Assembly: GCA_038322655.1 (NCBI GenBank) | Contig: JBBQGD010000002.1 | Location: 1-59,133 of the forward strand | Origin: Bacteroidales bacterium | GTDB taxonomy: Bacteria; Bacteroidota; Bacteroidia; Bacteroidales; UBA4417 | Reading direction: 5' to 3' | Length of the DNA: 59,133 nt | Shown: in pieces, positions 1 to 59,133 of the stretch | Numbering within the stretch: the stretch's first letter is position 1 | Layout of the letters: every line of letters begins with the position of its first letter | Notes under the pieces: model-generated | Databases searched by the model: none | What the model saw: the letters and a program-made list of their open reading frames with translations, nothing else | What the model was told of the DNA's origin: nothing | Translations under genes and position numbers: made by a program

Positions 1-1
1 A

Positions 2-382
2 CTGCGAAGCGTGGCGACCCTGCCTTACGCCAAATCTAAAATTTCGGGAATCAATGTCGCATTCACAGGCGATCATGCTTTAGCGGCAGTCAATCATTCC
101 GGTGGCACAGCCGTAACCGTTGCCGATGAAGCCGCCTTCGCTATGCAGAAACGCATCGCCACCGAAGAAGGCATTTGGATCGAACCCGCAGGAGCCGCAC
201 CAGTCACCGCCTTAGCAGGCTTACTCGAACGTGGACTCATCCAACCACATGAAAAGATTGTCTGCGTGATGAGTGGTGCAGGTTTCAAAGATGCTGATCT
301 CGCCGCCGAAGATGCCGCACACATCGGTCAACAGCCCACCATTCCCTTTGATGTCGATGCCGTGAGTAAGCAACTCCAATAA
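2..382 (+). CDS. PLP-dependent threonine-synthase-like enzyme, C-terminal fragment (5' end outside the window)
   Basis: The frame of ORF 11..382 stays open back to nt 2. The sequence ...GIWIEPAGAAPVTALAGLL...KIVCVMSGAGFKD resembles the C-terminal lobe of threonine synthase and other tryptophan-synthase-beta-fold enzymes. Confidence 0.6.
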   Translation: MRSVATLPYAKSKISGINVAFTGDHALAAVNHSGGTAVTVADEAAFAMQKRIATEEGIWIEPAGAAPVTALAGLLERGLIQPHEKIVCVMSGAGFKDADLAAEDAAHIGQQPTIPFDVDAVSKQLQ

Positions 383-400
383 ACTTCGGAGAAAGTCTTA

Positions 401-1948
401 GTGTCCAAAAAGCTGCATTTTTTGATGTCCATGCTACTCATTTGTTTCTCTGTGTATTCAAATGGTCAAGCAAAAGTTACATCGCAAAATTTGAAAATAA
501 CTTCAGAGAATGCTCATCAGGTAAGGTTACTTGCTACCCTACCACTTCCACTTCACCATGTTACTGGGATCAGATATCGTTTTTCTCCCGATAGTTCTCT
601 CCTGATTACTTATCAGAATGATGAGTCGGATCAAGTTATTCGTGTCTGGAATACTGCCACGCTTGCGCTACAGAATGAACTGCATTTGGATCCTAATGAG
701 TGGATCGAAGATGCCGTTATGAGTCCCGATAATCATCAACTCTTGTTATTCAGCACAGTTGCAATTTTTGGTTTTCAGTGGTGGGATTTAGTCAATAACA
801 AGCAAATTGCCGCTGTCGCCCAATCCTATAATGATGCGCGTTTCAGTTCTGATAGTCGGTACATTGCAGTTCTTTATAAGACTTCTTTACAATTGTTGGA
901 TTCTTCAAATGGTCAGCTTTTGAAGTCATTCAACTTAAGCAGCCCATCAGATAGCACATTTGGTAGGATTACCTTTAGTTCTGATGGTCGATATATCGCA
1001 GCCTCCACTAATAAAGCAGTTTTAATTTGGAATATTGAAACTGATGAGCTTGTCGCCACTCTAGAGGGTTTGCGAAATCCAAATTATGTTTCTTTTTCAT
1101 CAGATAATACACACCTAATCGCTGCGAATATTGTTGCTGGCTACGGTTACTTTTCGAAGGTTGGTGCGTGGGATTTATCGAACACAGCAAAAGGTCATAT
1201 CTTCACGTCAAAGATTGCTCACGCGAGTAAGAACGGTCGCATCGCGTTGATTCAGAATGATGATACGACCGACATTATTGATTTGATGACCGGGGAAACC
1301 AACGCGCGTGTCCAAGAAAAAGCGTGCTACTCCCTTGGCAATTGGTCAAAAGACAGCCTCAGCCCTGACGGTCGAACGATGGCTTCATGTGACGCATCGG
1401 GTTTCAAATTCATTGACACAGCAACGGGTACAACCCGTGCAAAAACCTCAATTACTGGTGAATTCTATCCTTGGATACTGACATTTAGTCCTGATAGCAA
1501 GCTTGTTGTTACGGTAGTTCCGTTTGATGGTTCTAGTATGGCATATTGTAGGTTGCAATTATGGGATGTTCAAACAGGCGAGGAGGTTCTCAATACCCCA
1601 AGTCCTTGCCAAGACATAACTTTTAGTTCGGATGGCTCAACGATTGCGTCACTCTCGTTTTCCGGTGCAAGTGTTCTCATATTAGGTATTCCCGATAACA
1701 ATCGTGAAGCTTATGTATCTGTCCCCGCTGTAATAATCCCTTCAGTTATTGCCGTTCGGGCAAAACCCTCAATAGATGCAGAGGTAACAGGTTATATTAG
1801 TGGCGAGATTGTGATTAGCGGAATTGATCCTTCAGGCCGCTTTTACTATATGGGAAGTAATGGCGGAGGATGGATTAGCGCAGCCACCGGTTATGTAGAT
1901 CTTGGTGGCTTTTCTAGCAAAGATCAGATTCATGTGAGAGAATCTTGA
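401..1948 (+). CDS. Secreted beta-propeller (WD40/PD40-like) repeat protein with a possible C-terminal SH3b-like domain
   Basis: GTG start about 9 nt after a GGAG motif. Hydrophobic N-terminal signal-like segment. Eight blade-like signatures: FSPDSSL, MSPDNHQ, FSSDSRY, FSSDGRY, FSSDNTH, LSPDGRT, FSPDSKL, FSSDGST. The SH3b call for the C-terminal tail is weak. Confidence 0.6.
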   Translation: MSKKLHFLMSMLLICFSVYSNGQAKVTSQNLKITSENAHQVRLLATLPLPLHHVTGIRYRFSPDSSLLITYQNDESDQVIRVWNTATLALQNELHLDPNEWIEDAVMSPDNHQLLLFSTVAIFGFQWWDLVNNKQIAAVAQSYNDARFSSDSRYIAVLYKTSLQLLDSSNGQLLKSFNLSSPSDSTFGRITFSSDGRYIAASTNKAVLIWNIETDELVATLEGLRNPNYVSFSSDNTHLIAANIVAGYGYFSKVGAWDLSNTAKGHIFTSKIAHASKNGRIALIQNDDTTDIIDLMTGETNARVQEKACYSLGNWSKDSLSPDGRTMASCDASGFKFIDTATGTTRAKTSITGEFYPWILTFSPDSKLVVTVVPFDGSSMAYCRLQLWDVQTGEEVLNTPSPCQDITFSSDGSTIASLSFSGASVLILGIPDNNREAYVSVPAVIIPSVIAVRAKPSIDAEVTGYISGEIVISGIDPSGRFYYMGSNGGGWISAATGYVDLGGFSSKDQIHVRES

Positions 1949-2400
1949 AGTACCTTTGATCTATAACCAAAACGGCGATTGTTAGGGTTTCAACTCACTC
2001 AGTAGCTTGTTCCATAACCAAGATATTTTCAAACCATATTCAAATTGACACATAAGAATAAATATTCTAAAATGAAGTTATGACAAACTCACTTTACAAT
2101 ACTTTGCATTCTTTATTTTCTTTGTGCCTTTGTGGTGAAAGTACATTAGGTTTTGCATCTTCAGCGGCATTCTCCCTCATAGCCGCTGCGACGGCACTGC
2201 CAATTGTGCAGCGGCGGACACACGGGAGCAAACCGCTGCACTCAGCGCCATCAGCCGAGCCATCTGCCTGCAAATTGTGCTAATTCAGCGGATTTAGCCG
2301 AGCTTCCCGCCCGCAATTTCAGCGGAAAATCGTCACAAATGACACAAACTGCAACAACTTTTGCATTTTGTATTAAGCCAAAAGCTAATCGCTAACTGCT

Positions 2401-3531
2401 TTAAGCCAACAATTCATGATACTTGCTCAACCCATCAATCACACAGTCCACATCATGGAGATCGTTGTAGAAATGCGGTGAAATCCGCAGGTTATCATCG
2501 CGGTGGGAAACAATGATGCCATCGTTCGCCAACCATTTGGTCAACAGATCAACTTTATGTGAACGCACCGTAATCATCGCGCCGTGCTTACTCGGATCAG
2601 CCGGAGTCACAAGGTTGAAACCACGCTTCATGATGCCCTCTTTGAGCGCACCGGTTAGCACCCTGAGTTGGCGCTCAATATTTTCTACGCCCACCTGCTG
2701 CACCAATTTGATACCTGCCACTGCTGCGTATGTATTCGGCACAGGGGGTGTACCCGACTCGAAGCGCCGCGCCGTTGCATGGGGCGTGTTCGCATAAATA
2801 TCCATCGCAAAGATATTCGCTTGTGAGAACCAACCCATCGTGGTCGGTTGTAATCCGCTTAGTAACTCCTTGCGAACGTAAAGGTAAGCTAACCCTGCCG
2901 AGGCCAGTAGATACTTCAACACACCGCCCGCCAGAAAATCCACGTCCAGCTTCTTGACATCAATCGGCGTTGTACCCAGCGCTTGATAACTGTCGACCAA
3001 CACCAACGCGCCTTTTGCATGTGCCAGATCAATAATCGACTTGATGTCCAACATCGTCCCATTACGGAAGCACACATGACTAATCGAGACAATCAAAGTT
3101 TGCTCATCAATCGCGTCTGCAAATCGGCTCAAGGGAATCTGGTTTCCGGCTGCTGACACATGCACCACCTGTGCGCCGCGCTTCTCCTGCGCGTGCCAGA
3201 TTTGGGTAACGGTCGGGAACTCGAAGTCACTAACGACTACTTTGTTCCGTTCACCGCTAAAGTCGAGGGCACTTGCTAACGCGCTTACCCCTGCCGAAAG
3301 TGAAGTCACCACCGCCACTTCGCTTGGATCAGCATTGACCAATCCGGCAAAAGCCTGCCGCGCGGCCTCGTTACGATCCGACCAATACTCCCACGGGGAA
3401 CCCTTTTCGTCCCAATCGCGCAGATAATTGGCGTAAGCTTCCTGCACATCAACCGAAAGCGCCCCTTGGGAGCAGCTATTCATATAGATTTTGCTTTTGA
3501 AAATCGGGAAACGGTCACGATAAGACACCAT
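2401..3531 (-). CDS. Class-V aminotransferase-fold PLP enzyme (cysteine desulfurase / isopenicillin-N-epimerase-like)
   Basis: 376 aa. Typical class-V layout with a D-x-YQ(A/S)xG motif (VDSYQALG) and a candidate PLP lysine in GGVLKYL. The ATG lies 10 nt after the livF stop, with GAGG between them, so it is probably the last gene of the liv operon. Confidence 0.8.
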   Translation of the reverse strand: MVSYRDRFPIFKSKIYMNSCSQGALSVDVQEAYANYLRDWDEKGSPWEYWSDRNEAARQAFAGLVNADPSEVAVVTSLSAGVSALASALDFSGERNKVVVSDFEFPTVTQIWHAQEKRGAQVVHVSAAGNQIPLSRFADAIDEQTLIVSISHVCFRNGTMLDIKSIIDLAHAKGALVLVDSYQALGTTPIDVKKLDVDFLAGGVLKYLLASAGLAYLYVRKELLSGLQPTTMGWFSQANIFAMDIYANTPHATARRFESGTPPVPNTYAAVAGIKLVQQVGVENIERQLRVLTGALKEGIMKRGFNLVTPADPSKHGAMITVRSHKVDLLTKWLANDGIIVSHRDDNLRISPHFYNDLHDVDCVIDGLSKYHELLA

Positions 3532-3541
3532 AGTTCGCCTC

Positions 3542-4273
3542 TTAACGTCCTAAATAAGCTTTGCGTAATTGTTCATTGTCCAAGAGATTCTTGGCATCGT
3601 CTGCGAGTACGATGCGTCCCGTTTGTACCACATATCCACGATCCGCAATCGAAAGTGCCATATTCGCGTTCTGCTCGACCATGAAAACAGTCGTTCCCTG
3701 CTCATTAACCTGCTTGATAATCTCGAAGTTGTTTTCCACCAAAATCGGCGCGAGTCCCATTGAAGGTTCGTCCATCAAGAGGAGTTTCGGGCGAGACATC
3801 AATGCCCGTCCCATCGCCAACATTTGCTGTTCACCGCCACTCAACGTACCGCCCAATTGATGTAGGCGTTCTTTAAGACGCGGAAACAACTTCAGCACCC
3901 GTTCCATATCCTCTTGAATCGCATGATGGTCACGACGTAAATACGCACCCATTTGCAAGTTTTCGAGTACGCTCATCGGCCCGAAGATACGCCGGTTTTC
4001 CGGCACGACTGCCATGCCCTTTTCCACACGGTAACCTGTTGGACGCATTTGTACCGCTTCACCCGCGAACTCAACAATACCACTGGTCGGCTTGACAATG
4101 CCGAGGATGGTTTTCAAGGTGGTCGATTTACCGGAAGCGTTGCCTCCCAACAAACAGATTAACTCACCGGAATAAACCTCTAAGTTCACTCCCTGTAAGA
4201 TATGAATTGGCCCATAATGGGTGTTGATGTCGCGCAGACTCAGAAGCGGTATGCCTTTTCCGTTGCTGCTCAT
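3542..4273 (-). CDS. livF: Branched-chain amino acid ABC transporter, ATP-binding protein LivF-type
   Basis: Walker A GGNASGKST, ABC signature LSGGEQQ, Walker B LLLMDEPS. 4-nt overlap with the upstream livG-type gene. Confidence 0.85.
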   Translation of the reverse strand: MSSNGKGIPLLSLRDINTHYGPIHILQGVNLEVYSGELICLLGGNASGKSTTLKTILGIVKPTSGIVEFAGEAVQMRPTGYRVEKGMAVVPENRRIFGPMSVLENLQMGAYLRRDHHAIQEDMERVLKLFPRLKERLHQLGGTLSGGEQQMLAMGRALMSRPKLLLMDEPSMGLAPILVENNFEIIKQVNEQGTTVFMVEQNANMALSIADRGYVVQTGRIVLADDAKNLLDNEQLRKAYLGR

Positions 4274-5058
4274 TTCCGCACCATATTTTCGTTTCGCCCC
4301 AAATAGGCTTCAATCACCAATGGATCAGTGGCGACAGCCTCATATGAACCTTCAGCAATCTTTTCACCGTGATCTAGTGCAATCACCCGATCCGAAATGC
4401 CACCAACCACACCCATATCATGCTCGATTAGAATGATTGTCAGGTCGAGTTCGTCCCGTAGCTGGCCGATCAACTGAGTCACTTCCTGAGTCTCTTTTGG
4501 GTTCATACCCGCAGCCGGTTCATCCAGCAACAACAGTTTCGGCTCGGTCATCATCGCACGCGCGATTTCCAAGCGTCGCCGGTTGGCATACGACAAACTG
4601 TAAGCCGGCTCATCGAAACGATACCCTACCAACCGTTCTCCGAAAAATGCCAGTTTCTGCTGGGCAAGCTGGCGGATGCGTAGTTCTTCCGTCCGGTAGC
4701 CCGGTGTTCGCGTGATAATTTGAAACCAGTTGGCATGCGTTCGGGCGTATGCTGCGCTCATCACATTTTCGATGATACTCATATTCAAGAACAGGCGTAA
4801 ATTCTGGAAGGTTCGAGCGATGCCAAGCCGCGTGATTTGATGGACTTCCATCCCTGAGAGTGAACGTCCATCAAATAGAATCTTGCCTGTATCAGCTTTA
4901 TATAAACCCGTAATCAGGTTAAGGATAGTGGTCTTACCCGCGCCATTCGGCCCGATCAGGCTAACGATTTCGTTCTTCTCAACCGAAAACGACAAATCCT
5001 TAACGACTTGCAAACCACCGAAGTGTTTGGAGACATTTTGTAGTTCAAATAGTGCCAT
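4270..5058 (-). CDS. livG: Branched-chain amino acid ABC transporter, ATP-binding protein LivG-type
   Basis: Walker A GPNGAGKTT, Walker B LLLLDEPAAG, and the LivG-type C-terminal extension (..VIEAYLG). Confidence 0.85.
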   Translation of the reverse strand: MALFELQNVSKHFGGLQVVKDLSFSVEKNEIVSLIGPNGAGKTTILNLITGLYKADTGKILFDGRSLSGMEVHQITRLGIARTFQNLRLFLNMSIIENVMSAAYARTHANWFQIITRTPGYRTEELRIRQLAQQKLAFFGERLVGYRFDEPAYSLSYANRRRLEIARAMMTEPKLLLLDEPAAGMNPKETQEVTQLIGQLRDELDLTIILIEHDMGVVGGISDRVIALDHGEKIAEGSYEAVATDPLVIEAYLGRNENMVRK

Positions 5059-5061
5059 AGC

Positions 5062-6504
5062 TTAAGCAATCTCCACACGGCGCTGACCCAGCAGGCCATT
5101 GGGACGATAAATCATCAAGACAATCAACAGCACCCCTACGAAGAGCAAACGTGTGATGCTCGGTTCTGCAACCAGCCGCGTTTCCCATACAAACAGCAGC
5201 AGGTAAAGTGTCGGCACCAAAGCTACCAAACGCCATAATACAGGTTTGATACGGCTGACTGCCAGCACTGCAATAATCAAGATGGCGAAAGCATAGTTAC
5301 CCACTGTTGTCGCATCCTTTGGAATCGGCAGCCAACTTCGCACGGTATCACCAATAATGGCACCCGTTGGTTTAAGGGGCGCAAAAGCATCGGGAGTAGC
5401 ACCGACAAGAACTGTTCGTAGGATAAATCCGAATACCACGACCGCCAGAATCAGCGCGACCGCCTGCCAACGCGGTTTGATGACCGCAAATAAGGTCACT
5501 AGCACACCGAGATAAAATAAGGTTCCCGCTAAGGGTGCATTTCGCAATATATCTGGCACAGCGATCATAATCACCGCACCCAATACCACACCGGGCAAAC
5601 TGCCTAAACCACCTAGCACAATAATTGCATAGACCGTAATCAACAGAGTCGTATCAAAGTTTGATGGAAATACCGATCCTTGCCACGCCGCGAAAAGGCC
5701 ACCACTAAAACCCGCAAAAGCTGCACCAATGGCGAATGCTTGCAGTTTCAGCCGATGAGTCGGAATACCCATTGCTTGGGCAGCCAGCTCATCCTCGCGC
5801 AATGCTCGCCATGCCCGACCTACACGCGACTTATAAAGGTGATAAATCACCAAAATCGCGACTGCAAACACTACCAGCAAAATCAAGTAATAGTGAACAA
5901 CGGTCGTCGCTTTTAACCCCAAAATACTCAGTGGATCAAGGTTTACAATGCCATTTGGGCCACCTGTCAAATCAACTGGTTTATCCCGACCCGGTAAACT
6001 AACGCGCGTCAGGCTAGTAGTCAGCTGCACAAACATTTGCCCGAAGCCCAGCGTCACAATCGCCAAATAATCTCCTATCAACCGCAGCGATGGTGAACCG
6101 AGGAGCAGACCGAACAATGCCGAAACCACCACAATAATGATTAAAGTCGCCCACGTTGGGAAATGTACGCCTGTAAAATCCGATGATAAATAGGCATAAA
6201 CATATGCACCAATACCGTAAAAGGCGATGAAGCCGAGGTCAAGCAAACCAGCGTATCCTGCCACAACATTCAAACCTAAAGCCAGTATGCCCATTAAGGC
6301 GATGTTACCAGCAATGCGAATAGCAAAACTATTTGTGGTAGCAACGGGCAGTAGTACACCCAATACCACCAGACAAATCAACCATCCCCATACCGGCAAA
6401 CGGCGGCTGGTCTGCTCGATAAACCCTTGAATGCCTTTGGCACGACTCACACGCTGGTCGTACTGCTCTACCCACTGGTCAACACCAATTTTATCGTGTG
6501 ACAT
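5062..6504 (-). CDS. livM: Branched-chain amino acid ABC transporter permease LivM-type
   Basis: 480-aa polytopic membrane protein. Sits between the livH-type and livG-type genes with 3-nt gaps. Confidence 0.8.
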   Translation of the reverse strand: MSHDKIGVDQWVEQYDQRVSRAKGIQGFIEQTSRRLPVWGWLICLVVLGVLLPVATTNSFAIRIAGNIALMGILALGLNVVAGYAGLLDLGFIAFYGIGAYVYAYLSSDFTGVHFPTWATLIIIVVVSALFGLLLGSPSLRLIGDYLAIVTLGFGQMFVQLTTSLTRVSLPGRDKPVDLTGGPNGIVNLDPLSILGLKATTVVHYYLILLVVFAVAILVIYHLYKSRVGRAWRALREDELAAQAMGIPTHRLKLQAFAIGAAFAGFSGGLFAAWQGSVFPSNFDTTLLITVYAIIVLGGLGSLPGVVLGAVIMIAVPDILRNAPLAGTLFYLGVLVTLFAVIKPRWQAVALILAVVVFGFILRTVLVGATPDAFAPLKPTGAIIGDTVRSWLPIPKDATTVGNYAFAILIIAVLAVSRIKPVLWRLVALVPTLYLLLFVWETRLVAEPSITRLLFVGVLLIVLMIYRPNGLLGQRRVEIA

Positions 6505-6507
6505 GGG

Positions 6508-7437
6508 TTATACTTTCTGCGCGATTCGTGCGCCAAGCAAACCACGTGGGCGTAAGAGCAAAACAATAATCAGGACGACAAAGGCTACAATATCTTTGTA
6601 AGTTGATGAAATAAAAACAACTGCGAAGGTCTCTGTCAGACCAAGGATAAATCCACCTAACATCGCACCGGGGATATTACCAATACCACCCAGTACGGCT
6701 GCTGTGAAGCCTTTCAAACCAGCCGAAAAACCCATGAAGTGATAAATACGTGTGAACACAATACCAGTCAAAACACCGGCTGCACCAGCTAAAGCACTGC
6801 CGATGAAGAAGGTGAACACAATCACCTGATCCACGTTAACACCCATCATCGCTGCAGCCTCGCGGTCAATAGCAACTGCTCGCATGGCTTTACCCAGCTT
6901 GGTACGGCGAATGAGATATTGCAGGATAATCATCAAAACGATAGCCGTCACAATAACCAACGCGCGGGTCACCGATAATCGGGCGTTACCGAAATCAAAA
7001 GCCAAACCCGGCGCGATTAATTTCTCGGTTTCATAATTGCGAAATTTAGCGGTTAGAGTTAGTTGTACTGCGTTCTGAATAAAGAATGACACACCCAATG
7101 CGCTAATGAGAGGAGCAATACGCGGTGCGTTTCGTAGGGGGCGATAAGCAAATTGCTCGATAACTACACCTAAAATACCACAACCCAACATAGCTAATAA
7201 CATCATGAAAATAATGATCAGAACAGGGGCAATTATCGGGCCATCAGGAGGTAGAAAAGCCACCATCACGAAATAACCGATAAAAGCACCTATCATGTAA
7301 ACATCACCGTGCGCAAAATTCAACAATTGCAGCACGCCGTAAACCATTGAATAACCCAGTGCAATCAGGGCATAAACTGCACCAAGCGTCAGCCCATTGA
7401 TCAGCAGTTGAGGGAACTGTTGCAGAAAGAGATCCAT
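6508..7437 (-). CDS. livH: Branched-chain amino acid ABC transporter permease LivH-type
   Basis: 309-aa polytopic membrane protein with an N-terminus (LINGLTLGAVYALIALGYSMVYG) typical of LivH-family permeases. Confidence 0.85.
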   Translation of the reverse strand: MDLFLQQFPQLLINGLTLGAVYALIALGYSMVYGVLQLLNFAHGDVYMIGAFIGYFVMVAFLPPDGPIIAPVLIIIFMMLLAMLGCGILGVVIEQFAYRPLRNAPRIAPLISALGVSFFIQNAVQLTLTAKFRNYETEKLIAPGLAFDFGNARLSVTRALVIVTAIVLMIILQYLIRRTKLGKAMRAVAIDREAAAMMGVNVDQVIVFTFFIGSALAGAAGVLTGIVFTRIYHFMGFSAGLKGFTAAVLGGIGNIPGAMLGGFILGLTETFAVVFISSTYKDIVAFVVLIIVLLLRPRGLLGARIAQKV

Positions 7438-7466
7438 AAAATTTCAACTTCTTGAGTGCAATAAAT

Positions 7467-7491
7467 CAGGGTGACGCTGTGCATCACCCTG
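7467..7491 (-). terminator. Intercistronic hairpin between the binding-protein gene and livH (attenuator or mRNA stabiliser)
   Basis: Perfect 8-bp inverted repeat CAGGGTGA / TCACCCTG with a 9-nt loop, 33 nt downstream of the livK-type stop. The minus-strand RNA continues with AUUUAUU. Confidence 0.35.
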
Positions 7492-7524
7492 AATAAACTG
7501 TAATACTGAATTTAGCCTACGGAT

Positions 7525-8724
7525 TTAGCCAGCAGGCGTAGCTTCAGGTGTGGCTTCCATCATGTCTTCAGATGAAACAGTAGGAACCAATTCAAAATTA
7601 TCACCCTTAACTTGGAAGATGTAGAACGCTGCATTTTGAACATCGCCGTTCTCGTCAAAAGCGATTGGGTTACCCAAGACACTTGTTGCCTGATCAGTCT
7701 CGGTAACTTCGTCCAGAACACCTTCACGGGTCAGCTTGTCTGCCTCAAAAGCACGTTTAATGGCCTCCAATAGAACAGTAGTGGCGGCATAGGTGGGCGG
7801 GCCAAATGTACCAAATTCACCATATTTTTCGGTATAGCGCTTGACCACATCAGCCGAGGATTCCAGCTTGTGAATATCCGGAGCGAAGGCCGAAACATAA
7901 GCACCTTCGGATGCACCAGCCGCACCTTTAATAAAGTCATCAACCGATTGGAAGCCATCAGCACCAAACACGGTGATATCAGCACCTTGTTCAACGACTG
8001 CCTTAGCCAACAAAGCACCTTGAGACGCAATCTGACCGGGGAAGAAAATAACTTCTGCACCAACACCTACTGCCTTGGTCACAATGGTTGAGAAATCCTG
8101 ATCATCCTGCTTGACGGATTCGCGACCTACAATCGTACCACCTGCGGCTTCGAATGCGGCAGAAGCAGCATCAGCCAAGCCAGTGGCGTATGAGGTCTGA
8201 TCGTCAATAACAAACAACTTGGTAGCGCCTAGTTCGTCAGCAATAAAGTTGCCGTCTGTTGGGCCTTGTGCATCATCGGTCGGCACAACACGGAAAAAGG
8301 TATCATTACCACTGGTGGTCAATGAAGGACGGGTTGCAGAACCAGAAATCGTGACCAAACGAGCTTCTTTGAACTTAGGGCCAGTAGCTTCGACTTCTTG
8401 GCTTCCGGCAGGGCCAACAACACCATAAACATCAGCATCAGCAATCAAGGACTCGGCGGCAGTTACAGCTTTGGCTGCGTCTAATTCGGTATCACTTTCG
8501 ACCGCTTCAACAGCCCAACCATCATTAGCCGCATTAAAATCATCAACAGCCATCTTTGCCCAATTCAATTGTTCAGTACCAATCGAACCTGCTGGACCAG
8601 TGATGGGAGCCATGATGCCAATCTTTACCTTCACAGTTGGTGCTTGGGCAAAGACAACAGAGTTAAAAGCCATCGGTACGACAGCTAGAGCCAGTACCCC
8701 AATAAGCGACTTTCTAAACTTCAT
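7525..8724 (-). CDS. livK: Periplasmic branched-chain amino acid binding protein (type I PBP, LivJ/LivK-like)
   Basis: I prefer the internal ATG at 8724 (MKFRKSLIGVLALAVVPMAFNSVVFAQA, a clear Sec signal preceded by AAAGG) over the ORF-track start at 8778. The mature part resembles Peripla_BP_6-type leucine-binding proteins. Confidence 0.8.
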   Translation of the reverse strand: MKFRKSLIGVLALAVVPMAFNSVVFAQAPTVKVKIGIMAPITGPAGSIGTEQLNWAKMAVDDFNAANDGWAVEAVESDTELDAAKAVTAAESLIADADVYGVVGPAGSQEVEATGPKFKEARLVTISGSATRPSLTTSGNDTFFRVVPTDDAQGPTDGNFIADELGATKLFVIDDQTSYATGLADAASAAFEAAGGTIVGRESVKQDDQDFSTIVTKAVGVGAEVIFFPGQIASQGALLAKAVVEQGADITVFGADGFQSVDDFIKGAAGASEGAYVSAFAPDIHKLESSADVVKRYTEKYGEFGTFGPPTYAATTVLLEAIKRAFEADKLTREGVLDEVTETDQATSVLGNPIAFDENGDVQNAAFYIFQVKGDNFELVPTVSSEDMMEATPEATPAG

Positions 8725-8925
8725 GACAGCGTTTACCTTTCTAAAAAGAATGATTCTCTTGCCAACGATCAAACACAATTAACGTTAACCGTTGCGAGTA
8801 AAGTTATACCGTTACATCGATAAGGACGCAAATTCCGTTGTGGAAGGGGTATACAAATGGCTTTGGGGTTCAACCAACGACTGGCTATACTCTACCAACA
8901 ATTCCGAAAGTGAAGGGACGACAAG

Positions 8926-9909
8926 GTGCGTTATACCAATCTAGGACGAACAGGCCTACAAATATCGGTGATCGGTCTGGGCTGCGGCAATTTCGGCGGC
9001 ATTGGCAGTTCACCGGATTTTTTTGGTAAGGGTGATACTGAAGAAGAAGCCTTTGCCATTATGGACACCGCTTGGGAAATGGGCATCAACAACTTTGATA
9101 CAGCCGATGCTTACGGGGGTGGGCGCAGCGAAACGGCGATTGGTAAATGGCTCAAAACTAAAGATGTGACTGTCCGTGACAACCTGATCATAACGTCGAA
9201 AGTCTTCAACCGTGTGGCTGATGGGCCGAACAACATGGGGCTTTCAAGACGGCATATTCTGCGGCAGGTGGAACGCAGTTTGCAACGATTAGGCGTTGAC
9301 CACATCGACATGTATCTGATGCATGAACCTGATCCAACGACTCCAATTGAAGAGACCATTCAGGCGATGGATGATCTAGTGCGGCAGGGAAAAGTCCATT
9401 ACATCGGTGCGTCAAACATGCCGGGATGGTTGATGACCAAAGCATTATGGATCAGCGACAAATACAGTCTGCACCGTTTTGAGTGGGTGCAAAATTCCTA
9501 CAGCTTGCTAGAGCGAACCGATGACCGTGAAGTGCTGCCATTGGTAGCCGATCAAGGTTTGGGTTATACACCCTTTAGTCCGCTGGCGGGTGGTTGGCTA
9601 ACCGGTAAATATCAATCAGCAGCCGATTTTACCGCGAGTTCACGGATGGGAATGCGACCGGAACCGTATCAAAAATTGATCAACCAAAATGTTTTTGATG
9701 GTTTGGCAAAGTTCAAAGCCGAAGCGGACAAACGCGGCGTGAGCATGGGCGGGTTGGCGATTGCGTGGTTACTGAGCAATCCATTGATCACAGCACCGAT
9801 TATCGGGCCACGTAAACCAGCACATTTCCAACCTGTGAAGGAAGCCTTAGAACTAAACCTAACAGCCGAAGAACGTGACGAATTGACGGCCTTGTTTCCG
9901 GGGTTCTGA
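8926..9909 (+). CDS. Aldo/keto reductase family oxidoreductase
   Basis: GTG start after GAAGGGA. Motifs GLGCGNFGG, FDTADAYGGG, IDMYLMHEPD and HYIGASN are characteristic of the AKR family. Confidence 0.85.
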   Translation: MRYTNLGRTGLQISVIGLGCGNFGGIGSSPDFFGKGDTEEEAFAIMDTAWEMGINNFDTADAYGGGRSETAIGKWLKTKDVTVRDNLIITSKVFNRVADGPNNMGLSRRHILRQVERSLQRLGVDHIDMYLMHEPDPTTPIEETIQAMDDLVRQGKVHYIGASNMPGWLMTKALWISDKYSLHRFEWVQNSYSLLERTDDREVLPLVADQGLGYTPFSPLAGGWLTGKYQSAADFTASSRMGMRPEPYQKLINQNVFDGLAKFKAEADKRGVSMGGLAIAWLLSNPLITAPIIGPRKPAHFQPVKEALELNLTAEERDELTALFPGF

Positions 9910-9921
9910 AATCAAGTACCT

Positions 9922-9949
9922 GTAAGGAAAAGGCATGCCTTTTCCTTAC
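9922..9949 (+). terminator. Perfect 28-nt palindrome (terminator-like hairpin) after the AKR gene
   Basis: GTAAGGAAAAGGCA|TGCCTTTTCCTTAC starts 13 nt after the stop codon. No U-tract follows (GACAACAACAAAA), so intrinsic-terminator function is uncertain. Confidence 0.4.
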
Positions 9950-9986
9950 GACAACAACAAAATCGAATTATTGAAAGGCATTCTTG

Positions 9987-10991
9987 ATGAAAGTCTTGAT
10001 GATTAACCAGAGCGAAGTGAAACAGCTTTTGCCGATGGACGAGTGCATGGATGTGATGGCGGATACACTGAAAACACTGAGCGAAGGCAATGCAATTTTG
10101 CCTTTACGTCCGGTGATGTGGCTGCCGGAAAAGGTAGGGGCGTTGGGGATGATGCCCAGCTATTTGGGCAGCATCGGCATGATGGGCTTAAAAGTCGTGA
10201 GCGTTTTTCCGGGTAACCACGGCACAGAATATGATTCACATATCGGTGCGGTGATGCTGTACGAAACCAAACATGGTCAACTGTTGGCGATTGTGGATGC
10301 CAGCGAGATTACCGCTATTCGTACAGCAGCCGTGAGTGGTGTGGCAACACAGACTTTGGCACGGGAAGATGCCAGCGATTTAACCATTATGGGTGCGGGA
10401 ATACAAGGCAAATCACATTTAGCAGCGATGTTGGTTGCAAGGAATATCAAGCGGGTAAGGATTTGGAGTCGCAACCTTGAACATAGCAAAGCCTTTGCCG
10501 AACGTGAAGGCAAACGTTATGACATCAAAATCGAAGCGATTGCTGATGCACAGCGGGCGGTTGAGGGTGCGGATATTATTTGCACAACCACATCATCACC
10601 AGAACCGATTTTGAAGGGCGAATGGCTGCAAGCCGGTGTGCATGTGAATGCGGTGGGGTCGAGTGTAGCATTTACACGGGAATTGGATACAGCGGCAGTC
10701 GTCAAATCCAAGCTGTTTGTTGACCGAAAAGAATCGACGGTCAATGAGGCAGGTGACTTCTTGTTTCCAAAGAAGGAAGGTGCAATTGATGACAGCCATA
10801 TCAAAGGTGATTTGGGTGATGTACTGCTTGGCAAGTTAAAAGGCAGGGAATCAGCCGACGAGATTTCGCTGTTCAAGTCTTTGGGATTAGCGGTTGAAGA
10901 CGTGGCATCAGCACATCATATCTACACCAAAGCCTTAGAAAGAAACATGGGGATTGCTGTCGAGTTGGGAGGCAGCCGACATGACGACTAA
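9987..10991 (+). CDS. Ornithine cyclodeaminase / mu-crystallin family protein
   Basis: ATG at 9987 lies 8 nt after GAAAGG; the ORF track begins 3 nt earlier at TTG. Rossmann motif MGAGIQG and typical OCD_Mu_crystallin length and layout. Confidence 0.85.
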   Translation: MKVLMINQSEVKQLLPMDECMDVMADTLKTLSEGNAILPLRPVMWLPEKVGALGMMPSYLGSIGMMGLKVVSVFPGNHGTEYDSHIGAVMLYETKHGQLLAIVDASEITAIRTAAVSGVATQTLAREDASDLTIMGAGIQGKSHLAAMLVARNIKRVRIWSRNLEHSKAFAEREGKRYDIKIEAIADAQRAVEGADIICTTTSSPEPILKGEWLQAGVHVNAVGSSVAFTRELDTAAVVKSKLFVDRKESTVNEAGDFLFPKKEGAIDDSHIKGDLGDVLLGKLKGRESADEISLFKSLGLAVEDVASAHHIYTKALERNMGIAVELGGSRHDD

Positions 10992-11937
10992 TCCGATCAG
11001 TTTGGAAGATATTCAAGCGGCGAGAGAACGGATTGCGGGTTCGGTTATCAGAACACCGTTGATTAAACTCAACGTGGACAATACACCAGCCGAAATTTAC
11101 CTCAAGCTGGAGAATTTGCAGCCGATTGGATCATTTAAATTACGCGGTGCGAGTAATGCGATGGCTTTAGCAGCACCAGAACAATTGGCAAAAGGTGTGT
11201 ATACCTGTAGTGCTGGCAATATGGCTCAAGGGGTGGCATGGAATGCGAGACGTTTAGGGATTCCATCGACGGCAATTGTGCCTGACCATGCACCAGAAAC
11301 CAAGTTAGCGGCGATTAAACGGTTGGGCGGTGAGATCATCAAAGTGCCGTTTGACGAGTGGTGGAAGGTGATGGTGACTCATCAATATGCAGGGATGGAA
11401 GGGTTATTTATACATCCGGTGAGTGATCCAGCGGTAATGGCGGGTAACGGTACAATCGGGTTGGAGATTTTAGAAGATCTGCCAGATGTGGACACGATTG
11501 TGATTCCGTATGGCGGTGGTGGATTAAGCTGCGGCGTGGCAACAGCGGTACGAGCATTAAAAACAAAGATTCTCATTTATGCGGGCGAAGTGGAAACTTC
11601 AGCAGCATTTGCAGGAGCGTTAGAAGCAGGCGAAAAAGTTGCCATCAACTATCAGGCGAGTTTTGTGGATGGCATCGGCAGTGGCAGCGTTTTGGATGAT
11701 ATGTGGCCTTTGGCGAAAATGCTGTTGGATGGGTCTTTGGTAATGTCCTTGGCGGAAGTAGCAGATGCGATTCGGCTGCTGGCAGAACGTAACCGTGTGA
11801 TTGCCGAGGGTGCAGGTGCAACACCAGTGGCAGCAGCATTATCTGGCAAAGCGGGTGGCGGCAAAGTGGTGTGTATTGTGTCGGGTGGCAACATCGACTT
11901 TGAAAAGCTGACTAAGATTTTTAAGCGAGAAATCTGA
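10981..11937 (+). CDS. Threonine ammonia-lyase / serine-threonine dehydratase family PLP enzyme
   Basis: I prefer the ATG at 10981 (MTTNPISLEDIQAARERI). It overlaps the upstream stop by 11 nt. Contains the PLP-lysine motif SFKLRGA and a glycine loop GGGGL. The stop codon TGA is part of the first unit of the downstream repeat. Confidence 0.8.
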   Translation: MTTNPISLEDIQAARERIAGSVIRTPLIKLNVDNTPAEIYLKLENLQPIGSFKLRGASNAMALAAPEQLAKGVYTCSAGNMAQGVAWNARRLGIPSTAIVPDHAPETKLAAIKRLGGEIIKVPFDEWWKVMVTHQYAGMEGLFIHPVSDPAVMAGNGTIGLEILEDLPDVDTIVIPYGGGGLSCGVATAVRALKTKILIYAGEVETSAAFAGALEAGEKVAINYQASFVDGIGSGSVLDDMWPLAKMLLDGSLVMSLAEVADAIRLLAERNRVIAEGAGATPVAAALSGKAGGGKVVCIVSGGNIDFEKLTKIFKREI

Positions 11938-12169
11938 GTGCTGAGTGCTGAGTGCTGAGTGCTGAGTGCTGAGTGCTGAGTGCTGAGTGCTGAGTGCTGA
12001 GTGCTGAGTGCTGAGTGCTGTGTGCTGAGTGCTGAGTGCTGAGTGCTGAGTGCTGAGTGCTGAGTGTTGAGTGCTGAGTGCTGAGTGCTGAGTGCTGAGT
12101 GTTGAGTGTTGAGTGCTGAGTGCTGAGTGTTGAGTGTTGAGTGCTGAGTGTTGAGTGCTGAGTGCTGAG
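11934..12169. repeat. Heptanucleotide tandem repeat (CTGAGTG)n, 33 units plus a 5-nt partial unit
   Basis: Counted by hand: 26 consensus units, six TTGAGTG variants (units 20, 25, 26, 29, 30, 32) and one CTGTGTG (unit 13). Confidence 0.97.
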
Positions 12170-12289
12170 ACAGGGTATCAAAAACATTTGAATGCTCTAA
12201 TCTGACAATTGATGAATCAAAGTACAATGCACCGGATATTTTTATTTAGTAATCGAGGTCTGGATTTTTCTAAAACCATGCCAAATGAT

Positions 12290-13366
12290 TTATACAAAAA
12301 AATCTATTTCAAGGTTCATATAAAAATGGAGGCTTTCGCGTATTAGTTTTTCACCGGGATATTGATCATAAACAGGCTCTCCTATTTTGCGGATAAGCGA
12401 AAAATTTAATTTCGAAACTTCGGAATTCTTTTTATCGTGACTCATTAATACCAGAATTTCATCAGCCGAGCCGGGCTTAAACCGGTAATGCGGAAATTGC
12501 CAGCTTACCAGGTTGGAAATTTTCCTCAAATCATTTACATCCAAACCAAACATCCGCATCGAGATAAAACTTTCGCAAATCAATCCTATAGCTACGGCTT
12601 CGCCGTGCAATAGCGGGTCCGGATCATTTTTCTGAGAATAGGATTCAATGGCATGCCCGATGGTATGTCCAAAATTGAGAACCTTTCGTAAACCACTTTC
12701 CACAAGGTCTTTACTGACAACTTCAGTTTTAACCAAGGCTGAGGCAAGAATACTATTTTCATTACAAACCTTTTCGGGCGAGTTAAGCAGGATTAGTTTC
12801 TCAAAATGTTCCTCGCTGTCGATCATTGAGTGTTTAATCAATTCAGCAAATCCCGAAAGTTTTTGCCTGGCCGGCAGTGTTTGCAGAAACTCAGTAAATA
12901 TAAATACTGCCTTAGGGAGCGAAATTACGCCTATCTGATTTTTAACTGAATTAAAGTTTATACCATTTTTGCCACCTAATGCAGCATCTACCATGGCAAG
13001 TAATGTGGTCGGGATATGAATAAAATTCATTCCCCGCTTAAAAGTAGCTGCAGCAAATCCTCCAATATCCGTAATTACTCCTCCTCCCAGGCAAATCATC
13101 AATGAATTCCGAACGGCACCGCCCTCAACCAGGCTGGTCCACACTTTTTCGGCGACGGCAATGGTTTTATTCGATTCGTTTACTGGAATTTCTATAACCC
13201 TGGCGTCGTCGAGCCCTGAACATTTTTCTTTCAGGAGCGGCAAACAAAATTTATGGGTATTTTCATCAACCAGTATAAAAATACCGGCCTGACTGTAATC
13301 CGGAATCATTTCCTGCAAACGGGTCCAACCTTTGAAACCGGAATATATTGAGTCAGCTTTGTTCAT
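12290..13366 (-). CDS. aroB: 3-dehydroquinate synthase
   Basis: 358 aa. Motifs GGGVITDIGGFAAATFKRG, LAMVDAALGGKNGIN and GHTIGHAIE are typical of AroB. Confidence 0.85.
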   Translation of the reverse strand: MNKADSIYSGFKGWTRLQEMIPDYSQAGIFILVDENTHKFCLPLLKEKCSGLDDARVIEIPVNESNKTIAVAEKVWTSLVEGGAVRNSLMICLGGGVITDIGGFAAATFKRGMNFIHIPTTLLAMVDAALGGKNGINFNSVKNQIGVISLPKAVFIFTEFLQTLPARQKLSGFAELIKHSMIDSEEHFEKLILLNSPEKVCNENSILASALVKTEVVSKDLVESGLRKVLNFGHTIGHAIESYSQKNDPDPLLHGEAVAIGLICESFISMRMFGLDVNDLRKISNLVSWQFPHYRFKPGSADEILVLMSHDKKNSEVSKLNFSLIRKIGEPVYDQYPGEKLIRESLHFYMNLEIDFFV

Positions 13367-13613
13367 AATATCTGCAATAATACTCTTTTAATTCTTCAAC
13401 CACTCAACATTTATTTGTGCCAAATGGTTTTATATCCTCCCTTAACAATTATTGAACCAAATTAATATCTATAAAACCTGAATAGATAACAAATGTTCAT
13501 ATAAGAAGCTTGTGGTATCCAAGTTCTATGTTTACCTGTTAAACTGTTATGCTTCAAGGCAATTTAATAAAAAAGGACACATCTGTCAGATTTTCACCAG
13601 TTTCTCAAAACCT

Positions 13614-15725
13614 TCACTTTTCTATCTGGCTTAGCGCGGTTTTTACCTCTTTTGAAGGGAGTTTACACAGTTTATTACGGCAAACGTAAATCGTAGTCTG
13701 CCCTTTAACCATTCGGTTTTTGAGTAATTCTAAATTCCCTTCGTTGATGCCGCCCGATAAAAACACGTTAGGTAAATAATGTGTATCAAATTCCTTGCGC
13801 CTGGCTTCGAAGTTATTACCTACAATCGCTATTTCGTATGGTTCGCTGGCAAACCAGGCCATTAAAATATCCCAGTTTGCATAATACGTGCCACCTTTCA
13901 GTGCATTTTGCTTCACATTGTTGAGCATTTTTTTCGACATGCCGATATATTCCTCATTGTAAAAATACTGTCCCAGCACAAAAAGATTTTTTGCCATTTC
14001 AGAATTGGACGAAGGGATCACATTATCTGTTACTTCCATCTTACGGGCTATCAGGGCAGGATCCAGATCAGAGGTATAATAAAACATTCCGCTGTTTTTA
14101 TCGTAAAAATGGGCCAGAGAATAATCAGTCAATTGCCGTGCTTCCTGCAACCACTTTTCGTCGAAAGTGGCCTGGTACAGCGAAATGAAAGCACTGATCG
14201 TAAAGGCATAATCATCTGAAAACGCGTTGATCGAAGCTTTCCCGTTTTTAAAGTTCCGGTACAAGCGGTTGTCGGCCGTTTTGATTCTGGTATTGATAAA
14301 GAGGGCATTTTTCAAGGCAATATCCAGATATTTCTTGTCATTAAAAACCCGGTAGGCATCGACATAAGCCTTCAGCATAAGTGCATTCCACGATGTAAGG
14401 ATTTTATCGTCCAGCCTGGGCCGCACACGCTTTTCTCTTTCCTGGTATAAGCGTTTCTTCGCTGCCGAAACCCTTTTTATTAATTCGTTTTCAGAGATTT
14501 TGTATTTTTCCGCAACTTTTTTATCTGATCCCGATTTGAACAATATATTTACGTTTTGTTCCCAATTTCCGTTTTCAGTAACATTGTAATAATCCATTAT
14601 TAATCCGGCATCATCTCCCAATACTTCCTGTAGTTCGCCTTCGGTCCACACGTAGAATTTGCCTTCCTCTCCTTCACTGTCAGCATCCAGCGAGGAATAA
14701 AATCCGCCCTCTTCCGAGCTGAGTTCGCGTTGAATAAAATTGAGGGTTTCATTCACAATAACTTTGTATAAGGGATCTTTGGTTTGCTGATATGCTGCTG
14801 AATACAGGCTTACAAGCTGGGCATTATCATAGAGCATCTTTTCGAAATGTGGCACCTTCCAATACGCATCAGTCGAATATCGGGAGAAGCCTCCGCCCAC
14901 CTGGTCGTATATTCCGCCATCAGACATCTTACCTAATGTTATGGAAACAGCCTGAAATGCATCCGGATTATGAGTAAGATAATTATAATGAAGCAAAAAC
15001 TGGTAGCCTATTGGCAACGGGAACTTAAGGGCCCTTTTATGGCCTCCATCGATGTAATCAACATCACTTTTCCACGATGAGAAAATACGGTTTAAGTCGT
15101 CTAAACTAAATTCTGAATTTGCTTCATTCTCATAAAATATTTCACCCGAATTCACGCCTTCGGTAAGTGATTTTGCCTGATCTTCTGCCTTTTCGGGATT
15201 TTTATTGATAAAATCTGAAACCTGTTTCAACATATCCAGCCACTGAGCTTTAGGAAAATAGGTTCCGCCATATACAGGCCTTCCATCCGGCAAGGCAATG
15301 CAATTCAGCGGCCAGCCTCCGCTACCGGTGAGTAATTGAACGGCATTCATATATATTTGATCAATGTCCGGTCTTTCTTCCCTATCTACTTTGACAGACA
15401 CAAAATGTTTGTTCATAAAATCGGCGACCTCCTCGTTTTCGAAACTTTCGTGCTCCATTACATGGCACCAGTGGCAGGCAGCATACCCAATACTGATGAT
15501 GATCAGTTTATTTTCTTTCCTTGCTTTATCCAGAGCTTCTTTGCCCCATGGATACCAGTTTACAGGGTTGTGGGCGTGCTGCAATAAATAAGGACTGCTT
15601 TCGTGAATAAGCTGGTTGGTAAATTTAAATCCGGTTGATTTCATGGTGTCATTTTTTTCCCGCGATTGCCCGCAGGAGGTTAAAACAAGGATGTAAAACA
15701 GTAAAACAGAAGTTAATTGTTTCAT
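13614..15725 (-). CDS. Thioredoxin-domain protein of the DUF255 / YyaL family, with a six-hairpin C-terminal domain
   Basis: 703 aa. Lipoprotein-type signal (LVLTSCGQS), then [10 protein letters not shown]...[16 protein letters not shown], the hallmark N-terminus of this family. Confidence 0.85.
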
Positions 15726-16403
15726 TAATATTTTTTTCAGTCAGTTTGTTCGCCTATAGAATGAAGCATACTTAAAACCCGGGAACTGTAAGTTGGCTGT
15801 ATGCCGTATCAACATCACTTTTTGAATACGTGGTAGTATAATGAATGAAACACGCTACAGGAATATATGTTTAACGCGTGCGGGTGGGAAGATATCCTTT
15901 GCCAGGCTTTAAAAAATAAAAAATGGATTTAGTTTTTTTATTCTGCACCATTCATGCTTAGTATTAAGACAAAAGTAAAACGCTAAAAAAGGCAGTTGAA
16001 AACCTTTTTCATAGTACTCTTTGAAGATTTTTTTTTACAAATAAAACAATGCTCAAGGTACCTATAAATGTAAATATGGGGCCAACAGGTATTCAATTTT
16101 TTATTTTACAACTAATTTGCATAGCGATTAAAGTGGCTTTTTAATCTTTTAATTAATATCTTTGTTGATGCCCTATTTTAGCTATCGGGTTATACCGTCT
16201 GATTAGGTAGAATACTAATTAAAATCCAAACAAAAAAAAGTTCAGTACATTTTGACCTTTTCTGAAATATATCGGTACCAAAGTCACAACTGTGAATAAA
16301 AAATAAAAGGCGTTATTCGGAAAAACTTGATTCAGATTTCGTCAAAGGAAACCAAACTCTATAAAATTCAGAGCCCGATAAACCCAAAAATTAAAATTAT
16401 CCA

Positions 16404-16919
16404 ATGAAAATAAAATGGTTTATTCTCATGCTAACGGCATCCTTATTTATTAGTTGTCAAAAAGATGAAAAACCTGAAATCAAAAATGAAAAACAAGATT
16501 TAAACGAAAGCAACTTAGCTTTCTTAAATTCCGACTGGACTTTCGCATCAACAGGAGATTCATTGAATAACCAGGTTATCGGATTATGGTTATCGGACGA
16601 AATAAGTTATAATTCGATCGATTGCACTGATTGTGACAGCTTATTTACGTGGGTTATTGAATCGACAGGACAAATGGTGAAAAGAAATAATAATTGGGGC
16701 GATCATGAAACCCAATACGGAATTTGGGCGGTTGACGAAACCAAAAAAAATATTTTATTCAGCTATAAACAATACTTCGTCGCGGGCTTACGTGATGATT
16801 ATGTGATAATTACGGATACGATCAGTATTGAACAATTAGAATTGCCCTATTTATGGACACGCCAGATTATTGCTGAAAACACAACGCTTGATGTAAAATT
16901 CAGCAAACTGAATAAATAA
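16404..16919 (+). CDS. Hypothetical lipoprotein
   Basis: 171 aa with signal plus lipobox (LFISCQKDE). I recognise no family. Coding status rests on ORF length and the signal peptide only. Confidence 0.5.
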   Translation: MKIKWFILMLTASLFISCQKDEKPEIKNEKQDLNESNLAFLNSDWTFASTGDSLNNQVIGLWLSDEISYNSIDCTDCDSLFTWVIESTGQMVKRNNNWGDHETQYGIWAVDETKKNILFSYKQYFVAGLRDDYVIITDTISIEQLELPYLWTRQIIAENTTLDVKFSKLNK

Positions 16920-17277
16920 AAACGAATTATTGCAAAGTCCTATAAAACAGGCGGTTTTTGGTTAAAATTAAGTTTCGTTACCGTGCTGCCATCCGAAATA
17001 ACAGGCACTTTAGCACTACACTTCTAGGTGCAGCCTTGCCTTTAGTCTACCCACTCTAATCAGGCCGGGATATTGTTAGCGAAGCTCATAGTTTAAAGCA
17101 GTCCGTTAATCCCTTCAATTTTCAACTGCCTCCCGAATAATTTTTCCATAACTGCGATAAATGTGAACGGTATGTTTTCTTTTCAATCAACCGTAAAGCG
17201 AAGCCGATATAATTATACCAATAGAAAATAATTTTCATACAAAGCAGCCTCTTCGCTCAATCGTCTGAAAAGCTTTA

Positions 17278-17285
17278 TACATTTG
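17278..17285 (+). promoter_or_regulatory. Candidate Bacteroidota -7 promoter element (TAnnTTTG)
   Basis: TACATTTG ends 20 nt before the proline dehydrogenase ATG. No clear -33 TTTG partner was seen. Confidence 0.3.
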
Positions 17286-17305
17286 CACCCTTAAAGATAT
17301 TCTAT

Positions 17306-18472
17306 ATGATTTCATTCGAAAACACCGAAATAGCATTTCGTTATAAGACTGACAATGATTTAAAGCGGGCACGTCTGCTTTTCGGTACCATTGCTAACCC
17401 GGGACTTGTAAAAATAGGAAAATCACTTACTTACCTTGCTCTGAATTTACATTTACCTATCGCCTGGGCCATCAAACCAACCTTATACAAACATTTTGTA
17501 GGAGGCGAAACCCTAGATGAATGCGAAAAAACCGTTAAACTGTTAAGCAAGTACCAGGTGAAATCCATTCTCGATTATTCGGTCGAAGGTGGAAAAGACC
17601 AGGAAACCATGCAACGCACACTCGACGAAACCCTACGTTCAGTGGTTCACGCAGGCAAACATCCCGATATTCCCTTTTCGGTTTTTAAACCTACTGCATT
17701 TGCATCCCAACAGGTGCTTACAAGTGCTTCGGAGAATACAGATATCGGCAGTAGCACTAACAAAGCCATTCAATTTTTCATTCAAAGTGTTGAACAGCTG
17801 TGTAAAACAGCTTTTGAAAATGATATCCCCATCATGATCGATGCCGAAGATTCGTGGTACCAGCCCTTTGTCGACCAGGTTGTTACCGGAATGATGGAAA
17901 AGTACAACAAGCAGAAAGCTATAGTTTACAACACATTACAAATGTACAGGACCGACAGGCTTGAATTTCTGAAAGAATCGTTACGGAAAGCTGAAAAAGG
18001 CAATTATTTCCTGGGAATAAAATTTGTTCGGGGCGCATATATGGAGAAGGAACGATTACGTGCAAGTGAAAAAGGGTACTCCTCACCTATTCAGCCCGAT
18101 AAAGCAGCTACAGACCGTAATTACGATGAAGGCATAGCATTTTCGGTCGCCCACCTCGACCGGATTTCAGTTTTTAACGGTTCGCACAACGAAAACAGCA
18201 ACCGATTGCTGACTGAACTTATGGAAAAACACGGACTTGCCCGGAATGATAACAGGATATGGTTCTCGCAACTTTATGGAATGAGCGATCATATAAGCTT
18301 TAACCTGGCAAGTGAGGGCTATAATGTCACAAAATATATACCTTACGGACCGGTACGCAACATATTACCTTATTTGCTCAGGCGCGCCGAAGAGAACACG
18401 TCTATTGCCGGTCAGACAGGTCGCGAACTGATTTTGCTAAAGCAAGAACAGAAGCGTAGACAGAAAGTGTGA
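17306..18472 (+). CDS. Proline dehydrogenase (monofunctional, PutA-N-like)
   Basis: 388 aa. The length and C-terminal motifs (YGMSDHISF, YIPYGP...LPYLLRRAEENTS) fit the stand-alone proline dehydrogenases of Bacteroidota. Confidence 0.8.
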   Translation: MISFENTEIAFRYKTDNDLKRARLLFGTIANPGLVKIGKSLTYLALNLHLPIAWAIKPTLYKHFVGGETLDECEKTVKLLSKYQVKSILDYSVEGGKDQETMQRTLDETLRSVVHAGKHPDIPFSVFKPTAFASQQVLTSASENTDIGSSTNKAIQFFIQSVEQLCKTAFENDIPIMIDAEDSWYQPFVDQVVTGMMEKYNKQKAIVYNTLQMYRTDRLEFLKESLRKAEKGNYFLGIKFVRGAYMEKERLRASEKGYSSPIQPDKAATDRNYDEGIAFSVAHLDRISVFNGSHNENSNRLLTELMEKHGLARNDNRIWFSQLYGMSDHISFNLASEGYNVTKYIPYGPVRNILPYLLRRAEENTSIAGQTGRELILLKQEQKRRQKV

Positions 18473-19039
18473 GATATCTAAAACATAGCATTCTAAATAA
18501 AACTAAGGCATTATATGATTTGTATTCTGATTAGTAAATGATGGAATATAATACAAATCAAGGATTAAATTCAACTATTGTGATTGAGGCAGGTAGGTGT
18601 AAAACCTTTGAAGGGTTCGCCTGGCGACTAACATATTACAATTTCAACTCTTGATTCGCAAGTAAGATTATCACATTATTAAAAGGAAGCCAAAAGATAT
18701 TAAGCTATCTACGTTAAATTATTTTCTGTTGTTAAAAATCCTTAACGGGATACTTTGTCAGGCATATTGTCGTTTTAAATAGCAATATACTATCTTTGCC
18801 ACCCAAAATTTATCTCCATGACGAAATAGCCATGATTCTGCAATCACTCCAAAAAGGTGGTTTTAATAACCCTATTATTCCTAAAAACTTTCAGGACGAA
18901 ATGTCCGGTTTAAAAACAAATGGTAACCAGATGAAATAGCCATGATAGAATTTTCTCTTTAACCGGAAATGATCTAATGGCTTATTCTATCCCGATAAAT
19001 CGGGACAAGTAATGACCTTTAAAAAAAAATAAATTACAC

Positions 19040-22006
19040 ATGAAAACGTATTTACTGTTAATCACTTTATTAGTTGCTCTTCCATTTATAACTCTTGCAC
19101 AGAAACAGGTAAAGGATCCCTCCGAAAAAGAGATCATGGCTGCCAAACAAGTTCTTATGCGCACCGTAGGCATGAAGTCTTCCTCATTCGAGTTTGAAAA
19201 AATTCCGACTGAAAACGGACTTGACGTTTACGAGGTTATTGCTCTCGGGGGCAAAGTGCTGGTTAAAGGTTCGGGTACCATAGCCATGACCCGCGGCGCT
19301 TACGAATACATGATGAAAGCCTGCAATGTGCAGTATACATGGAGTAGTCAGCAGGTAACTTTGCCAAAGGTTCTGCCTGATTATTCCATTGCGCGTACAG
19401 TTTCACCTTATAAATTCAGACAATATTATAATGTATGTACTGCCGGGTACAGCACTGCTTTCTGGCATTTTGCCGACTGGGAGAAAGAACTTGACTGGAT
19501 GGCCTTACATGGTATCAATATGCCTTTGGCAATGGGCGGTCAGGAAGCCATATGGCAAAAAGTTTATAAAGATATGGGGTTGACCAATGATGAGATGTCA
19601 GCCTTTTTCACAGGCCCGGCATTTCTTCCCTGGCAGCGCATGGGTAATTTATACAAGTTTGGCGGACCGCTGCCTCAATCCTACATCGATCAATCGATGG
19701 AATTGCAGAAGCAAATCCTGATACGTATGAAACAACTTGGCATGCAACCCATTGTTCCCGGTTTCTCAGGCATAGTTCCCGCTGCATATTCCCGCCTCAA
19801 TCCTGATGCCAAACTTCGTGAAATGAAAGGATGGTGCAATTTCCCTGACGAATACAAATCATATATACTTGCTCCGGGATCTTCCGATTTTACTACTATC
19901 GGTAAAAACTTTATCAACGAATACCATCGTACATATGGTGAAGTGGACTATTACCTGGCAGACCTGTTTAACGAGAATGAAGTTCCTGTTTCGGCCTCGA
20001 ACCGCAACGAGGAATTAGCGTCGTATGGAAAATCTGTGTCGGATGCCATTACCGCCGCTGATCCTAAAGGGGTGTGGGTAATGCAGGACTGGATGTTTTA
20101 TAACAATGAGAGCTTCTGGGACAAAAGTGCTGTTAAAGCTTTCCTGAGCGAGGTTCCAGATGATAAAATGCTCATAATTGATCTGGCTAATGAGAGTTTT
20201 TCCGGTTGGGAAAAATTCGATGGGTTTTATGGGAAACCTTGGATTTACAGTACAATTAATAATTATGGAGGCAACTCACAACTAGGTGGTAACCTGCCTT
20301 TCCTTTCATGCGACGCCACTTCCATGCTTGCCAGCCCGAAAAGAGAAAAAATTGCCGGATTCGGAATTTCACCCGAAGGGATCGAAAACAACGAAGTGGT
20401 TTACGAACTACTCACGCAAATGGCATGGACTTCGGCAGATTTCAATATAAAGTCCTATATCCCGGAATTCGCAAAACAAAGGTACGGCCAGACAGATGAA
20501 TATATCACCGAAGCATGGCTGGAGTTGCTTGGTTCCGTATATGCTAAAAACAACTTTCATCCGCTTAATCTTTACCAGGCCAGACCGCCATACGCTTCTA
20601 ATGTAAATATGAAAGATGATCCTGGCTTGAACCATGCGACTGCCTTGTTTATAAGATCAATAAAAAAATACAGCGCCAGTCCTTTGTTTAAAACTGACCT
20701 GGCTCTTTTAGTAACGCAATATGCCGGAAACAAAGTCGATATTCTGTTGCAGAGAGCGCTTGATTTAAATAATCTTGGAAACATCTCCGAAAGTAAGCGT
20801 GCATTCGACAGAGCATTTGAACTTATGCTTATGATGGATGGACTCACATCAAGCATGCCTGACCAACGGCTTGAAAGGTTAATTGACAATGCCCGGAAGT
20901 ATGGCTATACCAAAGAAGAATCGGATTACTATGAGACCAATGCAAAACGACAGCTTACCCAATGGGGTAATAATGCAACGCCTGTACTTAATGAATATGC
21001 ATCGAGAGTCTGGAGTGGCCTCATCAGGGGTTATTATCTCGGCCGGTGGAGCGCATATGCCAGATCACTTCAAACGGGCGAAGCGCTAGATCTCAATGAA
21101 TGGGAGACCAACTGGATAAATAAATCAGGATCTCTCACCAAATCACCTACTACCGGAGATGTAAATGTATATGCCGTAACCTTGTACAACGCAGCAAGGG
21201 AATATATTAATGAGAATATTCCTCTGGTTAAAATTACAGCCTCATATATCGGGAACAATAAAGCATTGGTAACCCTTGTTCCGCTTCAGTCCGACACCGA
21301 AATGAGCTTTAACGGCGAGGAACCGGCTACAAAAGGTAACAGCAAAACTATAGTGCCGCTAACACCCGTTCAGTCAGGTAATAGTATCAACTATACTACC
21401 GACGGCTCCTCACCTGCATCAGTTACCGTAAAATATGAAATACCTTTTGAAGTGAATTTGCCGGCAACAATCAAAGCTGTTGCATACCTCAACAATGCGC
21501 TGGCCGGTGACGCAGCTACACTAAAAATTCCGGTTTCATTCGGTAAACCGGTATCCATATTCCCTCAACCTGCTGAGAAATACAAAGCTCATTTGGGAGC
21601 AACCCTAACGGATGGAATTAAAACAGGTGAAAATTACCAGGACGGAACCTGGCTTGGTTATGAAGGGGATAACCTGAGTGCAATGATCTCGCTTGAAGGC
21701 AAATATAAAGTCTCGAAAGTTACATTGAGCTATCTCCAAAACTCCGATGCATGGATTTTTGCACCTCATTCGGTTATTTTCGAAACATCTGCCGATGGAG
21801 TTAATTACAAATCAGCCGGCGTTCATGATTTTGACGATAGCAGGTGGAACATTTCAGGTAGGAGAAGTGAAATTACCGTCAGTTTCCCTGAAACCGAGGC
21901 TGCGTATATCCGCATGCTCATTTTCAACAGGGGAATATGCCCGGCAAACCATCCGGGAGCAGGCAAAAAAGCATTTATGTTTATTGATGAGATCACTGTT
22001 GAATAA
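19040..22006 (+). CDS. Alpha-N-acetylglucosaminidase (GH89, NAGLU-like) with C-terminal accessory beta-sandwich domains
   Basis: 988 aa with a Sec signal (PFITLAQ). NAGLU-like N-terminal, TIM-barrel and C-terminal regions (e.g. WMALHGINMPLA, FTGPAFLPWQRMGN). The last ~250 aa look like a chitobiase-C-type domain plus a discoidin-type domain. Confidence 0.85.
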   Translation: MKTYLLLITLLVALPFITLAQKQVKDPSEKEIMAAKQVLMRTVGMKSSSFEFEKIPTENGLDVYEVIALGGKVLVKGSGTIAMTRGAYEYMMKACNVQYTWSSQQVTLPKVLPDYSIARTVSPYKFRQYYNVCTAGYSTAFWHFADWEKELDWMALHGINMPLAMGGQEAIWQKVYKDMGLTNDEMSAFFTGPAFLPWQRMGNLYKFGGPLPQSYIDQSMELQKQILIRMKQLGMQPIVPGFSGIVPAAYSRLNPDAKLREMKGWCNFPDEYKSYILAPGSSDFTTIGKNFINEYHRTYGEVDYYLADLFNENEVPVSASNRNEELASYGKSVSDAITAADPKGVWVMQDWMFYNNESFWDKSAVKAFLSEVPDDKMLIIDLANESFSGWEKFDGFYGKPWIYSTINNYGGNSQLGGNLPFLSCDATSMLASPKREKIAGFGISPEGIENNEVVYELLTQMAWTSADFNIKSYIPEFAKQRYGQTDEYITEAWLELLGSVYAKNNFHPLNLYQARPPYASNVNMKDDPGLNHATALFIRSIKKYSASPLFKTDLALLVTQYAGNKVDILLQRALDLNNLGNISESKRAFDRAFELMLMMDGLTSSMPDQRLERLIDNARKYGYTKEESDYYETNAKRQLTQWGNNATPVLNEYASRVWSGLIRGYYLGRWSAYARSLQTGEALDLNEWETNWINKSGSLTKSPTTGDVNVYAVTLYNAAREYINENIPLVKITASYIGNNKALVTLVPLQSDTEMSFNGEEPATKGNSKTIVPLTPVQSGNSINYTTDGSSPASVTVKYEIPFEVNLPATIKAVAYLNNALAGDAATLKIPVSFGKPVSIFPQPAEKYKAHLGATLTDGIKTGENYQDGTWLGYEGDNLSAMISLEGKYKVSKVTLSYLQNSDAWIFAPHSVIFETSADGVNYKSAGVHDFDDSRWNISGRRSEITVSFPETEAAYIRMLIFNRGICPANHPGAGKKAFMFIDEITVE

Positions 22007-22030
22007 ATTATTGTGAGTCAAATATTTAAA

Positions 22031-22063
22031 GCCACATCTGTCTAAGGTGTGGCCTTTTTTTTT
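22031..22063 (+). terminator. Rho-independent terminator after the GH89 gene
   Basis: GCCACATC / GGTGTGGC stem (8 bp, one G-U pair), 7-nt loop, then a T9 run. Starts 25 nt after the stop codon. Confidence 0.7.
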
Positions 22064-22182
22064 GAATAAACCGATACTAAACACAATGGAATGCTCATTT
22101 TTATGATAAATATTTTTATCAAAAGGAAATATACTAATTTTATCCACTAACTTTTTAAAATACAGCCCTACTTTCCACCGGA

Positions 22183-25032
22183 ATGAAAAACAGCATAATC
22201 CTTTTATTTTTTTTTCTGTTAACACTTGCATTAAATAATGTCTGCAGGGCTCAGACATCCTGCCTGGTTACTCATTACAACCGAAGCCAGTACAATGCCG
22301 GAAGCCAGAACTGGTCGATAGACATCGACAAACAGGGATTTGTTTATGCGGCCAATAATGATGGCCTAATGAAATATGATGGGGTGCGATGGAAAGTATA
22401 CCCCATGCCTTCACATGTGATAGCGCGATCGGTTTCGGTGAGTCCCGATGGCAGAATTTACACCGGATCGAACGAAGAATTCGGTTTCTGGACAAAAAGC
22501 CAGGCAACAGTATTAAAATACACTTCACTGGTTCCCCTGCTAAAGGGTTTTGACCTGCATAACAAGGAAATCTGGAAAATTGTACAATTCGGGAATAAAG
22601 TTTATTTCCAGGGATTCTCATGCTTGTTTGTTTATGATCAGCATACCGTTAAATCCATAGAACTTCCGGGCTCTGTCGTTTTTCTGCTGAAAGCAGGAGA
22701 TCGTCTTTTTGCCCATGCGGTAAAAGGTGATTTGTACGAGCTTATAAATGATAAGCTGGTCAATCTTAAACTGGGCAGCGCTCTTTATGAAACCGAGGTT
22801 AAAACAATACTTCCCTATAAAGATGGTTCATTTCTGATCGGTACCTCCTCAAAAGGAGTTTATATTCTTGATAAAAACGGGATTTCGTCCTGGAATGTAC
22901 CTGCAAATGAACAGTTAAAAGAATTCCAGATTAATAACGGTATCATTTTCGGCGATAAAATAGTTTTTGGCACCATCGTAAAAGGCTTGTTTATTCTTGA
23001 CTTCAAAGGCAATGTTTTAAATCACTTATACAGCGAGAAGGACCTTCAGAACAATACCGTTCTTTCACTTTGTAATGATAACAACGAGAATATATGGGTA
23101 GGCCTTGATAACGGGATAGATAATATATCCTTTGAAAATCCGGTGGATGTATATCCTGGCAAAAGCGAAGCATTGGGAGCAGTATATACGGCAGCGCTGA
23201 AGGACAGTATCCTGTATGTAGGCACAAACCGTGGTATTTTTACCTATTCACAGGAAGGCGAGAATTTTCACTTTCGGGGATTCCTTCCCAATTCGCACGG
23301 ACAGGTATGGCAGATCAAGCTTATCGATAATATGTTATTTTGTGGCCATACCAATGGCACCTATAGTATTGAAAACAATTCCCTGAAACAAATCTCTACT
23401 GTACGCGGCGGATATATGATTCAGAAAATTGTGTACAACGGCGGGGAATATCTCATCCAAAGCACGTATACCAACCTGGTGATTTACAAAAAGTCGGGAA
23501 ATTCCTGGACTTACAGCCACCAGGTAAAGGGTTTTCTTGAACCGGCCCGTTATATTGAAACTGATCACCTTGGTAATATCTGGGTAGGGCATTCTGTAAA
23601 AGGCCTCTACAGGCTTCGCTTATCCCAATCACTTGACACGGTAGTTGAAAAACAATATTTTGAACAAAAAGACGGACTCTTTGTCCATTCCAATATTAAA
23701 GTATTTAAAATAGCCAACCGTGTTGTTTTTTCCGACGGGGAGAAACTTTTTACCTGGGATGATCTGAAACTTAAAATAATTCCGTTTACGGAACTGAACA
23801 GCAAACTCCATGGGTTTGAATCGGCAGTCTCAATCAGCCCAGTAAATGAAAACAAGTATTGGTTTACTACCAAAACACAGACAGCGCTTTTAAGTTTTAT
23901 TGAAGATAAACCAGCGATGGTGTTCCGGCTGATTTTTAACCAGTATTCTATTTCGTTGGTTAATGACTATGAAAACATTGTTCCTTTAACTGAAAACCTG
24001 CACCTGATTTGTCTTGACAATGGATTTGCAATATTTAAAAAAGATGTTGCTTTACGAGGCGAAACCAAGTCTACAAAACTGGTAATCAGGGATTTTCTCT
24101 GTGCAAATGCAGAAGGCGATGAGCTTTCTGTTGATCTCACAAGCAAGGTGCTTGCCCTGAAAAATGCCTATAACAATATTGCCATCTCATTTTCAACTCT
24201 TCAAAACCCTTGCTCCCGTAAACTTTATCAATTCAAGCTTGAAGGCATTGACAGTGAATGGAGCAAATGGTCGGAAACAGCCGAGGCAAAATACACCCGT
24301 TTGCCTGTCGGAAAATACAATTTTAAAGTCCGCACCTTAACATCGAACGGAGCGACAACTGACTCTATAAGCCTCACTTTTAGAGTAAAGCCTGCATGGT
24401 ATGCTTCTGTGCTGGCCACAATTATATACCTTCTTATAGGCCTGGGCGGATTTATAACAAGCCAGTATTTTTACAGCAAACGCCTGTTAAAGTATCACAA
24501 CCGCCGGCTTATGATTGCAAACGAAAAGCGGAAAGCAGAAAAGCAGAGATCGGAACAGGAGATTATGAAACTTCAGAATGAGAAACTTCAGGGTGAAATA
24601 TCGCACAAAAACATGCAACTCGCCGATTCCACTTTATCCATTATCCGTAAAAACGAAGTTCTTATTGAAGTAAAAGGTGAACTGGAGAAACAGAAAGCAG
24701 AGCTCGGCCCACGCTACCCGGCCCGTTACCTGCAGCGATTAACGACAATGATTGATAAAAATATTTCTAACGATAACGACTGGGATATATTCGAAGCGCT
24801 TTTTGACCAGGCTCACGAAAATTTCTTTAAGCGTCTGAAGCTTTCCTTTCCTGATCTTACCCAAAGTGATCTGAAACTTTGTGCCTACCTGAAACTGAAT
24901 CTTTCATCAAAAGAAATTGCGCCCTTGCTTAATATAAGTATCCGGGGAGTTGAAATCCGCAGATACAGGCTTCGTAAACGTCTCGCACTTTCCTCTGACA
25001 AAAACCTGGTGGAATATATCATGCAGTTTTAA
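22183..25032 (+). CDS. Membrane-anchored sensor-regulator: periplasmic two-component-regulator propeller repeats plus Y_Y_Y domain, one TM helix, coiled coil, LuxR-type HTH
   Basis: 949 aa. N-terminal signal. Y_Y_Y motif region (LYQFKLEGIDSEWSKWSE...YTRLPVGKYNFKVR). TM helix (VLATIIYLLIGLGGFITSQYF). C-terminal LSSKEIAPLLNISIRGVEIRRYRLRKRL. No histidine kinase or receiver motifs were seen. Confidence 0.8.
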   Translation: MKNSIILLFFFLLTLALNNVCRAQTSCLVTHYNRSQYNAGSQNWSIDIDKQGFVYAANNDGLMKYDGVRWKVYPMPSHVIARSVSVSPDGRIYTGSNEEFGFWTKSQATVLKYTSLVPLLKGFDLHNKEIWKIVQFGNKVYFQGFSCLFVYDQHTVKSIELPGSVVFLLKAGDRLFAHAVKGDLYELINDKLVNLKLGSALYETEVKTILPYKDGSFLIGTSSKGVYILDKNGISSWNVPANEQLKEFQINNGIIFGDKIVFGTIVKGLFILDFKGNVLNHLYSEKDLQNNTVLSLCNDNNENIWVGLDNGIDNISFENPVDVYPGKSEALGAVYTAALKDSILYVGTNRGIFTYSQEGENFHFRGFLPNSHGQVWQIKLIDNMLFCGHTNGTYSIENNSLKQISTVRGGYMIQKIVYNGGEYLIQSTYTNLVIYKKSGNSWTYSHQVKGFLEPARYIETDHLGNIWVGHSVKGLYRLRLSQSLDTVVEKQYFEQKDGLFVHSNIKVFKIANRVVFSDGEKLFTWDDLKLKIIPFTELNSKLHGFESAVSISPVNENKYWFTTKTQTALLSFIEDKPAMVFRLIFNQYSISLVNDYENIVPLTENLHLICLDNGFAIFKKDVALRGETKSTKLVIRDFLCANAEGDELSVDLTSKVLALKNAYNNIAISFSTLQNPCSRKLYQFKLEGIDSEWSKWSETAEAKYTRLPVGKYNFKVRTLTSNGATTDSISLTFRVKPAWYASVLATIIYLLIGLGGFITSQYFYSKRLLKYHNRRLMIANEKRKAEKQRSEQEIMKLQNEKLQGEISHKNMQLADSTLSIIRKNEVLIEVKGELEKQKAELGPRYPARYLQRLTTMIDKNISNDNDWDIFEALFDQAHENFFKRLKLSFPDLTQSDLKLCAYLKLNLSSKEIAPLLNISIRGVEIRRYRLRKRLALSSDKNLVEYIMQF

Positions 25033-25488
25033 TCCATTAAACATTAAATATAGCTCTGACTCTCCGGGCCGAATTCTATCGTTTTTTAAATGAAATAGTT
25101 AAAACAATTTAAACAACCCCATAATTAACTATATTTTCGGAGGACTTAATACTATTTATTCCGGATTTATTTATTCAGCACTTCATCAGCATACATTTAC
25201 CAAAAATTATTAAGTTACATTTTATATTTTTTAATTACCTGTATATCTGCAATATAAAAGTCAAAATATACTCTGTGATGAATCATTGTATAGGTACTTT
25301 AAAAATGCTTCAGACCCATGTAGTAATCATGATGAACCATTTTTATACCTGAAGTAGAAAATTAACATTTTTATTTGTACTTTTAAGCTCCCAACAATCG
25401 ATTGCGGAAATTTGATAATTCTGCTTATCATGCAACCAACCATATATCGAATCATCAACCAAACCTAATTCTAATTAATCTTAATGTT

Positions 25489-28400
25489 ATGAAAAAATCA
25501 CTACCTCTAAAGCTGGTTATTCGCTGGGCAAAAGGCTTACTTCTGCTTTTGATGTTCACTTTATTGGAACCATCAGCATTTGGACAGGGACGAACCATCA
25601 CCGGAACTGTTACGGATCAGCTAACAAAAGAAACGTTGCCTGGAGCTTCGGTACTTATTAAAGGAACGAACAGAGGTGCCTCAACCGACATAAATGGAAA
25701 GTTTAGCATACCCTTATCACCAACAGATAACGCGCTCGAAATATCGTTTATAGGATACAATAAGGTTGAAGTAGCCATTGGGACGCAAAATGTAATTGAT
25801 GTGCAATTAACATTAATGCAAACAACTCTTGATGCCGTTGTTGTTGTAGGTTATGGTACTACTAAAGTTAAGGACCTTACCTCTTCTATTACGACAGTAA
25901 AATCAGGAGATCTGGTTAAAACGCCTTCATCGCAACCCATGCAAGCCCTGCAGGGCAAAGTTGCCGGTATGCAGGTTGTTGCCAACGGAGGTCCCGGCAA
26001 TTCATCAACCATACGAATCCGTGGTATCGGTTATTTCCCGGGAGTCAGCAATGAATCACCATTGTATGTAGTTGATGGAATGTTCTTCGATAATATTGAT
26101 TTCCTTAATCCTTCGGATATTACATCCATTTCGGTATTGAAAGATGCTTCGGCACTTGCAATTTTCGGAGTTAAGGCTGCAAGTGGTGTCGTTTTAATCG
26201 AAACCAAATCGGGTAATTATGATCAGAAAACCGAAGTTAGCTACGAAGGCTATTCAGGCTATCAAATTGCTCAGAATGTAGTAAAAATGGCCAATTCAGA
26301 ACAATTCACAACCATGGCTATGGAATCAGGTTCAGCGCCTGACATGCAGTTTATTAATAATGCCATGCAACGCTTTGGCAGAAGCCGTGTAAATCCAGAT
26401 GTACCTGATGTAAATACAGACTGGTATCAGGAAATACTTCGTCCCGCCAAAATTCAGAATCACAGTTTCAATGTTGGCGGAGGTGGGTCCAAAGCTAAAT
26501 ATTCACTTGGAGCGAACTACTTCTCCCAGCAAGGTGTCCTTAATATGAAAAATGAATACTCGCGATTTAACCTGAGAGCTAAAGTGGATATTAAGGCTAA
26601 TAACTGGCTGACTGTTGGAGGAAATATAGTGCTTAGTAATGCAGTAAAATATTCGGAGCAAGGCGGCGCATGGAACCAGGCTTATTTTGCTGTTCCTATT
26701 TTACCTGTTTATGATCCATCCAATACGGAGGCCTGGCCAACTGCTTATGCCAATGCACAGGATCTCGGATACAGGAGCGGGCAAAATCCTTTTCCAACAT
26801 TAAAATACAATGAAGACAGGAATAAAATAAATAAAATGTTGGCCAATTTCTATATGGAATTTACCCTTATCCCAAAAATGCTGACCTTCAAAACAACCTA
26901 CAACCACAGTTATACTTCTCTTGACCAAAGGATTGTTAACCTGCCGTATTTTATTGGTAACAGTTTCCAGAATCCCAATTCTAAACTTACAAAAAGATTT
27001 GAAACGTATTCCGACCATATCTGGGATAATGTACTCACATTTACCAAAGAAATTGATAAACATAACTTCACTTTAATGGGAGGTACATCCTACCGTGATG
27101 ATGGCTGGCAAAAACTGGAAGCTCAGGGTGTAGATTTCCCCCTGTATCCTAGCCAGTCATGGTATATCAACCAATCGGCTACAGTGCCGTCCGAAGGCGT
27201 CAACGATGACGGGCGAAGGGAATATGGATTTTCATATTTTGGCAGGCTGGCATACAATTACAACAGCAAGTATCTGTTATATGCAACCTACCGTGCTGAC
27301 GGCAGTTCGAAATACCAGGAAAAATGGGGCTATTATCCTACCGTGGGTGCCGGCTGGGTATTAAGTGAAGAAAAGTTCCTGAAAAATAACAGCGTTATAT
27401 CTTTCCTTAAATTACGCGGAAGTTGGGGAAGACTGGGTAACAACTATGTTAATGCCACTACCGGAGCATTTACATCAGATGTTGTTAAATGGCCATTCGG
27501 TGGAGTTTTATATTCTGGTACCATATCTAATTCAACCTTTGCTTCACTCAAATGGGAACTTACTGAAGAAACTAATATTGGTGTTACAGCCAGGTTTTTA
27601 AAAGATAAATTAACTGCTGACATTGATTATTATATCCGAAACACTAAAAATGCCGTTATTCCGGTTTCCGTTCCCGGAACCAGGGATGTGATTGTTAAAA
27701 ATGCAGGAGAGATACAGAATTCCGGAATTGAATTCTCACTCAATTGGAGCGATGAAATTACAAAAGATTTAAGTTATTCGGTAGGAGGTAATATTTCGAC
27801 GCTGAAAAATAAGGTTGTCGATTTGTATGGACAACCCTATATCGATGGTGGTAGTGCCGAATTCAGACAACGCTCAATTGTTGGCGAACCATTAATGGCT
27901 TTCTTTGGTCGTGAAATAGCCGGAGTATACCAAACCCAGGCTGAAATTGATGCCAATCCTGATGCTGTTGCCAATGGATTGGTTCCCGGCGATTTCAAAT
28001 ATAAAGATCAGAATGGGGATGGAATAATTAATGATGACGACAGGGTTAACCTGGGATCCTATTTCCCGAATTTAATGTATGGTATCAATCTGAGCCTGAC
28101 TTATAGAGATTTTGATCTAACAGCTAATATGTACGGCCAATCAGGGAATAAAGTTCTGAATCGTAAACGAGGAGAAGTAATCTGGACACCTGATCAAAAT
28201 ATGGATGCTGACCTGGCGATAAACCGCTGGCATGGTGAGGGTACATCAAACTCATATCCTTCATCAGCAGGACTTCGTAAAGGATGGAACCAGAAAATGA
28301 GCGACTTTTTTGTTGAAGATGGTTCATTCTTCCGAATCCAGAACGTTCAGCTCGGGTATAAAATAAAAGGCAAAAAACTTTTTGGTGCAAACATCCCTGA

Positions 28401-28542
28401 AACGAAGGTATCACTGACTGCCGACAGGCCATTAACCCTTTTCAAATACCACGGCTTCACACCCGAAGTTGCTAATGGAGTTGATTCCCAAACCTATCCT
28501 GTACCGGCAACTTACACCGTTGGTCTGAATGTTAAATTTTAA
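25489..28542 (+). CDS. susC: SusC/RagA-family TonB-dependent outer-membrane transporter
   Basis: I prefer the ATG at 25489 (MKKSLPLKL...). Carboxypeptidase-regulatory-like domain (TITGTVTD...LPGASVLIKGT..G..TDINGKFSI), then plug and beta-barrel, ending in the typical ...TYTVGLNVKF. susC here means homologue class only. Confidence 0.9.
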   Translation: MKKSLPLKLVIRWAKGLLLLLMFTLLEPSAFGQGRTITGTVTDQLTKETLPGASVLIKGTNRGASTDINGKFSIPLSPTDNALEISFIGYNKVEVAIGTQNVIDVQLTLMQTTLDAVVVVGYGTTKVKDLTSSITTVKSGDLVKTPSSQPMQALQGKVAGMQVVANGGPGNSSTIRIRGIGYFPGVSNESPLYVVDGMFFDNIDFLNPSDITSISVLKDASALAIFGVKAASGVVLIETKSGNYDQKTEVSYEGYSGYQIAQNVVKMANSEQFTTMAMESGSAPDMQFINNAMQRFGRSRVNPDVPDVNTDWYQEILRPAKIQNHSFNVGGGGSKAKYSLGANYFSQQGVLNMKNEYSRFNLRAKVDIKANNWLTVGGNIVLSNAVKYSEQGGAWNQAYFAVPILPVYDPSNTEAWPTAYANAQDLGYRSGQNPFPTLKYNEDRNKINKMLANFYMEFTLIPKMLTFKTTYNHSYTSLDQRIVNLPYFIGNSFQNPNSKLTKRFETYSDHIWDNVLTFTKEIDKHNFTLMGGTSYRDDGWQKLEAQGVDFPLYPSQSWYINQSATVPSEGVNDDGRREYGFSYFGRLAYNYNSKYLLYATYRADGSSKYQEKWGYYPTVGAGWVLSEEKFLKNNSVISFLKLRGSWGRLGNNYVNATTGAFTSDVVKWPFGGVLYSGTISNSTFASLKWELTEETNIGVTARFLKDKLTADIDYYIRNTKNAVIPVSVPGTRDVIVKNAGEIQNSGIEFSLNWSDEITKDLSYSVGGNISTLKNKVVDLYGQPYIDGGSAEFRQRSIVGEPLMAFFGREIAGVYQTQAEIDANPDAVANGLVPGDFKYKDQNGDGIINDDDRVNLGSYFPNLMYGINLSLTYRDFDLTANMYGQSGNKVLNRKRGEVIWTPDQNMDADLAINRWHGEGTSNSYPSSAGLRKGWNQKMSDFFVEDGSFFRIQNVQLGYKIKGKKLFGANIPETKVSLTADRPLTLFKYHGFTPEVANGVDSQTYPVPATYTVGLNVKF

Positions 28543-28560
28543 CTTCTAACACTTAAAAAA

Positions 28561-30087
28561 ATGAAACTAAAATCTATATATATCCCATTAGCATTCCTGG
28601 CTGCAACTTTTATTTTTGCTACAGGTTGCAAAAAACAATTAGACGAACTCGCCGAAAACAAAACCTATACCGGGGGCACAGATTATACCAAATCAAGCGA
28701 TATGATAAAACCGCTTCTCGGTATATATGTTAAATTAAGTGCTACCGAATGGGAAAACTATCCTCTTATTGCAGTAAGGGGCGACGATGTAAATGCAGGC
28801 GGACTGGGCGACCAGCAGGATTTTTCAGAAACCGATAATTACAGGTACAATAAAGACTATTGGATGTATAATTCGGTATGGCAGAACCATTATATTAAAA
28901 TTACCAATGCTAATTCAGCCATTCAGCAAATACTTTTATACAAGGAAAATGCAGGCAACAAAGCGCTGGCTGACCAATACATCGCCGAAGTGAAAGTGCT
29001 TCGTGCCTATTGGCTGCTCACTTTATCACGAATTTGGGGTCCTATACTTATTCCTATTGATCCCGATCCGACGTCACTCTATGTTGCTCCTTTGTCAACA
29101 AAAGACCAGGTAATGCAGCATATTTCGGACCAGATAGACGAAGCGCTTCCTTATCTGGTAGATATGAGGCCTAATGAGCGAATTGATATCCCGGGCGGTG
29201 TTACCAAATACACAGCCCTGGCAGTTAAAGCATTGGCAAATCTTGAACTAAAGAATTACCAGAAAGTGGCTGATGCTACTGGTGACATCATTAAATCCTC
29301 AAAATTCAGTTTATATCCTGATTTCTATAACCTTTTTAAAATACCCGGCAAACTCAGTAACGAGAATCTTCTCGAAATGCAGTATTCCGATCTTGGTCAA
29401 GGTTCAGGAGACAACTTTGGTTATCTGTATGCATTTTTCGGACCGCAAGGATGGACACCCAAAATTACAGGTGCCGGCGATGGCTGGGGATTTTTTGAAC
29501 CAAGCCTCAAATACATTAAATTTATGATCGGAAGAGGCGAGAAAACACGCCTGGAAACAAGCGTTCTCTTTACTCCACGCGGGATAGCTGAAATAGCAAA
29601 AACAACAACTGTACCTTCCTGGGTATCAAATACTACTCCTTCGGGTGATGTTATCAACGATTTTGCCCGTGAAATGTTTGCCAGCGGGAAACATTACCTG
29701 CCTTCGGATCAGCTCACTACCGGGCGTACGGATTATGGCACCAATCAGAACATGATCGTCATCAGGTATGCCGAAGTACTGCTTATGTATGCCGAAGCGC
29801 TAACACAAGGTGCTTCCGGATCAGCCGGATCAGCCGACGATGCTGTGAATACAGTGAGAACAAGAGCAGGCCTTGATCCGATTGCAGGGGTTACCAATGC
29901 ACAGGTTATGGATGAAAAATTTGCAGAACTCGCCATGGAATGGGGAACCCGCTTTTATGATATGGTAAGGCTAGGACAAGTCGAAGACCTCAATTACGAT
30001 GGCAGAACCGGATTTGCCATGGATAAAGCATACCTTCCTTATCCACAGGCACAGGTAGATTTACTGCCAATATTGAAACAGAAATAA
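28561..30087 (+). CDS. susD: SusD/RagB-family outer-membrane glycan-binding lipoprotein
   Basis: Starts 18 nt after susC. Lipobox (FATGCKKQ). SusD-like C-terminal motifs (IRYAEVLLMYAEA, EWGTRFYDMVRLG). Confidence 0.9.
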   Translation: MKLKSIYIPLAFLAATFIFATGCKKQLDELAENKTYTGGTDYTKSSDMIKPLLGIYVKLSATEWENYPLIAVRGDDVNAGGLGDQQDFSETDNYRYNKDYWMYNSVWQNHYIKITNANSAIQQILLYKENAGNKALADQYIAEVKVLRAYWLLTLSRIWGPILIPIDPDPTSLYVAPLSTKDQVMQHISDQIDEALPYLVDMRPNERIDIPGGVTKYTALAVKALANLELKNYQKVADATGDIIKSSKFSLYPDFYNLFKIPGKLSNENLLEMQYSDLGQGSGDNFGYLYAFFGPQGWTPKITGAGDGWGFFEPSLKYIKFMIGRGEKTRLETSVLFTPRGIAEIAKTTTVPSWVSNTTPSGDVINDFAREMFASGKHYLPSDQLTTGRTDYGTNQNMIVIRYAEVLLMYAEALTQGASGSAGSADDAVNTVRTRAGLDPIAGVTNAQVMDEKFAELAMEWGTRFYDMVRLGQVEDLNYDGRTGFAMDKAYLPYPQAQVDLLPILKQK

Positions 30088-30118
30088 GCTATTTAGTCAA
30101 ACTTAAAGCAGATACAAT

Positions 30119-31210
30119 ATGAAAATCATAACTAAATTATCCATACCGGTCTTAATGCTATTACTGGCAGCAAGCTGCCAGAAAGGCATAGACCCGATTA
30201 CTGCAGTTGCACCCGGTCCGGATACAGAAGTGCCGGTAGTTAAAATAAACTACCCTACTGATGTTACTTTGATAAGGGATGATGCTCCATCTGTGCCTAT
30301 TAAAATTCAGGTTGAAGCGTCAGATGATATTGAGCTTACATCCATTGTCCTCACTTTGGATGGAACCCAGATTACATCGTTTAATAGTTTCATCGATTAT
30401 CGCAGGGCTGTTGAATCCTATATTTACGATGGAATTACTGATGGCGTGCATGAACTTACGGCTACAGCTACTGACCTTTCAGGGAAAACAAGCTCAGTTT
30501 CTGTTCATTTTACCAAAACAACACCCTACCATCCAATTTATGACGGAGAGGTTTTTTATATGCCTTTCGACGGGGATTTTATAGAACAAGTTAACAACAT
30601 TCAACCAGACTCAGTGATTGGCACCCCAGGTTTTGTTGATGGAAAAATCGGGAAAGCCTATGTTGGATTTCCTAATTCCTATATTGGTTTCAAAACCTCT
30701 AGTTTACCAGGTATACCGGGAACTGAGTTTAGCCTGGCTTTCTGGTATAATTTGAAGGCGGGGCAACCACCGGATGATAGAGCTGGAATTCTTGAAATAT
30801 GTCGTCCCTATGCAGTGTTTAACGATTCTACAAGGTATAAAGGTTTCAGATTATTCCGTGAAGCAAATGGCACCAAACAAAATATCTCAATTAATTTTGG
30901 TTTGGGAACGGCTGAAGTATGGTCATTAAGTCCTTCTACAACCATTGAACAAACAGGTAACTGGATACACATTGCAGTATCATTTTCAGCCACAAACGCA
31001 ACAGTATATGTTGATAATCAAGTTGCTAAAACTATATCCTTAGCCGGGCCGATTGATTGGACCGATTGTAATTACCTTTCCATTATGTCAGGAAGGCCAT
31101 ATTTTGCGTATTGGTCTCATTTGTCGGATATGAGTAATATGGATGAATTACGTATTTTTAATAAAGCAATAACTGCAGATGAAGTTTCACAACTTTATTC
31201 TGCAAAATAA
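30119..31210 (+). CDS. Surface lipoprotein with an Ig-like domain plus a LamG / concanavalin-A-like lectin domain (candidate surface glycan-binding protein)
   Basis: Lipobox (LLAASCQKG). The C-terminus ...MDELRIFNKAITADEVSQLY is the usual end of Laminin_G_3 domains. It sits in the position typical of PUL SGBPs, directly after susD. Confidence 0.6.
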   Translation: MKIITKLSIPVLMLLLAASCQKGIDPITAVAPGPDTEVPVVKINYPTDVTLIRDDAPSVPIKIQVEASDDIELTSIVLTLDGTQITSFNSFIDYRRAVESYIYDGITDGVHELTATATDLSGKTSSVSVHFTKTTPYHPIYDGEVFYMPFDGDFIEQVNNIQPDSVIGTPGFVDGKIGKAYVGFPNSYIGFKTSSLPGIPGTEFSLAFWYNLKAGQPPDDRAGILEICRPYAVFNDSTRYKGFRLFREANGTKQNISINFGLGTAEVWSLSPSTTIEQTGNWIHIAVSFSATNATVYVDNQVAKTISLAGPIDWTDCNYLSIMSGRPYFAYWSHLSDMSNMDELRIFNKAITADEVSQLYSAK

Positions 31211-31395
31211 CCTGGTTGATTGAGTGTTTGGATTGGAAAGGGGGATTTGATTTATCACTTCCCTCTTTCTTACTTAACTAAATTCAGATAATCTATTCCT
31301 TCTTTATTAAAATACTGGCATAAACTTTTCAAAAATTCCGGAATTTGTTTTACCGGAACATCACGCAACCTGTATCTCAATAAAATTATACTGCA

Positions 31396-33366
31396 ATGAA
31401 GTCAATTTCCCCTTACATTATTTTTATTTTACTAACTCTTAATTGGGCTTGTAAAAAAGACACTCAGGAAGTTGGCTCACTCAAAATTTCCTCTTGTGCG
31501 GCGAACGACAAAGTACTAAGTAATTCATCTCAGACTGCTGATGTTGCAGTAGATGCAGACTTTGTTCTCAAATTCACTGCTGCTGTCGATAGTAATACTG
31601 TGAAAAATAATATTTTAATCAAGGACAAAGATAACGTTATCGTTCCGGATATCTATTTCAGGTTTGCAGACGGGTATAAAACTGTCACAATCAAAACCTT
31701 TAAGGATCTGAATCTGAAACAGCAGTATACACTTTATGTTCTGAAAACCCTCACAGGAAGTAAAGGAGAAACCTTTACAGAAACCAGCTTTGTATTTACT
31801 ACTGTAAGTGGCTCGTTTATATTGAATTCGATTTCGCTGGAAAACCAGAATTTCATGACACCCCTGCATGTATACAATGTACATGTGGAAGGATCAGTGC
31901 TGAAACTTGAATTTTCAGACCCAGTTGACACAACAAATATTAAATCAAAGTTTACTGTGGAAGGCAATGCCGTTTATAATGTTGCACTAAGCAACTCCGA
32001 CAGATCCATTCAGTTGGAATGCACTCAAAAGCTGCAGGGTTATACCAAATACTCTTTCACCATATCTACTACGCTTAAGTCGAAAGTTGGAACTAAATAC
32101 GAAGGATTCAGTAATTGGTTCTCCACAGCTTTAGATTCTACTCTCAAATTCCCGTTAATCACTGACGACGAATTATTGACACTCATACAGCGCCAGACCT
32201 TCAAATACTTTTATGATTATGCTCATCCGACAAGCGGCATGGCCCGCGAACGCTATTCATCGGGCAACACAGTAACAACAGGAGGATCAGGCTTCGGGGT
32301 TATGGCCCTGATTGTAGGAATGGATCGTGGTTTTATTACACGCCAGCAGGGAACAGACCATTTAACCAAAATAATCAGTTTCCTCGAAACTGCCGATCGT
32401 TTTCATGGAGCCTGGTCGCATTGGATTGATGGCAGTACAGGTAAAGTGATTCCATTTGGCGATAACGATAATGGCGGCGACCTGGTTGAGACTGCCTTCA
32501 TGGCACAGGGCCTGATAGCCATGCGTCAATACCTTAATCCGGCCACGCCTGCAGAAAACAGCCTGATTACCAGGATAAATGCATTGTACGACGGTATCGA
32601 GTGGGACTGGTACAGACGTAGCGGTCAAAATGTGCTGTACTGGCACTGGTCGCCTGATAAGGGATGGATTATGAATTTCCCCCTCCATGGCTATAACGAA
32701 ACGTTGATCACCTACATCATGGCGGCGGGTTCACCTACTCACTCTATACCCAAAGTAGTTTATACTGAGGGTTTTGCCAGGAACGGAGGAATAATTAACG
32801 GAAAAACATTCTATGGATATAGGTTACCATTGGGAAATGATTATGGTGGCCCTTTATTTTTTGCCCATTATTCATTCCTGGGTCTGGATCCGCGAAACTT
32901 ATCGGACGCCTACGCGAATTACTCGGAACAAAATGTTAACCATTCGCTGATTAACTGGCAGTATTGTGTAACAAATCCTAAAAAATGGCCTAATTATAAT
33001 GCTTATTGCTGGGGATTAACTGCCAGCGATATCCCGAACGGTTATACGGCCAGCAGTCCGACAAATGATGTTGGCGTTATTGCACCTACAGCCGCTGTTT
33101 CTTCACTTCCTTATACTCCTGAAAAATCAATGAATGCCATCCGGTACTTTTACTATATTGCAGGTGATCGTTTATGGGGTGAGTATGGATTTTATGATGC
33201 GTTTGATGTCAGCGAAAATTGGTGGGCCAGTTCCTACCTGGCCATCGACCAGGGACCCGAAATAGTAATGATAGAAAACTACCGGACCGGGCTGATATGG
33301 GATCTTTTCATGAGTGCGCCGGAAGTGCAAGCAGGGCTGACCAAATTAGGTTTCAGCTACAAATAA
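31396..33366 (+). CDS. GH144-like endo-beta-1,2-glucanase candidate, lipoprotein with N-terminal Ig-like domains
   Basis: Lipobox (LNWACKKD). About 250 aa of Ig-like repeats, then the catalytic-type region: QRQTFKYFYDYAHP.SG, TTGGSGFG, DNGGDLVETAF, LAIDQGPEIVMIENYRTGLIW. I recognise these as the putative-glucoamylase / GH144 family. Confidence 0.75.
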   Translation: MKSISPYIIFILLTLNWACKKDTQEVGSLKISSCAANDKVLSNSSQTADVAVDADFVLKFTAAVDSNTVKNNILIKDKDNVIVPDIYFRFADGYKTVTIKTFKDLNLKQQYTLYVLKTLTGSKGETFTETSFVFTTVSGSFILNSISLENQNFMTPLHVYNVHVEGSVLKLEFSDPVDTTNIKSKFTVEGNAVYNVALSNSDRSIQLECTQKLQGYTKYSFTISTTLKSKVGTKYEGFSNWFSTALDSTLKFPLITDDELLTLIQRQTFKYFYDYAHPTSGMARERYSSGNTVTTGGSGFGVMALIVGMDRGFITRQQGTDHLTKIISFLETADRFHGAWSHWIDGSTGKVIPFGDNDNGGDLVETAFMAQGLIAMRQYLNPATPAENSLITRINALYDGIEWDWYRRSGQNVLYWHWSPDKGWIMNFPLHGYNETLITYIMAAGSPTHSIPKVVYTEGFARNGGIINGKTFYGYRLPLGNDYGGPLFFAHYSFLGLDPRNLSDAYANYSEQNVNHSLINWQYCVTNPKKWPNYNAYCWGLTASDIPNGYTASSPTNDVGVIAPTAAVSSLPYTPEKSMNAIRYFYYIAGDRLWGEYGFYDAFDVSENWWASSYLAIDQGPEIVMIENYRTGLIWDLFMSAPEVQAGLTKLGFSYK

Positions 33367-33468
33367 AAGTCTTAATCGCTTAAATAAAATCTCTTTTTAT
33401 TTGGGTCAGGATATTTTTATAAATACGGAAATCCAAAACAAGAATTAATTTCTAAGGAGGAAAACGAT

Positions 33469-34866
33469 ATGAAAAACCGGATAATGCTCAGCAATTTATT
33501 ATTACTTGTCCTTTTCATAAGTGTTTCAGGTTGTGCCCAGTCGCAGCAACAGGCATTCAAATCCTACGGGAAAATAAATTATCCGGCTACATCTGATGAA
33601 ATAGCAATGCTTGATTCCATCCAGTATAAGACCTTTCTTTACTTTTTAAATGAGCATAGTCCTGATAAGGGAATTGTGAAGGACCGCGCTGCAGCATGGG
33701 CTCCTGCAAGCATAGCAGCAACCGGTTTCGGAATCCCTTCCTTTGCTATAGGAGTTGAGAGAAATTGGATTACACGCAAACAGGCTGCTGACATTACCCT
33801 GAATATTCTGAAATTCTTTGCCTATTCCGTTCAGAGTACTGATACCAATGCCACAGGATATAAAGGATTTTATTACCATTTCCTGCGCATAAATTCAGGC
33901 ACGAGAGAATGGAAATGCGAACTTTCATCTATAGATACAGGCTTACTGATGATGGGTATCATTTTTGCCCGGAATTATTACAATCTGGATGATGAAACAG
34001 AGGAACAGATTCGATCGCTTGCAGCAACACTATTAGAACGAATGGATTGGAAGTTTATGCAAATGTCGGCAACTGCCAAACATCCCAATGCATTATCCAT
34101 GGCCTGGACTCCGGAACAAGGATTGCTCAACCACGGTTGGAGCGGGTACAACGAAGGACTTTTTCTTTATATCCTGGCTGCCGGAACCGGCATGGAAGAT
34201 GTGAACCGGAGTTTTGATTCATGGCTTTCAACGTATGAATGGAAAACACCTTATAAAGGACTTTCACATGTAGCATTCCCCCCTTTGTTCGGACACCAGT
34301 TTTCGCAGGCATTTATCGACTTCCGCGGCCTGGGCGATAAATATATGAAGGAAAAAGGGATTGATTACTTCGAAAACTCAAGGCGGGCAACCTATGTTCA
34401 GCGCCGGTATGCTAGTGATAATCCAAAAGGATGGATCGGTTATGATTCGCTTTGCTGGGGCATTACCGCATGCGACGGGCCTGGTGGTGAATACAATTTT
34501 GGCAACAAAAAATTTGAAGGTTATGCCGGCAGAGGTACCAGCGGACCTGATTTTACTATCGCTGAAGATGGCACAATTGCTCCATACGGTTCTCTTTCTT
34601 CATTGCCATTTGCTCCCGAAATTGTTTTCCCAACTATAAAATCGATGAATAAAAAGTACGGTTCAAAAATATGGGGCAAATACGGTTATTACGACTCATT
34701 CAATCTTACTGCAAAATGGGTGGATAGCGATTTCCTTGGTATAGATGAAGGCCCGATGCTTATTATGATTGAAAATTTCAGGACCGGGTTGGTATGGAAT
34801 TATGTTATGAAAGACCCTGTCATTCAGAAAGGATTGGACAAACTAGGTTTTGCGTATATAAAATAA
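33469..34866 (+). CDS. Divergent GH144-related (DUF3131-like) lipoprotein
   Basis: Lipobox (SVSGCAQS). Shares the family ends (IQYKTFLYFLNEHSP, ATGFG, LGIDEGPMLIMIENFRTGLVWN) but the central acidic motif differs. Unusually for this segment, it is preceded by AGGAGG 8 nt before the ATG. Confidence 0.6.
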   Translation: MKNRIMLSNLLLLVLFISVSGCAQSQQQAFKSYGKINYPATSDEIAMLDSIQYKTFLYFLNEHSPDKGIVKDRAAAWAPASIAATGFGIPSFAIGVERNWITRKQAADITLNILKFFAYSVQSTDTNATGYKGFYYHFLRINSGTREWKCELSSIDTGLLMMGIIFARNYYNLDDETEEQIRSLAATLLERMDWKFMQMSATAKHPNALSMAWTPEQGLLNHGWSGYNEGLFLYILAAGTGMEDVNRSFDSWLSTYEWKTPYKGLSHVAFPPLFGHQFSQAFIDFRGLGDKYMKEKGIDYFENSRRATYVQRRYASDNPKGWIGYDSLCWGITACDGPGGEYNFGNKKFEGYAGRGTSGPDFTIAEDGTIAPYGSLSSLPFAPEIVFPTIKSMNKKYGSKIWGKYGYYDSFNLTAKWVDSDFLGIDEGPMLIMIENFRTGLVWNYVMKDPVIQKGLDKLGFAYIK

Positions 34867-34878
34867 ATTTACCTGGCC

Positions 34879-37800
34879 ATGAAAAATTTAATATGCAAGT
34901 GTATTTTGGCAATCCTCTTGTTACTCTCAGCCAGCATTATAAAAGCCCAGGTTAAAACACTCGACGACTTTGAAACCAAAAATGGCTGGAATTTTATCAA
35001 ATCCGATGGCGTTAATCTTAATTTATCCATTGAAAAAGGAATATCAGGCAATGCAATCCGTTTCGATTATGATTTTACCCACGGAACCGGTTATGGTGGC
35101 ATACAGAAACTTTTCCCGATTGACCTTCCGGATAATTACGAATTTACCTTTTATTTGAAGGCTGATTCACCTGCCAACAACTTGGAAATCAAATTTATCG
35201 ACAGCACTGGTAATAATGTGTGGTGGATCAGTAACCGCAATTATGACTTCCCTACAACCTGGAAAAAGATCACCATCAAAAAACGAAATATCAGTTTTGC
35301 CTGGGGACCAACAAATGATCAAAATTTAAAACGAATTGACCGGATTGAATTCACTATAGCATCTTTTGTTGGCGGCAAAGGTACTATCTGGCTTGATAAT
35401 CTGAAATTTGAAAAGCTTCCGCCCGAAACACAATCCTACCCAAAACCATCAGTCCAGGCTACATCTTCGATAAAAAATCATCCTTCCGAATTTATAACTG
35501 ATAAATCAGATAATACTTTCTGGCAAAGTCAAGGTGTCAAAGATCAGAGTTTGGTTGTTGATTTTAAAGCCCGTAGGGAATTTGGCGGCTTACAGATCAA
35601 CTGGCTGAAAGATAGTTACGCTCAAAATTTCGATATTTTTTTATCAAACGATGCAAAGAACTGGGAAAAAGTCTATTCCGTTCAGTCCAACCAAAGCGAT
35701 GTAAGTTTTATCAGGCTGCCTGAAGCCGAAGCTAAATTTATTAAGCTGAATTTTACTAAAAGCAATGCTGCAAATGGAATTGGCATCATTGAAATAAAAT
35801 TCCTGGATATAAAAAATTCCCTGACAAAGAATGATTTCCTGATTTACAGCGCTAAAAATTCGCCGATAGGTGACTTACCCAGGTACTTCCTGGAACAGGC
35901 ATCGTATTGGACCATTACCGGAGTAAATAATGATGTTAAGGAAGCCATGATCAACGAAGACGGAATGGTTGAAGTGGACAAAGCCCAATTCTCGATTGAG
36001 CCAATGATTAAAACCAGTGATTCTGTTTACAACTGGAGTAATGTTAAAGCTGTACAAACTTTAGGATCTCCGGAAAATAAAAGAGATTTTGTGTTTGTGC
36101 CGACAGTTACCTGGCAGATAAAAGATCTGAAATTTGCGACCAGAATTACAGCGACCGGAAAAGCAAATAAAAACTCGAAGCTTGATATCGGCTATTCCTT
36201 TAAAAACGAATCAGATAAGCCACAGGATTTTGAGTTTTATCTTTTAATCAGGCCTTACCAGGTTGATCCCTATTACCAGTTCCTTAATCTTACCGGCGGC
36301 GCCGGAAAAATAAAATCCATCAGTGAAGAAGACGGCAGCTATTTGGCTGTTGATGATAAGGTTATACTCTTTCAAAATAAATACGACACGTTCGGTGCAA
36401 GCAATTCGGATGAGGGAAATATTGTTGATATGGTTCGCAAAGGGAAATTACCTTCGGAAAAATCAGTTGTCGATCAAAACAGCCTGGCAAACGGAGTTGT
36501 AAAATATTCGTTACATCTGAATCCGGGAGAACAAACCGAAATCTTTGTTGCAATTCCTTTTTATGGCAAAAACACGCCGGATGGTAAACTCATCGTTGAA
36601 AATACAGCTGATGAATTCAACAAATCAATAGCCTTCTGGAAGTCAGAAGTTGATCATATCAGGTTTAACCTGCCTGAGTCGGCCGACAGGATTGTAAATA
36701 CATACAAATCAAACCTGGCATACATACTGGTAAACAGGGATAATGCAGGTATTCAGCCCGGCTCGCGTTCGTACGAGCGCAGCTGGATCCGCGATGGCGC
36801 CTTAACATCATCGGCACTGTTGAAATCCGGTATTGTACCCGAAGTAAAAGACTTTATTAACTGGTATACTTCATTTCAATATAAAAACGGGAAAGTCCCT
36901 TGTGTGGTTGATCATCGCGGCCCTGATCCGGTTCCCGAAAACGACAGCCATGGGGAAATGATTTACCTGCTTCGCGAATATTTCAACTTTACGCACGACA
37001 CAGCTTTCCTCCGTTCAAAAAATGAACATGTATTAAAAGCAGTCGAATACATTGAATCATTGATTGCCCAGCGATCAACTGATGAGTATAAAAACGGAAA
37101 TGATAGTATGCGTGCTTTTTACGGACTGGTTCCCGAATCCATAAGCCACGAAGGATATTCAGCCAAACCCATGCACTCGTACTGGGATGATTTCTTTACG
37201 TTGAAAGGGTTAAAGGACGCAACCGAAATACAGAAAATACTGGGTGAGACAACAAATCATGAACGGGTAAAGAAGATCCACGATACGTTCAGCGGAAACC
37301 TTTACCATTCACTGGAACTCGCCATGAAATTGAGAAAAATCGATTACATACCAGGTTGCGTGGAACTTGGTGATTTTGATGCAACATCAACAACAATTGC
37401 ATTAACGCCCTGCAATGAGCTGAATAAACTTCCGAAGCCGCAGGTATACAACACATTCGACAAATATTATGAATTTTTCAAAAACCGGAGAGACGGCAAA
37501 TTGGATTGGATTAATTACACCCCTTACGAAAACAGGCTAATAGGATCATTTATCATTTTAGATCAACCGGAACGGGCACATGAACTGATAAAATTTTTCC
37601 TGCACGATCAGCGCCCGCAAGGATGGAACGATTGGGCCGAAGTGGTATGGAAAGATTACCGGCATCCAGGGTATGTAGGAGATATGCCGCATACATGGGT
37701 TGGCAGCGATTTTATTAATGCTATCCGCTCCATGTTTGTTTATGAAAATGAATGGGACCAATCACTTGTATTAGCTTCGGCACTTTACCAGGATTGGATT

Positions 37801-38061
37801 GATGCACCCCAGGGAATGTCAGTTGAAAATCTGCCAACTTACTATGGAGAGATTTCATATTCCATATTAAAGGAAAGCGACAAGTATCGTTTTTCAATAC
37901 GTGGCGACCTGAAACTTCCGGCTAACGGCATAAAAATCAAAAACTACAATGGCTCAAAACTTCCTGTAAAAGTAGTCGTTAACGGGAATGAAATAAAAGA
38001 CTTTAATAATAAGGAAATTACGGTAAAAGAGATTCCGGCAGAAGTTGTTATTTATTATTAG
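34879..38061 (+). CDS. Secreted multidomain protein: N-terminal beta-sandwich, F5/8-type-C (discoidin) domain, large C-terminal putative (alpha/alpha)6 glycosidase-like domain; family unassigned
   Basis: 1060 aa with a Sec signal (SASIIKAQ). Discoidin-type segment (FITDKSDNTFWQSQ...GIGIIEIKF). The C-terminal half contains YERSWIRDGALTSSALL, reminiscent of the W-x-R-D motif of clan GH-L enzymes. No confident family recognised. Confidence 0.55.
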   Translation: MKNLICKCILAILLLLSASIIKAQVKTLDDFETKNGWNFIKSDGVNLNLSIEKGISGNAIRFDYDFTHGTGYGGIQKLFPIDLPDNYEFTFYLKADSPANNLEIKFIDSTGNNVWWISNRNYDFPTTWKKITIKKRNISFAWGPTNDQNLKRIDRIEFTIASFVGGKGTIWLDNLKFEKLPPETQSYPKPSVQATSSIKNHPSEFITDKSDNTFWQSQGVKDQSLVVDFKARREFGGLQINWLKDSYAQNFDIFLSNDAKNWEKVYSVQSNQSDVSFIRLPEAEAKFIKLNFTKSNAANGIGIIEIKFLDIKNSLTKNDFLIYSAKNSPIGDLPRYFLEQASYWTITGVNNDVKEAMINEDGMVEVDKAQFSIEPMIKTSDSVYNWSNVKAVQTLGSPENKRDFVFVPTVTWQIKDLKFATRITATGKANKNSKLDIGYSFKNESDKPQDFEFYLLIRPYQVDPYYQFLNLTGGAGKIKSISEEDGSYLAVDDKVILFQNKYDTFGASNSDEGNIVDMVRKGKLPSEKSVVDQNSLANGVVKYSLHLNPGEQTEIFVAIPFYGKNTPDGKLIVENTADEFNKSIAFWKSEVDHIRFNLPESADRIVNTYKSNLAYILVNRDNAGIQPGSRSYERSWIRDGALTSSALLKSGIVPEVKDFINWYTSFQYKNGKVPCVVDHRGPDPVPENDSHGEMIYLLREYFNFTHDTAFLRSKNEHVLKAVEYIESLIAQRSTDEYKNGNDSMRAFYGLVPESISHEGYSAKPMHSYWDDFFTLKGLKDATEIQKILGETTNHERVKKIHDTFSGNLYHSLELAMKLRKIDYIPGCVELGDFDATSTTIALTPCNELNKLPKPQVYNTFDKYYEFFKNRRDGKLDWINYTPYENRLIGSFIILDQPERAHELIKFFLHDQRPQGWNDWAEVVWKDYRHPGYVGDMPHTWVGSDFINAIRSMFVYENEWDQSLVLASALYQDWIDAPQGMSVENLPTYYGEISYSILKESDKYRFSIRGDLKLPANGIKIKNYNGSKLPVKVVVNGNEIKDFNNKEITVKEIPAEVVIYY

Positions 38062-38109
38062 CCGTCGTTTCGCATGTTAATCAAATCAGTATAAATCCAG
38101 GGCAACTTT

Positions 38110-40200
38110 ATGAAAGAAAAGTTACAAAACTCAGATCAAAGCACAAAAGCTGAAGGCCATATCCCCTTTTCACAGTTAGCGGCTTACGGCGCCGGTGGTA
38201 TTATTCCCATTGCCCTCTTTAATGTTGCCGGAATACTGGTCGGGCTTATGGGAAATATCAGTCTTGGGCTCAGTGCTTTCTGGCTGGGGGTTATCCTGAT
38301 TATTCCACGTTTGTGGGATGCCATTTCCGACCCGATTATAGGACATCTTTCGGATAACACCCGGACCCGTTGGGGAAGGCGGCGCCCTTACCTGCTCTTA
38401 GGAGGAATATTGGTTTCAGTCACTTTTGTGATTATGTGGTGGATACCAAAAGGTGAAATGGTACAAACATGGTTCCCGACTGATGCAAGCTATCACGCTT
38501 TTCAACTTGTTTACATCCTGATTACACTACTGTTATTTTTTACTGCAGTAAATATCTTCGAGATTCCTCACGGTGCCCTTGGCATGGAAATGACTACTGA
38601 TTCCCACGCCCGCACCCGCCTGTTCAGTGCTAAAAGCTTTGTCGGCAACTTGTTTGCCATGAGCACTCCCTGGCTTTTCGCTATTGCCAGCATGGAAATT
38701 TTCAAGGGACCCGGAGGTAATGAAGCCGATGGAATGCGCTATGTTTCCATTATGATCGCAGCCATTTTAATCCCTCTTTCGTTCTGGTGGTTTTTCAAAT
38801 TACGTGAGCCTGGATTTAAAAAAGTTAAACAGCAGGAAAAAACGCACTTCTGGAAAGATATGAAACTGGTTGTCTCAAACCGGAACTTTGTAATGCTTAC
38901 GCTGACGGTTTTTACTCTGGCCATGGGCTTTAACTTTGTGCAATTGCTCGGCTCCTATATCCCTATCTTTTATGTTTTTGGCGGCGATAAAGTTGCCGGT
39001 GCAACCATGCTTGGAATAAACGGAAGCGTTTGGGCCATTACAGGTGTGCTGGCTGTGTTTCCCCTGAATTGGATAAGTCCTAAACTGGGTAAACGAAGCA
39101 CCCTGGTCATAGCAATGGTTCTGATGAGCGTGGCACAACTTTCGAAGATAGTTTGTTATAACCCGGAATATCCTTACTTAATCCTTATTCCTACCGTTTT
39201 ATTATCAGCTGGCATGTTGTTTTTCTTCACACTTGGTTCATCAATGGTAGGAGATATTTGTGATGAAGATGAAATGAACACCGGAAAACGCTCTGAGGGA
39301 AGTTATTACGCTATTTTCTGGTGGTTTATAAAAATGGGAACTGCCTTTGCAAGTTTTGTTGCAGGTGCTTTGATTGTATTAACCATGTTTGATGCAGCAC
39401 AGGTTACTAAAGTTGATAGTTTGCAAGGGAATATCAGGGAACTGCGGAATAAGGTGCAAATATGGAACGGCGATGAGGGCTTTAACGGTATAACGGCATC
39501 GTTGCTCAAAACCACTCAAGAACAATGTAAAGATGCATTGGATGAGTCAAAAATCTATATTGCATTTCTTGAAAAAGAATCTGTAAAAAAAGATAACGAA
39601 GCAAATCAGAATATTGCTGCATACCAAAGTGATAGAAAATCAGCCTTGATGAATGCTCTATCCGAAACAAAGTTAACAGTCAACGGACTGGAGAACATTC
39701 AGTCGCGCCTGGATGCACTTGAACCTAATCCTCAGGACTCGGTGGTTAATAAACTTGCGAAAGAAGCAGTTGCTCTTACACTCCAGACCAAATTTGAAAA
39801 AGCGAAAGTGACTTCATTCGAACTTTTATCACACCTGGAATCCAAAGCGCTGGTGCCCAAAATGATTAAAAAAGAAGAAACAGATAAACACTATACCCAG
39901 ATTATGAAGGAAATTAAAGGAGTTGAAGAGCAAATTTCCAAAATTCAGACCTCCTCTTCGCTGGCATCCCTGTATAAAGATCTTGGAAGTATCGAAAAAG
40001 CTATCATGCCACTTACCCAGCAAACACCTTATACCCTTTTGATGATGCGCATTGTCGAAATCGGGTTACCATTCCTGCTGAGTTTGCTCGCTATTTTCAT
40101 CGTGCTCAAATACACACTTACTGAGAAACGATCATACGAAATTAAAGAGATTCTTAAGCAAAGAAATGCAGAGCAGGCAAACGGAGAAAATGGTGCTTAG
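38110..40200 (+). CDS. Glycoside-pentoside-hexuronide (GPH) / MFS sugar:cation symporter with a large insertion before the last TM helix
   Basis: 696 aa. GPH loop 2-3 motif (DPIIGHLSDNTRTRWGRRRPY). I count 11 TM segments up to aa ~427, then ~210 hydrophilic residues, then one final TM helix (LLMMRIVEIGLPFLLSLLAIFIVL). Confidence 0.8.
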   Translation: MKEKLQNSDQSTKAEGHIPFSQLAAYGAGGIIPIALFNVAGILVGLMGNISLGLSAFWLGVILIIPRLWDAISDPIIGHLSDNTRTRWGRRRPYLLLGGILVSVTFVIMWWIPKGEMVQTWFPTDASYHAFQLVYILITLLLFFTAVNIFEIPHGALGMEMTTDSHARTRLFSAKSFVGNLFAMSTPWLFAIASMEIFKGPGGNEADGMRYVSIMIAAILIPLSFWWFFKLREPGFKKVKQQEKTHFWKDMKLVVSNRNFVMLTLTVFTLAMGFNFVQLLGSYIPIFYVFGGDKVAGATMLGINGSVWAITGVLAVFPLNWISPKLGKRSTLVIAMVLMSVAQLSKIVCYNPEYPYLILIPTVLLSAGMLFFFTLGSSMVGDICDEDEMNTGKRSEGSYYAIFWWFIKMGTAFASFVAGALIVLTMFDAAQVTKVDSLQGNIRELRNKVQIWNGDEGFNGITASLLKTTQEQCKDALDESKIYIAFLEKESVKKDNEANQNIAAYQSDRKSALMNALSETKLTVNGLENIQSRLDALEPNPQDSVVNKLAKEAVALTLQTKFEKAKVTSFELLSHLESKALVPKMIKKEETDKHYTQIMKEIKGVEEQISKIQTSSSLASLYKDLGSIEKAIMPLTQQTPYTLLMMRIVEIGLPFLLSLLAIFIVLKYTLTEKRSYEIKEILKQRNAEQANGENGA

Positions 40201-40295
40201 GAACCAACAAAAGGCTAAATTCTGTATTAACAGATGCTAAGTGCATGGAAACAAGAATCTGGAAACTGGAACGAAAACATTAAAAAATACTTAAA

Positions 40296-42728
40296 ATGAC
40301 ATTTACCATCAAAGAAGATAGTTTCTACCTCAACGATAAAAAGGTATTTCTCAATTCGGGAGAAATTCATTATTTCAGGATTAAGCGCGAACTGTGGGAT
40401 AAACATCTGGATGCAGCCAAAGAGGCCGGGCTGACCACCGTGAGCTCTTATGTTCCATGGGCATGGCACGAATACGAGGAAGGCGTTTTCGATTTTAACG
40501 GCACGTCACTCCCGGAACGCGACCTGCAAGGCTGGCTCGATCGCTGCCAGGCTCACGGGTTAAATTGCATCGTAAAGCCAGGGCCATTTATACTGGCTGA
40601 AACCCGCGGAGCCGGTTTACCAAATTGGTTTTTGGAACAATACGCTGACGATGTAAAAATGCGAAAAAGCAAAGGCGAAAAAGTCGCCAGCGACGGCGTA
40701 AGCCTTTTCAACCCGATTTACCTGGAAAAAGTGGCGCTTTGGTACGATCACATCATGCCCTTTATTAGCAGGCATCAATTATCAGCCGGTGGCAATATAA
40801 TCATGATGCAGATTTGCAATGAGATCGGTGTTTTTTCGTGGCTGGCGCACCAGGGCGATTATTGCCCCATCGTGAAGGATCATTTCGGCTCGTACTTATC
40901 CAAAAAGTTTACCAGCATCAGCGAAGTAAATAATTTATGGGGGACTAATTATAAAGACTTTGCCGGGGTTGAACTTCCTCCCGATGGCAACCTTCCTTAT
41001 GCCTCGAAGAATGACCGTGGCCGCGATTATGAATGGCATTTATTCTGGAGAACCTATTATGGCGACTATCTTCGGTTACTGACTCACATGACCAGGGACC
41101 GTGGCGTTACACTTCCATTGTATCACAATCTTCCGGGCTGGATTTATGGCAACGGATATGAATTCCCGGTGAACATCACCATGTATGAGGATTTATTTGA
41201 AGATAAAAGCGAGATTATTTTCGGGGTCGATCACATTCCCGAATTCTTCTCGTACCGTAACCTGCACGACGACCGTATAATTAATGATATAACTTTAGCC
41301 ATGCAGGGCGACAAGCCCTTGTTTGCTGCCGAATTCCAGTGCGGCTCGCGCGAACATCATGTGGAGACAAATCCCCGCGAGATGGAACTCTTTTATAAAG
41401 CAAGCATTGCCAATGGACTGGTCGGTTGGAACTATTATATGTTTTCGCAGGGACGCAACCTGAGACATAAAGGATATTCAGGTGATACTTTTTACTGGTT
41501 CAATCCTCTTACTCCTGAAGCAGAGCGCACAAGCGCTTTTCCTTTGGTTAAGAGAATGAACCAGGTTTTAAACACATCCGAAAGCATTATTGTGACAGCA
41601 AAGCGCAAAGCCGAGGTTTGTGTCCTTTTCTATCCTCCATATTACGCTACTGAACTTGAACGGCCCGAAACGGGAAAATCCGAATTAAAATTCAATGTAT
41701 CCGCCATCCGCAGACCTGCTTATTTTGACGGATTGCTCAAAGTCCTCCAGATTCTTAATATCGATTATGATATGGCTGATCTGAATAAAGCTACAGCTGA
41801 TTCACTGGCAAAATATAAACAAGTTTGGGCTTTCAGCACCGATGAAATGAATGCTGCAGCGCAACAAACCATTGTTGACTATACTCTTGCCGGCGGCAAC
41901 CTGGTACTTTTCCCCTACCTGCCTGATCGTGAAATGTCGCAGAAACCTTGCACCATTATTCGCGATGCACTGGCAATTGCACCTTCCGGAAGCGAAACTA
42001 TTGATTCCCCTTTGATTGATGTGTATGACCTGAAAGATATCAAGTGTGCCAATCCGCAAAGCATTTTTTCAGAAGAATCATTAGCCGGGGCGGAAATTAT
42101 TGCACGCACCATCCGGGGTTCTGTCTGCGGATTCTCAAAAACCCTGGGAAAAGGAACATTTATTCACGTGGGAACATGGATTGGATTCGACACCGAAGGT
42201 CAGAAACCGGTTTATGAAGCGCTTCTGAATCAATCTGAAGCAAAGCTCAGGCAGGCTGATTCCGATAATTATCACATCAATGTAAGGCAAAGATTCACGA
42301 ATGAAAAATCTGCCATTCTGTTTATAGGGAATTACTATAACGAAGAGCATACAGGTAAGGTAACCTATACCCATCCAGCCAGCGGTGAGATGATTTCAAT
42401 TCCTTATTCAAAGGAAAAAATGTTGTGGCCTCCTCTTTACGGTGTGTTAACTCCAATATGTATCAGTGTTAATGACGATTTGAAGATTCTTCACAGCACT
42501 TCTGATATTCTTAAAATTGATCTGGCAAACAAAAATCCGAAAATTACCCTTTACGGGGATCGTGACCTGGCCGGAGAAATTGTTTTTGAAGGCCCCGGAA
42601 TAAAAAGGATCAGTTCTGCCACCATGGATGGCAAATCTATGAGAATAATGCGTGACGAAAAACGGATTGCATTTATTTATAGTCACATACACAATGCTGA
42701 AATGGTTATGAATGTTATGATCAAATAA
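40296..42728 (+). CDS. Cytoplasmic GH35-like glycosidase / transglycosylase
   Basis: 810 aa with no signal peptide. GH35-type N-terminus (FYLNDKKVFLNSGEIHYFRI), candidate acid/base in MMQICNEIG, candidate nucleophile in PLFAAEFQCG. Confidence 0.7.
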   Translation: MTFTIKEDSFYLNDKKVFLNSGEIHYFRIKRELWDKHLDAAKEAGLTTVSSYVPWAWHEYEEGVFDFNGTSLPERDLQGWLDRCQAHGLNCIVKPGPFILAETRGAGLPNWFLEQYADDVKMRKSKGEKVASDGVSLFNPIYLEKVALWYDHIMPFISRHQLSAGGNIIMMQICNEIGVFSWLAHQGDYCPIVKDHFGSYLSKKFTSISEVNNLWGTNYKDFAGVELPPDGNLPYASKNDRGRDYEWHLFWRTYYGDYLRLLTHMTRDRGVTLPLYHNLPGWIYGNGYEFPVNITMYEDLFEDKSEIIFGVDHIPEFFSYRNLHDDRIINDITLAMQGDKPLFAAEFQCGSREHHVETNPREMELFYKASIANGLVGWNYYMFSQGRNLRHKGYSGDTFYWFNPLTPEAERTSAFPLVKRMNQVLNTSESIIVTAKRKAEVCVLFYPPYYATELERPETGKSELKFNVSAIRRPAYFDGLLKVLQILNIDYDMADLNKATADSLAKYKQVWAFSTDEMNAAAQQTIVDYTLAGGNLVLFPYLPDREMSQKPCTIIRDALAIAPSGSETIDSPLIDVYDLKDIKCANPQSIFSEESLAGAEIIARTIRGSVCGFSKTLGKGTFIHVGTWIGFDTEGQKPVYEALLNQSEAKLRQADSDNYHINVRQRFTNEKSAILFIGNYYNEEHTGKVTYTHPASGEMISIPYSKEKMLWPPLYGVLTPICISVNDDLKILHSTSDILKIDLANKNPKITLYGDRDLAGEIVFEGPGIKRISSATMDGKSMRIMRDEKRIAFIYSHIHNAEMVMNVMIK

Positions 42729-42836
42729 TCAAGAAGCTTTACAGAGAATCCAAATATATCTGTCACCCTTTAAAATCTTGAAATGAATTAATAAGAAGTA
42801 CCTAAAATGTCACAAAAATTCAACTGATTAAAAGTC

Positions 42837-43661
42837 ATGAACAAAACCAAAATACTTTTAGTTAAAGGCATCTCTATAGCAACTATAGTAATAGGAGACG
42901 AAGCATATATTTCCATCACAGATATTGCCAGAAATAAAAATGCTTCAGAACCTAAAGATGTAGTTAAGAATTGGTTGCGTTCAAAAACAACTATTGAGTT
43001 TCTTGGAATTTGGGAACAATTGTATAACCCCGACTTCAAAGGGGTCGAATTCGACTCCTTTCTCTATGAAGCTGGGAGTAACTCTTTTACACTTTCCCCA
43101 TCAAAATGGATTGAAGCCACAAATGCAAGAGGAATTATTTCCAAGGCGGGGCAAAACGGCGGCACATACGCCCACAAAGACATTGCTTTTGAATTCGCTT
43201 CCTGGGTGAGTTCGGGATTCAAACTTTACCTGATTAAAGAATTCCAAAGGCTTAAGGCAGAAGAAAATGAACGTCTGCAACTCAATTGGAACCTTCAGAG
43301 AACCCTGGCTAAAGTGAATTATCATATTCATACGGATGCGATTCAGGAAAACCTGATTCCAATAGAATTGACAAAACAACAAATCAGTTTTGTATATGCA
43401 AACGAAGCTGATATGCTCAATATGGCACTGTTCGGAACGACAGCCCGTGAATGGCGTAAGGAAAATCCGCTAATTGAAGGTAATATCAGGGATTTGGCTT
43501 CTATAGAACAACTGGTTGTGCTATCCAATATGGAAAGTATAAATGCAGTTCTTATCCATCAGGGCATAATACAAAGTGAACGATTATTTCAATTAAATAA
43601 AATTGCCATTACCCAAATGAAATCATTGGTTGGGAATAAAAATTTAAGAAAATTGAAATAA
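42837..43661 (+). CDS. KilA-N domain DNA-binding protein
   Basis: 274 aa. YISITDIARNKN....VKNWLRSKTTIEFLGIWEQLYNP....YAHKDIAFEFASWVS matches my memory of the Bacteroidota KilA-N family. By eye the gene is more AT-rich than its neighbours. Confidence 0.7.
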   Translation: MNKTKILLVKGISIATIVIGDEAYISITDIARNKNASEPKDVVKNWLRSKTTIEFLGIWEQLYNPDFKGVEFDSFLYEAGSNSFTLSPSKWIEATNARGIISKAGQNGGTYAHKDIAFEFASWVSSGFKLYLIKEFQRLKAEENERLQLNWNLQRTLAKVNYHIHTDAIQENLIPIELTKQQISFVYANEADMLNMALFGTTAREWRKENPLIEGNIRDLASIEQLVVLSNMESINAVLIHQGIIQSERLFQLNKIAITQMKSLVGNKNLRKLK

Positions 43662-43692
43662 GTATCGAAATCTAATTAGTATAAACAAAAAA

Positions 43693-46600
43693 ATGGAAAT
43701 CAAAAATTCATCCGGTCTTAAATTCAGTTTCCTTGGGAACGGCTCAGTGCAACATATTGAGGTTGACCCTATACGGATCAGCCTGAAAGCCACAACCCCT
43801 TTTTCAAAATCAGGAGCAAATATTTACCTGCGAAAAAGGACAAATCCTGTTGAATTCAAAGCCCTTTTAGGCCCGGAGAGTAGCAGCCATTTCCAGGTTA
43901 AGGATAACACTTTTATTGCCCAAGGCACCTGGAATAGCCTCGAATATGTTTGTACACTTCAACTTTCGCCAAAGAGTTTGAGTTGGCAATGGAGCATTGA
44001 TATTCAAAATACAACTCCTGATAGCGTTGAACTTGACGTGATTTGCGTTCAGAACGTCGGACTAAAACCAATATCAAACGGTTTGGTAAACGAATATTAT
44101 GTCAGCCAGTACCTGGAGCGCCTTATTCTTGCCGACAAGCAGTATGGATCTGTGCTTTGTTGCCGCCAGAATACGGAAGAATCAGTTGGCAATCCATGGC
44201 TGATGCTGGCATGCAAAAACGGTGCTGCCTCTGCAAGTACAGATGGAATGCAGTTTTTGGGCAAAACATTCCGTGAAACCGGAATTCCGAAGGGTCTGAT
44301 GAAAACCAAACTGGGAGGTGAATATTCAGGTGAACTCTCAATGGTTGCTTTGCAGGAGAATCCATTCACCCTGGCTGCGAATGAAAAACACAAAAGTGTT
44401 TTTGTAGCTTCATATTTGCCTGACCACCCTGCGGCAACCTCGGTTATAGATTTACAGCTACTCCCTGACCTGGTGAAGGAATTTCACGACGAAATTCAAA
44501 CTTATGATCAAAGTGAGTTTTTATTACCTGAAACTAACATATTCAATACATCGGCTTTTTTACAGGTTGATGATCTCAATGAGGAAGAAATAAACGAGTT
44601 TTTTGACCCCAACCGGCGGCATAGCGAAGTTGAAAACGGAAAACTATTGTCATTTTTTTATGGTCAGAATAACCATGTAATGCTGCGTGCCAAAGAACTA
44701 TTGACTGACCGACCGCATGGTCATATTCTGCAAGCCGAAGCCGGTTATAAAGCCGATGAAAATATTGTTTCAACAACCGCTTACGCATTCGGGGCTTTTA
44801 ACTCTCATGTAACACAAGGCAATACCAACTTCAACATTTTTCTATCTGTTGTCACCAGCCAATTCAACGATTCGCCCGAAACAGGACAGAGAATATTTGT
44901 TGAAATTGAAGGCCAACGCTATTTACTCGGTGTTCCGTCAGCATTTGAAATGGGTCTGAACCATTGCCGTTGGATTTATAAATCCGGTTCAACTATTTTC
45001 CAGGTTCGTACCTGGACTTCAAAAACCTCTCCCAGGGTCAACATGGATTTTAAAGTACTTAGCGGCAAAAAAGTTAAATTGCTCATCACAAACCATTTTG
45101 ACGAAAGCAATGGTTGGACAGTTGCTCCCGGAACTGAGAAAGATGAGTTTATTTCCAGGCCCAAAGCAGGGAGCATGATCGCTGACAAATTCCCAAAGGC
45201 ACAATTTCGCATAATTATAAACAGCAATTCCGGGTTTTTAATAACTGGTGGCGAAGCTCTCTATACAAACCGTAAAAGCCATGATGATTCATTTTTTGTG
45301 ATCTCGGTAAACGAAACTACTGAATTTTGCATGAGCTTTATTGGTGAGGTTTGTAAAACTGCGAATATTGAAAAAATCAAAAATGCAGACAATCAATTTA
45401 CTGCTGATTGCCTTGATGCACAATCCGGTTTGAATGATATGAGTTTAAACCTTTCTCTGAAAGGAAACCAGGAGAATACTGCTGCAATACAGGAAATTCT
45501 CCCTTGGTTTTGTATGAATGCGGTTACCCATTTCCTTACCCCACACGGACTGGAGCAATTTGGCGGGGCTGCATGGGGAACACGCGATGTTTCGCAAGGC
45601 CCTTTCGACTTGTTATTGACTATACAAAAATATGATGAAGCAAAACAAGTGCTCCGGACCATCTTCTCGAACCAGAATACATTTGGCGACTGGCCGCAAT
45701 GGTGGATGTTCGACAGCTATTTTAACATTCGTGCCAGCGACTGCCATGGCGATGTGTATTACTGGTGCATCATTGCACTCAGCAGCTACATAAAAGTGAC
45801 AGGCGATGTGAAATTCCTTGAAGAGGTTTTACCATACTATCATGAAAATGGGGTTGCCCATGCTGAGAAAACTCCGCTGAATGAACATCTCGACCGGCTG
45901 ATTAAAATGATAGTAGATTCCTTTATTCCCGGCACTGCACTGGTGCCTTTCGGAGGTGGCGACTGGAATGATTCGCTGCAACCGGTCAGCAAGGATCTGG
46001 CTTCGCGTATGATTTCAAGCTGGACTGTTGAAATGAACTACCAGGCTTTTTCTGAATATCAATTTGTTTATCAAAAAGCTGCAAATACTGAAAAGGCAAA
46101 TGAATTAAAAGATATCTGTACGCGAATAAAATCTGATTTTAACAAATACCTCATCAGTGATGGTGTAGTTGCCGGCTACGGCCTGGTTGAAAAAGATGGC
46201 AGCATAAGTATATTGTTGCATCCCAGAGATACTACAACAGGCATACATTACAGCATACTGCCCATGGATCGCGGTGTAATCAGTGGAATTTTCACAAAAG
46301 AACAGGCTCTGTATCACCAGAATTTAATTGAACAACATTTGAAAGGCCCTGATGGTGCCCGCCTTATGGATCGTCCTCTCAAATACAAAGGAGGCATTCA
46401 GACTATTTTCCAGCGGGCAGAAAGCAGCACTTTCTTTGGTCGCGAAATTGGTCTGATGTATGTTCATGAGCATATTCGTTATGCTGAATCACAGGCAATG
46501 CTGGGCAATGCTGATGCATTTGTAAAAGCACTCCGGCAGGCAAATCCTGTCAGTTACCGCGACGTGGTTTCCTGCGGCGATATTCGCCAGGCCAACTGCT

Positions 46601-47034
46601 ATTACAGCAGTTCGGATGTTGCTTTTAAGAGTCGTTACGACGCTGACGAACGCTACGATGAGATCAAAACCGGGCAGATTACACTCAGGGGTGGATGGCG
46701 GGTATATTCCAGCGGACCCGGGATTTATATTTCACTGGTTATTTCCCGCTTACTTGGGTTACGGACCGAAGCAGGAAAAATAATTTTAGATCCTGTCATT
46801 CCGCATTCAATGGATGGGCTATCAGCCTCAATCAATTTTATGGGTCATGATACAACAATTCGATATGCCGTAAAAGCAGACAGTTTTAGTCCAAAAATGA
46901 TAACTATTAACGCAAAGGCTGTTCCATTCACTCACGAAGAAAATAAATACCGCAAGGGAGGTGCAGTTATTCCTTTTGAACTGTTTTTATCCTTGTTAAA
47001 TTTTCAGGGTAATGTTATAGAGATTGAATTGTAG
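43693..47034 (+). CDS. Cytoplasmic GH94-like glycoside phosphorylase (candidate 1,2-beta-oligoglucan phosphorylase)
   Basis: 1113 aa with no signal peptide. GGGDWNDSLQP matches the catalytic-Asp motif (DWND) of GH94 phosphorylases. Its size is similar to the ~1.1-kDa-residue sophoro-oligosaccharide phosphorylases and larger than cellobiose phosphorylases. Confidence 0.65.
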   Translation: MEIKNSSGLKFSFLGNGSVQHIEVDPIRISLKATTPFSKSGANIYLRKRTNPVEFKALLGPESSSHFQVKDNTFIAQGTWNSLEYVCTLQLSPKSLSWQWSIDIQNTTPDSVELDVICVQNVGLKPISNGLVNEYYVSQYLERLILADKQYGSVLCCRQNTEESVGNPWLMLACKNGAASASTDGMQFLGKTFRETGIPKGLMKTKLGGEYSGELSMVALQENPFTLAANEKHKSVFVASYLPDHPAATSVIDLQLLPDLVKEFHDEIQTYDQSEFLLPETNIFNTSAFLQVDDLNEEEINEFFDPNRRHSEVENGKLLSFFYGQNNHVMLRAKELLTDRPHGHILQAEAGYKADENIVSTTAYAFGAFNSHVTQGNTNFNIFLSVVTSQFNDSPETGQRIFVEIEGQRYLLGVPSAFEMGLNHCRWIYKSGSTIFQVRTWTSKTSPRVNMDFKVLSGKKVKLLITNHFDESNGWTVAPGTEKDEFISRPKAGSMIADKFPKAQFRIIINSNSGFLITGGEALYTNRKSHDDSFFVISVNETTEFCMSFIGEVCKTANIEKIKNADNQFTADCLDAQSGLNDMSLNLSLKGNQENTAAIQEILPWFCMNAVTHFLTPHGLEQFGGAAWGTRDVSQGPFDLLLTIQKYDEAKQVLRTIFSNQNTFGDWPQWWMFDSYFNIRASDCHGDVYYWCIIALSSYIKVTGDVKFLEEVLPYYHENGVAHAEKTPLNEHLDRLIKMIVDSFIPGTALVPFGGGDWNDSLQPVSKDLASRMISSWTVEMNYQAFSEYQFVYQKAANTEKANELKDICTRIKSDFNKYLISDGVVAGYGLVEKDGSISILLHPRDTTTGIHYSILPMDRGVISGIFTKEQALYHQNLIEQHLKGPDGARLMDRPLKYKGGIQTIFQRAESSTFFGREIGLMYVHEHIRYAESQAMLGNADAFVKALRQANPVSYRDVVSCGDIRQANCYYSSSDVAFKSRYDADERYDEIKTGQITLRGGWRVYSSGPGIYISLVISRLLGLRTEAGKIILDPVIPHSMDGLSASINFMGHDTTIRYAVKADSFSPKMITINAKAVPFTHEENKYRKGGAVIPFELFLSLLNFQGNVIEIEL

Positions 47035-47073
47035 CTGCATTTGCTGATAAGTGTTTAATTAACTCAATCGGAG

Positions 47074-48438
47074 ATGAGATATTTGAAACTGGTATTTTTT
47101 TCTGGTTTATTCTGCTTCCTGTCTTGCAAAGGTCAGCAGGCAAAGCAGACTAAACAGGTAAAACCTTCGGAGATCTCCGATGATTCTCTTTTGACACTGG
47201 TTCAGTACCATACTTTTCAATATTTCTGGGAAGGAGCCGAGCCTGTTTCCGGTCTTGCCTGCGAAAGGATCCATCTGGATGGAAACTATCCCGAAAATGA
47301 CCGCTCTGTAATTACTTCAGGAGGTTCTGGCTTTGGAATAATGGCTATACTGGTTGGAATTGAAAAGGGTTTTATCAGCCGCCAGGATGGCTATAATCGC
47401 CTCAGGAAAAATGTGGGTTGGCTGGCGAAAGCGGATCGTTTCCATGGCGCATGGCCCCATTGGATGCATGGTGAATCCGGAAAAGTAAAACCATTCAGCT
47501 CGAACGACAATGGTGCTGACCTGGTGGAAACAGCTTACCTGATGCAGGGACTGCTTTGTGCAAGGCAGTATTTCAAAGATGGAAATAAAGCAGAGAAAAA
47601 ACTAGCAGCCGATATCGATACACTTTGGAGAGAAGTGGAATGGTCGTGGTTTACCAATGGAACCACGGATACCTTATTCTGGCATTGGTCGCCCGACAAG
47701 GCCTGGACAATGAATTTCGCTATAAAAGGCTACAATGAATGCCTTATAACGTATATATTGGCTGCCTCCTCTCCTACTTATGCTATTCCTGCAGAAGTTT
47801 ACACAAAATGCTGGGCCCGGAATGGCGACATCGTTACTGACAATGGCGGACATTTTGGCTATAAACTTGCCCTGAAACATAATTATGCAGAAGAATACGG
47901 AGGTCCTCTTTTCTGGGCACATTATTCGTACCTTGGTCTTGATCCCAGGGGTTTAAAGGATAACTATGCAGATTACTGGGAAGAAAACAAAAACCAAACC
48001 CTTATAAACAGGCAGTGGTGCATTGAGAATCCCGGGAAATACAAAGGGTATGGAGAAAATTGCTGGGGATTAACATCAAGCTATTCCTTAAAATTTTATG
48101 CGGCACATGCCCCAGGCGATAAAAGAGATAAAGGCGTTATCGCACCAACTGCTGCACTTTCTTCATTCCCTTATACTCCTGAATATTCCATGCAGGCTTT
48201 GAAGCATTTCTATTATGATCTTGGAGATAAGATATGGGGAAAGTACGGTTTCTACGATGCTTTCAGCGAGCAGGAGGATTGGTATCCGGAGAAATACCTG
48301 GCAATTGATCAGGGGCCGCAGATTGTGATGATCGAGAATTACAGAAGTGGTTTATTATGGAAACTGTTCATGAGTTGTCCAGAAGTAATAGAAGGATTGA
48401 AAAAACTGGACTTCAGCAGCACTTCGGTTGAAAAATAG
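47074..48438 (+). CDS. GH144-like beta-1,2-glucanase candidate (lipoprotein)
   Basis: Lipobox (CFLSCKGQ). Family motifs VQYHTFQYFWEGAEPVSG, TSGGSGFG, DNGADLVETAY, LAIDQGPQIVMIENYRSGLLW. Confidence 0.8.
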   Translation: MRYLKLVFFSGLFCFLSCKGQQAKQTKQVKPSEISDDSLLTLVQYHTFQYFWEGAEPVSGLACERIHLDGNYPENDRSVITSGGSGFGIMAILVGIEKGFISRQDGYNRLRKNVGWLAKADRFHGAWPHWMHGESGKVKPFSSNDNGADLVETAYLMQGLLCARQYFKDGNKAEKKLAADIDTLWREVEWSWFTNGTTDTLFWHWSPDKAWTMNFAIKGYNECLITYILAASSPTYAIPAEVYTKCWARNGDIVTDNGGHFGYKLALKHNYAEEYGGPLFWAHYSYLGLDPRGLKDNYADYWEENKNQTLINRQWCIENPGKYKGYGENCWGLTSSYSLKFYAAHAPGDKRDKGVIAPTAALSSFPYTPEYSMQALKHFYYDLGDKIWGKYGFYDAFSEQEDWYPEKYLAIDQGPQIVMIENYRSGLLWKLFMSCPEVIEGLKKLDFSSTSVEK

Positions 48439-48456
48439 AAATTTAAACTGAAACCT

Positions 48457-49878
48457 ATGAACAAAAATGTTACGATACTTTTCCTATTTCTTGCGTTCGG
48501 AATTTCAGTTCCTGCACAAAAGAATGGTAAAACAATAGTACCAAACAGAAATTCCATTCCTGTTGTTGGGATAATTAAGAATTTATCTGATACAGCACTG
48601 CTCGAAATAGTACAGCGCCAAACTTTCAGGTATTTCTGGAATTACGGTCACCCGGTCAGTGGCCTGGCCAGGGAACGAAGTAACACTGTATTAGCCGAAC
48701 ATTACTGGGATTATATCAACGAAGCCTGGGACGAGCCCAATTTCAGTAAGACTCCATTTGGTCCGGATGCATGTGCTATCGGTGGAACAGGTTTTGGAAT
48801 TATGGGCACCATTGTAGCTGTCGAAAGAGGTTGGATAAGTCGCGATAGCGCAGTTGGCCGGCTGATTCAAATAGCTGATTTCCTGGCAAATGCTGACTGT
48901 TTTCACGGTATTTATCCTCATTTTATGGATGGCCGAACCGGTAAAACCATTAAGTTTGATCGGCTGGATGATGCGGCTGACCTGGTTGAAACTTCCTACC
49001 TGATGATGGGATTTTTGTGTGCAAGGGAATATTTCAATAACGACATTCCTAAAGAAAAATACCTTCGTAAAAGAATTAACCAGATGTGGAACACAGCTAA
49101 CTGGAACTGGCATACCAACGGCGAGAAAAAATTATACTGGCATTGGAGTCCAAACAATGGTTTCGATATGAATTTCCCGATCACAGGGTGGAACGAATGC
49201 CTGATTACATACATCATGGCTGCTTCATCACCACGTCATCCTATTTCGAAGGATGTTTACGACGGAGGATGGGTTGGCAGCCCGGGATTTATGAACGGGA
49301 AATCCTACTATGGAATTAAACTCCCTCTTGGAAATTACGATATGGGTGGTCCTTTGTTTTTTGAACAATACACTTTCCAGGGAATTGACCCAAATGAATT
49401 AACTGATTCTCTCGGCAACAATTATTTCGAGCAAGGACTCAACCATACACTGATCAACAGGGCTTACTGTATTGAAAATCCTAAAAAATATGTAGGTTAT
49501 AGCGAAAATTGCTGGGGGCTCACTGCCGGCTACAGTTACAAAGGATATGTGGCACATTGCCCAGAAGTTGATCTGGGAGTGATCCAGCCAACGGCTGCGC
49601 TCTCATCTTTTCCTTATACACCGGAATATTCAATGCAGACGCTCAGGCATTTTTACTATGACCTGGGTGATAAGATCTGGAGCGAATATGGATTTACAGA
49701 TGGTTTCAGCCAGTCGCATAACTGGTATGCAAAAAGTCACCTTGCCATTGATCAGGGCCCGATCATAGTGATGATAGAAAACTACCGGAGCGGCTTGCTG
49801 TGGAAGCTCTTTATGCAGATTCCGGATGTTCAAATCGGTTTGAAAAGACTTGGATTTAGAAGTCCCTGGATTAAATAA
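48457..49878 (+). CDS. GH144-like beta-1,2-glucanase candidate (Sec signal, periplasmic)
   Basis: Signal peptide (GISVPAQK). Family motifs QRQTFRYFWNYGHPVSG, GGTGFG, DDAADLVETSY, LAIDQGPIIVMIENYRSGLLW. Confidence 0.8.
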   Translation: MNKNVTILFLFLAFGISVPAQKNGKTIVPNRNSIPVVGIIKNLSDTALLEIVQRQTFRYFWNYGHPVSGLARERSNTVLAEHYWDYINEAWDEPNFSKTPFGPDACAIGGTGFGIMGTIVAVERGWISRDSAVGRLIQIADFLANADCFHGIYPHFMDGRTGKTIKFDRLDDAADLVETSYLMMGFLCAREYFNNDIPKEKYLRKRINQMWNTANWNWHTNGEKKLYWHWSPNNGFDMNFPITGWNECLITYIMAASSPRHPISKDVYDGGWVGSPGFMNGKSYYGIKLPLGNYDMGGPLFFEQYTFQGIDPNELTDSLGNNYFEQGLNHTLINRAYCIENPKKYVGYSENCWGLTAGYSYKGYVAHCPEVDLGVIQPTAALSSFPYTPEYSMQTLRHFYYDLGDKIWSEYGFTDGFSQSHNWYAKSHLAIDQGPIIVMIENYRSGLLWKLFMQIPDVQIGLKRLGFRSPWIK

Positions 49879-49902
49879 TAAATCCCGCAAACTAATTTAT
49901 AA

Positions 49903-52065
49903 ATGCTAATGTTGAGAAATCGGTTGATAGTTTTTTGTTTATTCGCCTCTCTTGTGTCATCAGCTCAAGAATATGAGTATGATTATGTTTTTTTTCGAAA
50001 CAGTGCAATGGCAGGCAATTATTTTTTCAGCAAATCGGAGAGCAGTGGTGGCTCGACGATAATCAATGTAAATAATAAGCTTCCGGTTTGCGAAACCATC
50101 TGGCATACTCCCGGCAATTCATTGGAACTAACTTATAAAAATACTGTAAACGGAAATTGGAAAGCGATTATTCAAATTCCGAAAAAACGCGGTATGGATC
50201 ATTTTAAAAAAGCCGGATTCCTTTCATTCTGGATATTCAAAACTTCGGATGGTGATCTCCCGGGAGTTCGATTAATGAGAAAGGACAGCAGTCTTAGCAA
50301 GATCTTGATAATCCCTGAGGGAAACGTTAATGTTTGGAACCAGGTTATCATACCCACATCTTCAATTGAAAACTTTGATGCAAATAGTCCAGCTGACATT
50401 ATTGCCGTTGTTTTCTCACAAAAGAATAATAAGGTAAGCAAAGAAAATACGATTTATATTGATGATATTGAATTTCTCGCTGATGAAAATTCAGGACAGA
50501 TTTCTGAAATTCCGGAAATTATAACGGCAACCGGTTATGCCATGCATGTGGATATCACGTGGATAAAAATAACTGATCCTGCTGTCCGCCTGGTGAAAAT
50601 TTACCGCTCTGAAAACGGGAAAAAGTATGAAGCAGTTGGCATACAGCAACCTTATACGAATAGCTATGCTGATTTCACAGGCGAAACCAATAAAAAATAT
50701 TTCTATAAGATTTCCTTCCTGAACTCAAGGTATGAGGAAACTAAATTTTCAGTTCCTGCCTCATCTTCAACAAAACAAATGACTGATGACGAACTGCTTA
50801 CCATGGTGCAGGAAGCCTCGTTCCGCTATTATTGGGAAGGTGCGGAACCCAACAGCGGGTTGGCAAGAGAAGATATCCCGGGCCGGAAGAATATGATTGC
50901 TATCGGTGCATCAGGATTTGGAATAATGGCCCTAATCATTGGTACTGAAAGAGGTTTTATCACCAAAAAAGAATCCGTTGACCACTTTGTTAAAATTGTA
51001 AACTTTTTAGAAACGGCAGAAACCTTTCACGGAGTGTATCCTCATTTTATGGACGGCACAAATGGCAAAGTGGTTCCATTCTTTGGTCATCGGGATAACG
51101 GGGCCGACCTGGTGGAAACATCCTTCCTGATGCAGGGCCTGTTGGCAGCCAGGCAATATTTCTCAGGCGATAATCAACAGGAACAACTTATCAGGCAAAA
51201 AATTACCAAAATCTGGGAAAAAGCAGAATGGGACTGGTTCCGTCAAACACCTGACAGCAAATTTTTATACTGGCATTGGTCGCCCGACCAGGGCTGGGTG
51301 ATCAATCATAATCTGATTGGATGGAACGAAACTATGGTAACCTATCTGCTGGCAATAGCCTCACCTACTCATCCGGTTCCTTCAAGCATGTATTATACCG
51401 GTTGGGCTAACCAGGATAGTACGGGGATAAAATACCGTTCAAACTGGGGACAAACCTCCGAAGGATCACATTATAACAACGGCAATACTTTTTATGGCAT
51501 TAAACTCGATGTTGGAGTATCCAATGGCGGACCATTATTTTTTACGCATTATTCGTATATGGGTTATGATCCGCATTTTATTACCGATAAATACACGAAC
51601 TATTTCACAAACAATCAAAACATTGCAAAAATAAATTACCGGTATTGCGTTGAAAATCCTCAACATTTTAAAGGCTATGGCGAAAATGCCTGGGGACTGA
51701 CTGCCAGTGACGGACCATTCAGATACTCTGCGGATGAGCCCGTACCATGGCAGGACCGTGGAAAAATTGCACCAACCGGAGCTATCAGTTCTTTTCCGTA
51801 TACACCTGATGAATCCATGGCAGCTCTAAAAAATTATTACTATACTTACGGTAATTTTCTCTGGGGTGAATATGGATTTAAAGATGCATTTGATCTTAAC
51901 AACAACTGGTGTTCCGAAATTTACATGGGTCTCAACCAGGCGCCACAGGTAGTGATGATTGAAAATTATCGCACAGGCCTGATATGGAAATTGTTTATGC
52001 AAAATCCTGAAATACAAAATGGCTTAAAAAAGCTTGAAGTAGAAACAAAAGACATAAAGCACTAA
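49903..52065 (+). CDS. GH144-like beta-1,2-glucanase candidate with a ~290-aa N-terminal beta-sandwich / FN3-like extension
   Basis: Signal peptide (VSSAQE). The N-terminal region has no family motifs. From aa ~295: VQEASFRYYWEGAEPNSG, GASGFG, DNGADLVETSF, MGLNQAPQVVMIENYRTGLIW. Confidence 0.75.
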   Translation: MLMLRNRLIVFCLFASLVSSAQEYEYDYVFFRNSAMAGNYFFSKSESSGGSTIINVNNKLPVCETIWHTPGNSLELTYKNTVNGNWKAIIQIPKKRGMDHFKKAGFLSFWIFKTSDGDLPGVRLMRKDSSLSKILIIPEGNVNVWNQVIIPTSSIENFDANSPADIIAVVFSQKNNKVSKENTIYIDDIEFLADENSGQISEIPEIITATGYAMHVDITWIKITDPAVRLVKIYRSENGKKYEAVGIQQPYTNSYADFTGETNKKYFYKISFLNSRYEETKFSVPASSSTKQMTDDELLTMVQEASFRYYWEGAEPNSGLAREDIPGRKNMIAIGASGFGIMALIIGTERGFITKKESVDHFVKIVNFLETAETFHGVYPHFMDGTNGKVVPFFGHRDNGADLVETSFLMQGLLAARQYFSGDNQQEQLIRQKITKIWEKAEWDWFRQTPDSKFLYWHWSPDQGWVINHNLIGWNETMVTYLLAIASPTHPVPSSMYYTGWANQDSTGIKYRSNWGQTSEGSHYNNGNTFYGIKLDVGVSNGGPLFFTHYSYMGYDPHFITDKYTNYFTNNQNIAKINYRYCVENPQHFKGYGENAWGLTASDGPFRYSADEPVPWQDRGKIAPTGAISSFPYTPDESMAALKNYYYTYGNFLWGEYGFKDAFDLNNNWCSEIYMGLNQAPQVVMIENYRTGLIWKLFMQNPEIQNGLKKLEVETKDIKH

Positions 52066-52115
52066 AGAACAGATTATTACCTTGATGTAATTCAGTTCTT
52101 ATAAAATAATCTATC

Positions 52116-53861
52116 ATGAAGACAATCAAATTATACCTTATCATAGGCTTAATTTTGTTAATTGCTTTACAATCAGAAGCACAGCAGAAAACCTATTGCA
52201 ATCCCGTAAACATTGATTACGGGTATACCCCCATACCGAATTTCAGCGAATGGGGTAAACACAGGGCTACCGCCGATCCTGTGATCGTAAATTACAAAGG
52301 CGACTATTTTTTATTCTCGACCAATCAATGGGGTTATTGGTGGAGCAGCGATATGATAAAGTGGAATTTCATTTCACATAAGTTTCTGCGACCATGGAAC
52401 GAAGGTTACGATGAACTTTGTGCCCCGGCAGTTGGTATTATCGGTGATACCATGCTTGTTTTTGGTTCAACTTATACCAGTAATTTTACAATCTGGATGA
52501 GTACAAATCCAAAATCGAATGACTGGAAGCCCCTGGTTGATTCCTTCGCAATCGGCGGATGGGACCCTGCATTTTTTACCGATGACAATGGCCGTTTTTA
52601 TATGTACAACGGAAGCAGTAACCAGTTTCCCCTGTATGGAGTTGAGTTAGACAGGAAAACCATGCAGCCCGGGGCAACCCGAAAAGAAATGTACCTGCTC
52701 GAACCCTGGCGCTACGGTTGGCAACGTTTTGGTGAAAACATGGATAATACTTTCCTCGATCCGTTTATTGAAGGATCGTGGATGACAAAACATAATGGAA
52801 ATTATTACCTGCAATACGGTGCACCCGGAACTGAATTCAGCGGTTATGCCGACGGCGTGGTTGTGGGTGACAATCCCCTCGGGCCCTTCGAACCTCAGTC
52901 GATGCCATTTAGTTTTAAACCTGGCGGATTTGCCCGCGGAGCCGGTCATGGATCCACTTTTCAGGATAAATGGGACAATTACTGGCATGTTTCAACCATC
53001 GCAATTTCAGTTAAAAACAATTTCGAACGCAGAATCGGCATCTGGCCCACCGGTTTCGATAAAGACGATGTAATGTATTGCAATACAGCATTCGGCGATT
53101 ATCCAACCTATCTGCCCTACGGAAAAGAAGATCACCTGAAAAGCCGTTTTACAGGCTGGATGCTGCTTAATTACAACAAACCGGTTACTGTTTCATCAAC
53201 CTACGGAAGTTACAATGCCAATTATGCAGTCGACGAAAGTATAAAGACATACTGGTGCGCAGCCACTGCTGATGCGAACGAATGGATACAGTCGGATCTG
53301 GGTTCTGTTTGCACAGTAAATGCCATTCAAATTAATTACGCCGATCAGGATGCAGAATTCCTTGGAAAATCGTTAAATGTATATCATCAGTACAAAATAC
53401 TTGAATCAGTTGATGGCAAAAAATGGAATATCCTGGTTGATAAAAGCACAAACAGGACGGATGTCCCTCACGACTATGTTGAACTTCCAAAACCTGTTGA
53501 AACCCGTTACCTTCGATTGGTCAATATCCATATGCCAACCGGTAAATTTGCCATCAGCGGGTTCCGCGTATTTGGTCGGGGAGGAGGGCAAAAACCGGAA
53601 GCTGTTAAGGATTTCATCGTGCTGCTTACTAAAAAAGACAAACGAAATGCCTGGCTGAAATGGAGCCCGGTCGACAATGCTTACGCCTATAATATTTATA
53701 TGGGTACCGATCCGGATAAGCTGTATAATTCCATTATGGTATACAATGCAAATGAGTACTGGCTGAAAACTATGGATAAAGAAAAACCGTATTACTTTAC
53801 AATCGAGGCAATTAACGAAAATGGAATCAGCCAGTCGTTTCCTCTCATCAAATCAAAATAG
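52116..53861 (+). CDS. GH43-family glycoside hydrolase with a discoidin (F5/8 type C) domain and an FN3-like C-terminal domain
   Basis: Signal peptide. GH43-type motifs (RATADPVIVNYKGDYFLFST, FIEGSWMTKHNGNYYLQY). Discoidin segment (YAVDESIKTYWCA...RYLRLVNIH). Confidence 0.8.
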   Translation: MKTIKLYLIIGLILLIALQSEAQQKTYCNPVNIDYGYTPIPNFSEWGKHRATADPVIVNYKGDYFLFSTNQWGYWWSSDMIKWNFISHKFLRPWNEGYDELCAPAVGIIGDTMLVFGSTYTSNFTIWMSTNPKSNDWKPLVDSFAIGGWDPAFFTDDNGRFYMYNGSSNQFPLYGVELDRKTMQPGATRKEMYLLEPWRYGWQRFGENMDNTFLDPFIEGSWMTKHNGNYYLQYGAPGTEFSGYADGVVVGDNPLGPFEPQSMPFSFKPGGFARGAGHGSTFQDKWDNYWHVSTIAISVKNNFERRIGIWPTGFDKDDVMYCNTAFGDYPTYLPYGKEDHLKSRFTGWMLLNYNKPVTVSSTYGSYNANYAVDESIKTYWCAATADANEWIQSDLGSVCTVNAIQINYADQDAEFLGKSLNVYHQYKILESVDGKKWNILVDKSTNRTDVPHDYVELPKPVETRYLRLVNIHMPTGKFAISGFRVFGRGGGQKPEAVKDFIVLLTKKDKRNAWLKWSPVDNAYAYNIYMGTDPDKLYNSIMVYNANEYWLKTMDKEKPYYFTIEAINENGISQSFPLIKSK

Positions 53862-53882
53862 CATTCAAAAATCCACTATATA

Positions 53883-54551
53883 ATGAAGCAGCAAAAATTT
53901 ATTGCCATTCTACTTTTTCTCCTACTATCATTCTATGGATTTGCACAGCAAGTCCAGTATCCCTATGCAACTGAGATCCATAATTTTAAAGTCCTCGACA
54001 GCATAAATCCTTCTACCAAGCATGCAATACTTTTTATTGGCAGTTCATCATTTACAAAGTGGACTGACGTTCAGGATTATTTCCCAAATTATACAATAAT
54101 AAACAGGGGCTTCGGCGGTTCGTGTCTCACAGATCTGATCCGTTACGTCAATGACATTGTTTACCCATATCATCCAAAGCAGGTTGTGATATATTGTGGA
54201 GAGAATGATTTTGCTTATTCCGATACCATAACATCTGCGATTGTAAACAGTCGTTTTGTACAATTATTTGAACTGATTCGAAATAGAATGCCCGATGTTA
54301 AGATTACCTACATTTCAATCAAACCCAGCCCAAGCCGCTGGCAATTGAAAGATAAATTTATTGCATCAAATAAGTTCATTCGTACGTTTCTAAAAAAACA
54401 ACCCAACACAAGTTTTGTTGATGTCTGGGAAAAAATGCTAGATAAAAAAGGGCAACCTTTGCCTGACATCTTTCTCGAGGATCAACTTCACATGAAACCC
54501 GCCGGGTATGCCATCTGGCAAAAAGCTATTAAACCGCAATTAATTCATTAA
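53883..54551 (+). CDS. SGNH/GDSL-family esterase
   Basis: 222 aa with a signal peptide. Block I FIGSSS, block II NRGFGGS, block III CGENDF, block V DQLHM. Confidence 0.75.
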   Translation: MKQQKFIAILLFLLLSFYGFAQQVQYPYATEIHNFKVLDSINPSTKHAILFIGSSSFTKWTDVQDYFPNYTIINRGFGGSCLTDLIRYVNDIVYPYHPKQVVIYCGENDFAYSDTITSAIVNSRFVQLFELIRNRMPDVKITYISIKPSPSRWQLKDKFIASNKFIRTFLKKQPNTSFVDVWEKMLDKKGQPLPDIFLEDQLHMKPAGYAIWQKAIKPQLIH

Positions 54552-54562
54552 ATCCAATACAT

Positions 54563-56848
54563 ATGATTCGAAAATTACTTCTTTTATCATGCATTCTTTT
54601 ATTCAGTAATGCAATAGTTTTTTCACAGACCAAGGTATCTGCAGGTGATCAGAAAATGAAAACTTTCGTTGATGCCCTGATGAAAAAAATGACCCTTGAT
54701 GAGAAAATAGGGCAGTTAAACCTGCCGGCATCCAGCGATATCGTTACCGGTAGCACTGCCAGTAATGATATCGGGAATAAAATTAAAGACGGCAAAGTCG
54801 GCGGTTTGCTAAATGCAAAATCCCTGGTAAAAATCCGCAAATTTCAGCAATTAGCTGTAGAAGAGAGCCGCATGAAAATTCCTTTGCTTTTTGGCATGGA
54901 TGTTATACACGGGTATGAAACCATATTCCCTATTCCGCTTGCACTTTCCTGCTGCTGGGACATGCAGATAATTGAACAATCAGCCCGGGTTGCTGCCACT
55001 GAATGCAGTGCCGATGGGGTATGCTGGACCTATTCACCTATGGTTGATATCGCCCGCGACCCTCGCTGGGGGCGCGTTTCCGAAGGTGCCGGCGAAGATC
55101 CTTACTTAGGTTCGCTCGTTGCCGAAGCCATGGTAAAAGGATACCAGGGCGATGATCTGAAGAAAAACAATACCATTATGGCATGTGTAAAACATTTTGC
55201 CTTGTACGGTGCTGCCGAAGGCGGCCGGGATTATAATACAGTTGATATGAGCTACGTGCGCATGTATAACGATTACCTCCCTCCATACAAAGCCGCAGTT
55301 GATGCAGGCGTAGGAAGTGTGATGAGCTCATTTAACGAAATTAACGGCATACCCGCTAGCGCCAACAAATGGCTTTTAACTAATTTGCTTCGTAAACAAT
55401 GGAAATTCACCGGCTTTGTAGTAACCGACTATACCGCCATCAACGAACTGATAAATCACTGTATCGGTAAGGATCTGGAAGATGTATCGGCAATGGCCCT
55501 GAATGCAGGCATTGATATGGACATGGTGGGCGAAGGTGTTCTCCTTAATACAAAGCAACTTATAAAAGAAGGTAAGATATCCTTGAAAACAATTGATAAT
55601 GCCTGTCGGCTGGTACTGGAAGCAAAATACAAATTAGGCCTTTTCGACGATCCATACCGTTACCTGAGCGAAGAAAGGGCTAAAACAGAAATCTTTACTC
55701 CCGAAAACAGGTTAGCCGCCCGAACTGCTGCCGAACATTCAATGGTATTACTCAAAAATGATAACCTTCTGCTTCCTCTCGATCCGTCAAAAAGCATTGC
55801 TCTTATCGGTCCGCTTGCAGATATCCGGCCTGATATAACCGGTTCCTGGCCACCTGCAGGCAACCAGGAAAACTCAACGAGTGTGCTGTCGGGTGTTAAA
55901 AAGCTGCTCGGCAATTCATCTGAGATTTATTATGCAAAAGGCTGTAACTTACTGACTGACAGGAATTTTTTAAGCCGGATAAATGGTAAAGCTTCGGTTG
56001 ACAGCCGTACTGATGATGAAATGATTAACGAAGCCTATAATGTTGCGTCACAAGCCGATGTGATTGTAGCCGTACTTGGCGAACCATCCGGATTTAACGG
56101 CGAAGCATCTTCAAGAAGCGAAATTGGTATACCCGGCCGGCAGCTTGAATTATTAAAAACCCTTCTGAAAACAGGCAAACCAATTGTACTTGTCATCGTA
56201 AGCGGCAGGCCTCTTACGCTGGAATTTGAGGCTGCTAATGTTCCGGCCATTCTACAGGCCTGGGATGGAGGAACTGAAACAGGAAATGCTGTGGCTGATG
56301 TTTTGTATGGAAAATATAATCCTTCCGGGAAATTAACCATGACATTCCCGGTAAATGTGGGACAGATTCCTATTTATTACAACCATAAAAACACGGGGCG
56401 TCCTTTAGTTGATACAAGCGACAAATACCTGAGTCGTTACCTGGATGTTTCCAATGAGCCGCTTTTCCCTTTTGGCTTTGGCCTGAGTTACACCACTTTC
56501 GGTTATTCAGACTTGAAACTTGATACGCAAAAATTAAAATCAGACGGAACTTTGAATATCTCTGTAAAGCTCACCAATACAGGAAAATACGATGGAACCG
56601 AAATAGCTCAGTTGTATATCCGCGATTTGGTTGGAAGTATCACCCGGCCGGTAAAAGAACTGAAAGGTTTTCAGAAAGTATTCCTGAAAGCCGGTGAGAA
56701 CAGAACCCTAAATTTCACACTTACTCAAACTGACCTGGCGTTTTATAACAGCGATCTGCAATTTAAGGCAGAGCCCGGCGATTTTAAGGTATTTGTAGGA
56801 ACAAATTCAGCCTCAGTGCTGGAAGCATCGTTTGAATTGCTGAAATAA
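54563..56848 (+). CDS. bglX: GH3 periplasmic beta-glucosidase (BglX-like)
   Basis: 761 aa with a signal peptide. GH3 motifs (DVIHGY, PRWGRVSEGAGEDPYL, KHFALYGAAEGGRDYN, GFVVTDY with the nucleophile Asp) and the C-terminal FN3-like domain. Confidence 0.9.
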   Translation: MIRKLLLLSCILLFSNAIVFSQTKVSAGDQKMKTFVDALMKKMTLDEKIGQLNLPASSDIVTGSTASNDIGNKIKDGKVGGLLNAKSLVKIRKFQQLAVEESRMKIPLLFGMDVIHGYETIFPIPLALSCCWDMQIIEQSARVAATECSADGVCWTYSPMVDIARDPRWGRVSEGAGEDPYLGSLVAEAMVKGYQGDDLKKNNTIMACVKHFALYGAAEGGRDYNTVDMSYVRMYNDYLPPYKAAVDAGVGSVMSSFNEINGIPASANKWLLTNLLRKQWKFTGFVVTDYTAINELINHCIGKDLEDVSAMALNAGIDMDMVGEGVLLNTKQLIKEGKISLKTIDNACRLVLEAKYKLGLFDDPYRYLSEERAKTEIFTPENRLAARTAAEHSMVLLKNDNLLLPLDPSKSIALIGPLADIRPDITGSWPPAGNQENSTSVLSGVKKLLGNSSEIYYAKGCNLLTDRNFLSRINGKASVDSRTDDEMINEAYNVASQADVIVAVLGEPSGFNGEASSRSEIGIPGRQLELLKTLLKTGKPIVLVIVSGRPLTLEFEAANVPAILQAWDGGTETGNAVADVLYGKYNPSGKLTMTFPVNVGQIPIYYNHKNTGRPLVDTSDKYLSRYLDVSNEPLFPFGFGLSYTTFGYSDLKLDTQKLKSDGTLNISVKLTNTGKYDGTEIAQLYIRDLVGSITRPVKELKGFQKVFLKAGENRTLNFTLTQTDLAFYNSDLQFKAEPGDFKVFVGTNSASVLEASFELLK

Positions 56849-56870
56849 TAAGTTTGGTTTGATTGATTGT

Positions 56871-56906
56871 AAACGGATGATTCTGTTTATTACAGGTTAT
56901 CCGTTT
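56871..56906 (+). terminator. Terminator-like hairpin at the end of the glycan-utilisation gene string
   Basis: AAACGGAT / ATCCGTTT 8-bp stem with a 20-nt loop, followed by TTATT. Lies 22 nt after the GH3 stop. The long loop lowers confidence. Confidence 0.45.
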
Positions 56907-56934
56907 TTATTAAACATTTGAATTTCCCCATATC

Positions 56935-57684
56935 ATGATAGAACTGACTGAAAATGAACTGACAATCTACTCCGGTTTCAAAATAACCTCCGCTGATACT
57001 GATATGTATATGCGTATTAAAACTGGAGGGCTGGTAAATCTTCTAATTCAATCAGCAATAAATTCAGCTGAAAGTCTTGGATTCGGGTTTAAAAACCTGA
57101 AGGAACAAAAACTATTTTGGGTACTCAGTCGACTTACTGTTGAAATTTATAACCCACTAACCTGGAACCAGGAAGCGATAGTTGAAACCTGGCCCAAATC
57201 GGTTGAGGGATTGCTCTATACTCGCGATTATATTATCCGCGATAATTTGCAAAATATAATTGCACGTGCTACATCGGGCTGGCTTGCTATTGATACTTTG
57301 ACGAAAAAACCAAAAATAATGGATGGTATTCAGGCAGAGATGTTTGTCCATTTAAAGGATAAACATGGATTGAGTGAATCGCCCGAGAAATTATCAGGAA
57401 CTCCTGGGGGAGATCCTTTCAGTGTGCAATCCGGTTATTTCGATTTTGATCTGAACAGGCATGTTACTTCAACACGTTACATCGACTGGATGATGGATAC
57501 CTTCACTTTTGAATTTCATAAAAACCATTTTCCAAAAAGGTTATCGGTAAATTTTATGAAGGAAACTTTGCCCGGTGATTCACTCAGTATCAAGCGTTCC
57601 TCAGTTGATGGTCAGCAGTACGCGTTTGAAGGAATAAACCATTTCCATAAAACAGTTGCTTTCAGGGGTAAAATAGATTTTTGA
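56935..57684 (+). CDS. Acyl-[acyl-carrier-protein] thioesterase
   Basis: 249 aa. Double hot-dog layout with LFWVLSRL, WLAID..TKKP and DLNRHV motifs typical of FatA/B-like bacterial acyl-ACP thioesterases. Confidence 0.8.
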   Translation: MIELTENELTIYSGFKITSADTDMYMRIKTGGLVNLLIQSAINSAESLGFGFKNLKEQKLFWVLSRLTVEIYNPLTWNQEAIVETWPKSVEGLLYTRDYIIRDNLQNIIARATSGWLAIDTLTKKPKIMDGIQAEMFVHLKDKHGLSESPEKLSGTPGGDPFSVQSGYFDFDLNRHVTSTRYIDWMMDTFTFEFHKNHFPKRLSVNFMKETLPGDSLSIKRSSVDGQQYAFEGINHFHKTVAFRGKIDF

Positions 57685-57730
57685 AATGATTTGAATTCAA
57701 CTTTAAGTCATTCACAACCTAAACATCCCT

Positions 57731-58480
57731 CTACTTGTCGAGCCATTCCTTAAAATCCTGAACACGTTCGCGGGCCACGATAATATCTTCATCACCGATC
57801 CCCTCAATTTTCAACCGCAGCCTGCTGTTGGTCCATGCCACCATATTGGTGCAAGCCTGGATGGAAACAATATATTTGCGACTTATCCTGAAACAAATTG
57901 AAGGATCCAATAGATTGTCCAACTGATCAATGGAATAATCAACAGTGTAATCCCTGTTGGATACGGTATGGATAAAGGTTGCTTTTTCAAGGCTATAGAA
58001 AGCCAGTATTTCCTCAATTGGAATACTTTTTATTTTATCCCCAACCTTAACCATAAACCTCGATTTATAGGTTTTGGAATTTGCAGCGTTACTGATGGAT
58101 AATAACTTTTCAAAGGCCAGGGAAGGTGAAAATATTCTAGTTTTTTCAATGGCTTGCTTCAGCCGATCCTCTTCTACTGGTTTTAAAAGGTAATCGATTC
58201 CATTGGTTTTAAATGCTTCGATAGCATAATGATCGTATGCCGTGGTAAATATGATAGGACATTTTATTGTTACCTGCCCGAAGATCTCGAAACTCAGTCC
58301 GTCGGCAAGTTGAACATCAGAGAATATTATATCAATTTCGGTATGTGCAGCCAGAAAAGGAACCGCATCGCGAACCGACTCAAGTTTGGCCAAAATTTTC
58401 ATTTCGGGCGCCACTTTTTGTATCAGCCGCTCAAGGTAATTCGCAGCACGCGCTTCATCTTCAAGTATAACTACATTCAT
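57731..58480 (-). CDS. LytR/AlgR-family response regulator (receiver plus LytTR DNA-binding domain)
   Basis: Receiver motifs (VVILEDE, IIFSDVQLADG, YLLKP). C-terminal LytTR-type region (FIHT...FRISRKYIV). 4-nt overlap with the upstream kinase gene. Confidence 0.85.
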   Translation of the reverse strand: MNVVILEDEARAANYLERLIQKVAPEMKILAKLESVRDAVPFLAAHTEIDIIFSDVQLADGLSFEIFGQVTIKCPIIFTTAYDHYAIEAFKTNGIDYLLKPVEEDRLKQAIEKTRIFSPSLAFEKLLSISNAANSKTYKSRFMVKVGDKIKSIPIEEILAFYSLEKATFIHTVSNRDYTVDYSIDQLDNLLDPSICFRISRKYIVSIQACTNMVAWTNSRLRLKIEGIGDEDIIVARERVQDFKEWLDK

Positions 58481-59133
58481 TTTTGCGAGACTTTTAAAAT
58501 GGGTACTCGTACCTGGAACTTGCTGTCCGAATCACTCACCTCTATCTGCCTGTCAGTAAAATAGCTGAATTGCTGAATGATATTTTTCAGGCCGGTATTT
58601 TTTGAATCCTCCCCTACTTTTTTTATACGCAGTGAATTTACAACTTCCAGGTAGGAATCGTTGCGGAAAATATGGATTTGCAGGGGAAAAGCCTCTGAAA
58701 CTTCATTGTGCTTTACTGCATTTTCGACCAGCAATTGCAATGTCATCGGAACAATCAACTCATCCGGTGCAGCTTCCAGGTCTATTTTCAGATCCAGCTT
58801 TTCCTCGAACCTGGTTTTTAAAAGATAGATATAGGAATGCATAAATTCAATCTCATCCTTCAGAGGCACCAGTTCCTTGTCGCGGCTATCAAGCACATAC
58901 CTGAATAACCCGCTCAGCTGGTTAATAAATTTTACAGCCATGGCCTGGTCGGCATAAACCAGGTCGCTCAGCACATTAAAACTATTGAAAAGAAAATGAG
59001 GATTGATCTGGTTTCGTAAAGCTTCGTACCGGTAAGCCATCATTTCGGTATTGAGCTCCTCAGCTTTGGCAACCGCCTTTTTCCACGCTTTGAAAAATCC
59101 TATGGCTGTAAATATCAGCGAAATATTAAATGA
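58477..59133 (-). CDS. LytS/YehU-type sensor histidine kinase, C-terminal part (5' end outside the window)
   Basis: His_kinase motif ALRNQINPHFLFNSFN plus an HATPase_c region (LLVENAVKHN). The frame stays open from 59043 to the window edge (..SFNISLIFTAIGFFKAWKK..), so the membrane sensor part is truncated. Confidence 0.8.
   Translation of the reverse strand, partial: SFNISLIFTAIGFFKAWKKAVAKAEELNTEMMAYRYEALRNQINPHFLFNSFNVLSDLVYADQAMAVKFINQLSGLFRYVLDSRDKELVPLKDEIEFMHSYIYLLKTRFEEKLDLKIDLEAAPDELIVPMTLQLLVENAVKHNEVSEAFPLQIHIFRNDSYLEVVNSLRIKKVGEDSKNTGLKNIIQQFSYFTDRQIEVSDSDSKFQVRVPILKVSQK

Follow-up and report, generated by a model that had tools for sequence, protein, structure and literature searches.

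The window, by which we mean the whole 59,133-nt stretch of DNA analysed here, is a complete public contig derived from a metagenome, in which two blocks of genes meet at a heptanucleotide tandem array. Its main features are given below, with the evidence for each in brackets.

1 to 11937, no strand assigned: left block, a Chloroflexota (Anaerolineae, Aggregatilineales-like) fragment (Pfam, blastn and protein matches)
10981 to 11937, plus strand: PALP (threonine/serine dehydratase-like), the last gene of the left block (Pfam PF00291)
11934 to 12169, no strand assigned: heptanucleotide tandem array, (CTGAGTG)x33.7 (TRF, unit list and orthologous arrays in relatives)
12169 to 12171, no strand assigned: most likely breakpoint (change-point at 12170 and the array end compared with relatives)
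12170 to 59133, no strand assigned: right block, a Bacteroidota (Bacteroidales-like) fragment (Pfam, blastn and named matches of SusC)
12170 to 12289, minus strand: AT-rich 3' flank of aroB, 33% GC (GC and the aroB-aroA spacing of relatives)
12290 to 13366, minus strand: 3-dehydroquinate synthase (aroB, DHQS), the first gene of the right block (Pfam PF01761/PF24621)

The left block carries a PALP fragment, a WD40 protein, a class-V aminotransferase, an aldo/keto reductase, an ornithine cyclodeaminase-like protein, the PALP dehydratase and a LIV-type ABC transporter made up of two ATPases, two permeases and a binding protein. The Pfam search bears out an earlier note on this DNA, which had placed a LIV-type ABC operon left of the repeat. 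In blastn searches the block is collinear with contigs of an Aggregatilineales MAG (L002, 84-89%) and an Anaerolineaceae MAG (L003, 77-83%) as well as with a third contig (L005, 68-80%), and the homology to all three ends at 11933-11937, at the PALP stop, with nothing rightward matching. The named protein matches of PALP are Anaerolineae or Chloroflexota, at 91-97% amino-acid identity. The PALP fragment at 11-382 was also considered as a duplicate of the gene at 10981-11937, which could have signalled a circular or repeated left block, but the similarity between the two is only weak and at family level, and the fragment is not a duplicate. Additionally, a Logan contig from run SRR19962010 (L216) is 100% identical to positions 1-6751 and extends 129 nt beyond window position 1.

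The right block features aroB, a DUF255 protein, proline dehydrogenase, NAGLU, a Y_Y_Y regulator, SusC/SusD, six PF10091 glucanase-like genes, a GH94-type phosphorylase, GH3, GH35, GH43, an MFS transporter and LytTR/His_kinase; the SusC/SusD genes and glycosidases previously read on this side were confirmed by Pfam. It is collinear in blastn with uncultured Bacteroidota contigs (L082/L086) at 74-79%. Named matches of SusC are to Bacteroidales, Lentimicrobium and Prolixibacteraceae at 67-69%, and the best non-self match of DHQS reaches 78%, its named matches being Bacteroidota/Bacteroidales MAGs. A check of best matches on the two sides, Aggregatilineales/Anaerolineaceae on the left versus Bacteroidota on the right, agrees with the taxonomic discontinuity that had been claimed.

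An abrupt switch in composition at the repeat had likewise been described, and unsupervised trinucleotide Jensen-Shannon segmentation places the change-point at 12170, directly after the array; when the array is deleted, the change-point falls at 11900, with the junction then expected at 11933. The value of JS*n at 12170 is 741, and no split placed inside the right block exceeds 94 (about eightfold less). GC ranges from 0.44 to 0.51 per kb on the left versus 0.32 to 0.46 on the right, and the means of 500-nt windows (0.479 versus 0.409, Mann-Whitney p=3e-10) and of GC3 per gene (0.48 versus 0.40, p=0.002) confirm the higher GC and GC3 reported for the left side. The tetranucleotide signatures of the two sides also differ and switch at the junction: 4-kb windows from the left correlate at 0.88-0.93 with the left block and at 0.44-0.56 with the right block, and 4-kb windows from the right at 0.84-0.93 with the right block and at 0.41-0.61 with the left. 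Of the marks around gene starts that the earlier note had used to tell the sides apart, the Shine-Dalgarno contrast holds, with a GGAG/GAGG core upstream of 4/9 left genes and 2/24 right genes, as do the A-rich contexts on the right (upstream A+T of 0.74 versus 0.55 on the left). TAnnTTTG elements do not distinguish the right side, their density being equal at 0.84 (left) and 0.83 (right) per kb, and the GTG and TTG starts on the left stand only in part, as some of the TTG starts are artefacts of taking the longest ORF. The gene lengths of relatives (318 and 334 aa) put the start of PALP at 10981 (ATG) and that of OCD at 9987, and for PALP the 318-aa start agrees with the gene calls in relatives.

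Unameliorated composition is also what a very recent inter-phylum transfer would give, in which at least 12 kb of Aggregatilineales DNA entered a Bacteroidota genome, or the reverse, by microsatellite recombination. Such a real junction would further suit a sequence that is continuous without Ns and in which the genes on both sides are intact. Counting against it, SusC/SusD outer-membrane systems and Bacteroidota starts lacking Shine-Dalgarno motifs would fail in an Anaerolineae host.

The array spans 236 nt and is the sole tandem array that TRF reports in the whole window, with a period of 7, 33.7 copies, 95% matches and 0% indels. Its earlier description as a perfect-period repeat is right for the period but not for the sequence, as 8 of the 34 units deviate, namely one CTGTGTG and seven TTGAGTG, and all seven of the latter are confined to the right-hand half. 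The array begins at the PALP stop codon, with the TGA (11935-11937) lying within unit 1, and the register at this point, GAAATCTGAGTGCTGAGTG, is the same in the window and in contigs L091-L095, where the PALP stop likewise lies inside the first CTGAGTG unit. Orthologous CTGAGTG arrays at the same locus hold 2.7 copies in L091-L095 and 5 in L087/L088; other units are found in L002 (AGTACCA x6) and L003 (AGTACCG x6), the array of L089 at the PALP locus has 2 copies, and L005 has no array. At the orthologous locus, copy number is thus 0, 2, 2.7, 5 or 6 in relatives versus 33.7 in the window, and the unit itself varies between CTGAGTG, AGTACCG and AGTACCA. Because L091-L095 and L087/L088 have CTGAGTG at the orthologous locus, the array is a native feature of the Aggregatilineales lineage, in which it is hypervariable. 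In the close relatives there is a single array per fetched locus of 12-21 kb.

That two unrelated genomes meet at a low-complexity spacer could point to deliberate or post-assembly concatenation or scaffolding, as in a synthetic test sequence, and the earlier note had named a deliberately concatenated sequence among its alternatives. The spacer is, however, the array of the left lineage in its native register, there are no Ns, and the left PALP (P0002) is recorded together with the right DHQS, SusC and other right-block proteins on one public NCBI contig of 59,133 nt. We therefore consider concatenation unsupported and its probability practically negligible.

In metagenome contigs, (CTGAGTG)n arrays with n of at least 5 are common, and in 30 of 87 cases the array is no more than 150 nt away from the end of a locus, which suggests that such arrays often break assemblies. 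Low-GC contigs bearing such arrays (L130, L158 and similar) were considered as Bacteroidota carriers and rejected; they encode sucrose synthase, GH65 and NACHT proteins, look cyanobacterial and have nothing in common with the window.

Gene order in relatives was compared on both sides of the array. In six relatives of the left block, PALP is followed by a heptamer array of 0-6 units and then by a conserved element with two hairpins, about 130 nt long and with the pattern AAAAGGCTA...AATTCTAAC...GAAGGTTTGT, an element that the window lacks. Beyond the array, the left-hand relatives also carry Chloroflexota genes. At the array end the relatives read CTGAG followed by AAAAGGCTA..., versus CTGAG followed by ACAGGGTATC... 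in the window, where the sequence is not alignable to the conserved element. In five Bacteroidota relatives, the order is aroB, aroA, a CCG-domain gene and Tex, and aroA (EPSP synthase) begins about 200 nt past the DHQS stop; in the window, the array is reached 120 nt after aroB and aroA is absent. The flank at 12170..12289 is truncated ahead of the expected aroA promoter and gene, and conserved synteny, judged by these neighbourhoods, is interrupted at the array on both sides. The most likely, and also the latest possible, position of the break is 12169..12171; should the right-hand genome have an array of its own, any position within 11938-12171 would be possible. A (CTGAGTG)n array was looked for in the aroB-aroA spacer of the Bacteroidota relatives, and none was found there.

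The window array ends in the phase of the relatives (CTGAG, then A), which fits a complete native array abutting foreign DNA, and a pure k-mer-overlap mechanism alone does not account for this abutment. An array in native phase that directly abuts unrelated sequence speaks for a chimera made in vitro, that is, a chimeric molecule or read arising from amplification template switching at the repeat or as a chimeric long read, which the assembler then reproduced faithfully; the array-free spacer of the Bacteroidota relatives speaks for it as well, since a join by k-mers only needs a shared array. Set against this, though only indirectly, are the halves of the array, whose difference in variant content fits two arrays merged in a graph, and the literature, in which the cause commonly documented is a graph misjoin at a repeat (PMC9661791). 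On balance, we regard an in vitro origin as unlikely.

The structure of the locus also bears on transfer. The window scan gave no tRNAs and no Rfam matches, no integrase or transposase domains were found by Pfam in the window genes, and the long-range repeat scan detected no flanking direct repeats around either block. Host sequence is not seen on both sides of a foreign segment; there is a single boundary, both blocks reach the contig ends, and the left block, instead of returning to host DNA, continues identically for 129 nt past the contig end in L216. The recently acquired island proposed as an alternative in the earlier note finds no support in these features. Moreover, the boundary is the native end of a native array, and both the post-array element and aroA are lost.

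The two blocks also occur independently of each other. All five left proteins searched in the protein collection were found on two contigs and all 13 right-block proteins found there on one, contig counts that are imprecise in that they apparently omit Logan contigs and differ by one from another lookup. A further NCBI contig, 15,967 nt long, also carries PALP, and by the protein-collection counts this second contig with left genes lacks right-block proteins. Among the Logan contigs, 100% matches to the left block came from SRR19962010 only, and those for two separate right-block loci only from SRR19962012 (L217 and L218, matching 13852-22290 at 100% identity and the gene at 56935-57684). None of the independently assembled contigs retrieved reaches the junction from either side, and lookups of the exact PALP and DHQS proteins gave no entry. 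For a scan of the flanks, 44 nt on the left and 44 nt on the right were merged into one IUPAC pattern, which matches both window sites; it had no match in genome_contigs or metagenome_contigs, and no independent copy of either flank was found there.

Against a transfer, the contig that matches 6.75 kb of the left block at 100.000% identity comes from a run that returned no right-block gene, and the second NCBI contig with left genes has no right-block proteins. Bacteroidetes and other phyla alike have known heptamer arrays, for which horizontal spread has been proposed (PMC4679880); this would favour a transfer, and we nevertheless consider a real inter-phylum junction quite improbable. The specific biological version is very improbable: an Aggregatilineales and a Bacteroidales organism of the same community would have recombined very recently at a heptanucleotide microsatellite present in both phyla, with at least 12 kb passing from one to the other.

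In our assessment, the window is very probably an inter-genome misassembly, in which about 12 kb from a Chloroflexota genome and about 47 kb from a Bacteroidota genome have been joined. The switch of phylum, the synteny broken on both sides and the occurrence of the blocks apart in other contigs and runs bear out the chimeric join at the repeat that had been suspected. The data directly support two origins, the position of the break, an array native to the left lineage and the separate occurrence of the blocks. Because the contig would be an assembly artefact, genes of the two sides should not be linked, and the caution given earlier against connecting them functionally was correct.

As to how an inter-genome misassembly would have formed, positions 1 to about 12169 would come from an Aggregatilineales-like genome and end in its own intergenic heptanucleotide microsatellite directly after PALP, and positions from about 12170 to 59133 would come from a Bacteroidales-like genome entered 120 nt downstream of aroB. 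We infer that the array, because its 236 nt exceed the usual assembly k-mers and short reads, would collapse to a cycle of seven nodes in the graph. Other (CTGAGTG)n DNA in the sample or co-assembly, or any chimeric read, would enter the same node, and the assembler would have left this repeat node along an incorrect path. The right half of the array, rich in TTGAGTG variants, may stem from an array of the Bacteroidota genome itself. In CAMI benchmarks, inter-genome translocations are the most prevalent type of misassembly, and misassembly breakpoints are enriched in tandem repeats (PMC9661791).

The biological interest of the junction is low, and its use is as a contamination flag. As the contig is public, any bin that includes it is contaminated, either with the Chloroflexota DNA (about 12 kb) or with the Bacteroidota DNA (about 47 kb), and we recommend splitting the contig at about 12170. 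Wrong inferences that could be drawn from it are a tie between the LIV transporter and amino-acid genes and a beta-glucan polysaccharide-utilisation locus, gene transfer across phyla, and the assignment of SusC/SusD to Chloroflexota. Further, heptamer microsatellites recur at sites of assembly breaks and misjoins, with one third of the sampled (CTGAGTG)n arrays at locus ends.

Compared with known systems, the window is like the inter-genome translocation misassembly addressed by metaMIC and DeepMAsED (PMC9661791) in that two unrelated genomes are joined, the break lies within a short tandem repeat and coincides with a change of composition and taxonomy, and the synteny of each side is conserved elsewhere. 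That class is defined by a coverage step, discordant pairs and clipped reads, whereas the window is known from assembled sequence alone, and a shared repeat in the second genome is what we infer for it. The array itself resembles the heptanucleotide LSSRs of bacteria, which include the cyanobacterial STRR and the TAACTGA repeats of Beggiatoaceae, Cyanobacteria and Bacteroidetes (PMC4679880, citing Mrazek 2007). Shared features are head-to-tail 7-nt units without indels in an intergenic position adjoining a gene end, and a copy number and unit sequence that vary among close relatives, with tens of copies occurring. The window differs in its unit, CTGAGTG (AGTACCA/AGTACCG in relatives), and in its Chloroflexota/Aggregatilineales host. 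STRR are defined by many dispersed arrays per genome; the loci of 12-21 kb fetched here show one array each. With a genomic island the window has in common an abrupt shift in GC and k-mers and foreign best matches on one side; it differs in lacking an integrase, a tRNA target, flanking direct repeats and a second boundary, and in that each side is an ordinary chromosomal neighbourhood of its lineage, truncated at the junction.

The discontinuity at the CTGAGTG array is genuine in the sequence, but in all probability it marks an artefactual fusion of two genomes rather than a biological feature. The elements that frame it are as follows.

1-382: PALP-family gene, cut by the left end of the contig
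10981-11937, plus strand: PALP dehydratase, last gene of the left block (1-11937)
11934-12169: (CTGAGTG)x33.7 array, between the blocks
12290-13366, minus strand: DHQS (aroB), first gene of the right block (12170-59133)

Counted per kb, GC ranges from 0.44 to 0.51 left of the array and from 0.32 to 0.46 right of it, genes average a GC3 of 0.48 versus 0.40, and 4-kb tetranucleotide signatures correlate at 0.88-0.93 with their own side but only at 0.41-0.61 with the other. Unsupervised change-point detection by trinucleotide Jensen-Shannon divergence places the switch at 12170, or at 11900 once the array is deleted and the junction expected at 11933, with a signal about 8x stronger than that of the best split within the right block. 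All these measures agree with the compositional switch that the earlier note had placed at the repeat. Its contrast in translation signals holds for Shine-Dalgarno cores, present upstream of 4/9 left genes versus 2/24 right genes, but not for TAnnTTTG elements, which are equally dense left and right. The array, the sole tandem repeat in the window, indeed has a period of 7 with no indels (95% matches). Its units are not all identical: 8 of 34 are variant, namely one CTGTGTG and seven TTGAGTG, the latter all in the right half. The description from sequence was therefore correct save for small details. The first unit contains the TGA stop of PALP (11935-11937). A 191-aa ORF spanning the array antisense to the PALP 3' end (11652-12227, minus strand) is spurious, passing through the array only because CACTCAG repeats lack a stop codon in that frame.

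Best-hit taxonomy, which the earlier note proposed as a check, gives Chloroflexota/Anaerolineae on the left and Bacteroidota on the right. Besides the LIV-type ABC transporter already recognised, the left block encodes a WD40 protein, a class-V aminotransferase, an aldo/keto reductase, an ornithine cyclodeaminase-like protein and the PALP dehydratase, whose homologues in Anaerolineae/Chloroflexota MAGs share 91-97% identity. The best PALP loci in the GTDB genome set belong to an Aggregatilineales MAG (97%), an Anaerolineaceae MAG (94%) and a second Aggregatilineales MAG (91%); DNA collinearity with these three covers window 2028-11933 at 77-89% identity, the alignments end at 11933-11937, and no DNA-level match to these loci was found right of the array. 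The right block carries aroB, a DUF255 protein, proline dehydrogenase, NAGLU, a Y_Y_Y regulator and, as the earlier note had said, a SusC/SusD pair with glycosidases, here a large glycoside-hydrolase cluster. All DHQS and SusC matches whose source name gives an organism are Bacteroidota (Bacteroidales, Lentimicrobium or Prolixibacteraceae), and uncultured contigs are collinear with this block at 74-79% nucleotide identity in the common order SusC, regulator, proline dehydrogenase, aroB.

On each side, the native gene neighbourhood breaks off at the array. Six Aggregatilineales-type relatives have, right after the PALP stop, a short heptamer array (none in L005), a conserved element of ~130 nt and then Chloroflexota-type genes.

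L002: array 10961-11004, AGTACCA x6; element present
L003: array 10994-11035, AGTACCG x6; element 11073-11203
L087: array about 7005-7040, CTGAGTG x5 (L088 likewise x5); element 7066-7195
L089: array x2; element 7044-7173
L091: array about 6953-6975, CTGAGTG x2.7 (in L091-95), in the register of the window; element 7008-7138
L005: no array; element present

The element, kept in 6/6 relatives and bracketed by AAT(T/C)C(T/C)AAC motifs, has two hairpins with compensatory changes in 4/37 predicted pairs and no Rfam match; it could act as a small RNA, a terminator or a regulatory element. It is absent from the window, where the sequence 3' of the array does not align with it. The array itself ends, as in these relatives, in the phase CTGAG followed by A. 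It is therefore native to the left lineage, and the break lies within it or where it ends on the right. Five Bacteroidota relatives have aroA (EPSP synthase) ~200 nt after aroB, and then a CCG-domain gene and Tex; in the window, only a 120-nt spacer of 33% GC separates aroB from the array.

The two blocks also occur separately. The 318-aa call of the identical PALP lies on a second NCBI contig of 15,967 nt; the public protein collection places 5/5 of the tested left-block proteins on two contigs and 13/13 right-block proteins found there on one. Among Logan assemblies, which are made from single sequencing runs, a 6,880-nt contig from SRR19962010 matches window 1-6751 at 100.000% identity, one of 8,439 nt from SRR19962012 matches 13852-22290, also at 100.000%, and a second SRR19962012 contig has the 56935-57684 gene, so each block is returned from a different run. 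Such a split would be the pattern of two organisms with different abundance profiles, and would not be expected of a physically linked segment. The SRR19962010 contig continues the left-block sequence 129 nt beyond window position 1 (its positions 6752-6880), which marks the left end of the window as a limit of the assembly, not a natural boundary.

A deliberate concatenation, also considered by the earlier note, is ruled out as a step after deposit, as the public record carries the 327-aa PALP call and DHQS on one NCBI contig of 59,133 nt, of which the window is the whole. The idea of an acquired island finds no support: the window contains no tRNA, Rfam family, integrase or transposase, and no direct repeats flanking either block. 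A genuine, very recent inter-phylum transfer at the junction is highly improbable, and the taxonomy switch, the two truncated neighbourhoods and the separate occurrence of the blocks favour a chimeric join at the repeat.

We infer that the join arose in the assembly graph: an array of 236 nt with a 7-nt unit exceeds usual k-mers and short reads and would collapse to a short cycle in a de Bruijn graph, which other (CTGAGTG)n DNA in the data could enter. Stretches of (CTGAGTG)n>=5 occur at least 120 times in JGI metagenome contigs, in carriers of 37-75% GC, and 30/87 arrays in the 80 loci examined lie <=150 nt from the locus end, which suggests that such arrays often break assemblies. One contig (L132) terminates in a 425-nt array. 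In CAMI benchmarks, inter-genome translocation is the commonest misassembly type, short tandem repeats are enriched in misassembled contigs and >10% of breakpoints fall within repeats (PMC9661791). The aroB-aroA spacer of the Bacteroidota relatives holds no (CTGAGTG)n array, and the low-GC carriers checked look cyanobacterial; a chimeric DNA molecule or read is therefore still in play as a form of the artefact.

As the join of the two genomes is very probably artefactual, the caution against linking left and right genes functionally is upheld: a split of the contig at about 12170 is advised, and the genes of the two sides must not be read together. Biological interest is low, and the practical use is a contamination flag on the public record.

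Within the right block, 31396-34866, 43693-52065 and 54563-56848 look like a beta-1,2-glucan-type utilisation locus.

Six paralogues: PF10091 ('Glycoamylase', GH144-like) genes
43693-47034: GH94/SOGP-type glycoside phosphorylase
Also in the locus: GH3 beta-glucosidase, MFS_2 transporter, GH35 and GH43
25402-30087: one SusC/SusD pair, adjoining the locus

Compared with the closest Bacteroidota relatives (L082-L086), window 13614-16919 and 19040-22006 hold extra genes: a DUF255/thioredoxin-GH-like protein and a 171-aa ORF between aroB and proline dehydrogenase, and NAGLU between proline dehydrogenase and the Y_Y_Y regulator. A KilA-N domain protein (42837-43661) within the glycoside-hydrolase cluster, far from the junction, is the only mobile-element-like gene of the window; several JGI and Logan contigs carry members of its 90% cluster.

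The intergenic spot after the PALP stop in Aggregatilineales-like genomes is a hypervariable heptamer microsatellite with 0 to 34 copies, whose units CTGAGTG, AGTACCG and AGTACCA, set in register as AGTGCTG, AGTACCG and AGTACCA, differ by transitions only. In Bacteroidetes and Cyanobacteria, heptamer arrays with as many as 43 copies are known (PMC4679880), and the post-PALP microsatellite is an STRR-like feature in Chloroflexota.

Follow-up and report, generated by a model that had tools for sequence, protein, structure and literature searches.

In the Bacteroidota, GH144 loci rank with the most common ones. A cluster of Ignavibacterium album that combines a GH144 enzyme, a GH94 homologue of SOGP and a GH35 protein was discussed in 2022 as one pathway, and its GH35 member IALB_1185 was characterised in the same paper (PMC8861115). 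IaSGT disproportionates Sop2-5, releasing glucose from Sop2 without hydrolysis; its Km values are very high (120 mM for Sop2, 300 mM for Sop3), and alkyl and aryl glucosides are its preferred acceptors. SOGP is active only on DP 3 or more, in reactions that are reversible (PMC5309861). Membrane regulators of the BguR type have been reported as consistently associated with GH144 loci (10.64898/2026.01.10.698779). Such loci need not target pure glucan, since the GH35 of a B. xylanisolvens GH144 locus proved to be a beta-1,2-galactosidase (PMC11739564). The sulfatases of marine GH144 loci have been read as a sign of decorated substrates (PMC6499787), and the S. griseus beta-1,2-glucan cluster contains an esterase gene (PMC12369401).

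The locus described here occupies 31 kb of the window (the whole stretch of Bacteroidales DNA that was analysed, 59,133 nt). By homology, it is quite probably a polysaccharide utilisation locus for the uptake and degradation of bacterial beta-1,2-glucans, with linear, cyclic or osmoregulated periplasmic glucans as the predicted targets. The closest relatives of the source bacterium, which is uncultured, are Lentimicrobiaceae MAGs. The features of the locus are collected in Table 1.

Table 1. Features of the beta-1,2-glucan locus, with window coordinates.
Feature	Position	Strand	Evidence
[quoted passage not shown]
SusC-like TonB-dependent transporter	25489..28542	+	CarbopepD_reg_2 and Plug domains
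SusD-like surface lipoprotein	28561..30087	+	SusD_RagB E 4e-22
363-aa lipoprotein, Ig-like and Laminin_G_3	30119..31210	+	Pfam; lipobox AASC
GH144a, 656-aa lipoprotein, two Big_5 and catalytic domain	31396..33366	+	PF10091 E 2e-76
GH144b, 465-aa divergent XcSGL-like lipoprotein, conserved core	33469..34866	+	PF10091 E 7e-70
1060-aa secreted protein, uncharacterised family	34879..38061	+	Pfam: F5/8 type C only
GPH/MFS_2 sugar:cation symporter, 696 aa	38110..40200	+	MFS_2 E 7e-64
GH35 beta-1,2-glucosyltransferase (IaSGT) type, cytoplasmic	40296..42728	+	7vkw E 1e-152
KilA-N domain gene on insertion	42837..43661	+	KilA-N E 1e-20
GH94 SOGP-type phosphorylase, 1113 aa, cytoplasmic	43693..47034	+	SOGP_N, SOGP_2nd, GH94, SOGP_4th domains
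GH144c, 454-aa lipoprotein	47074..48438	+	5gzh E 2e-208
GH144d, 473 aa, Sec signal	48457..49878	+	PF10091 E 5e-76
GH144e, 720 aa, Sec signal, BDI_3064-type	49903..52065	+	5z06 E 2e-246
Secreted GH43-like five-bladed propeller with CBM32, 581 aa	52116..53861	+	Glyco_hydro_43 E 3e-19; F5/8 type C E 1e-16
Secreted SGNH/GDSL esterase, 222 aa	53883..54551	+	Lipase_GDSL_2 E 8e-14
Periplasmic GH3 beta-glucosidase, BT_3567/Lin1840 type	54563..56848	+	GH3 N-terminal, C-terminal, Fn3-like domains
Terminator-like hairpin with U-run, closing the gene array	56871..56910	+	dG -17.4 kcal/mol, z -4.75 against shuffles

The ORF listing and N-terminus read-out give 16 co-directional genes from SusC to GH3; the original prediction spoke of 17, a number reached only if the upstream regulator is added. 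Its gap range of 11-185 nt agrees with the 15 intergenic gaps computed (18, 31, 185, 102, 12, 48, 95, 108, 31, 39, 18, 24, 50, 21 and 11 nt), and the regulator and hairpin that it placed at the 5' and 3' bounds were both seen. The hairpin is followed by UUUUUAUU; a generic terminator scan overlooked it because of an interior mismatch, and a search of the intergenic gaps before 56871 found no terminator-like hairpin. Signal peptides and lipoboxes were called by eye from the N-termini, and the predicted locations held throughout: a Cys lipobox at 31396, 33469 and 47074 (and in SusD and the 30119 protein), a cleavable Sec-type signal at 34879, 48457, 49903, 52116, 53883 and 54563, and no signal at 40296 or 43693. 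In SusC, the ATG at 25489 yields a signal peptide, while the longest ORF begins at a TTG (25402). The gene at 42837, which the original count took in, does not belong to the pathway. It lies on a sporadic low-GC insertion of 964 bp (42729-43692; GC 35.5% compared with 43-44% in the flanking genes), and its product matches the phrog_2657 transcriptional regulator (E 3e-57). Across 75 loci the median spacer between GH35 and GH94 is 37 nt, and only L003, L004 and L046 show a homologous insert.

The regulator consists, in order, of a signal or anchor, a beta-propeller sensor, Y_Y_Y, one TM helix, a coiled coil and a LuxR/GerE HTH, with hydrophobic segments at residues 3-23 and 739-761 and neither a kinase nor a receiver domain. 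Its GerE match (residues 906-945, E 8e-4) is under the Pfam cut-off. This is the architecture tied to GH144 loci in the preprint 10.64898/2026.01.10.698779. The lipobox of SusD (ATGC) is followed by KKQLDE. From its position, the 363-aa lipoprotein is probably a surface glycan-binding protein.

All five predicted GH144 paralogues belong to the family: they score 231-282 bits with PF10091 against a cut-off of 27, about 200 bits above it (E 2e-68 to 4e-84), and their matches to GH144 enzymes of known structure (CpSGL, XcSGL and BDI_3064) have E values from 2e-106 to 2e-246. Four of them carry the exact signature originally ascribed to all five (GG/GASGFG, D-x3-D-L-V-E-T, AIDQGP..VMIENYR), and GH144b has AATGFG, ELSSIDT and GIDEGPMLIMIENFR in its place. 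Likewise, four of the five keep the CpSGL catalytic residues. In GH144a (E 4e-155 with CpSGL 5gzh), D358/D362/E365/E435 align with CpSGL D135/D139/E142/E211, and acidic residues follow its lipid Cys (CKKDTQE); it is a candidate endo-beta-1,2-glucanase of predicted surface exposure. GH144b shows about 30% identity to the other four, and among solved structures it is closest to XCC2207/XcSGL (8xul, E 2e-106); it lacks D-x3-D-LVET and has Asp at the position of CpSGL E142, but it retains the general-acid Glu (E229). GH144c is the closest relative of CpSGL (Cpin_6279), with 66% identity and D145/D149/E152/E222 conserved; D171/D175/E178/E247 are conserved in GH144d. GH144e is a full-length homologue of BDI_3064, an exo enzyme that frees sophorose. 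It aligns with 5z06 over residues 23-712, N-terminal domain included (63% identity in the catalytic domain), and shares with BDI_3064 an Asn at the CpSGL D400 position.

The cytoplasmic enzymes point to the same linkage. The 1113-aa protein falls with SOGP and not with the beta-1,3 families GH149/GH161, membership of which would have refuted the original prediction: it matches LpSOGP 5h3z end to end (residues 7-1103, E 1e-176), whereas any other GH94 gives E 6e-7 or worse, and its N-terminal domain, PF21958 (E 1e-51), is one specific to SOGP. The residues R630/R631, D631/D632, W758, catalytic D760, E917/E918, Y922/Y923 and H924/H925 are conserved, with roles taken from PMC5309861. The GH35 protein is of the IaSGT type, with both catalytic glutamates present and the next GH35 match at only 1e-62. 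Y52, E102, N175, E176, N278, E346, R352 and Y381 are conserved (roles from PMC8861115); two subsite +2 residues differ from those of IaSGT (Q106A and Y392S). The MFS protein is extended at its C-terminus by about 260 aa and matches TIGR00792 with E 4e-51, under that model's cut-off; it is a candidate inner-membrane importer of sophoro-oligosaccharides. The GH3 enzyme is of the BT_3567/Lin1840 type (5xxl, E 1e-294; Lin1840, E 3e-172). Since catalytic residues are conserved in the SOGP-, IaSGT- and BT_3567-type proteins, the beta-1,2-glucan reading is well supported by homology.

The true unknown in the locus is the 1060-aa protein, a member of a large and widespread family (about 2300 cluster representatives) that the original prediction passed over. 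It comprises a CBM11-like domain (residues ~26-180), a CBM32 (190-310), a beta-supersandwich (343-560), an (alpha/alpha)6 barrel (576-953) and, at the C-terminus, a beta-sandwich. Its AF2 model (pLDDT 90.7) retrieved GH94, GH15, GH116 and GH65 folds in Foldseek at 10-13% identity, and a profile search with the catalytic part found no solved relative. Matches to GH15-like models are weak and sub-threshold, and the conserved catalytic core bears a GH15-like RSWIRDG motif. Distant homologues (33-45% identity), whose hosts in other phyla include Desulfobacterota and Binatia, adjoin GH94/SOGP genes in five of the six contexts examined, three of which also have MdoG (GH186 family), PF10091 or GH1 genes nearby. 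The GH43-like protein gave weak, partial matches only in the PDB search, and is 82-89% identical in those related loci that carry one. The GDSL esterase may be a de-acylase that acts on substituted glucans.

If the substrate is plain beta-1,2-glucan, the esterase, the GH43-like protein and both CBM32 modules are left without an explanation. It is possible, though we consider it doubtful, that the locus targets a glycan, decorated or mixed, with beta-1,2-glucose as its backbone, and that the esterase together with the 1060-aa and GH43-like proteins takes off features other than beta-1,2 linkages; examples would be cyclic glucans with acyl or phosphoglycerol substituents or with an alpha-1,6 closure, osmoregulated periplasmic glucans with branches, or an environmental heteroglycan. 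These very modules speak for it, as do the RSWIRDG motif and the GH15 matches (GH15 being an alpha-glucoside family) and the precedents of the beta-1,2-galactosidase (PMC11739564), the sulfatases (PMC6499787) and the esterase (PMC12369401) noted above. However, the esterase and GH43-like genes are absent from the conserved core, and all proteins with characterised close relatives indicate only beta-1,2-glucose linkages. The decorated substrate overlaps with the main explanation and does not exclude it.

A relative of the GH35 gene occurs in 283 species-level genomes. Among the best 80 related loci, anchored on this gene, the MFS gene adjoins GH35 in 73 of 74, GH94 is found in 64 of 64, and the 1060-aa gene and a GH144b-type gene each in 52 of 59. 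The order in one of them, L001, is Reg-SusC-SusD-LamG-GH144-GH144-1057 aa-MFS-GH35-GH94-GH3, with the regulator syntenic; the position of the 363-aa lipoprotein is filled in this and several other loci. The core GH144a-GH144b-1060 aa-MFS-GH35-GH94 is conserved in dozens of Bacteroidales genomes; the accessory block, made up of GH144c/d/e, GH43 and GDSL, varies.

This variability might indicate that the 31 kb unites a core locus (SusC to GH94) with a separately acquired and separately regulated cassette, GH144c-GH144d-GH144e-GH43-GDSL-GH3, possibly of different substrate range. Accessory combinations do vary (d, e and GH43 in L002 and L013; c, e and GH3 in L009; GH3 only in L001), the GH43-GDSL-GH3 genes are on the opposite strand in L065, L072 and L073, and the KilA-N insertion shows the array to be tolerant of interruptions. 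We nevertheless judge such a division unlikely: all genes are co-directional, gaps across the accessory block do not exceed 50 nt, the gaps before 56871 are free of terminator-like hairpins, and, of all proteins in the locus, GH144c, GH144e and GH3 have the relatives that point most clearly to beta-1,2-glucan.

On the preferred reading, a single locus for beta-1,2-glucan, the following route is suggested by homology and predicted location. The BguR-type regulator would sense a periplasmic oligosaccharide and switch on the array. GH144a would cleave the polymer at the surface, SusD and the 363-aa lipoprotein holding the fragments for import by SusC. In the periplasm, the endo enzymes GH144b, GH144c and GH144d would shorten the chains, GH144e would free sophorose and GH3 glucose, and the esterase may strip acyl substituents; the 1060-aa and GH43-like proteins would also act here, in further steps. 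The GPH-type symporter would carry sophoro-oligosaccharides to the cytoplasm, where SOGP would release glucose-1-phosphate by phosphorolysis from those of DP 3 or more, stopping at sophorose. GH35 would disproportionate sophorose (2 Sop2 -> Sop3 + Glc); because this returns Sop3 to SOGP, the pair would turn sophorose into Glc and G1P and, if so, dispense with a cytoplasmic beta-glucosidase. Those refutation checks of the original prediction that sequence analysis covers all went in its favour. The original order of steps is consistent with the signal-peptide pattern, and its hybrid of hydrolytic and phosphorolytic routes is supported by the GH144, GH94, GH35 and GH3 assignments.

Given the Km and acceptor preference of IaSGT, this cycle may not be the physiological role of GH35; the Q106A and Y392S differences are a further point against it. 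That GH35 and GH94 use imported sophoro-oligosaccharides as glucosyl donors for making or remodelling other compounds (for example glucosides with an alkyl or aryl group, or a pool of beta-1,2-glucan inside the cell) rather than in final catabolism is the least likely alternative: IaSGT has a far higher kcat/Km for alkyl and aryl glucoside acceptors than for Sopn and does not hydrolyse, SOGP is reversible (PMC5309861) and in Desulfobacterota the 1060-aa protein has homologues that lack a signal peptide and are encoded together with SOGP and a transporter of the ABC_membrane_2/SbmA-BacA type, which may work in either direction, but both genes lie inside a SusC/SusD import locus, right after an importer-type GPH symporter and co-directional with six secreted glycosidases, and glycosyltransferase, acceptor-synthesis and export genes are absent.

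As for degradation of beta-1,2-glucan, the original statement that characterised pathways are either hydrolytic or phosphorolytic overlooks the I. album cluster, with which the present locus shares the combination of GH144, GH94 and GH35. The novelty claimed for the hybrid type was overstated, because that cluster was already discussed in 2022, GH144 loci are common and the BguR-type regulator had already been linked to them; the locus type was largely anticipated in the literature. What is new here is the recognition of gene 42837 as a low-GC KilA-N insertion, the recurrence of the core order, and that of the uncharacterised 1060-aa family beside beta-1,2-glucan genes across phyla.

The array in the window comprises 16 plus-strand open reading frames of 222-1113 amino acids, located within positions 25489-56848 and separated by gaps of 11-185 nt, as determined from the ORF listing and examination of the N-termini. 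Their Pfam assignments are presented in the table below. The original prediction had counted 17 genes, a number that is reached only if the regulator is included. In the Bacteroidota, a polysaccharide utilization locus is recognized by neighboring genes of the SusC and SusD types, downstream of which lie CAZyme genes in the same orientation, together with a dedicated regulator. The array shows this arrangement, and the same order is found in L001, one of the related loci retrieved from other genomes. The locus is real, and its predicted function, read by homology, is well supported.

Genes of the array and their Pfam assignments (start positions in the window)
Feature	Start	Strand	Source
SusC	25489	+	Pfam
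SusD	28561	+	Pfam
Ig + Laminin_G_3 lipoprotein	30119	+	Pfam
PF10091 protein (GH144a)	31396	+	Pfam
PF10091 protein (GH144b)	33469	+	Pfam
1060-aa protein, F5/8 type C the only Pfam match	34879	+	Pfam
MFS_2 (GPH symporter)	38110	+	Pfam
GH35	40296	+	Pfam
KilA-N	42837	+	Pfam
GH94 with SOGP-specific domains	43693	+	Pfam
PF10091 protein (GH144c)	47074	+	Pfam
PF10091 protein (GH144d)	48457	+	Pfam
PF10091 protein (GH144e)	49903	+	Pfam
GH43 + F5/8 type C	52116	+	Pfam
GDSL esterase	53883	+	Pfam
GH3	54563	+	Pfam

The cellular locations proposed originally agree with the N-termini as read by eye: a Cys lipobox is present in GH144a, GH144b and GH144c, Sec-type signals occur in the 1060-aa protein, GH144d, GH144e, the GH43-like protein, the GDSL esterase and the GH3 protein, and neither the GH35 nor the GH94 protein carries a signal peptide. 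The SusD protein and the protein encoded at 30119 likewise possess a Cys lipobox. An interrupted hairpin followed by a U-run (-17.4 kcal/mol; z = -4.75 relative to 200 shuffles) lies 3' of the array, at positions 56871-56910. Scans of the window for sigma-70 promoters and generic terminators yielded no hits above those of shuffled sequences and missed this hairpin, the promoters of Bacteroidota being outside the model used in the scan. An Rfam scan of the window gave no match, and NCBIfam assigned no name to GH144a, GH144e, the GH43-like protein, the GDSL esterase or the KilA-N protein.

The regulator, which has 949 residues and is encoded upstream of the array at 22183-25032, consists of a signal/anchor segment (residues 3-23), propeller repeats (Reg_prop), a Y_Y_Y domain (679-736), a single transmembrane helix (739-761), a coiled-coil linker and a GerE helix-turn-helix (906-945), the last of which is a weak match of 19.5 bits, under the Pfam cut-off of 23.5 bits. 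No HisKA, HATPase or receiver (REC) domains were detected in it by Pfam. Like the BguR one-component regulators (Bartosik et al., preprint 10.64898/2026.01.10.698779), it is located directly upstream of the SusC gene, lacks these three domains, and is similar in size (949 versus 940 residues) and domain order; with its sub-threshold GerE domain, it is a candidate regulator of the BguR type. According to the same preprint, a separate clade of BguR homologues occurs consistently at GH144 loci. Among these regulators, only the one for laminarin in Formosa agariphila is known to have been examined by genetics. Immediately 5' of the regulator gene of the window, in the same direction, positions 19040-22006 code for a secreted GH89 alpha-N-acetylglucosaminidase (NAGLU domains, E = 1e-129, with a CHB_HEX_C/Fn3-associated tail) that has no obvious link to beta-1,2-glucan. 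Base composition shifts sharply near 12 kb, from a GC content of 45-50% in positions 1-12000 to 36-45% in 12000-59133; the first 12 kb codes for a WD40 protein, a class-V aminotransferase, a liv-type branched-chain amino-acid ABC transporter, an aldo-keto reductase and an ornithine cyclodeaminase.

All five PF10091 paralogues match the family profile with 231-282 bits (cut-off 27) over positions 1-220 of 221, and their comparison with solved GH144 enzymes gives E values of 2e-106 to 2e-246. GH144c is related to CpSGL (Cpin_6279) with E = 2e-208 and 66% identity, GH144e to BDI_3064 from end to end, N-terminal domain included (E = 2e-246), GH144a to CpSGL (E = 4e-155) and GH144b to XcSGL (E = 2e-106). 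When the five paralogues are aligned with CpSGL and BDI_3064, the columns of CpSGL D135, D139, E142 and E211 are retained in GH144a, GH144c, GH144d and GH144e, and the Glu of the E211 column occurs in all five; the roles of E211 as general acid and of the acidic E142 are those described in PMC12102758. GH144b contains Asp in the E142 column, as in GH192 and GH194 enzymes, and has not kept D135 and D139. The D-x3-D-LVET motif originally ascribed to all five paralogues holds for four of them but not for GH144b, which is only about 30% identical to the others and is of the XcSGL-like subtype. By these comparisons the five paralogues are members of GH144, and their predicted activity is beta-1,2-glucan-specific hydrolysis. 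The GH3 protein matches two characterized enzymes, BT_3567 with E = 1e-294 and Lin1840 with E = 3e-172.

The 1113-aa GH94 protein aligns with the sophoro-oligosaccharide phosphorylase LpSOGP, also of 1113 residues, over residues 7-1103 (E = 1e-176, 592 bits). It displays the four-domain SOGP architecture, composed of PF21958 SOGP_N (the Ndom1 sandwich; E = 1e-51), SOGP_2nd (E = 1e-54), the GH94 catalytic domain and SOGP_4th. The catalytic D760 of LpSOGP, the subsite -1 residues R630, D631, W758 and E917, and Y922 and H924 of the phosphate site (roles from PMC5309861) are all kept, as D760, R631, D632, W758, E918, Y923 and H925, respectively. Phosphorylases of the cellobiose, chitobiose and laminaribiose types score at most 31 bits, and no GH149 or GH161 structures appear among the structure matches of the protein. 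By sequence it lies nearer to SOGP than to GH94 enzymes of other specificity or to members of GH149/GH161, and it is a predicted SOGP.

The GH35 protein is closest to IaSGT, the GH35 enzyme IALB_1185 of Ignavibacterium album, with E = 1e-152 and 513 bits (the next GH35 scores 215 bits) and about 43% identity over the first 407 aligned columns. The nucleophile E343, the acid/base E176, N175 (Asn, not Asp) and R349 of subsite +1 are conserved as E346, E176, N175 and R352, and the IaSGT catalytic, subsite -1/+1 and hydrophobic aglycone residues are retained; modifications are evident in subsite +2, where Q106 is replaced by Ala and Y392 by Ser. The protein belongs to the clade of IaSGT rather than to the beta-galactosidases or GlmA, and transglycosylation of sophoro-oligosaccharides without hydrolysis is its predicted activity. 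Caution is suggested by B. xylanisolvens, in which the GH35 enzyme of a GH144 locus is a beta-1,2-galactosidase (PMC11739564); unlike the window protein, that enzyme falls in the galactosidase clade. Altogether, the family assignments of the original prediction withstood each of the proposed attempts at refutation that could be run in silico.

One genome per species was scanned with the GH35 protein as query, and 283 genomes were matched, the best of them, with 69-85% identity, being MAGs of Lentimicrobiaceae and further Bacteroidales. All of the window proteins were then mapped by tblastn on 80 retrieved loci plus L001. The MFS gene was present in 73 of 74 loci, the GH94 gene in 64 of 64, and the 1060-aa and GH144b genes each in 52 of 59. 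The map shows a conserved core of GH144a-GH144b-1060 aa-MFS-GH35-GH94. L001 has the complete order, which begins with the regulator and runs past SusC/SusD as far as GH3. The GH144c/d/e-GH43-GDSL block is variable: it is partial in L002, L009, L013, L051 and L057, and in L065, L072 and L073 the GH43-GDSL-GH3 genes have the opposite orientation. The most conserved accessory gene is that of the GH43-like protein with its CBM32 (52116-53861), which where present shows 82-89% identity, above that of the core genes. Its 581-aa product matches PF04616 with 70.2 bits (cut-off 32.2) over profile positions 10-286 of 288; it has weak relatives in the PDB, no close characterized or solved one, and no obvious role on glucan.

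The MFS-GH35-GH94 triad also occurs, at about 74% amino-acid identity, on higher-GC contigs labeled Verrucomicrobiae/Limisphaerales (L027, L029, L030 and L053; also L032 and L040). One of these, L027, has a GC content of 51-57%, an N_methyl prepilin-type gene, a divergent PF10091 gene upstream and a GH3 gene downstream. These occurrences suggest that the triad may have been transferred laterally between phyla; bins labeled Limnocylindrales and Saccharimonadales look like mis-binning. The MFS protein bears a C-terminal extension of about 260 residues (approximately 435-696), for which a long stretch resembling a coiled coil and an additional hydrophobic helix (642-671) are predicted, and the full length of 694-696 residues is kept in L001 and in the Verrucomicrobiota-labeled L027.

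The near-absolute linkage of the three genes supports a functional module. The steps proposed for the pathway derive from homology, predicted compartment and gene order. Among them, the GH35 and GH94 proteins would jointly convert sophorose to glucose and glucose 1-phosphate, because SOGP requires a degree of polymerization of at least 3 (PMC5309861) and IaSGT disproportionates Sop2-5 (sophoro-oligosaccharides), whereby glucose is freed from Sop2 without hydrolysis. The very high Km of IaSGT for sophoro-oligosaccharides weakens this proposal. As a novel reading of smaller weight, the strictly linked MFS-GH35-GH94 triad may be a self-contained module which turns sophorose into glucose and glucose 1-phosphate and which would have moved between phyla.

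Across 75 loci, the median length of the spacer between the GH35 and GH94 genes is 37 nt, as against 964 nt in the window (42729-43692), where it harbors the KilA-N gene. The insert has a GC content of 35.5%, versus 43-44% in the flanking genes, and the gene matches phrog_2657, annotated as "transcriptional regulator" (E = 3e-57). Homologous inserts are found in L003 and L004 at the GH35/GH94 junction and in L046 at the junction of the 1060-aa and MFS genes. No repeats were found flanking the insertion in the window. The KilA-N gene is a sporadic insertion and not a component of the pathway, and its behavior resembles that of a small mobile gene inserting repeatedly into the operon. A role as regulator of the locus was rejected, given its absence from about 95% of the syntenic loci and its foreign base composition. 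Larger insertions occur at the same two junctions in L022 (5.2 kb, GH35/GH94) and L039 (1.8 kb, 1060-aa gene/MFS).

In the 1060-aa core protein, only CBM11-like and CBM32 modules were recognized by Pfam, NCBIfam and PDB sequence searches. An exhaustive HMMER search with its C-terminal 760 residues retrieved 2300 cluster representatives (at 50% identity), 725 of them with E values of 1e-30 or lower. No solved relative of the catalytic part was detected in the PDB, even with a profile of 47 diverse members. The protein matches the PF00723 model with E = 0.063 and 12.6 bits (cut-off 22) and TIGR01577 with 25 bits (versus 821), and the PDB profile search reached GH94 only at E = 0.036-0.048, across linker regions. 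Assignment to GH15, GH94 or the GH144 clan was rejected, since all of these model matches are sub-threshold and the PDB profile finds only the CBM modules.

A first AF2 model, built from 60 close homologues (pLDDT 72.5), was replaced by one from a diverse alignment of 96 sequences (pLDDT 90.7, pTM 0.87), which left the result of the fold search unchanged. The latter model is composed of a beta-supersandwich, an (alpha/alpha)6 barrel and a C-terminal sandwich. The nearest folds according to Foldseek are those of GH94, GH15, GH116, GH65 and GH133, with 10-13% identity. The three-domain catalytic architecture of the model is common to GH94, GH15, GH65 and GH116 enzymes, with E values of 1e-16 to 1e-10 and TM scores of 0.5-0.6 per target; unlike these, the 1060-aa protein is secreted and bears two N-terminal CBM-like modules. 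With GH94 and GH15 it has only the fold class in common. Invariant positions in the family include the R634-S-W636-I-R638-D639-G motif, E687, D689, H757, E758, D770, D832, D834, E884, E921, D935 and H938. The RSWIRDG motif is reminiscent of two subsite -1 motifs, W-x-R-D in GH15 and R-D in GH94.

Distant homologues of the 1060-aa protein, with 33-45% identity, are present in Desulfobacterota, Binatia and Proteobacteria. Among six of their genomic contexts, five contain an adjoining GH94 gene of the SOGP type or a longer form, three an ABC_membrane_2/SbmA-BacA-type transporter and three sugar ABC permease genes; an MdoG (GH186-family) gene together with a PF10091 gene was found in two, and GH1 in two. 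In the Desulfobacterota-type loci (L082, L085 and a JGI contig of 343 kb), the homologue is paired with SOGP/GH94 and with the ABC_membrane_2/SbmA-BacA-type transporter (559-597 residues), and L085 also contains GH1. The two Desulfobacterota-type homologues whose sequences were read (P0311 and P0270) have no signal peptide. This arrangement may represent a variant of the pathway that operates in the cytoplasm, perhaps even in the direction of synthesis, and members of the family would appear to be periplasmic in some lineages and cytoplasmic in others. A cluster of 33 members, represented by the 1489-residue P0104, combines PF10091 with the 1060-aa architecture, being either a fusion of GH144b with the 1060-aa protein or a read-through gene call; the two genes are just 12 nt apart in the window.

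The linkage of the 1060-aa homologues to GH94 and the other genes across phyla is the strongest new lead of this analysis, and a function of the family in the metabolism of beta-1,2-glucan is very probable. Given the approximately 2300 clusters, the supersandwich and (alpha/alpha)6 core with no solved or curated relative, and the GH94/SOGP, GH144, MdoG-type or GH1 neighbors in Bacteroidota, Desulfobacterota, Binatia and further bacteria, we tentatively propose, at a little under even chances, that the 1060-aa protein is the founder of an uncharacterized family of glycoside hydrolases or transglycosylases dedicated to beta-1,2-glucan. It could perform a step covered by no known enzyme, e.g., debranching or the opening of cyclic or alpha-1,6-closed glucans.

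Beta-1,2-glucans serve many Gram-negative bacteria as factors of virulence, symbiosis and osmoprotection. To our knowledge, their natural recycling is known from just a handful of enzymes. The locus described here shows that a fixed module is carried by an entire clade of uncultured, anaerobic Bacteroidales, among them Lentimicrobiaceae, Tenuifilaceae and Salinivirgaceae, with members in groundwater, lakes, digesters and sediments. This module is predicted to couple capture at the outer membrane and cleavage by GH144 enzymes to phosphorolysis in the cytoplasm, which saves energy. The puzzling GH35 transglycosylase thereby gains a concrete, testable role. The logic of the pathway will not surprise specialists in carbohydrate-active enzymes, and the large uncharacterized 1060-aa family is the obvious next target and the part most worth pursuing.

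Among known systems, the hydrolytic GH144 and GH3 loci of Chitinophaga pinensis (Cpin_6279), B. thetaiotaomicron (BT_3567) and Parabacteroides distasonis (BDI_3064) contain relatives of GH144c, GH3 and GH144e, respectively. The characterized systems of this type end in hydrolysis, whereas the window adds an inner-membrane symporter, a cytoplasmic phosphorylase and a transglycosylase. GH144 loci are among the commonest predicted loci in Bacteroidota (PMC6499787). The lin1838-1841 cluster of Listeria innocua combines a GH94 SOGP with a GH3 beta-glucosidase acting on sophoro-oligosaccharides, both of which types occur in the window, but this Gram-positive system employs an ABC importer and is devoid of an endo-glucanase, outer-membrane machinery and GH35. 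In the literature search, to which PULDB and CAZy did not belong, only insect-gut metagenome surveys were found for a SusC/SusD locus with GH144 and GH94, and no paper describing the SusC/SusD, MFS, GH35 and GH94 architecture or the 1060-aa family.

The nearest counterpart is the I. album cluster IALB_1177-1187 (Kobayashi et al. 2022, PMC8861115), which, as in the window, combines GH144, a TonB-dependent transporter, an SOGP-type GH94 and a GH35 glucosyltransferase; it comprises two GH144 genes and an ABC importer. A mixed pathway was sketched for it in 2022, leading from cleavage outside the cell through import and periplasmic trimming to cytoplasmic phosphorolysis or transglycosylation (PMC8861115), and is itself speculative. 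The novelty originally implied for a locus that joins the hydrolytic route to the phosphorolytic one was therefore overstated, both because this mixed cluster had already been sketched and because GH144 loci are frequent. Compared to I. album, the outer-membrane step in the window is represented by a SusC/SusD pair and surface lipoproteins, and the inner-membrane step by a GPH/MFS symporter instead of an ABC importer with its sophoro-oligosaccharide-binding protein. In addition, the window contains five GH144 paralogues, including the exo type, a GH3 beta-glucosidase and, as part of its core, the conserved 1060-aa protein.
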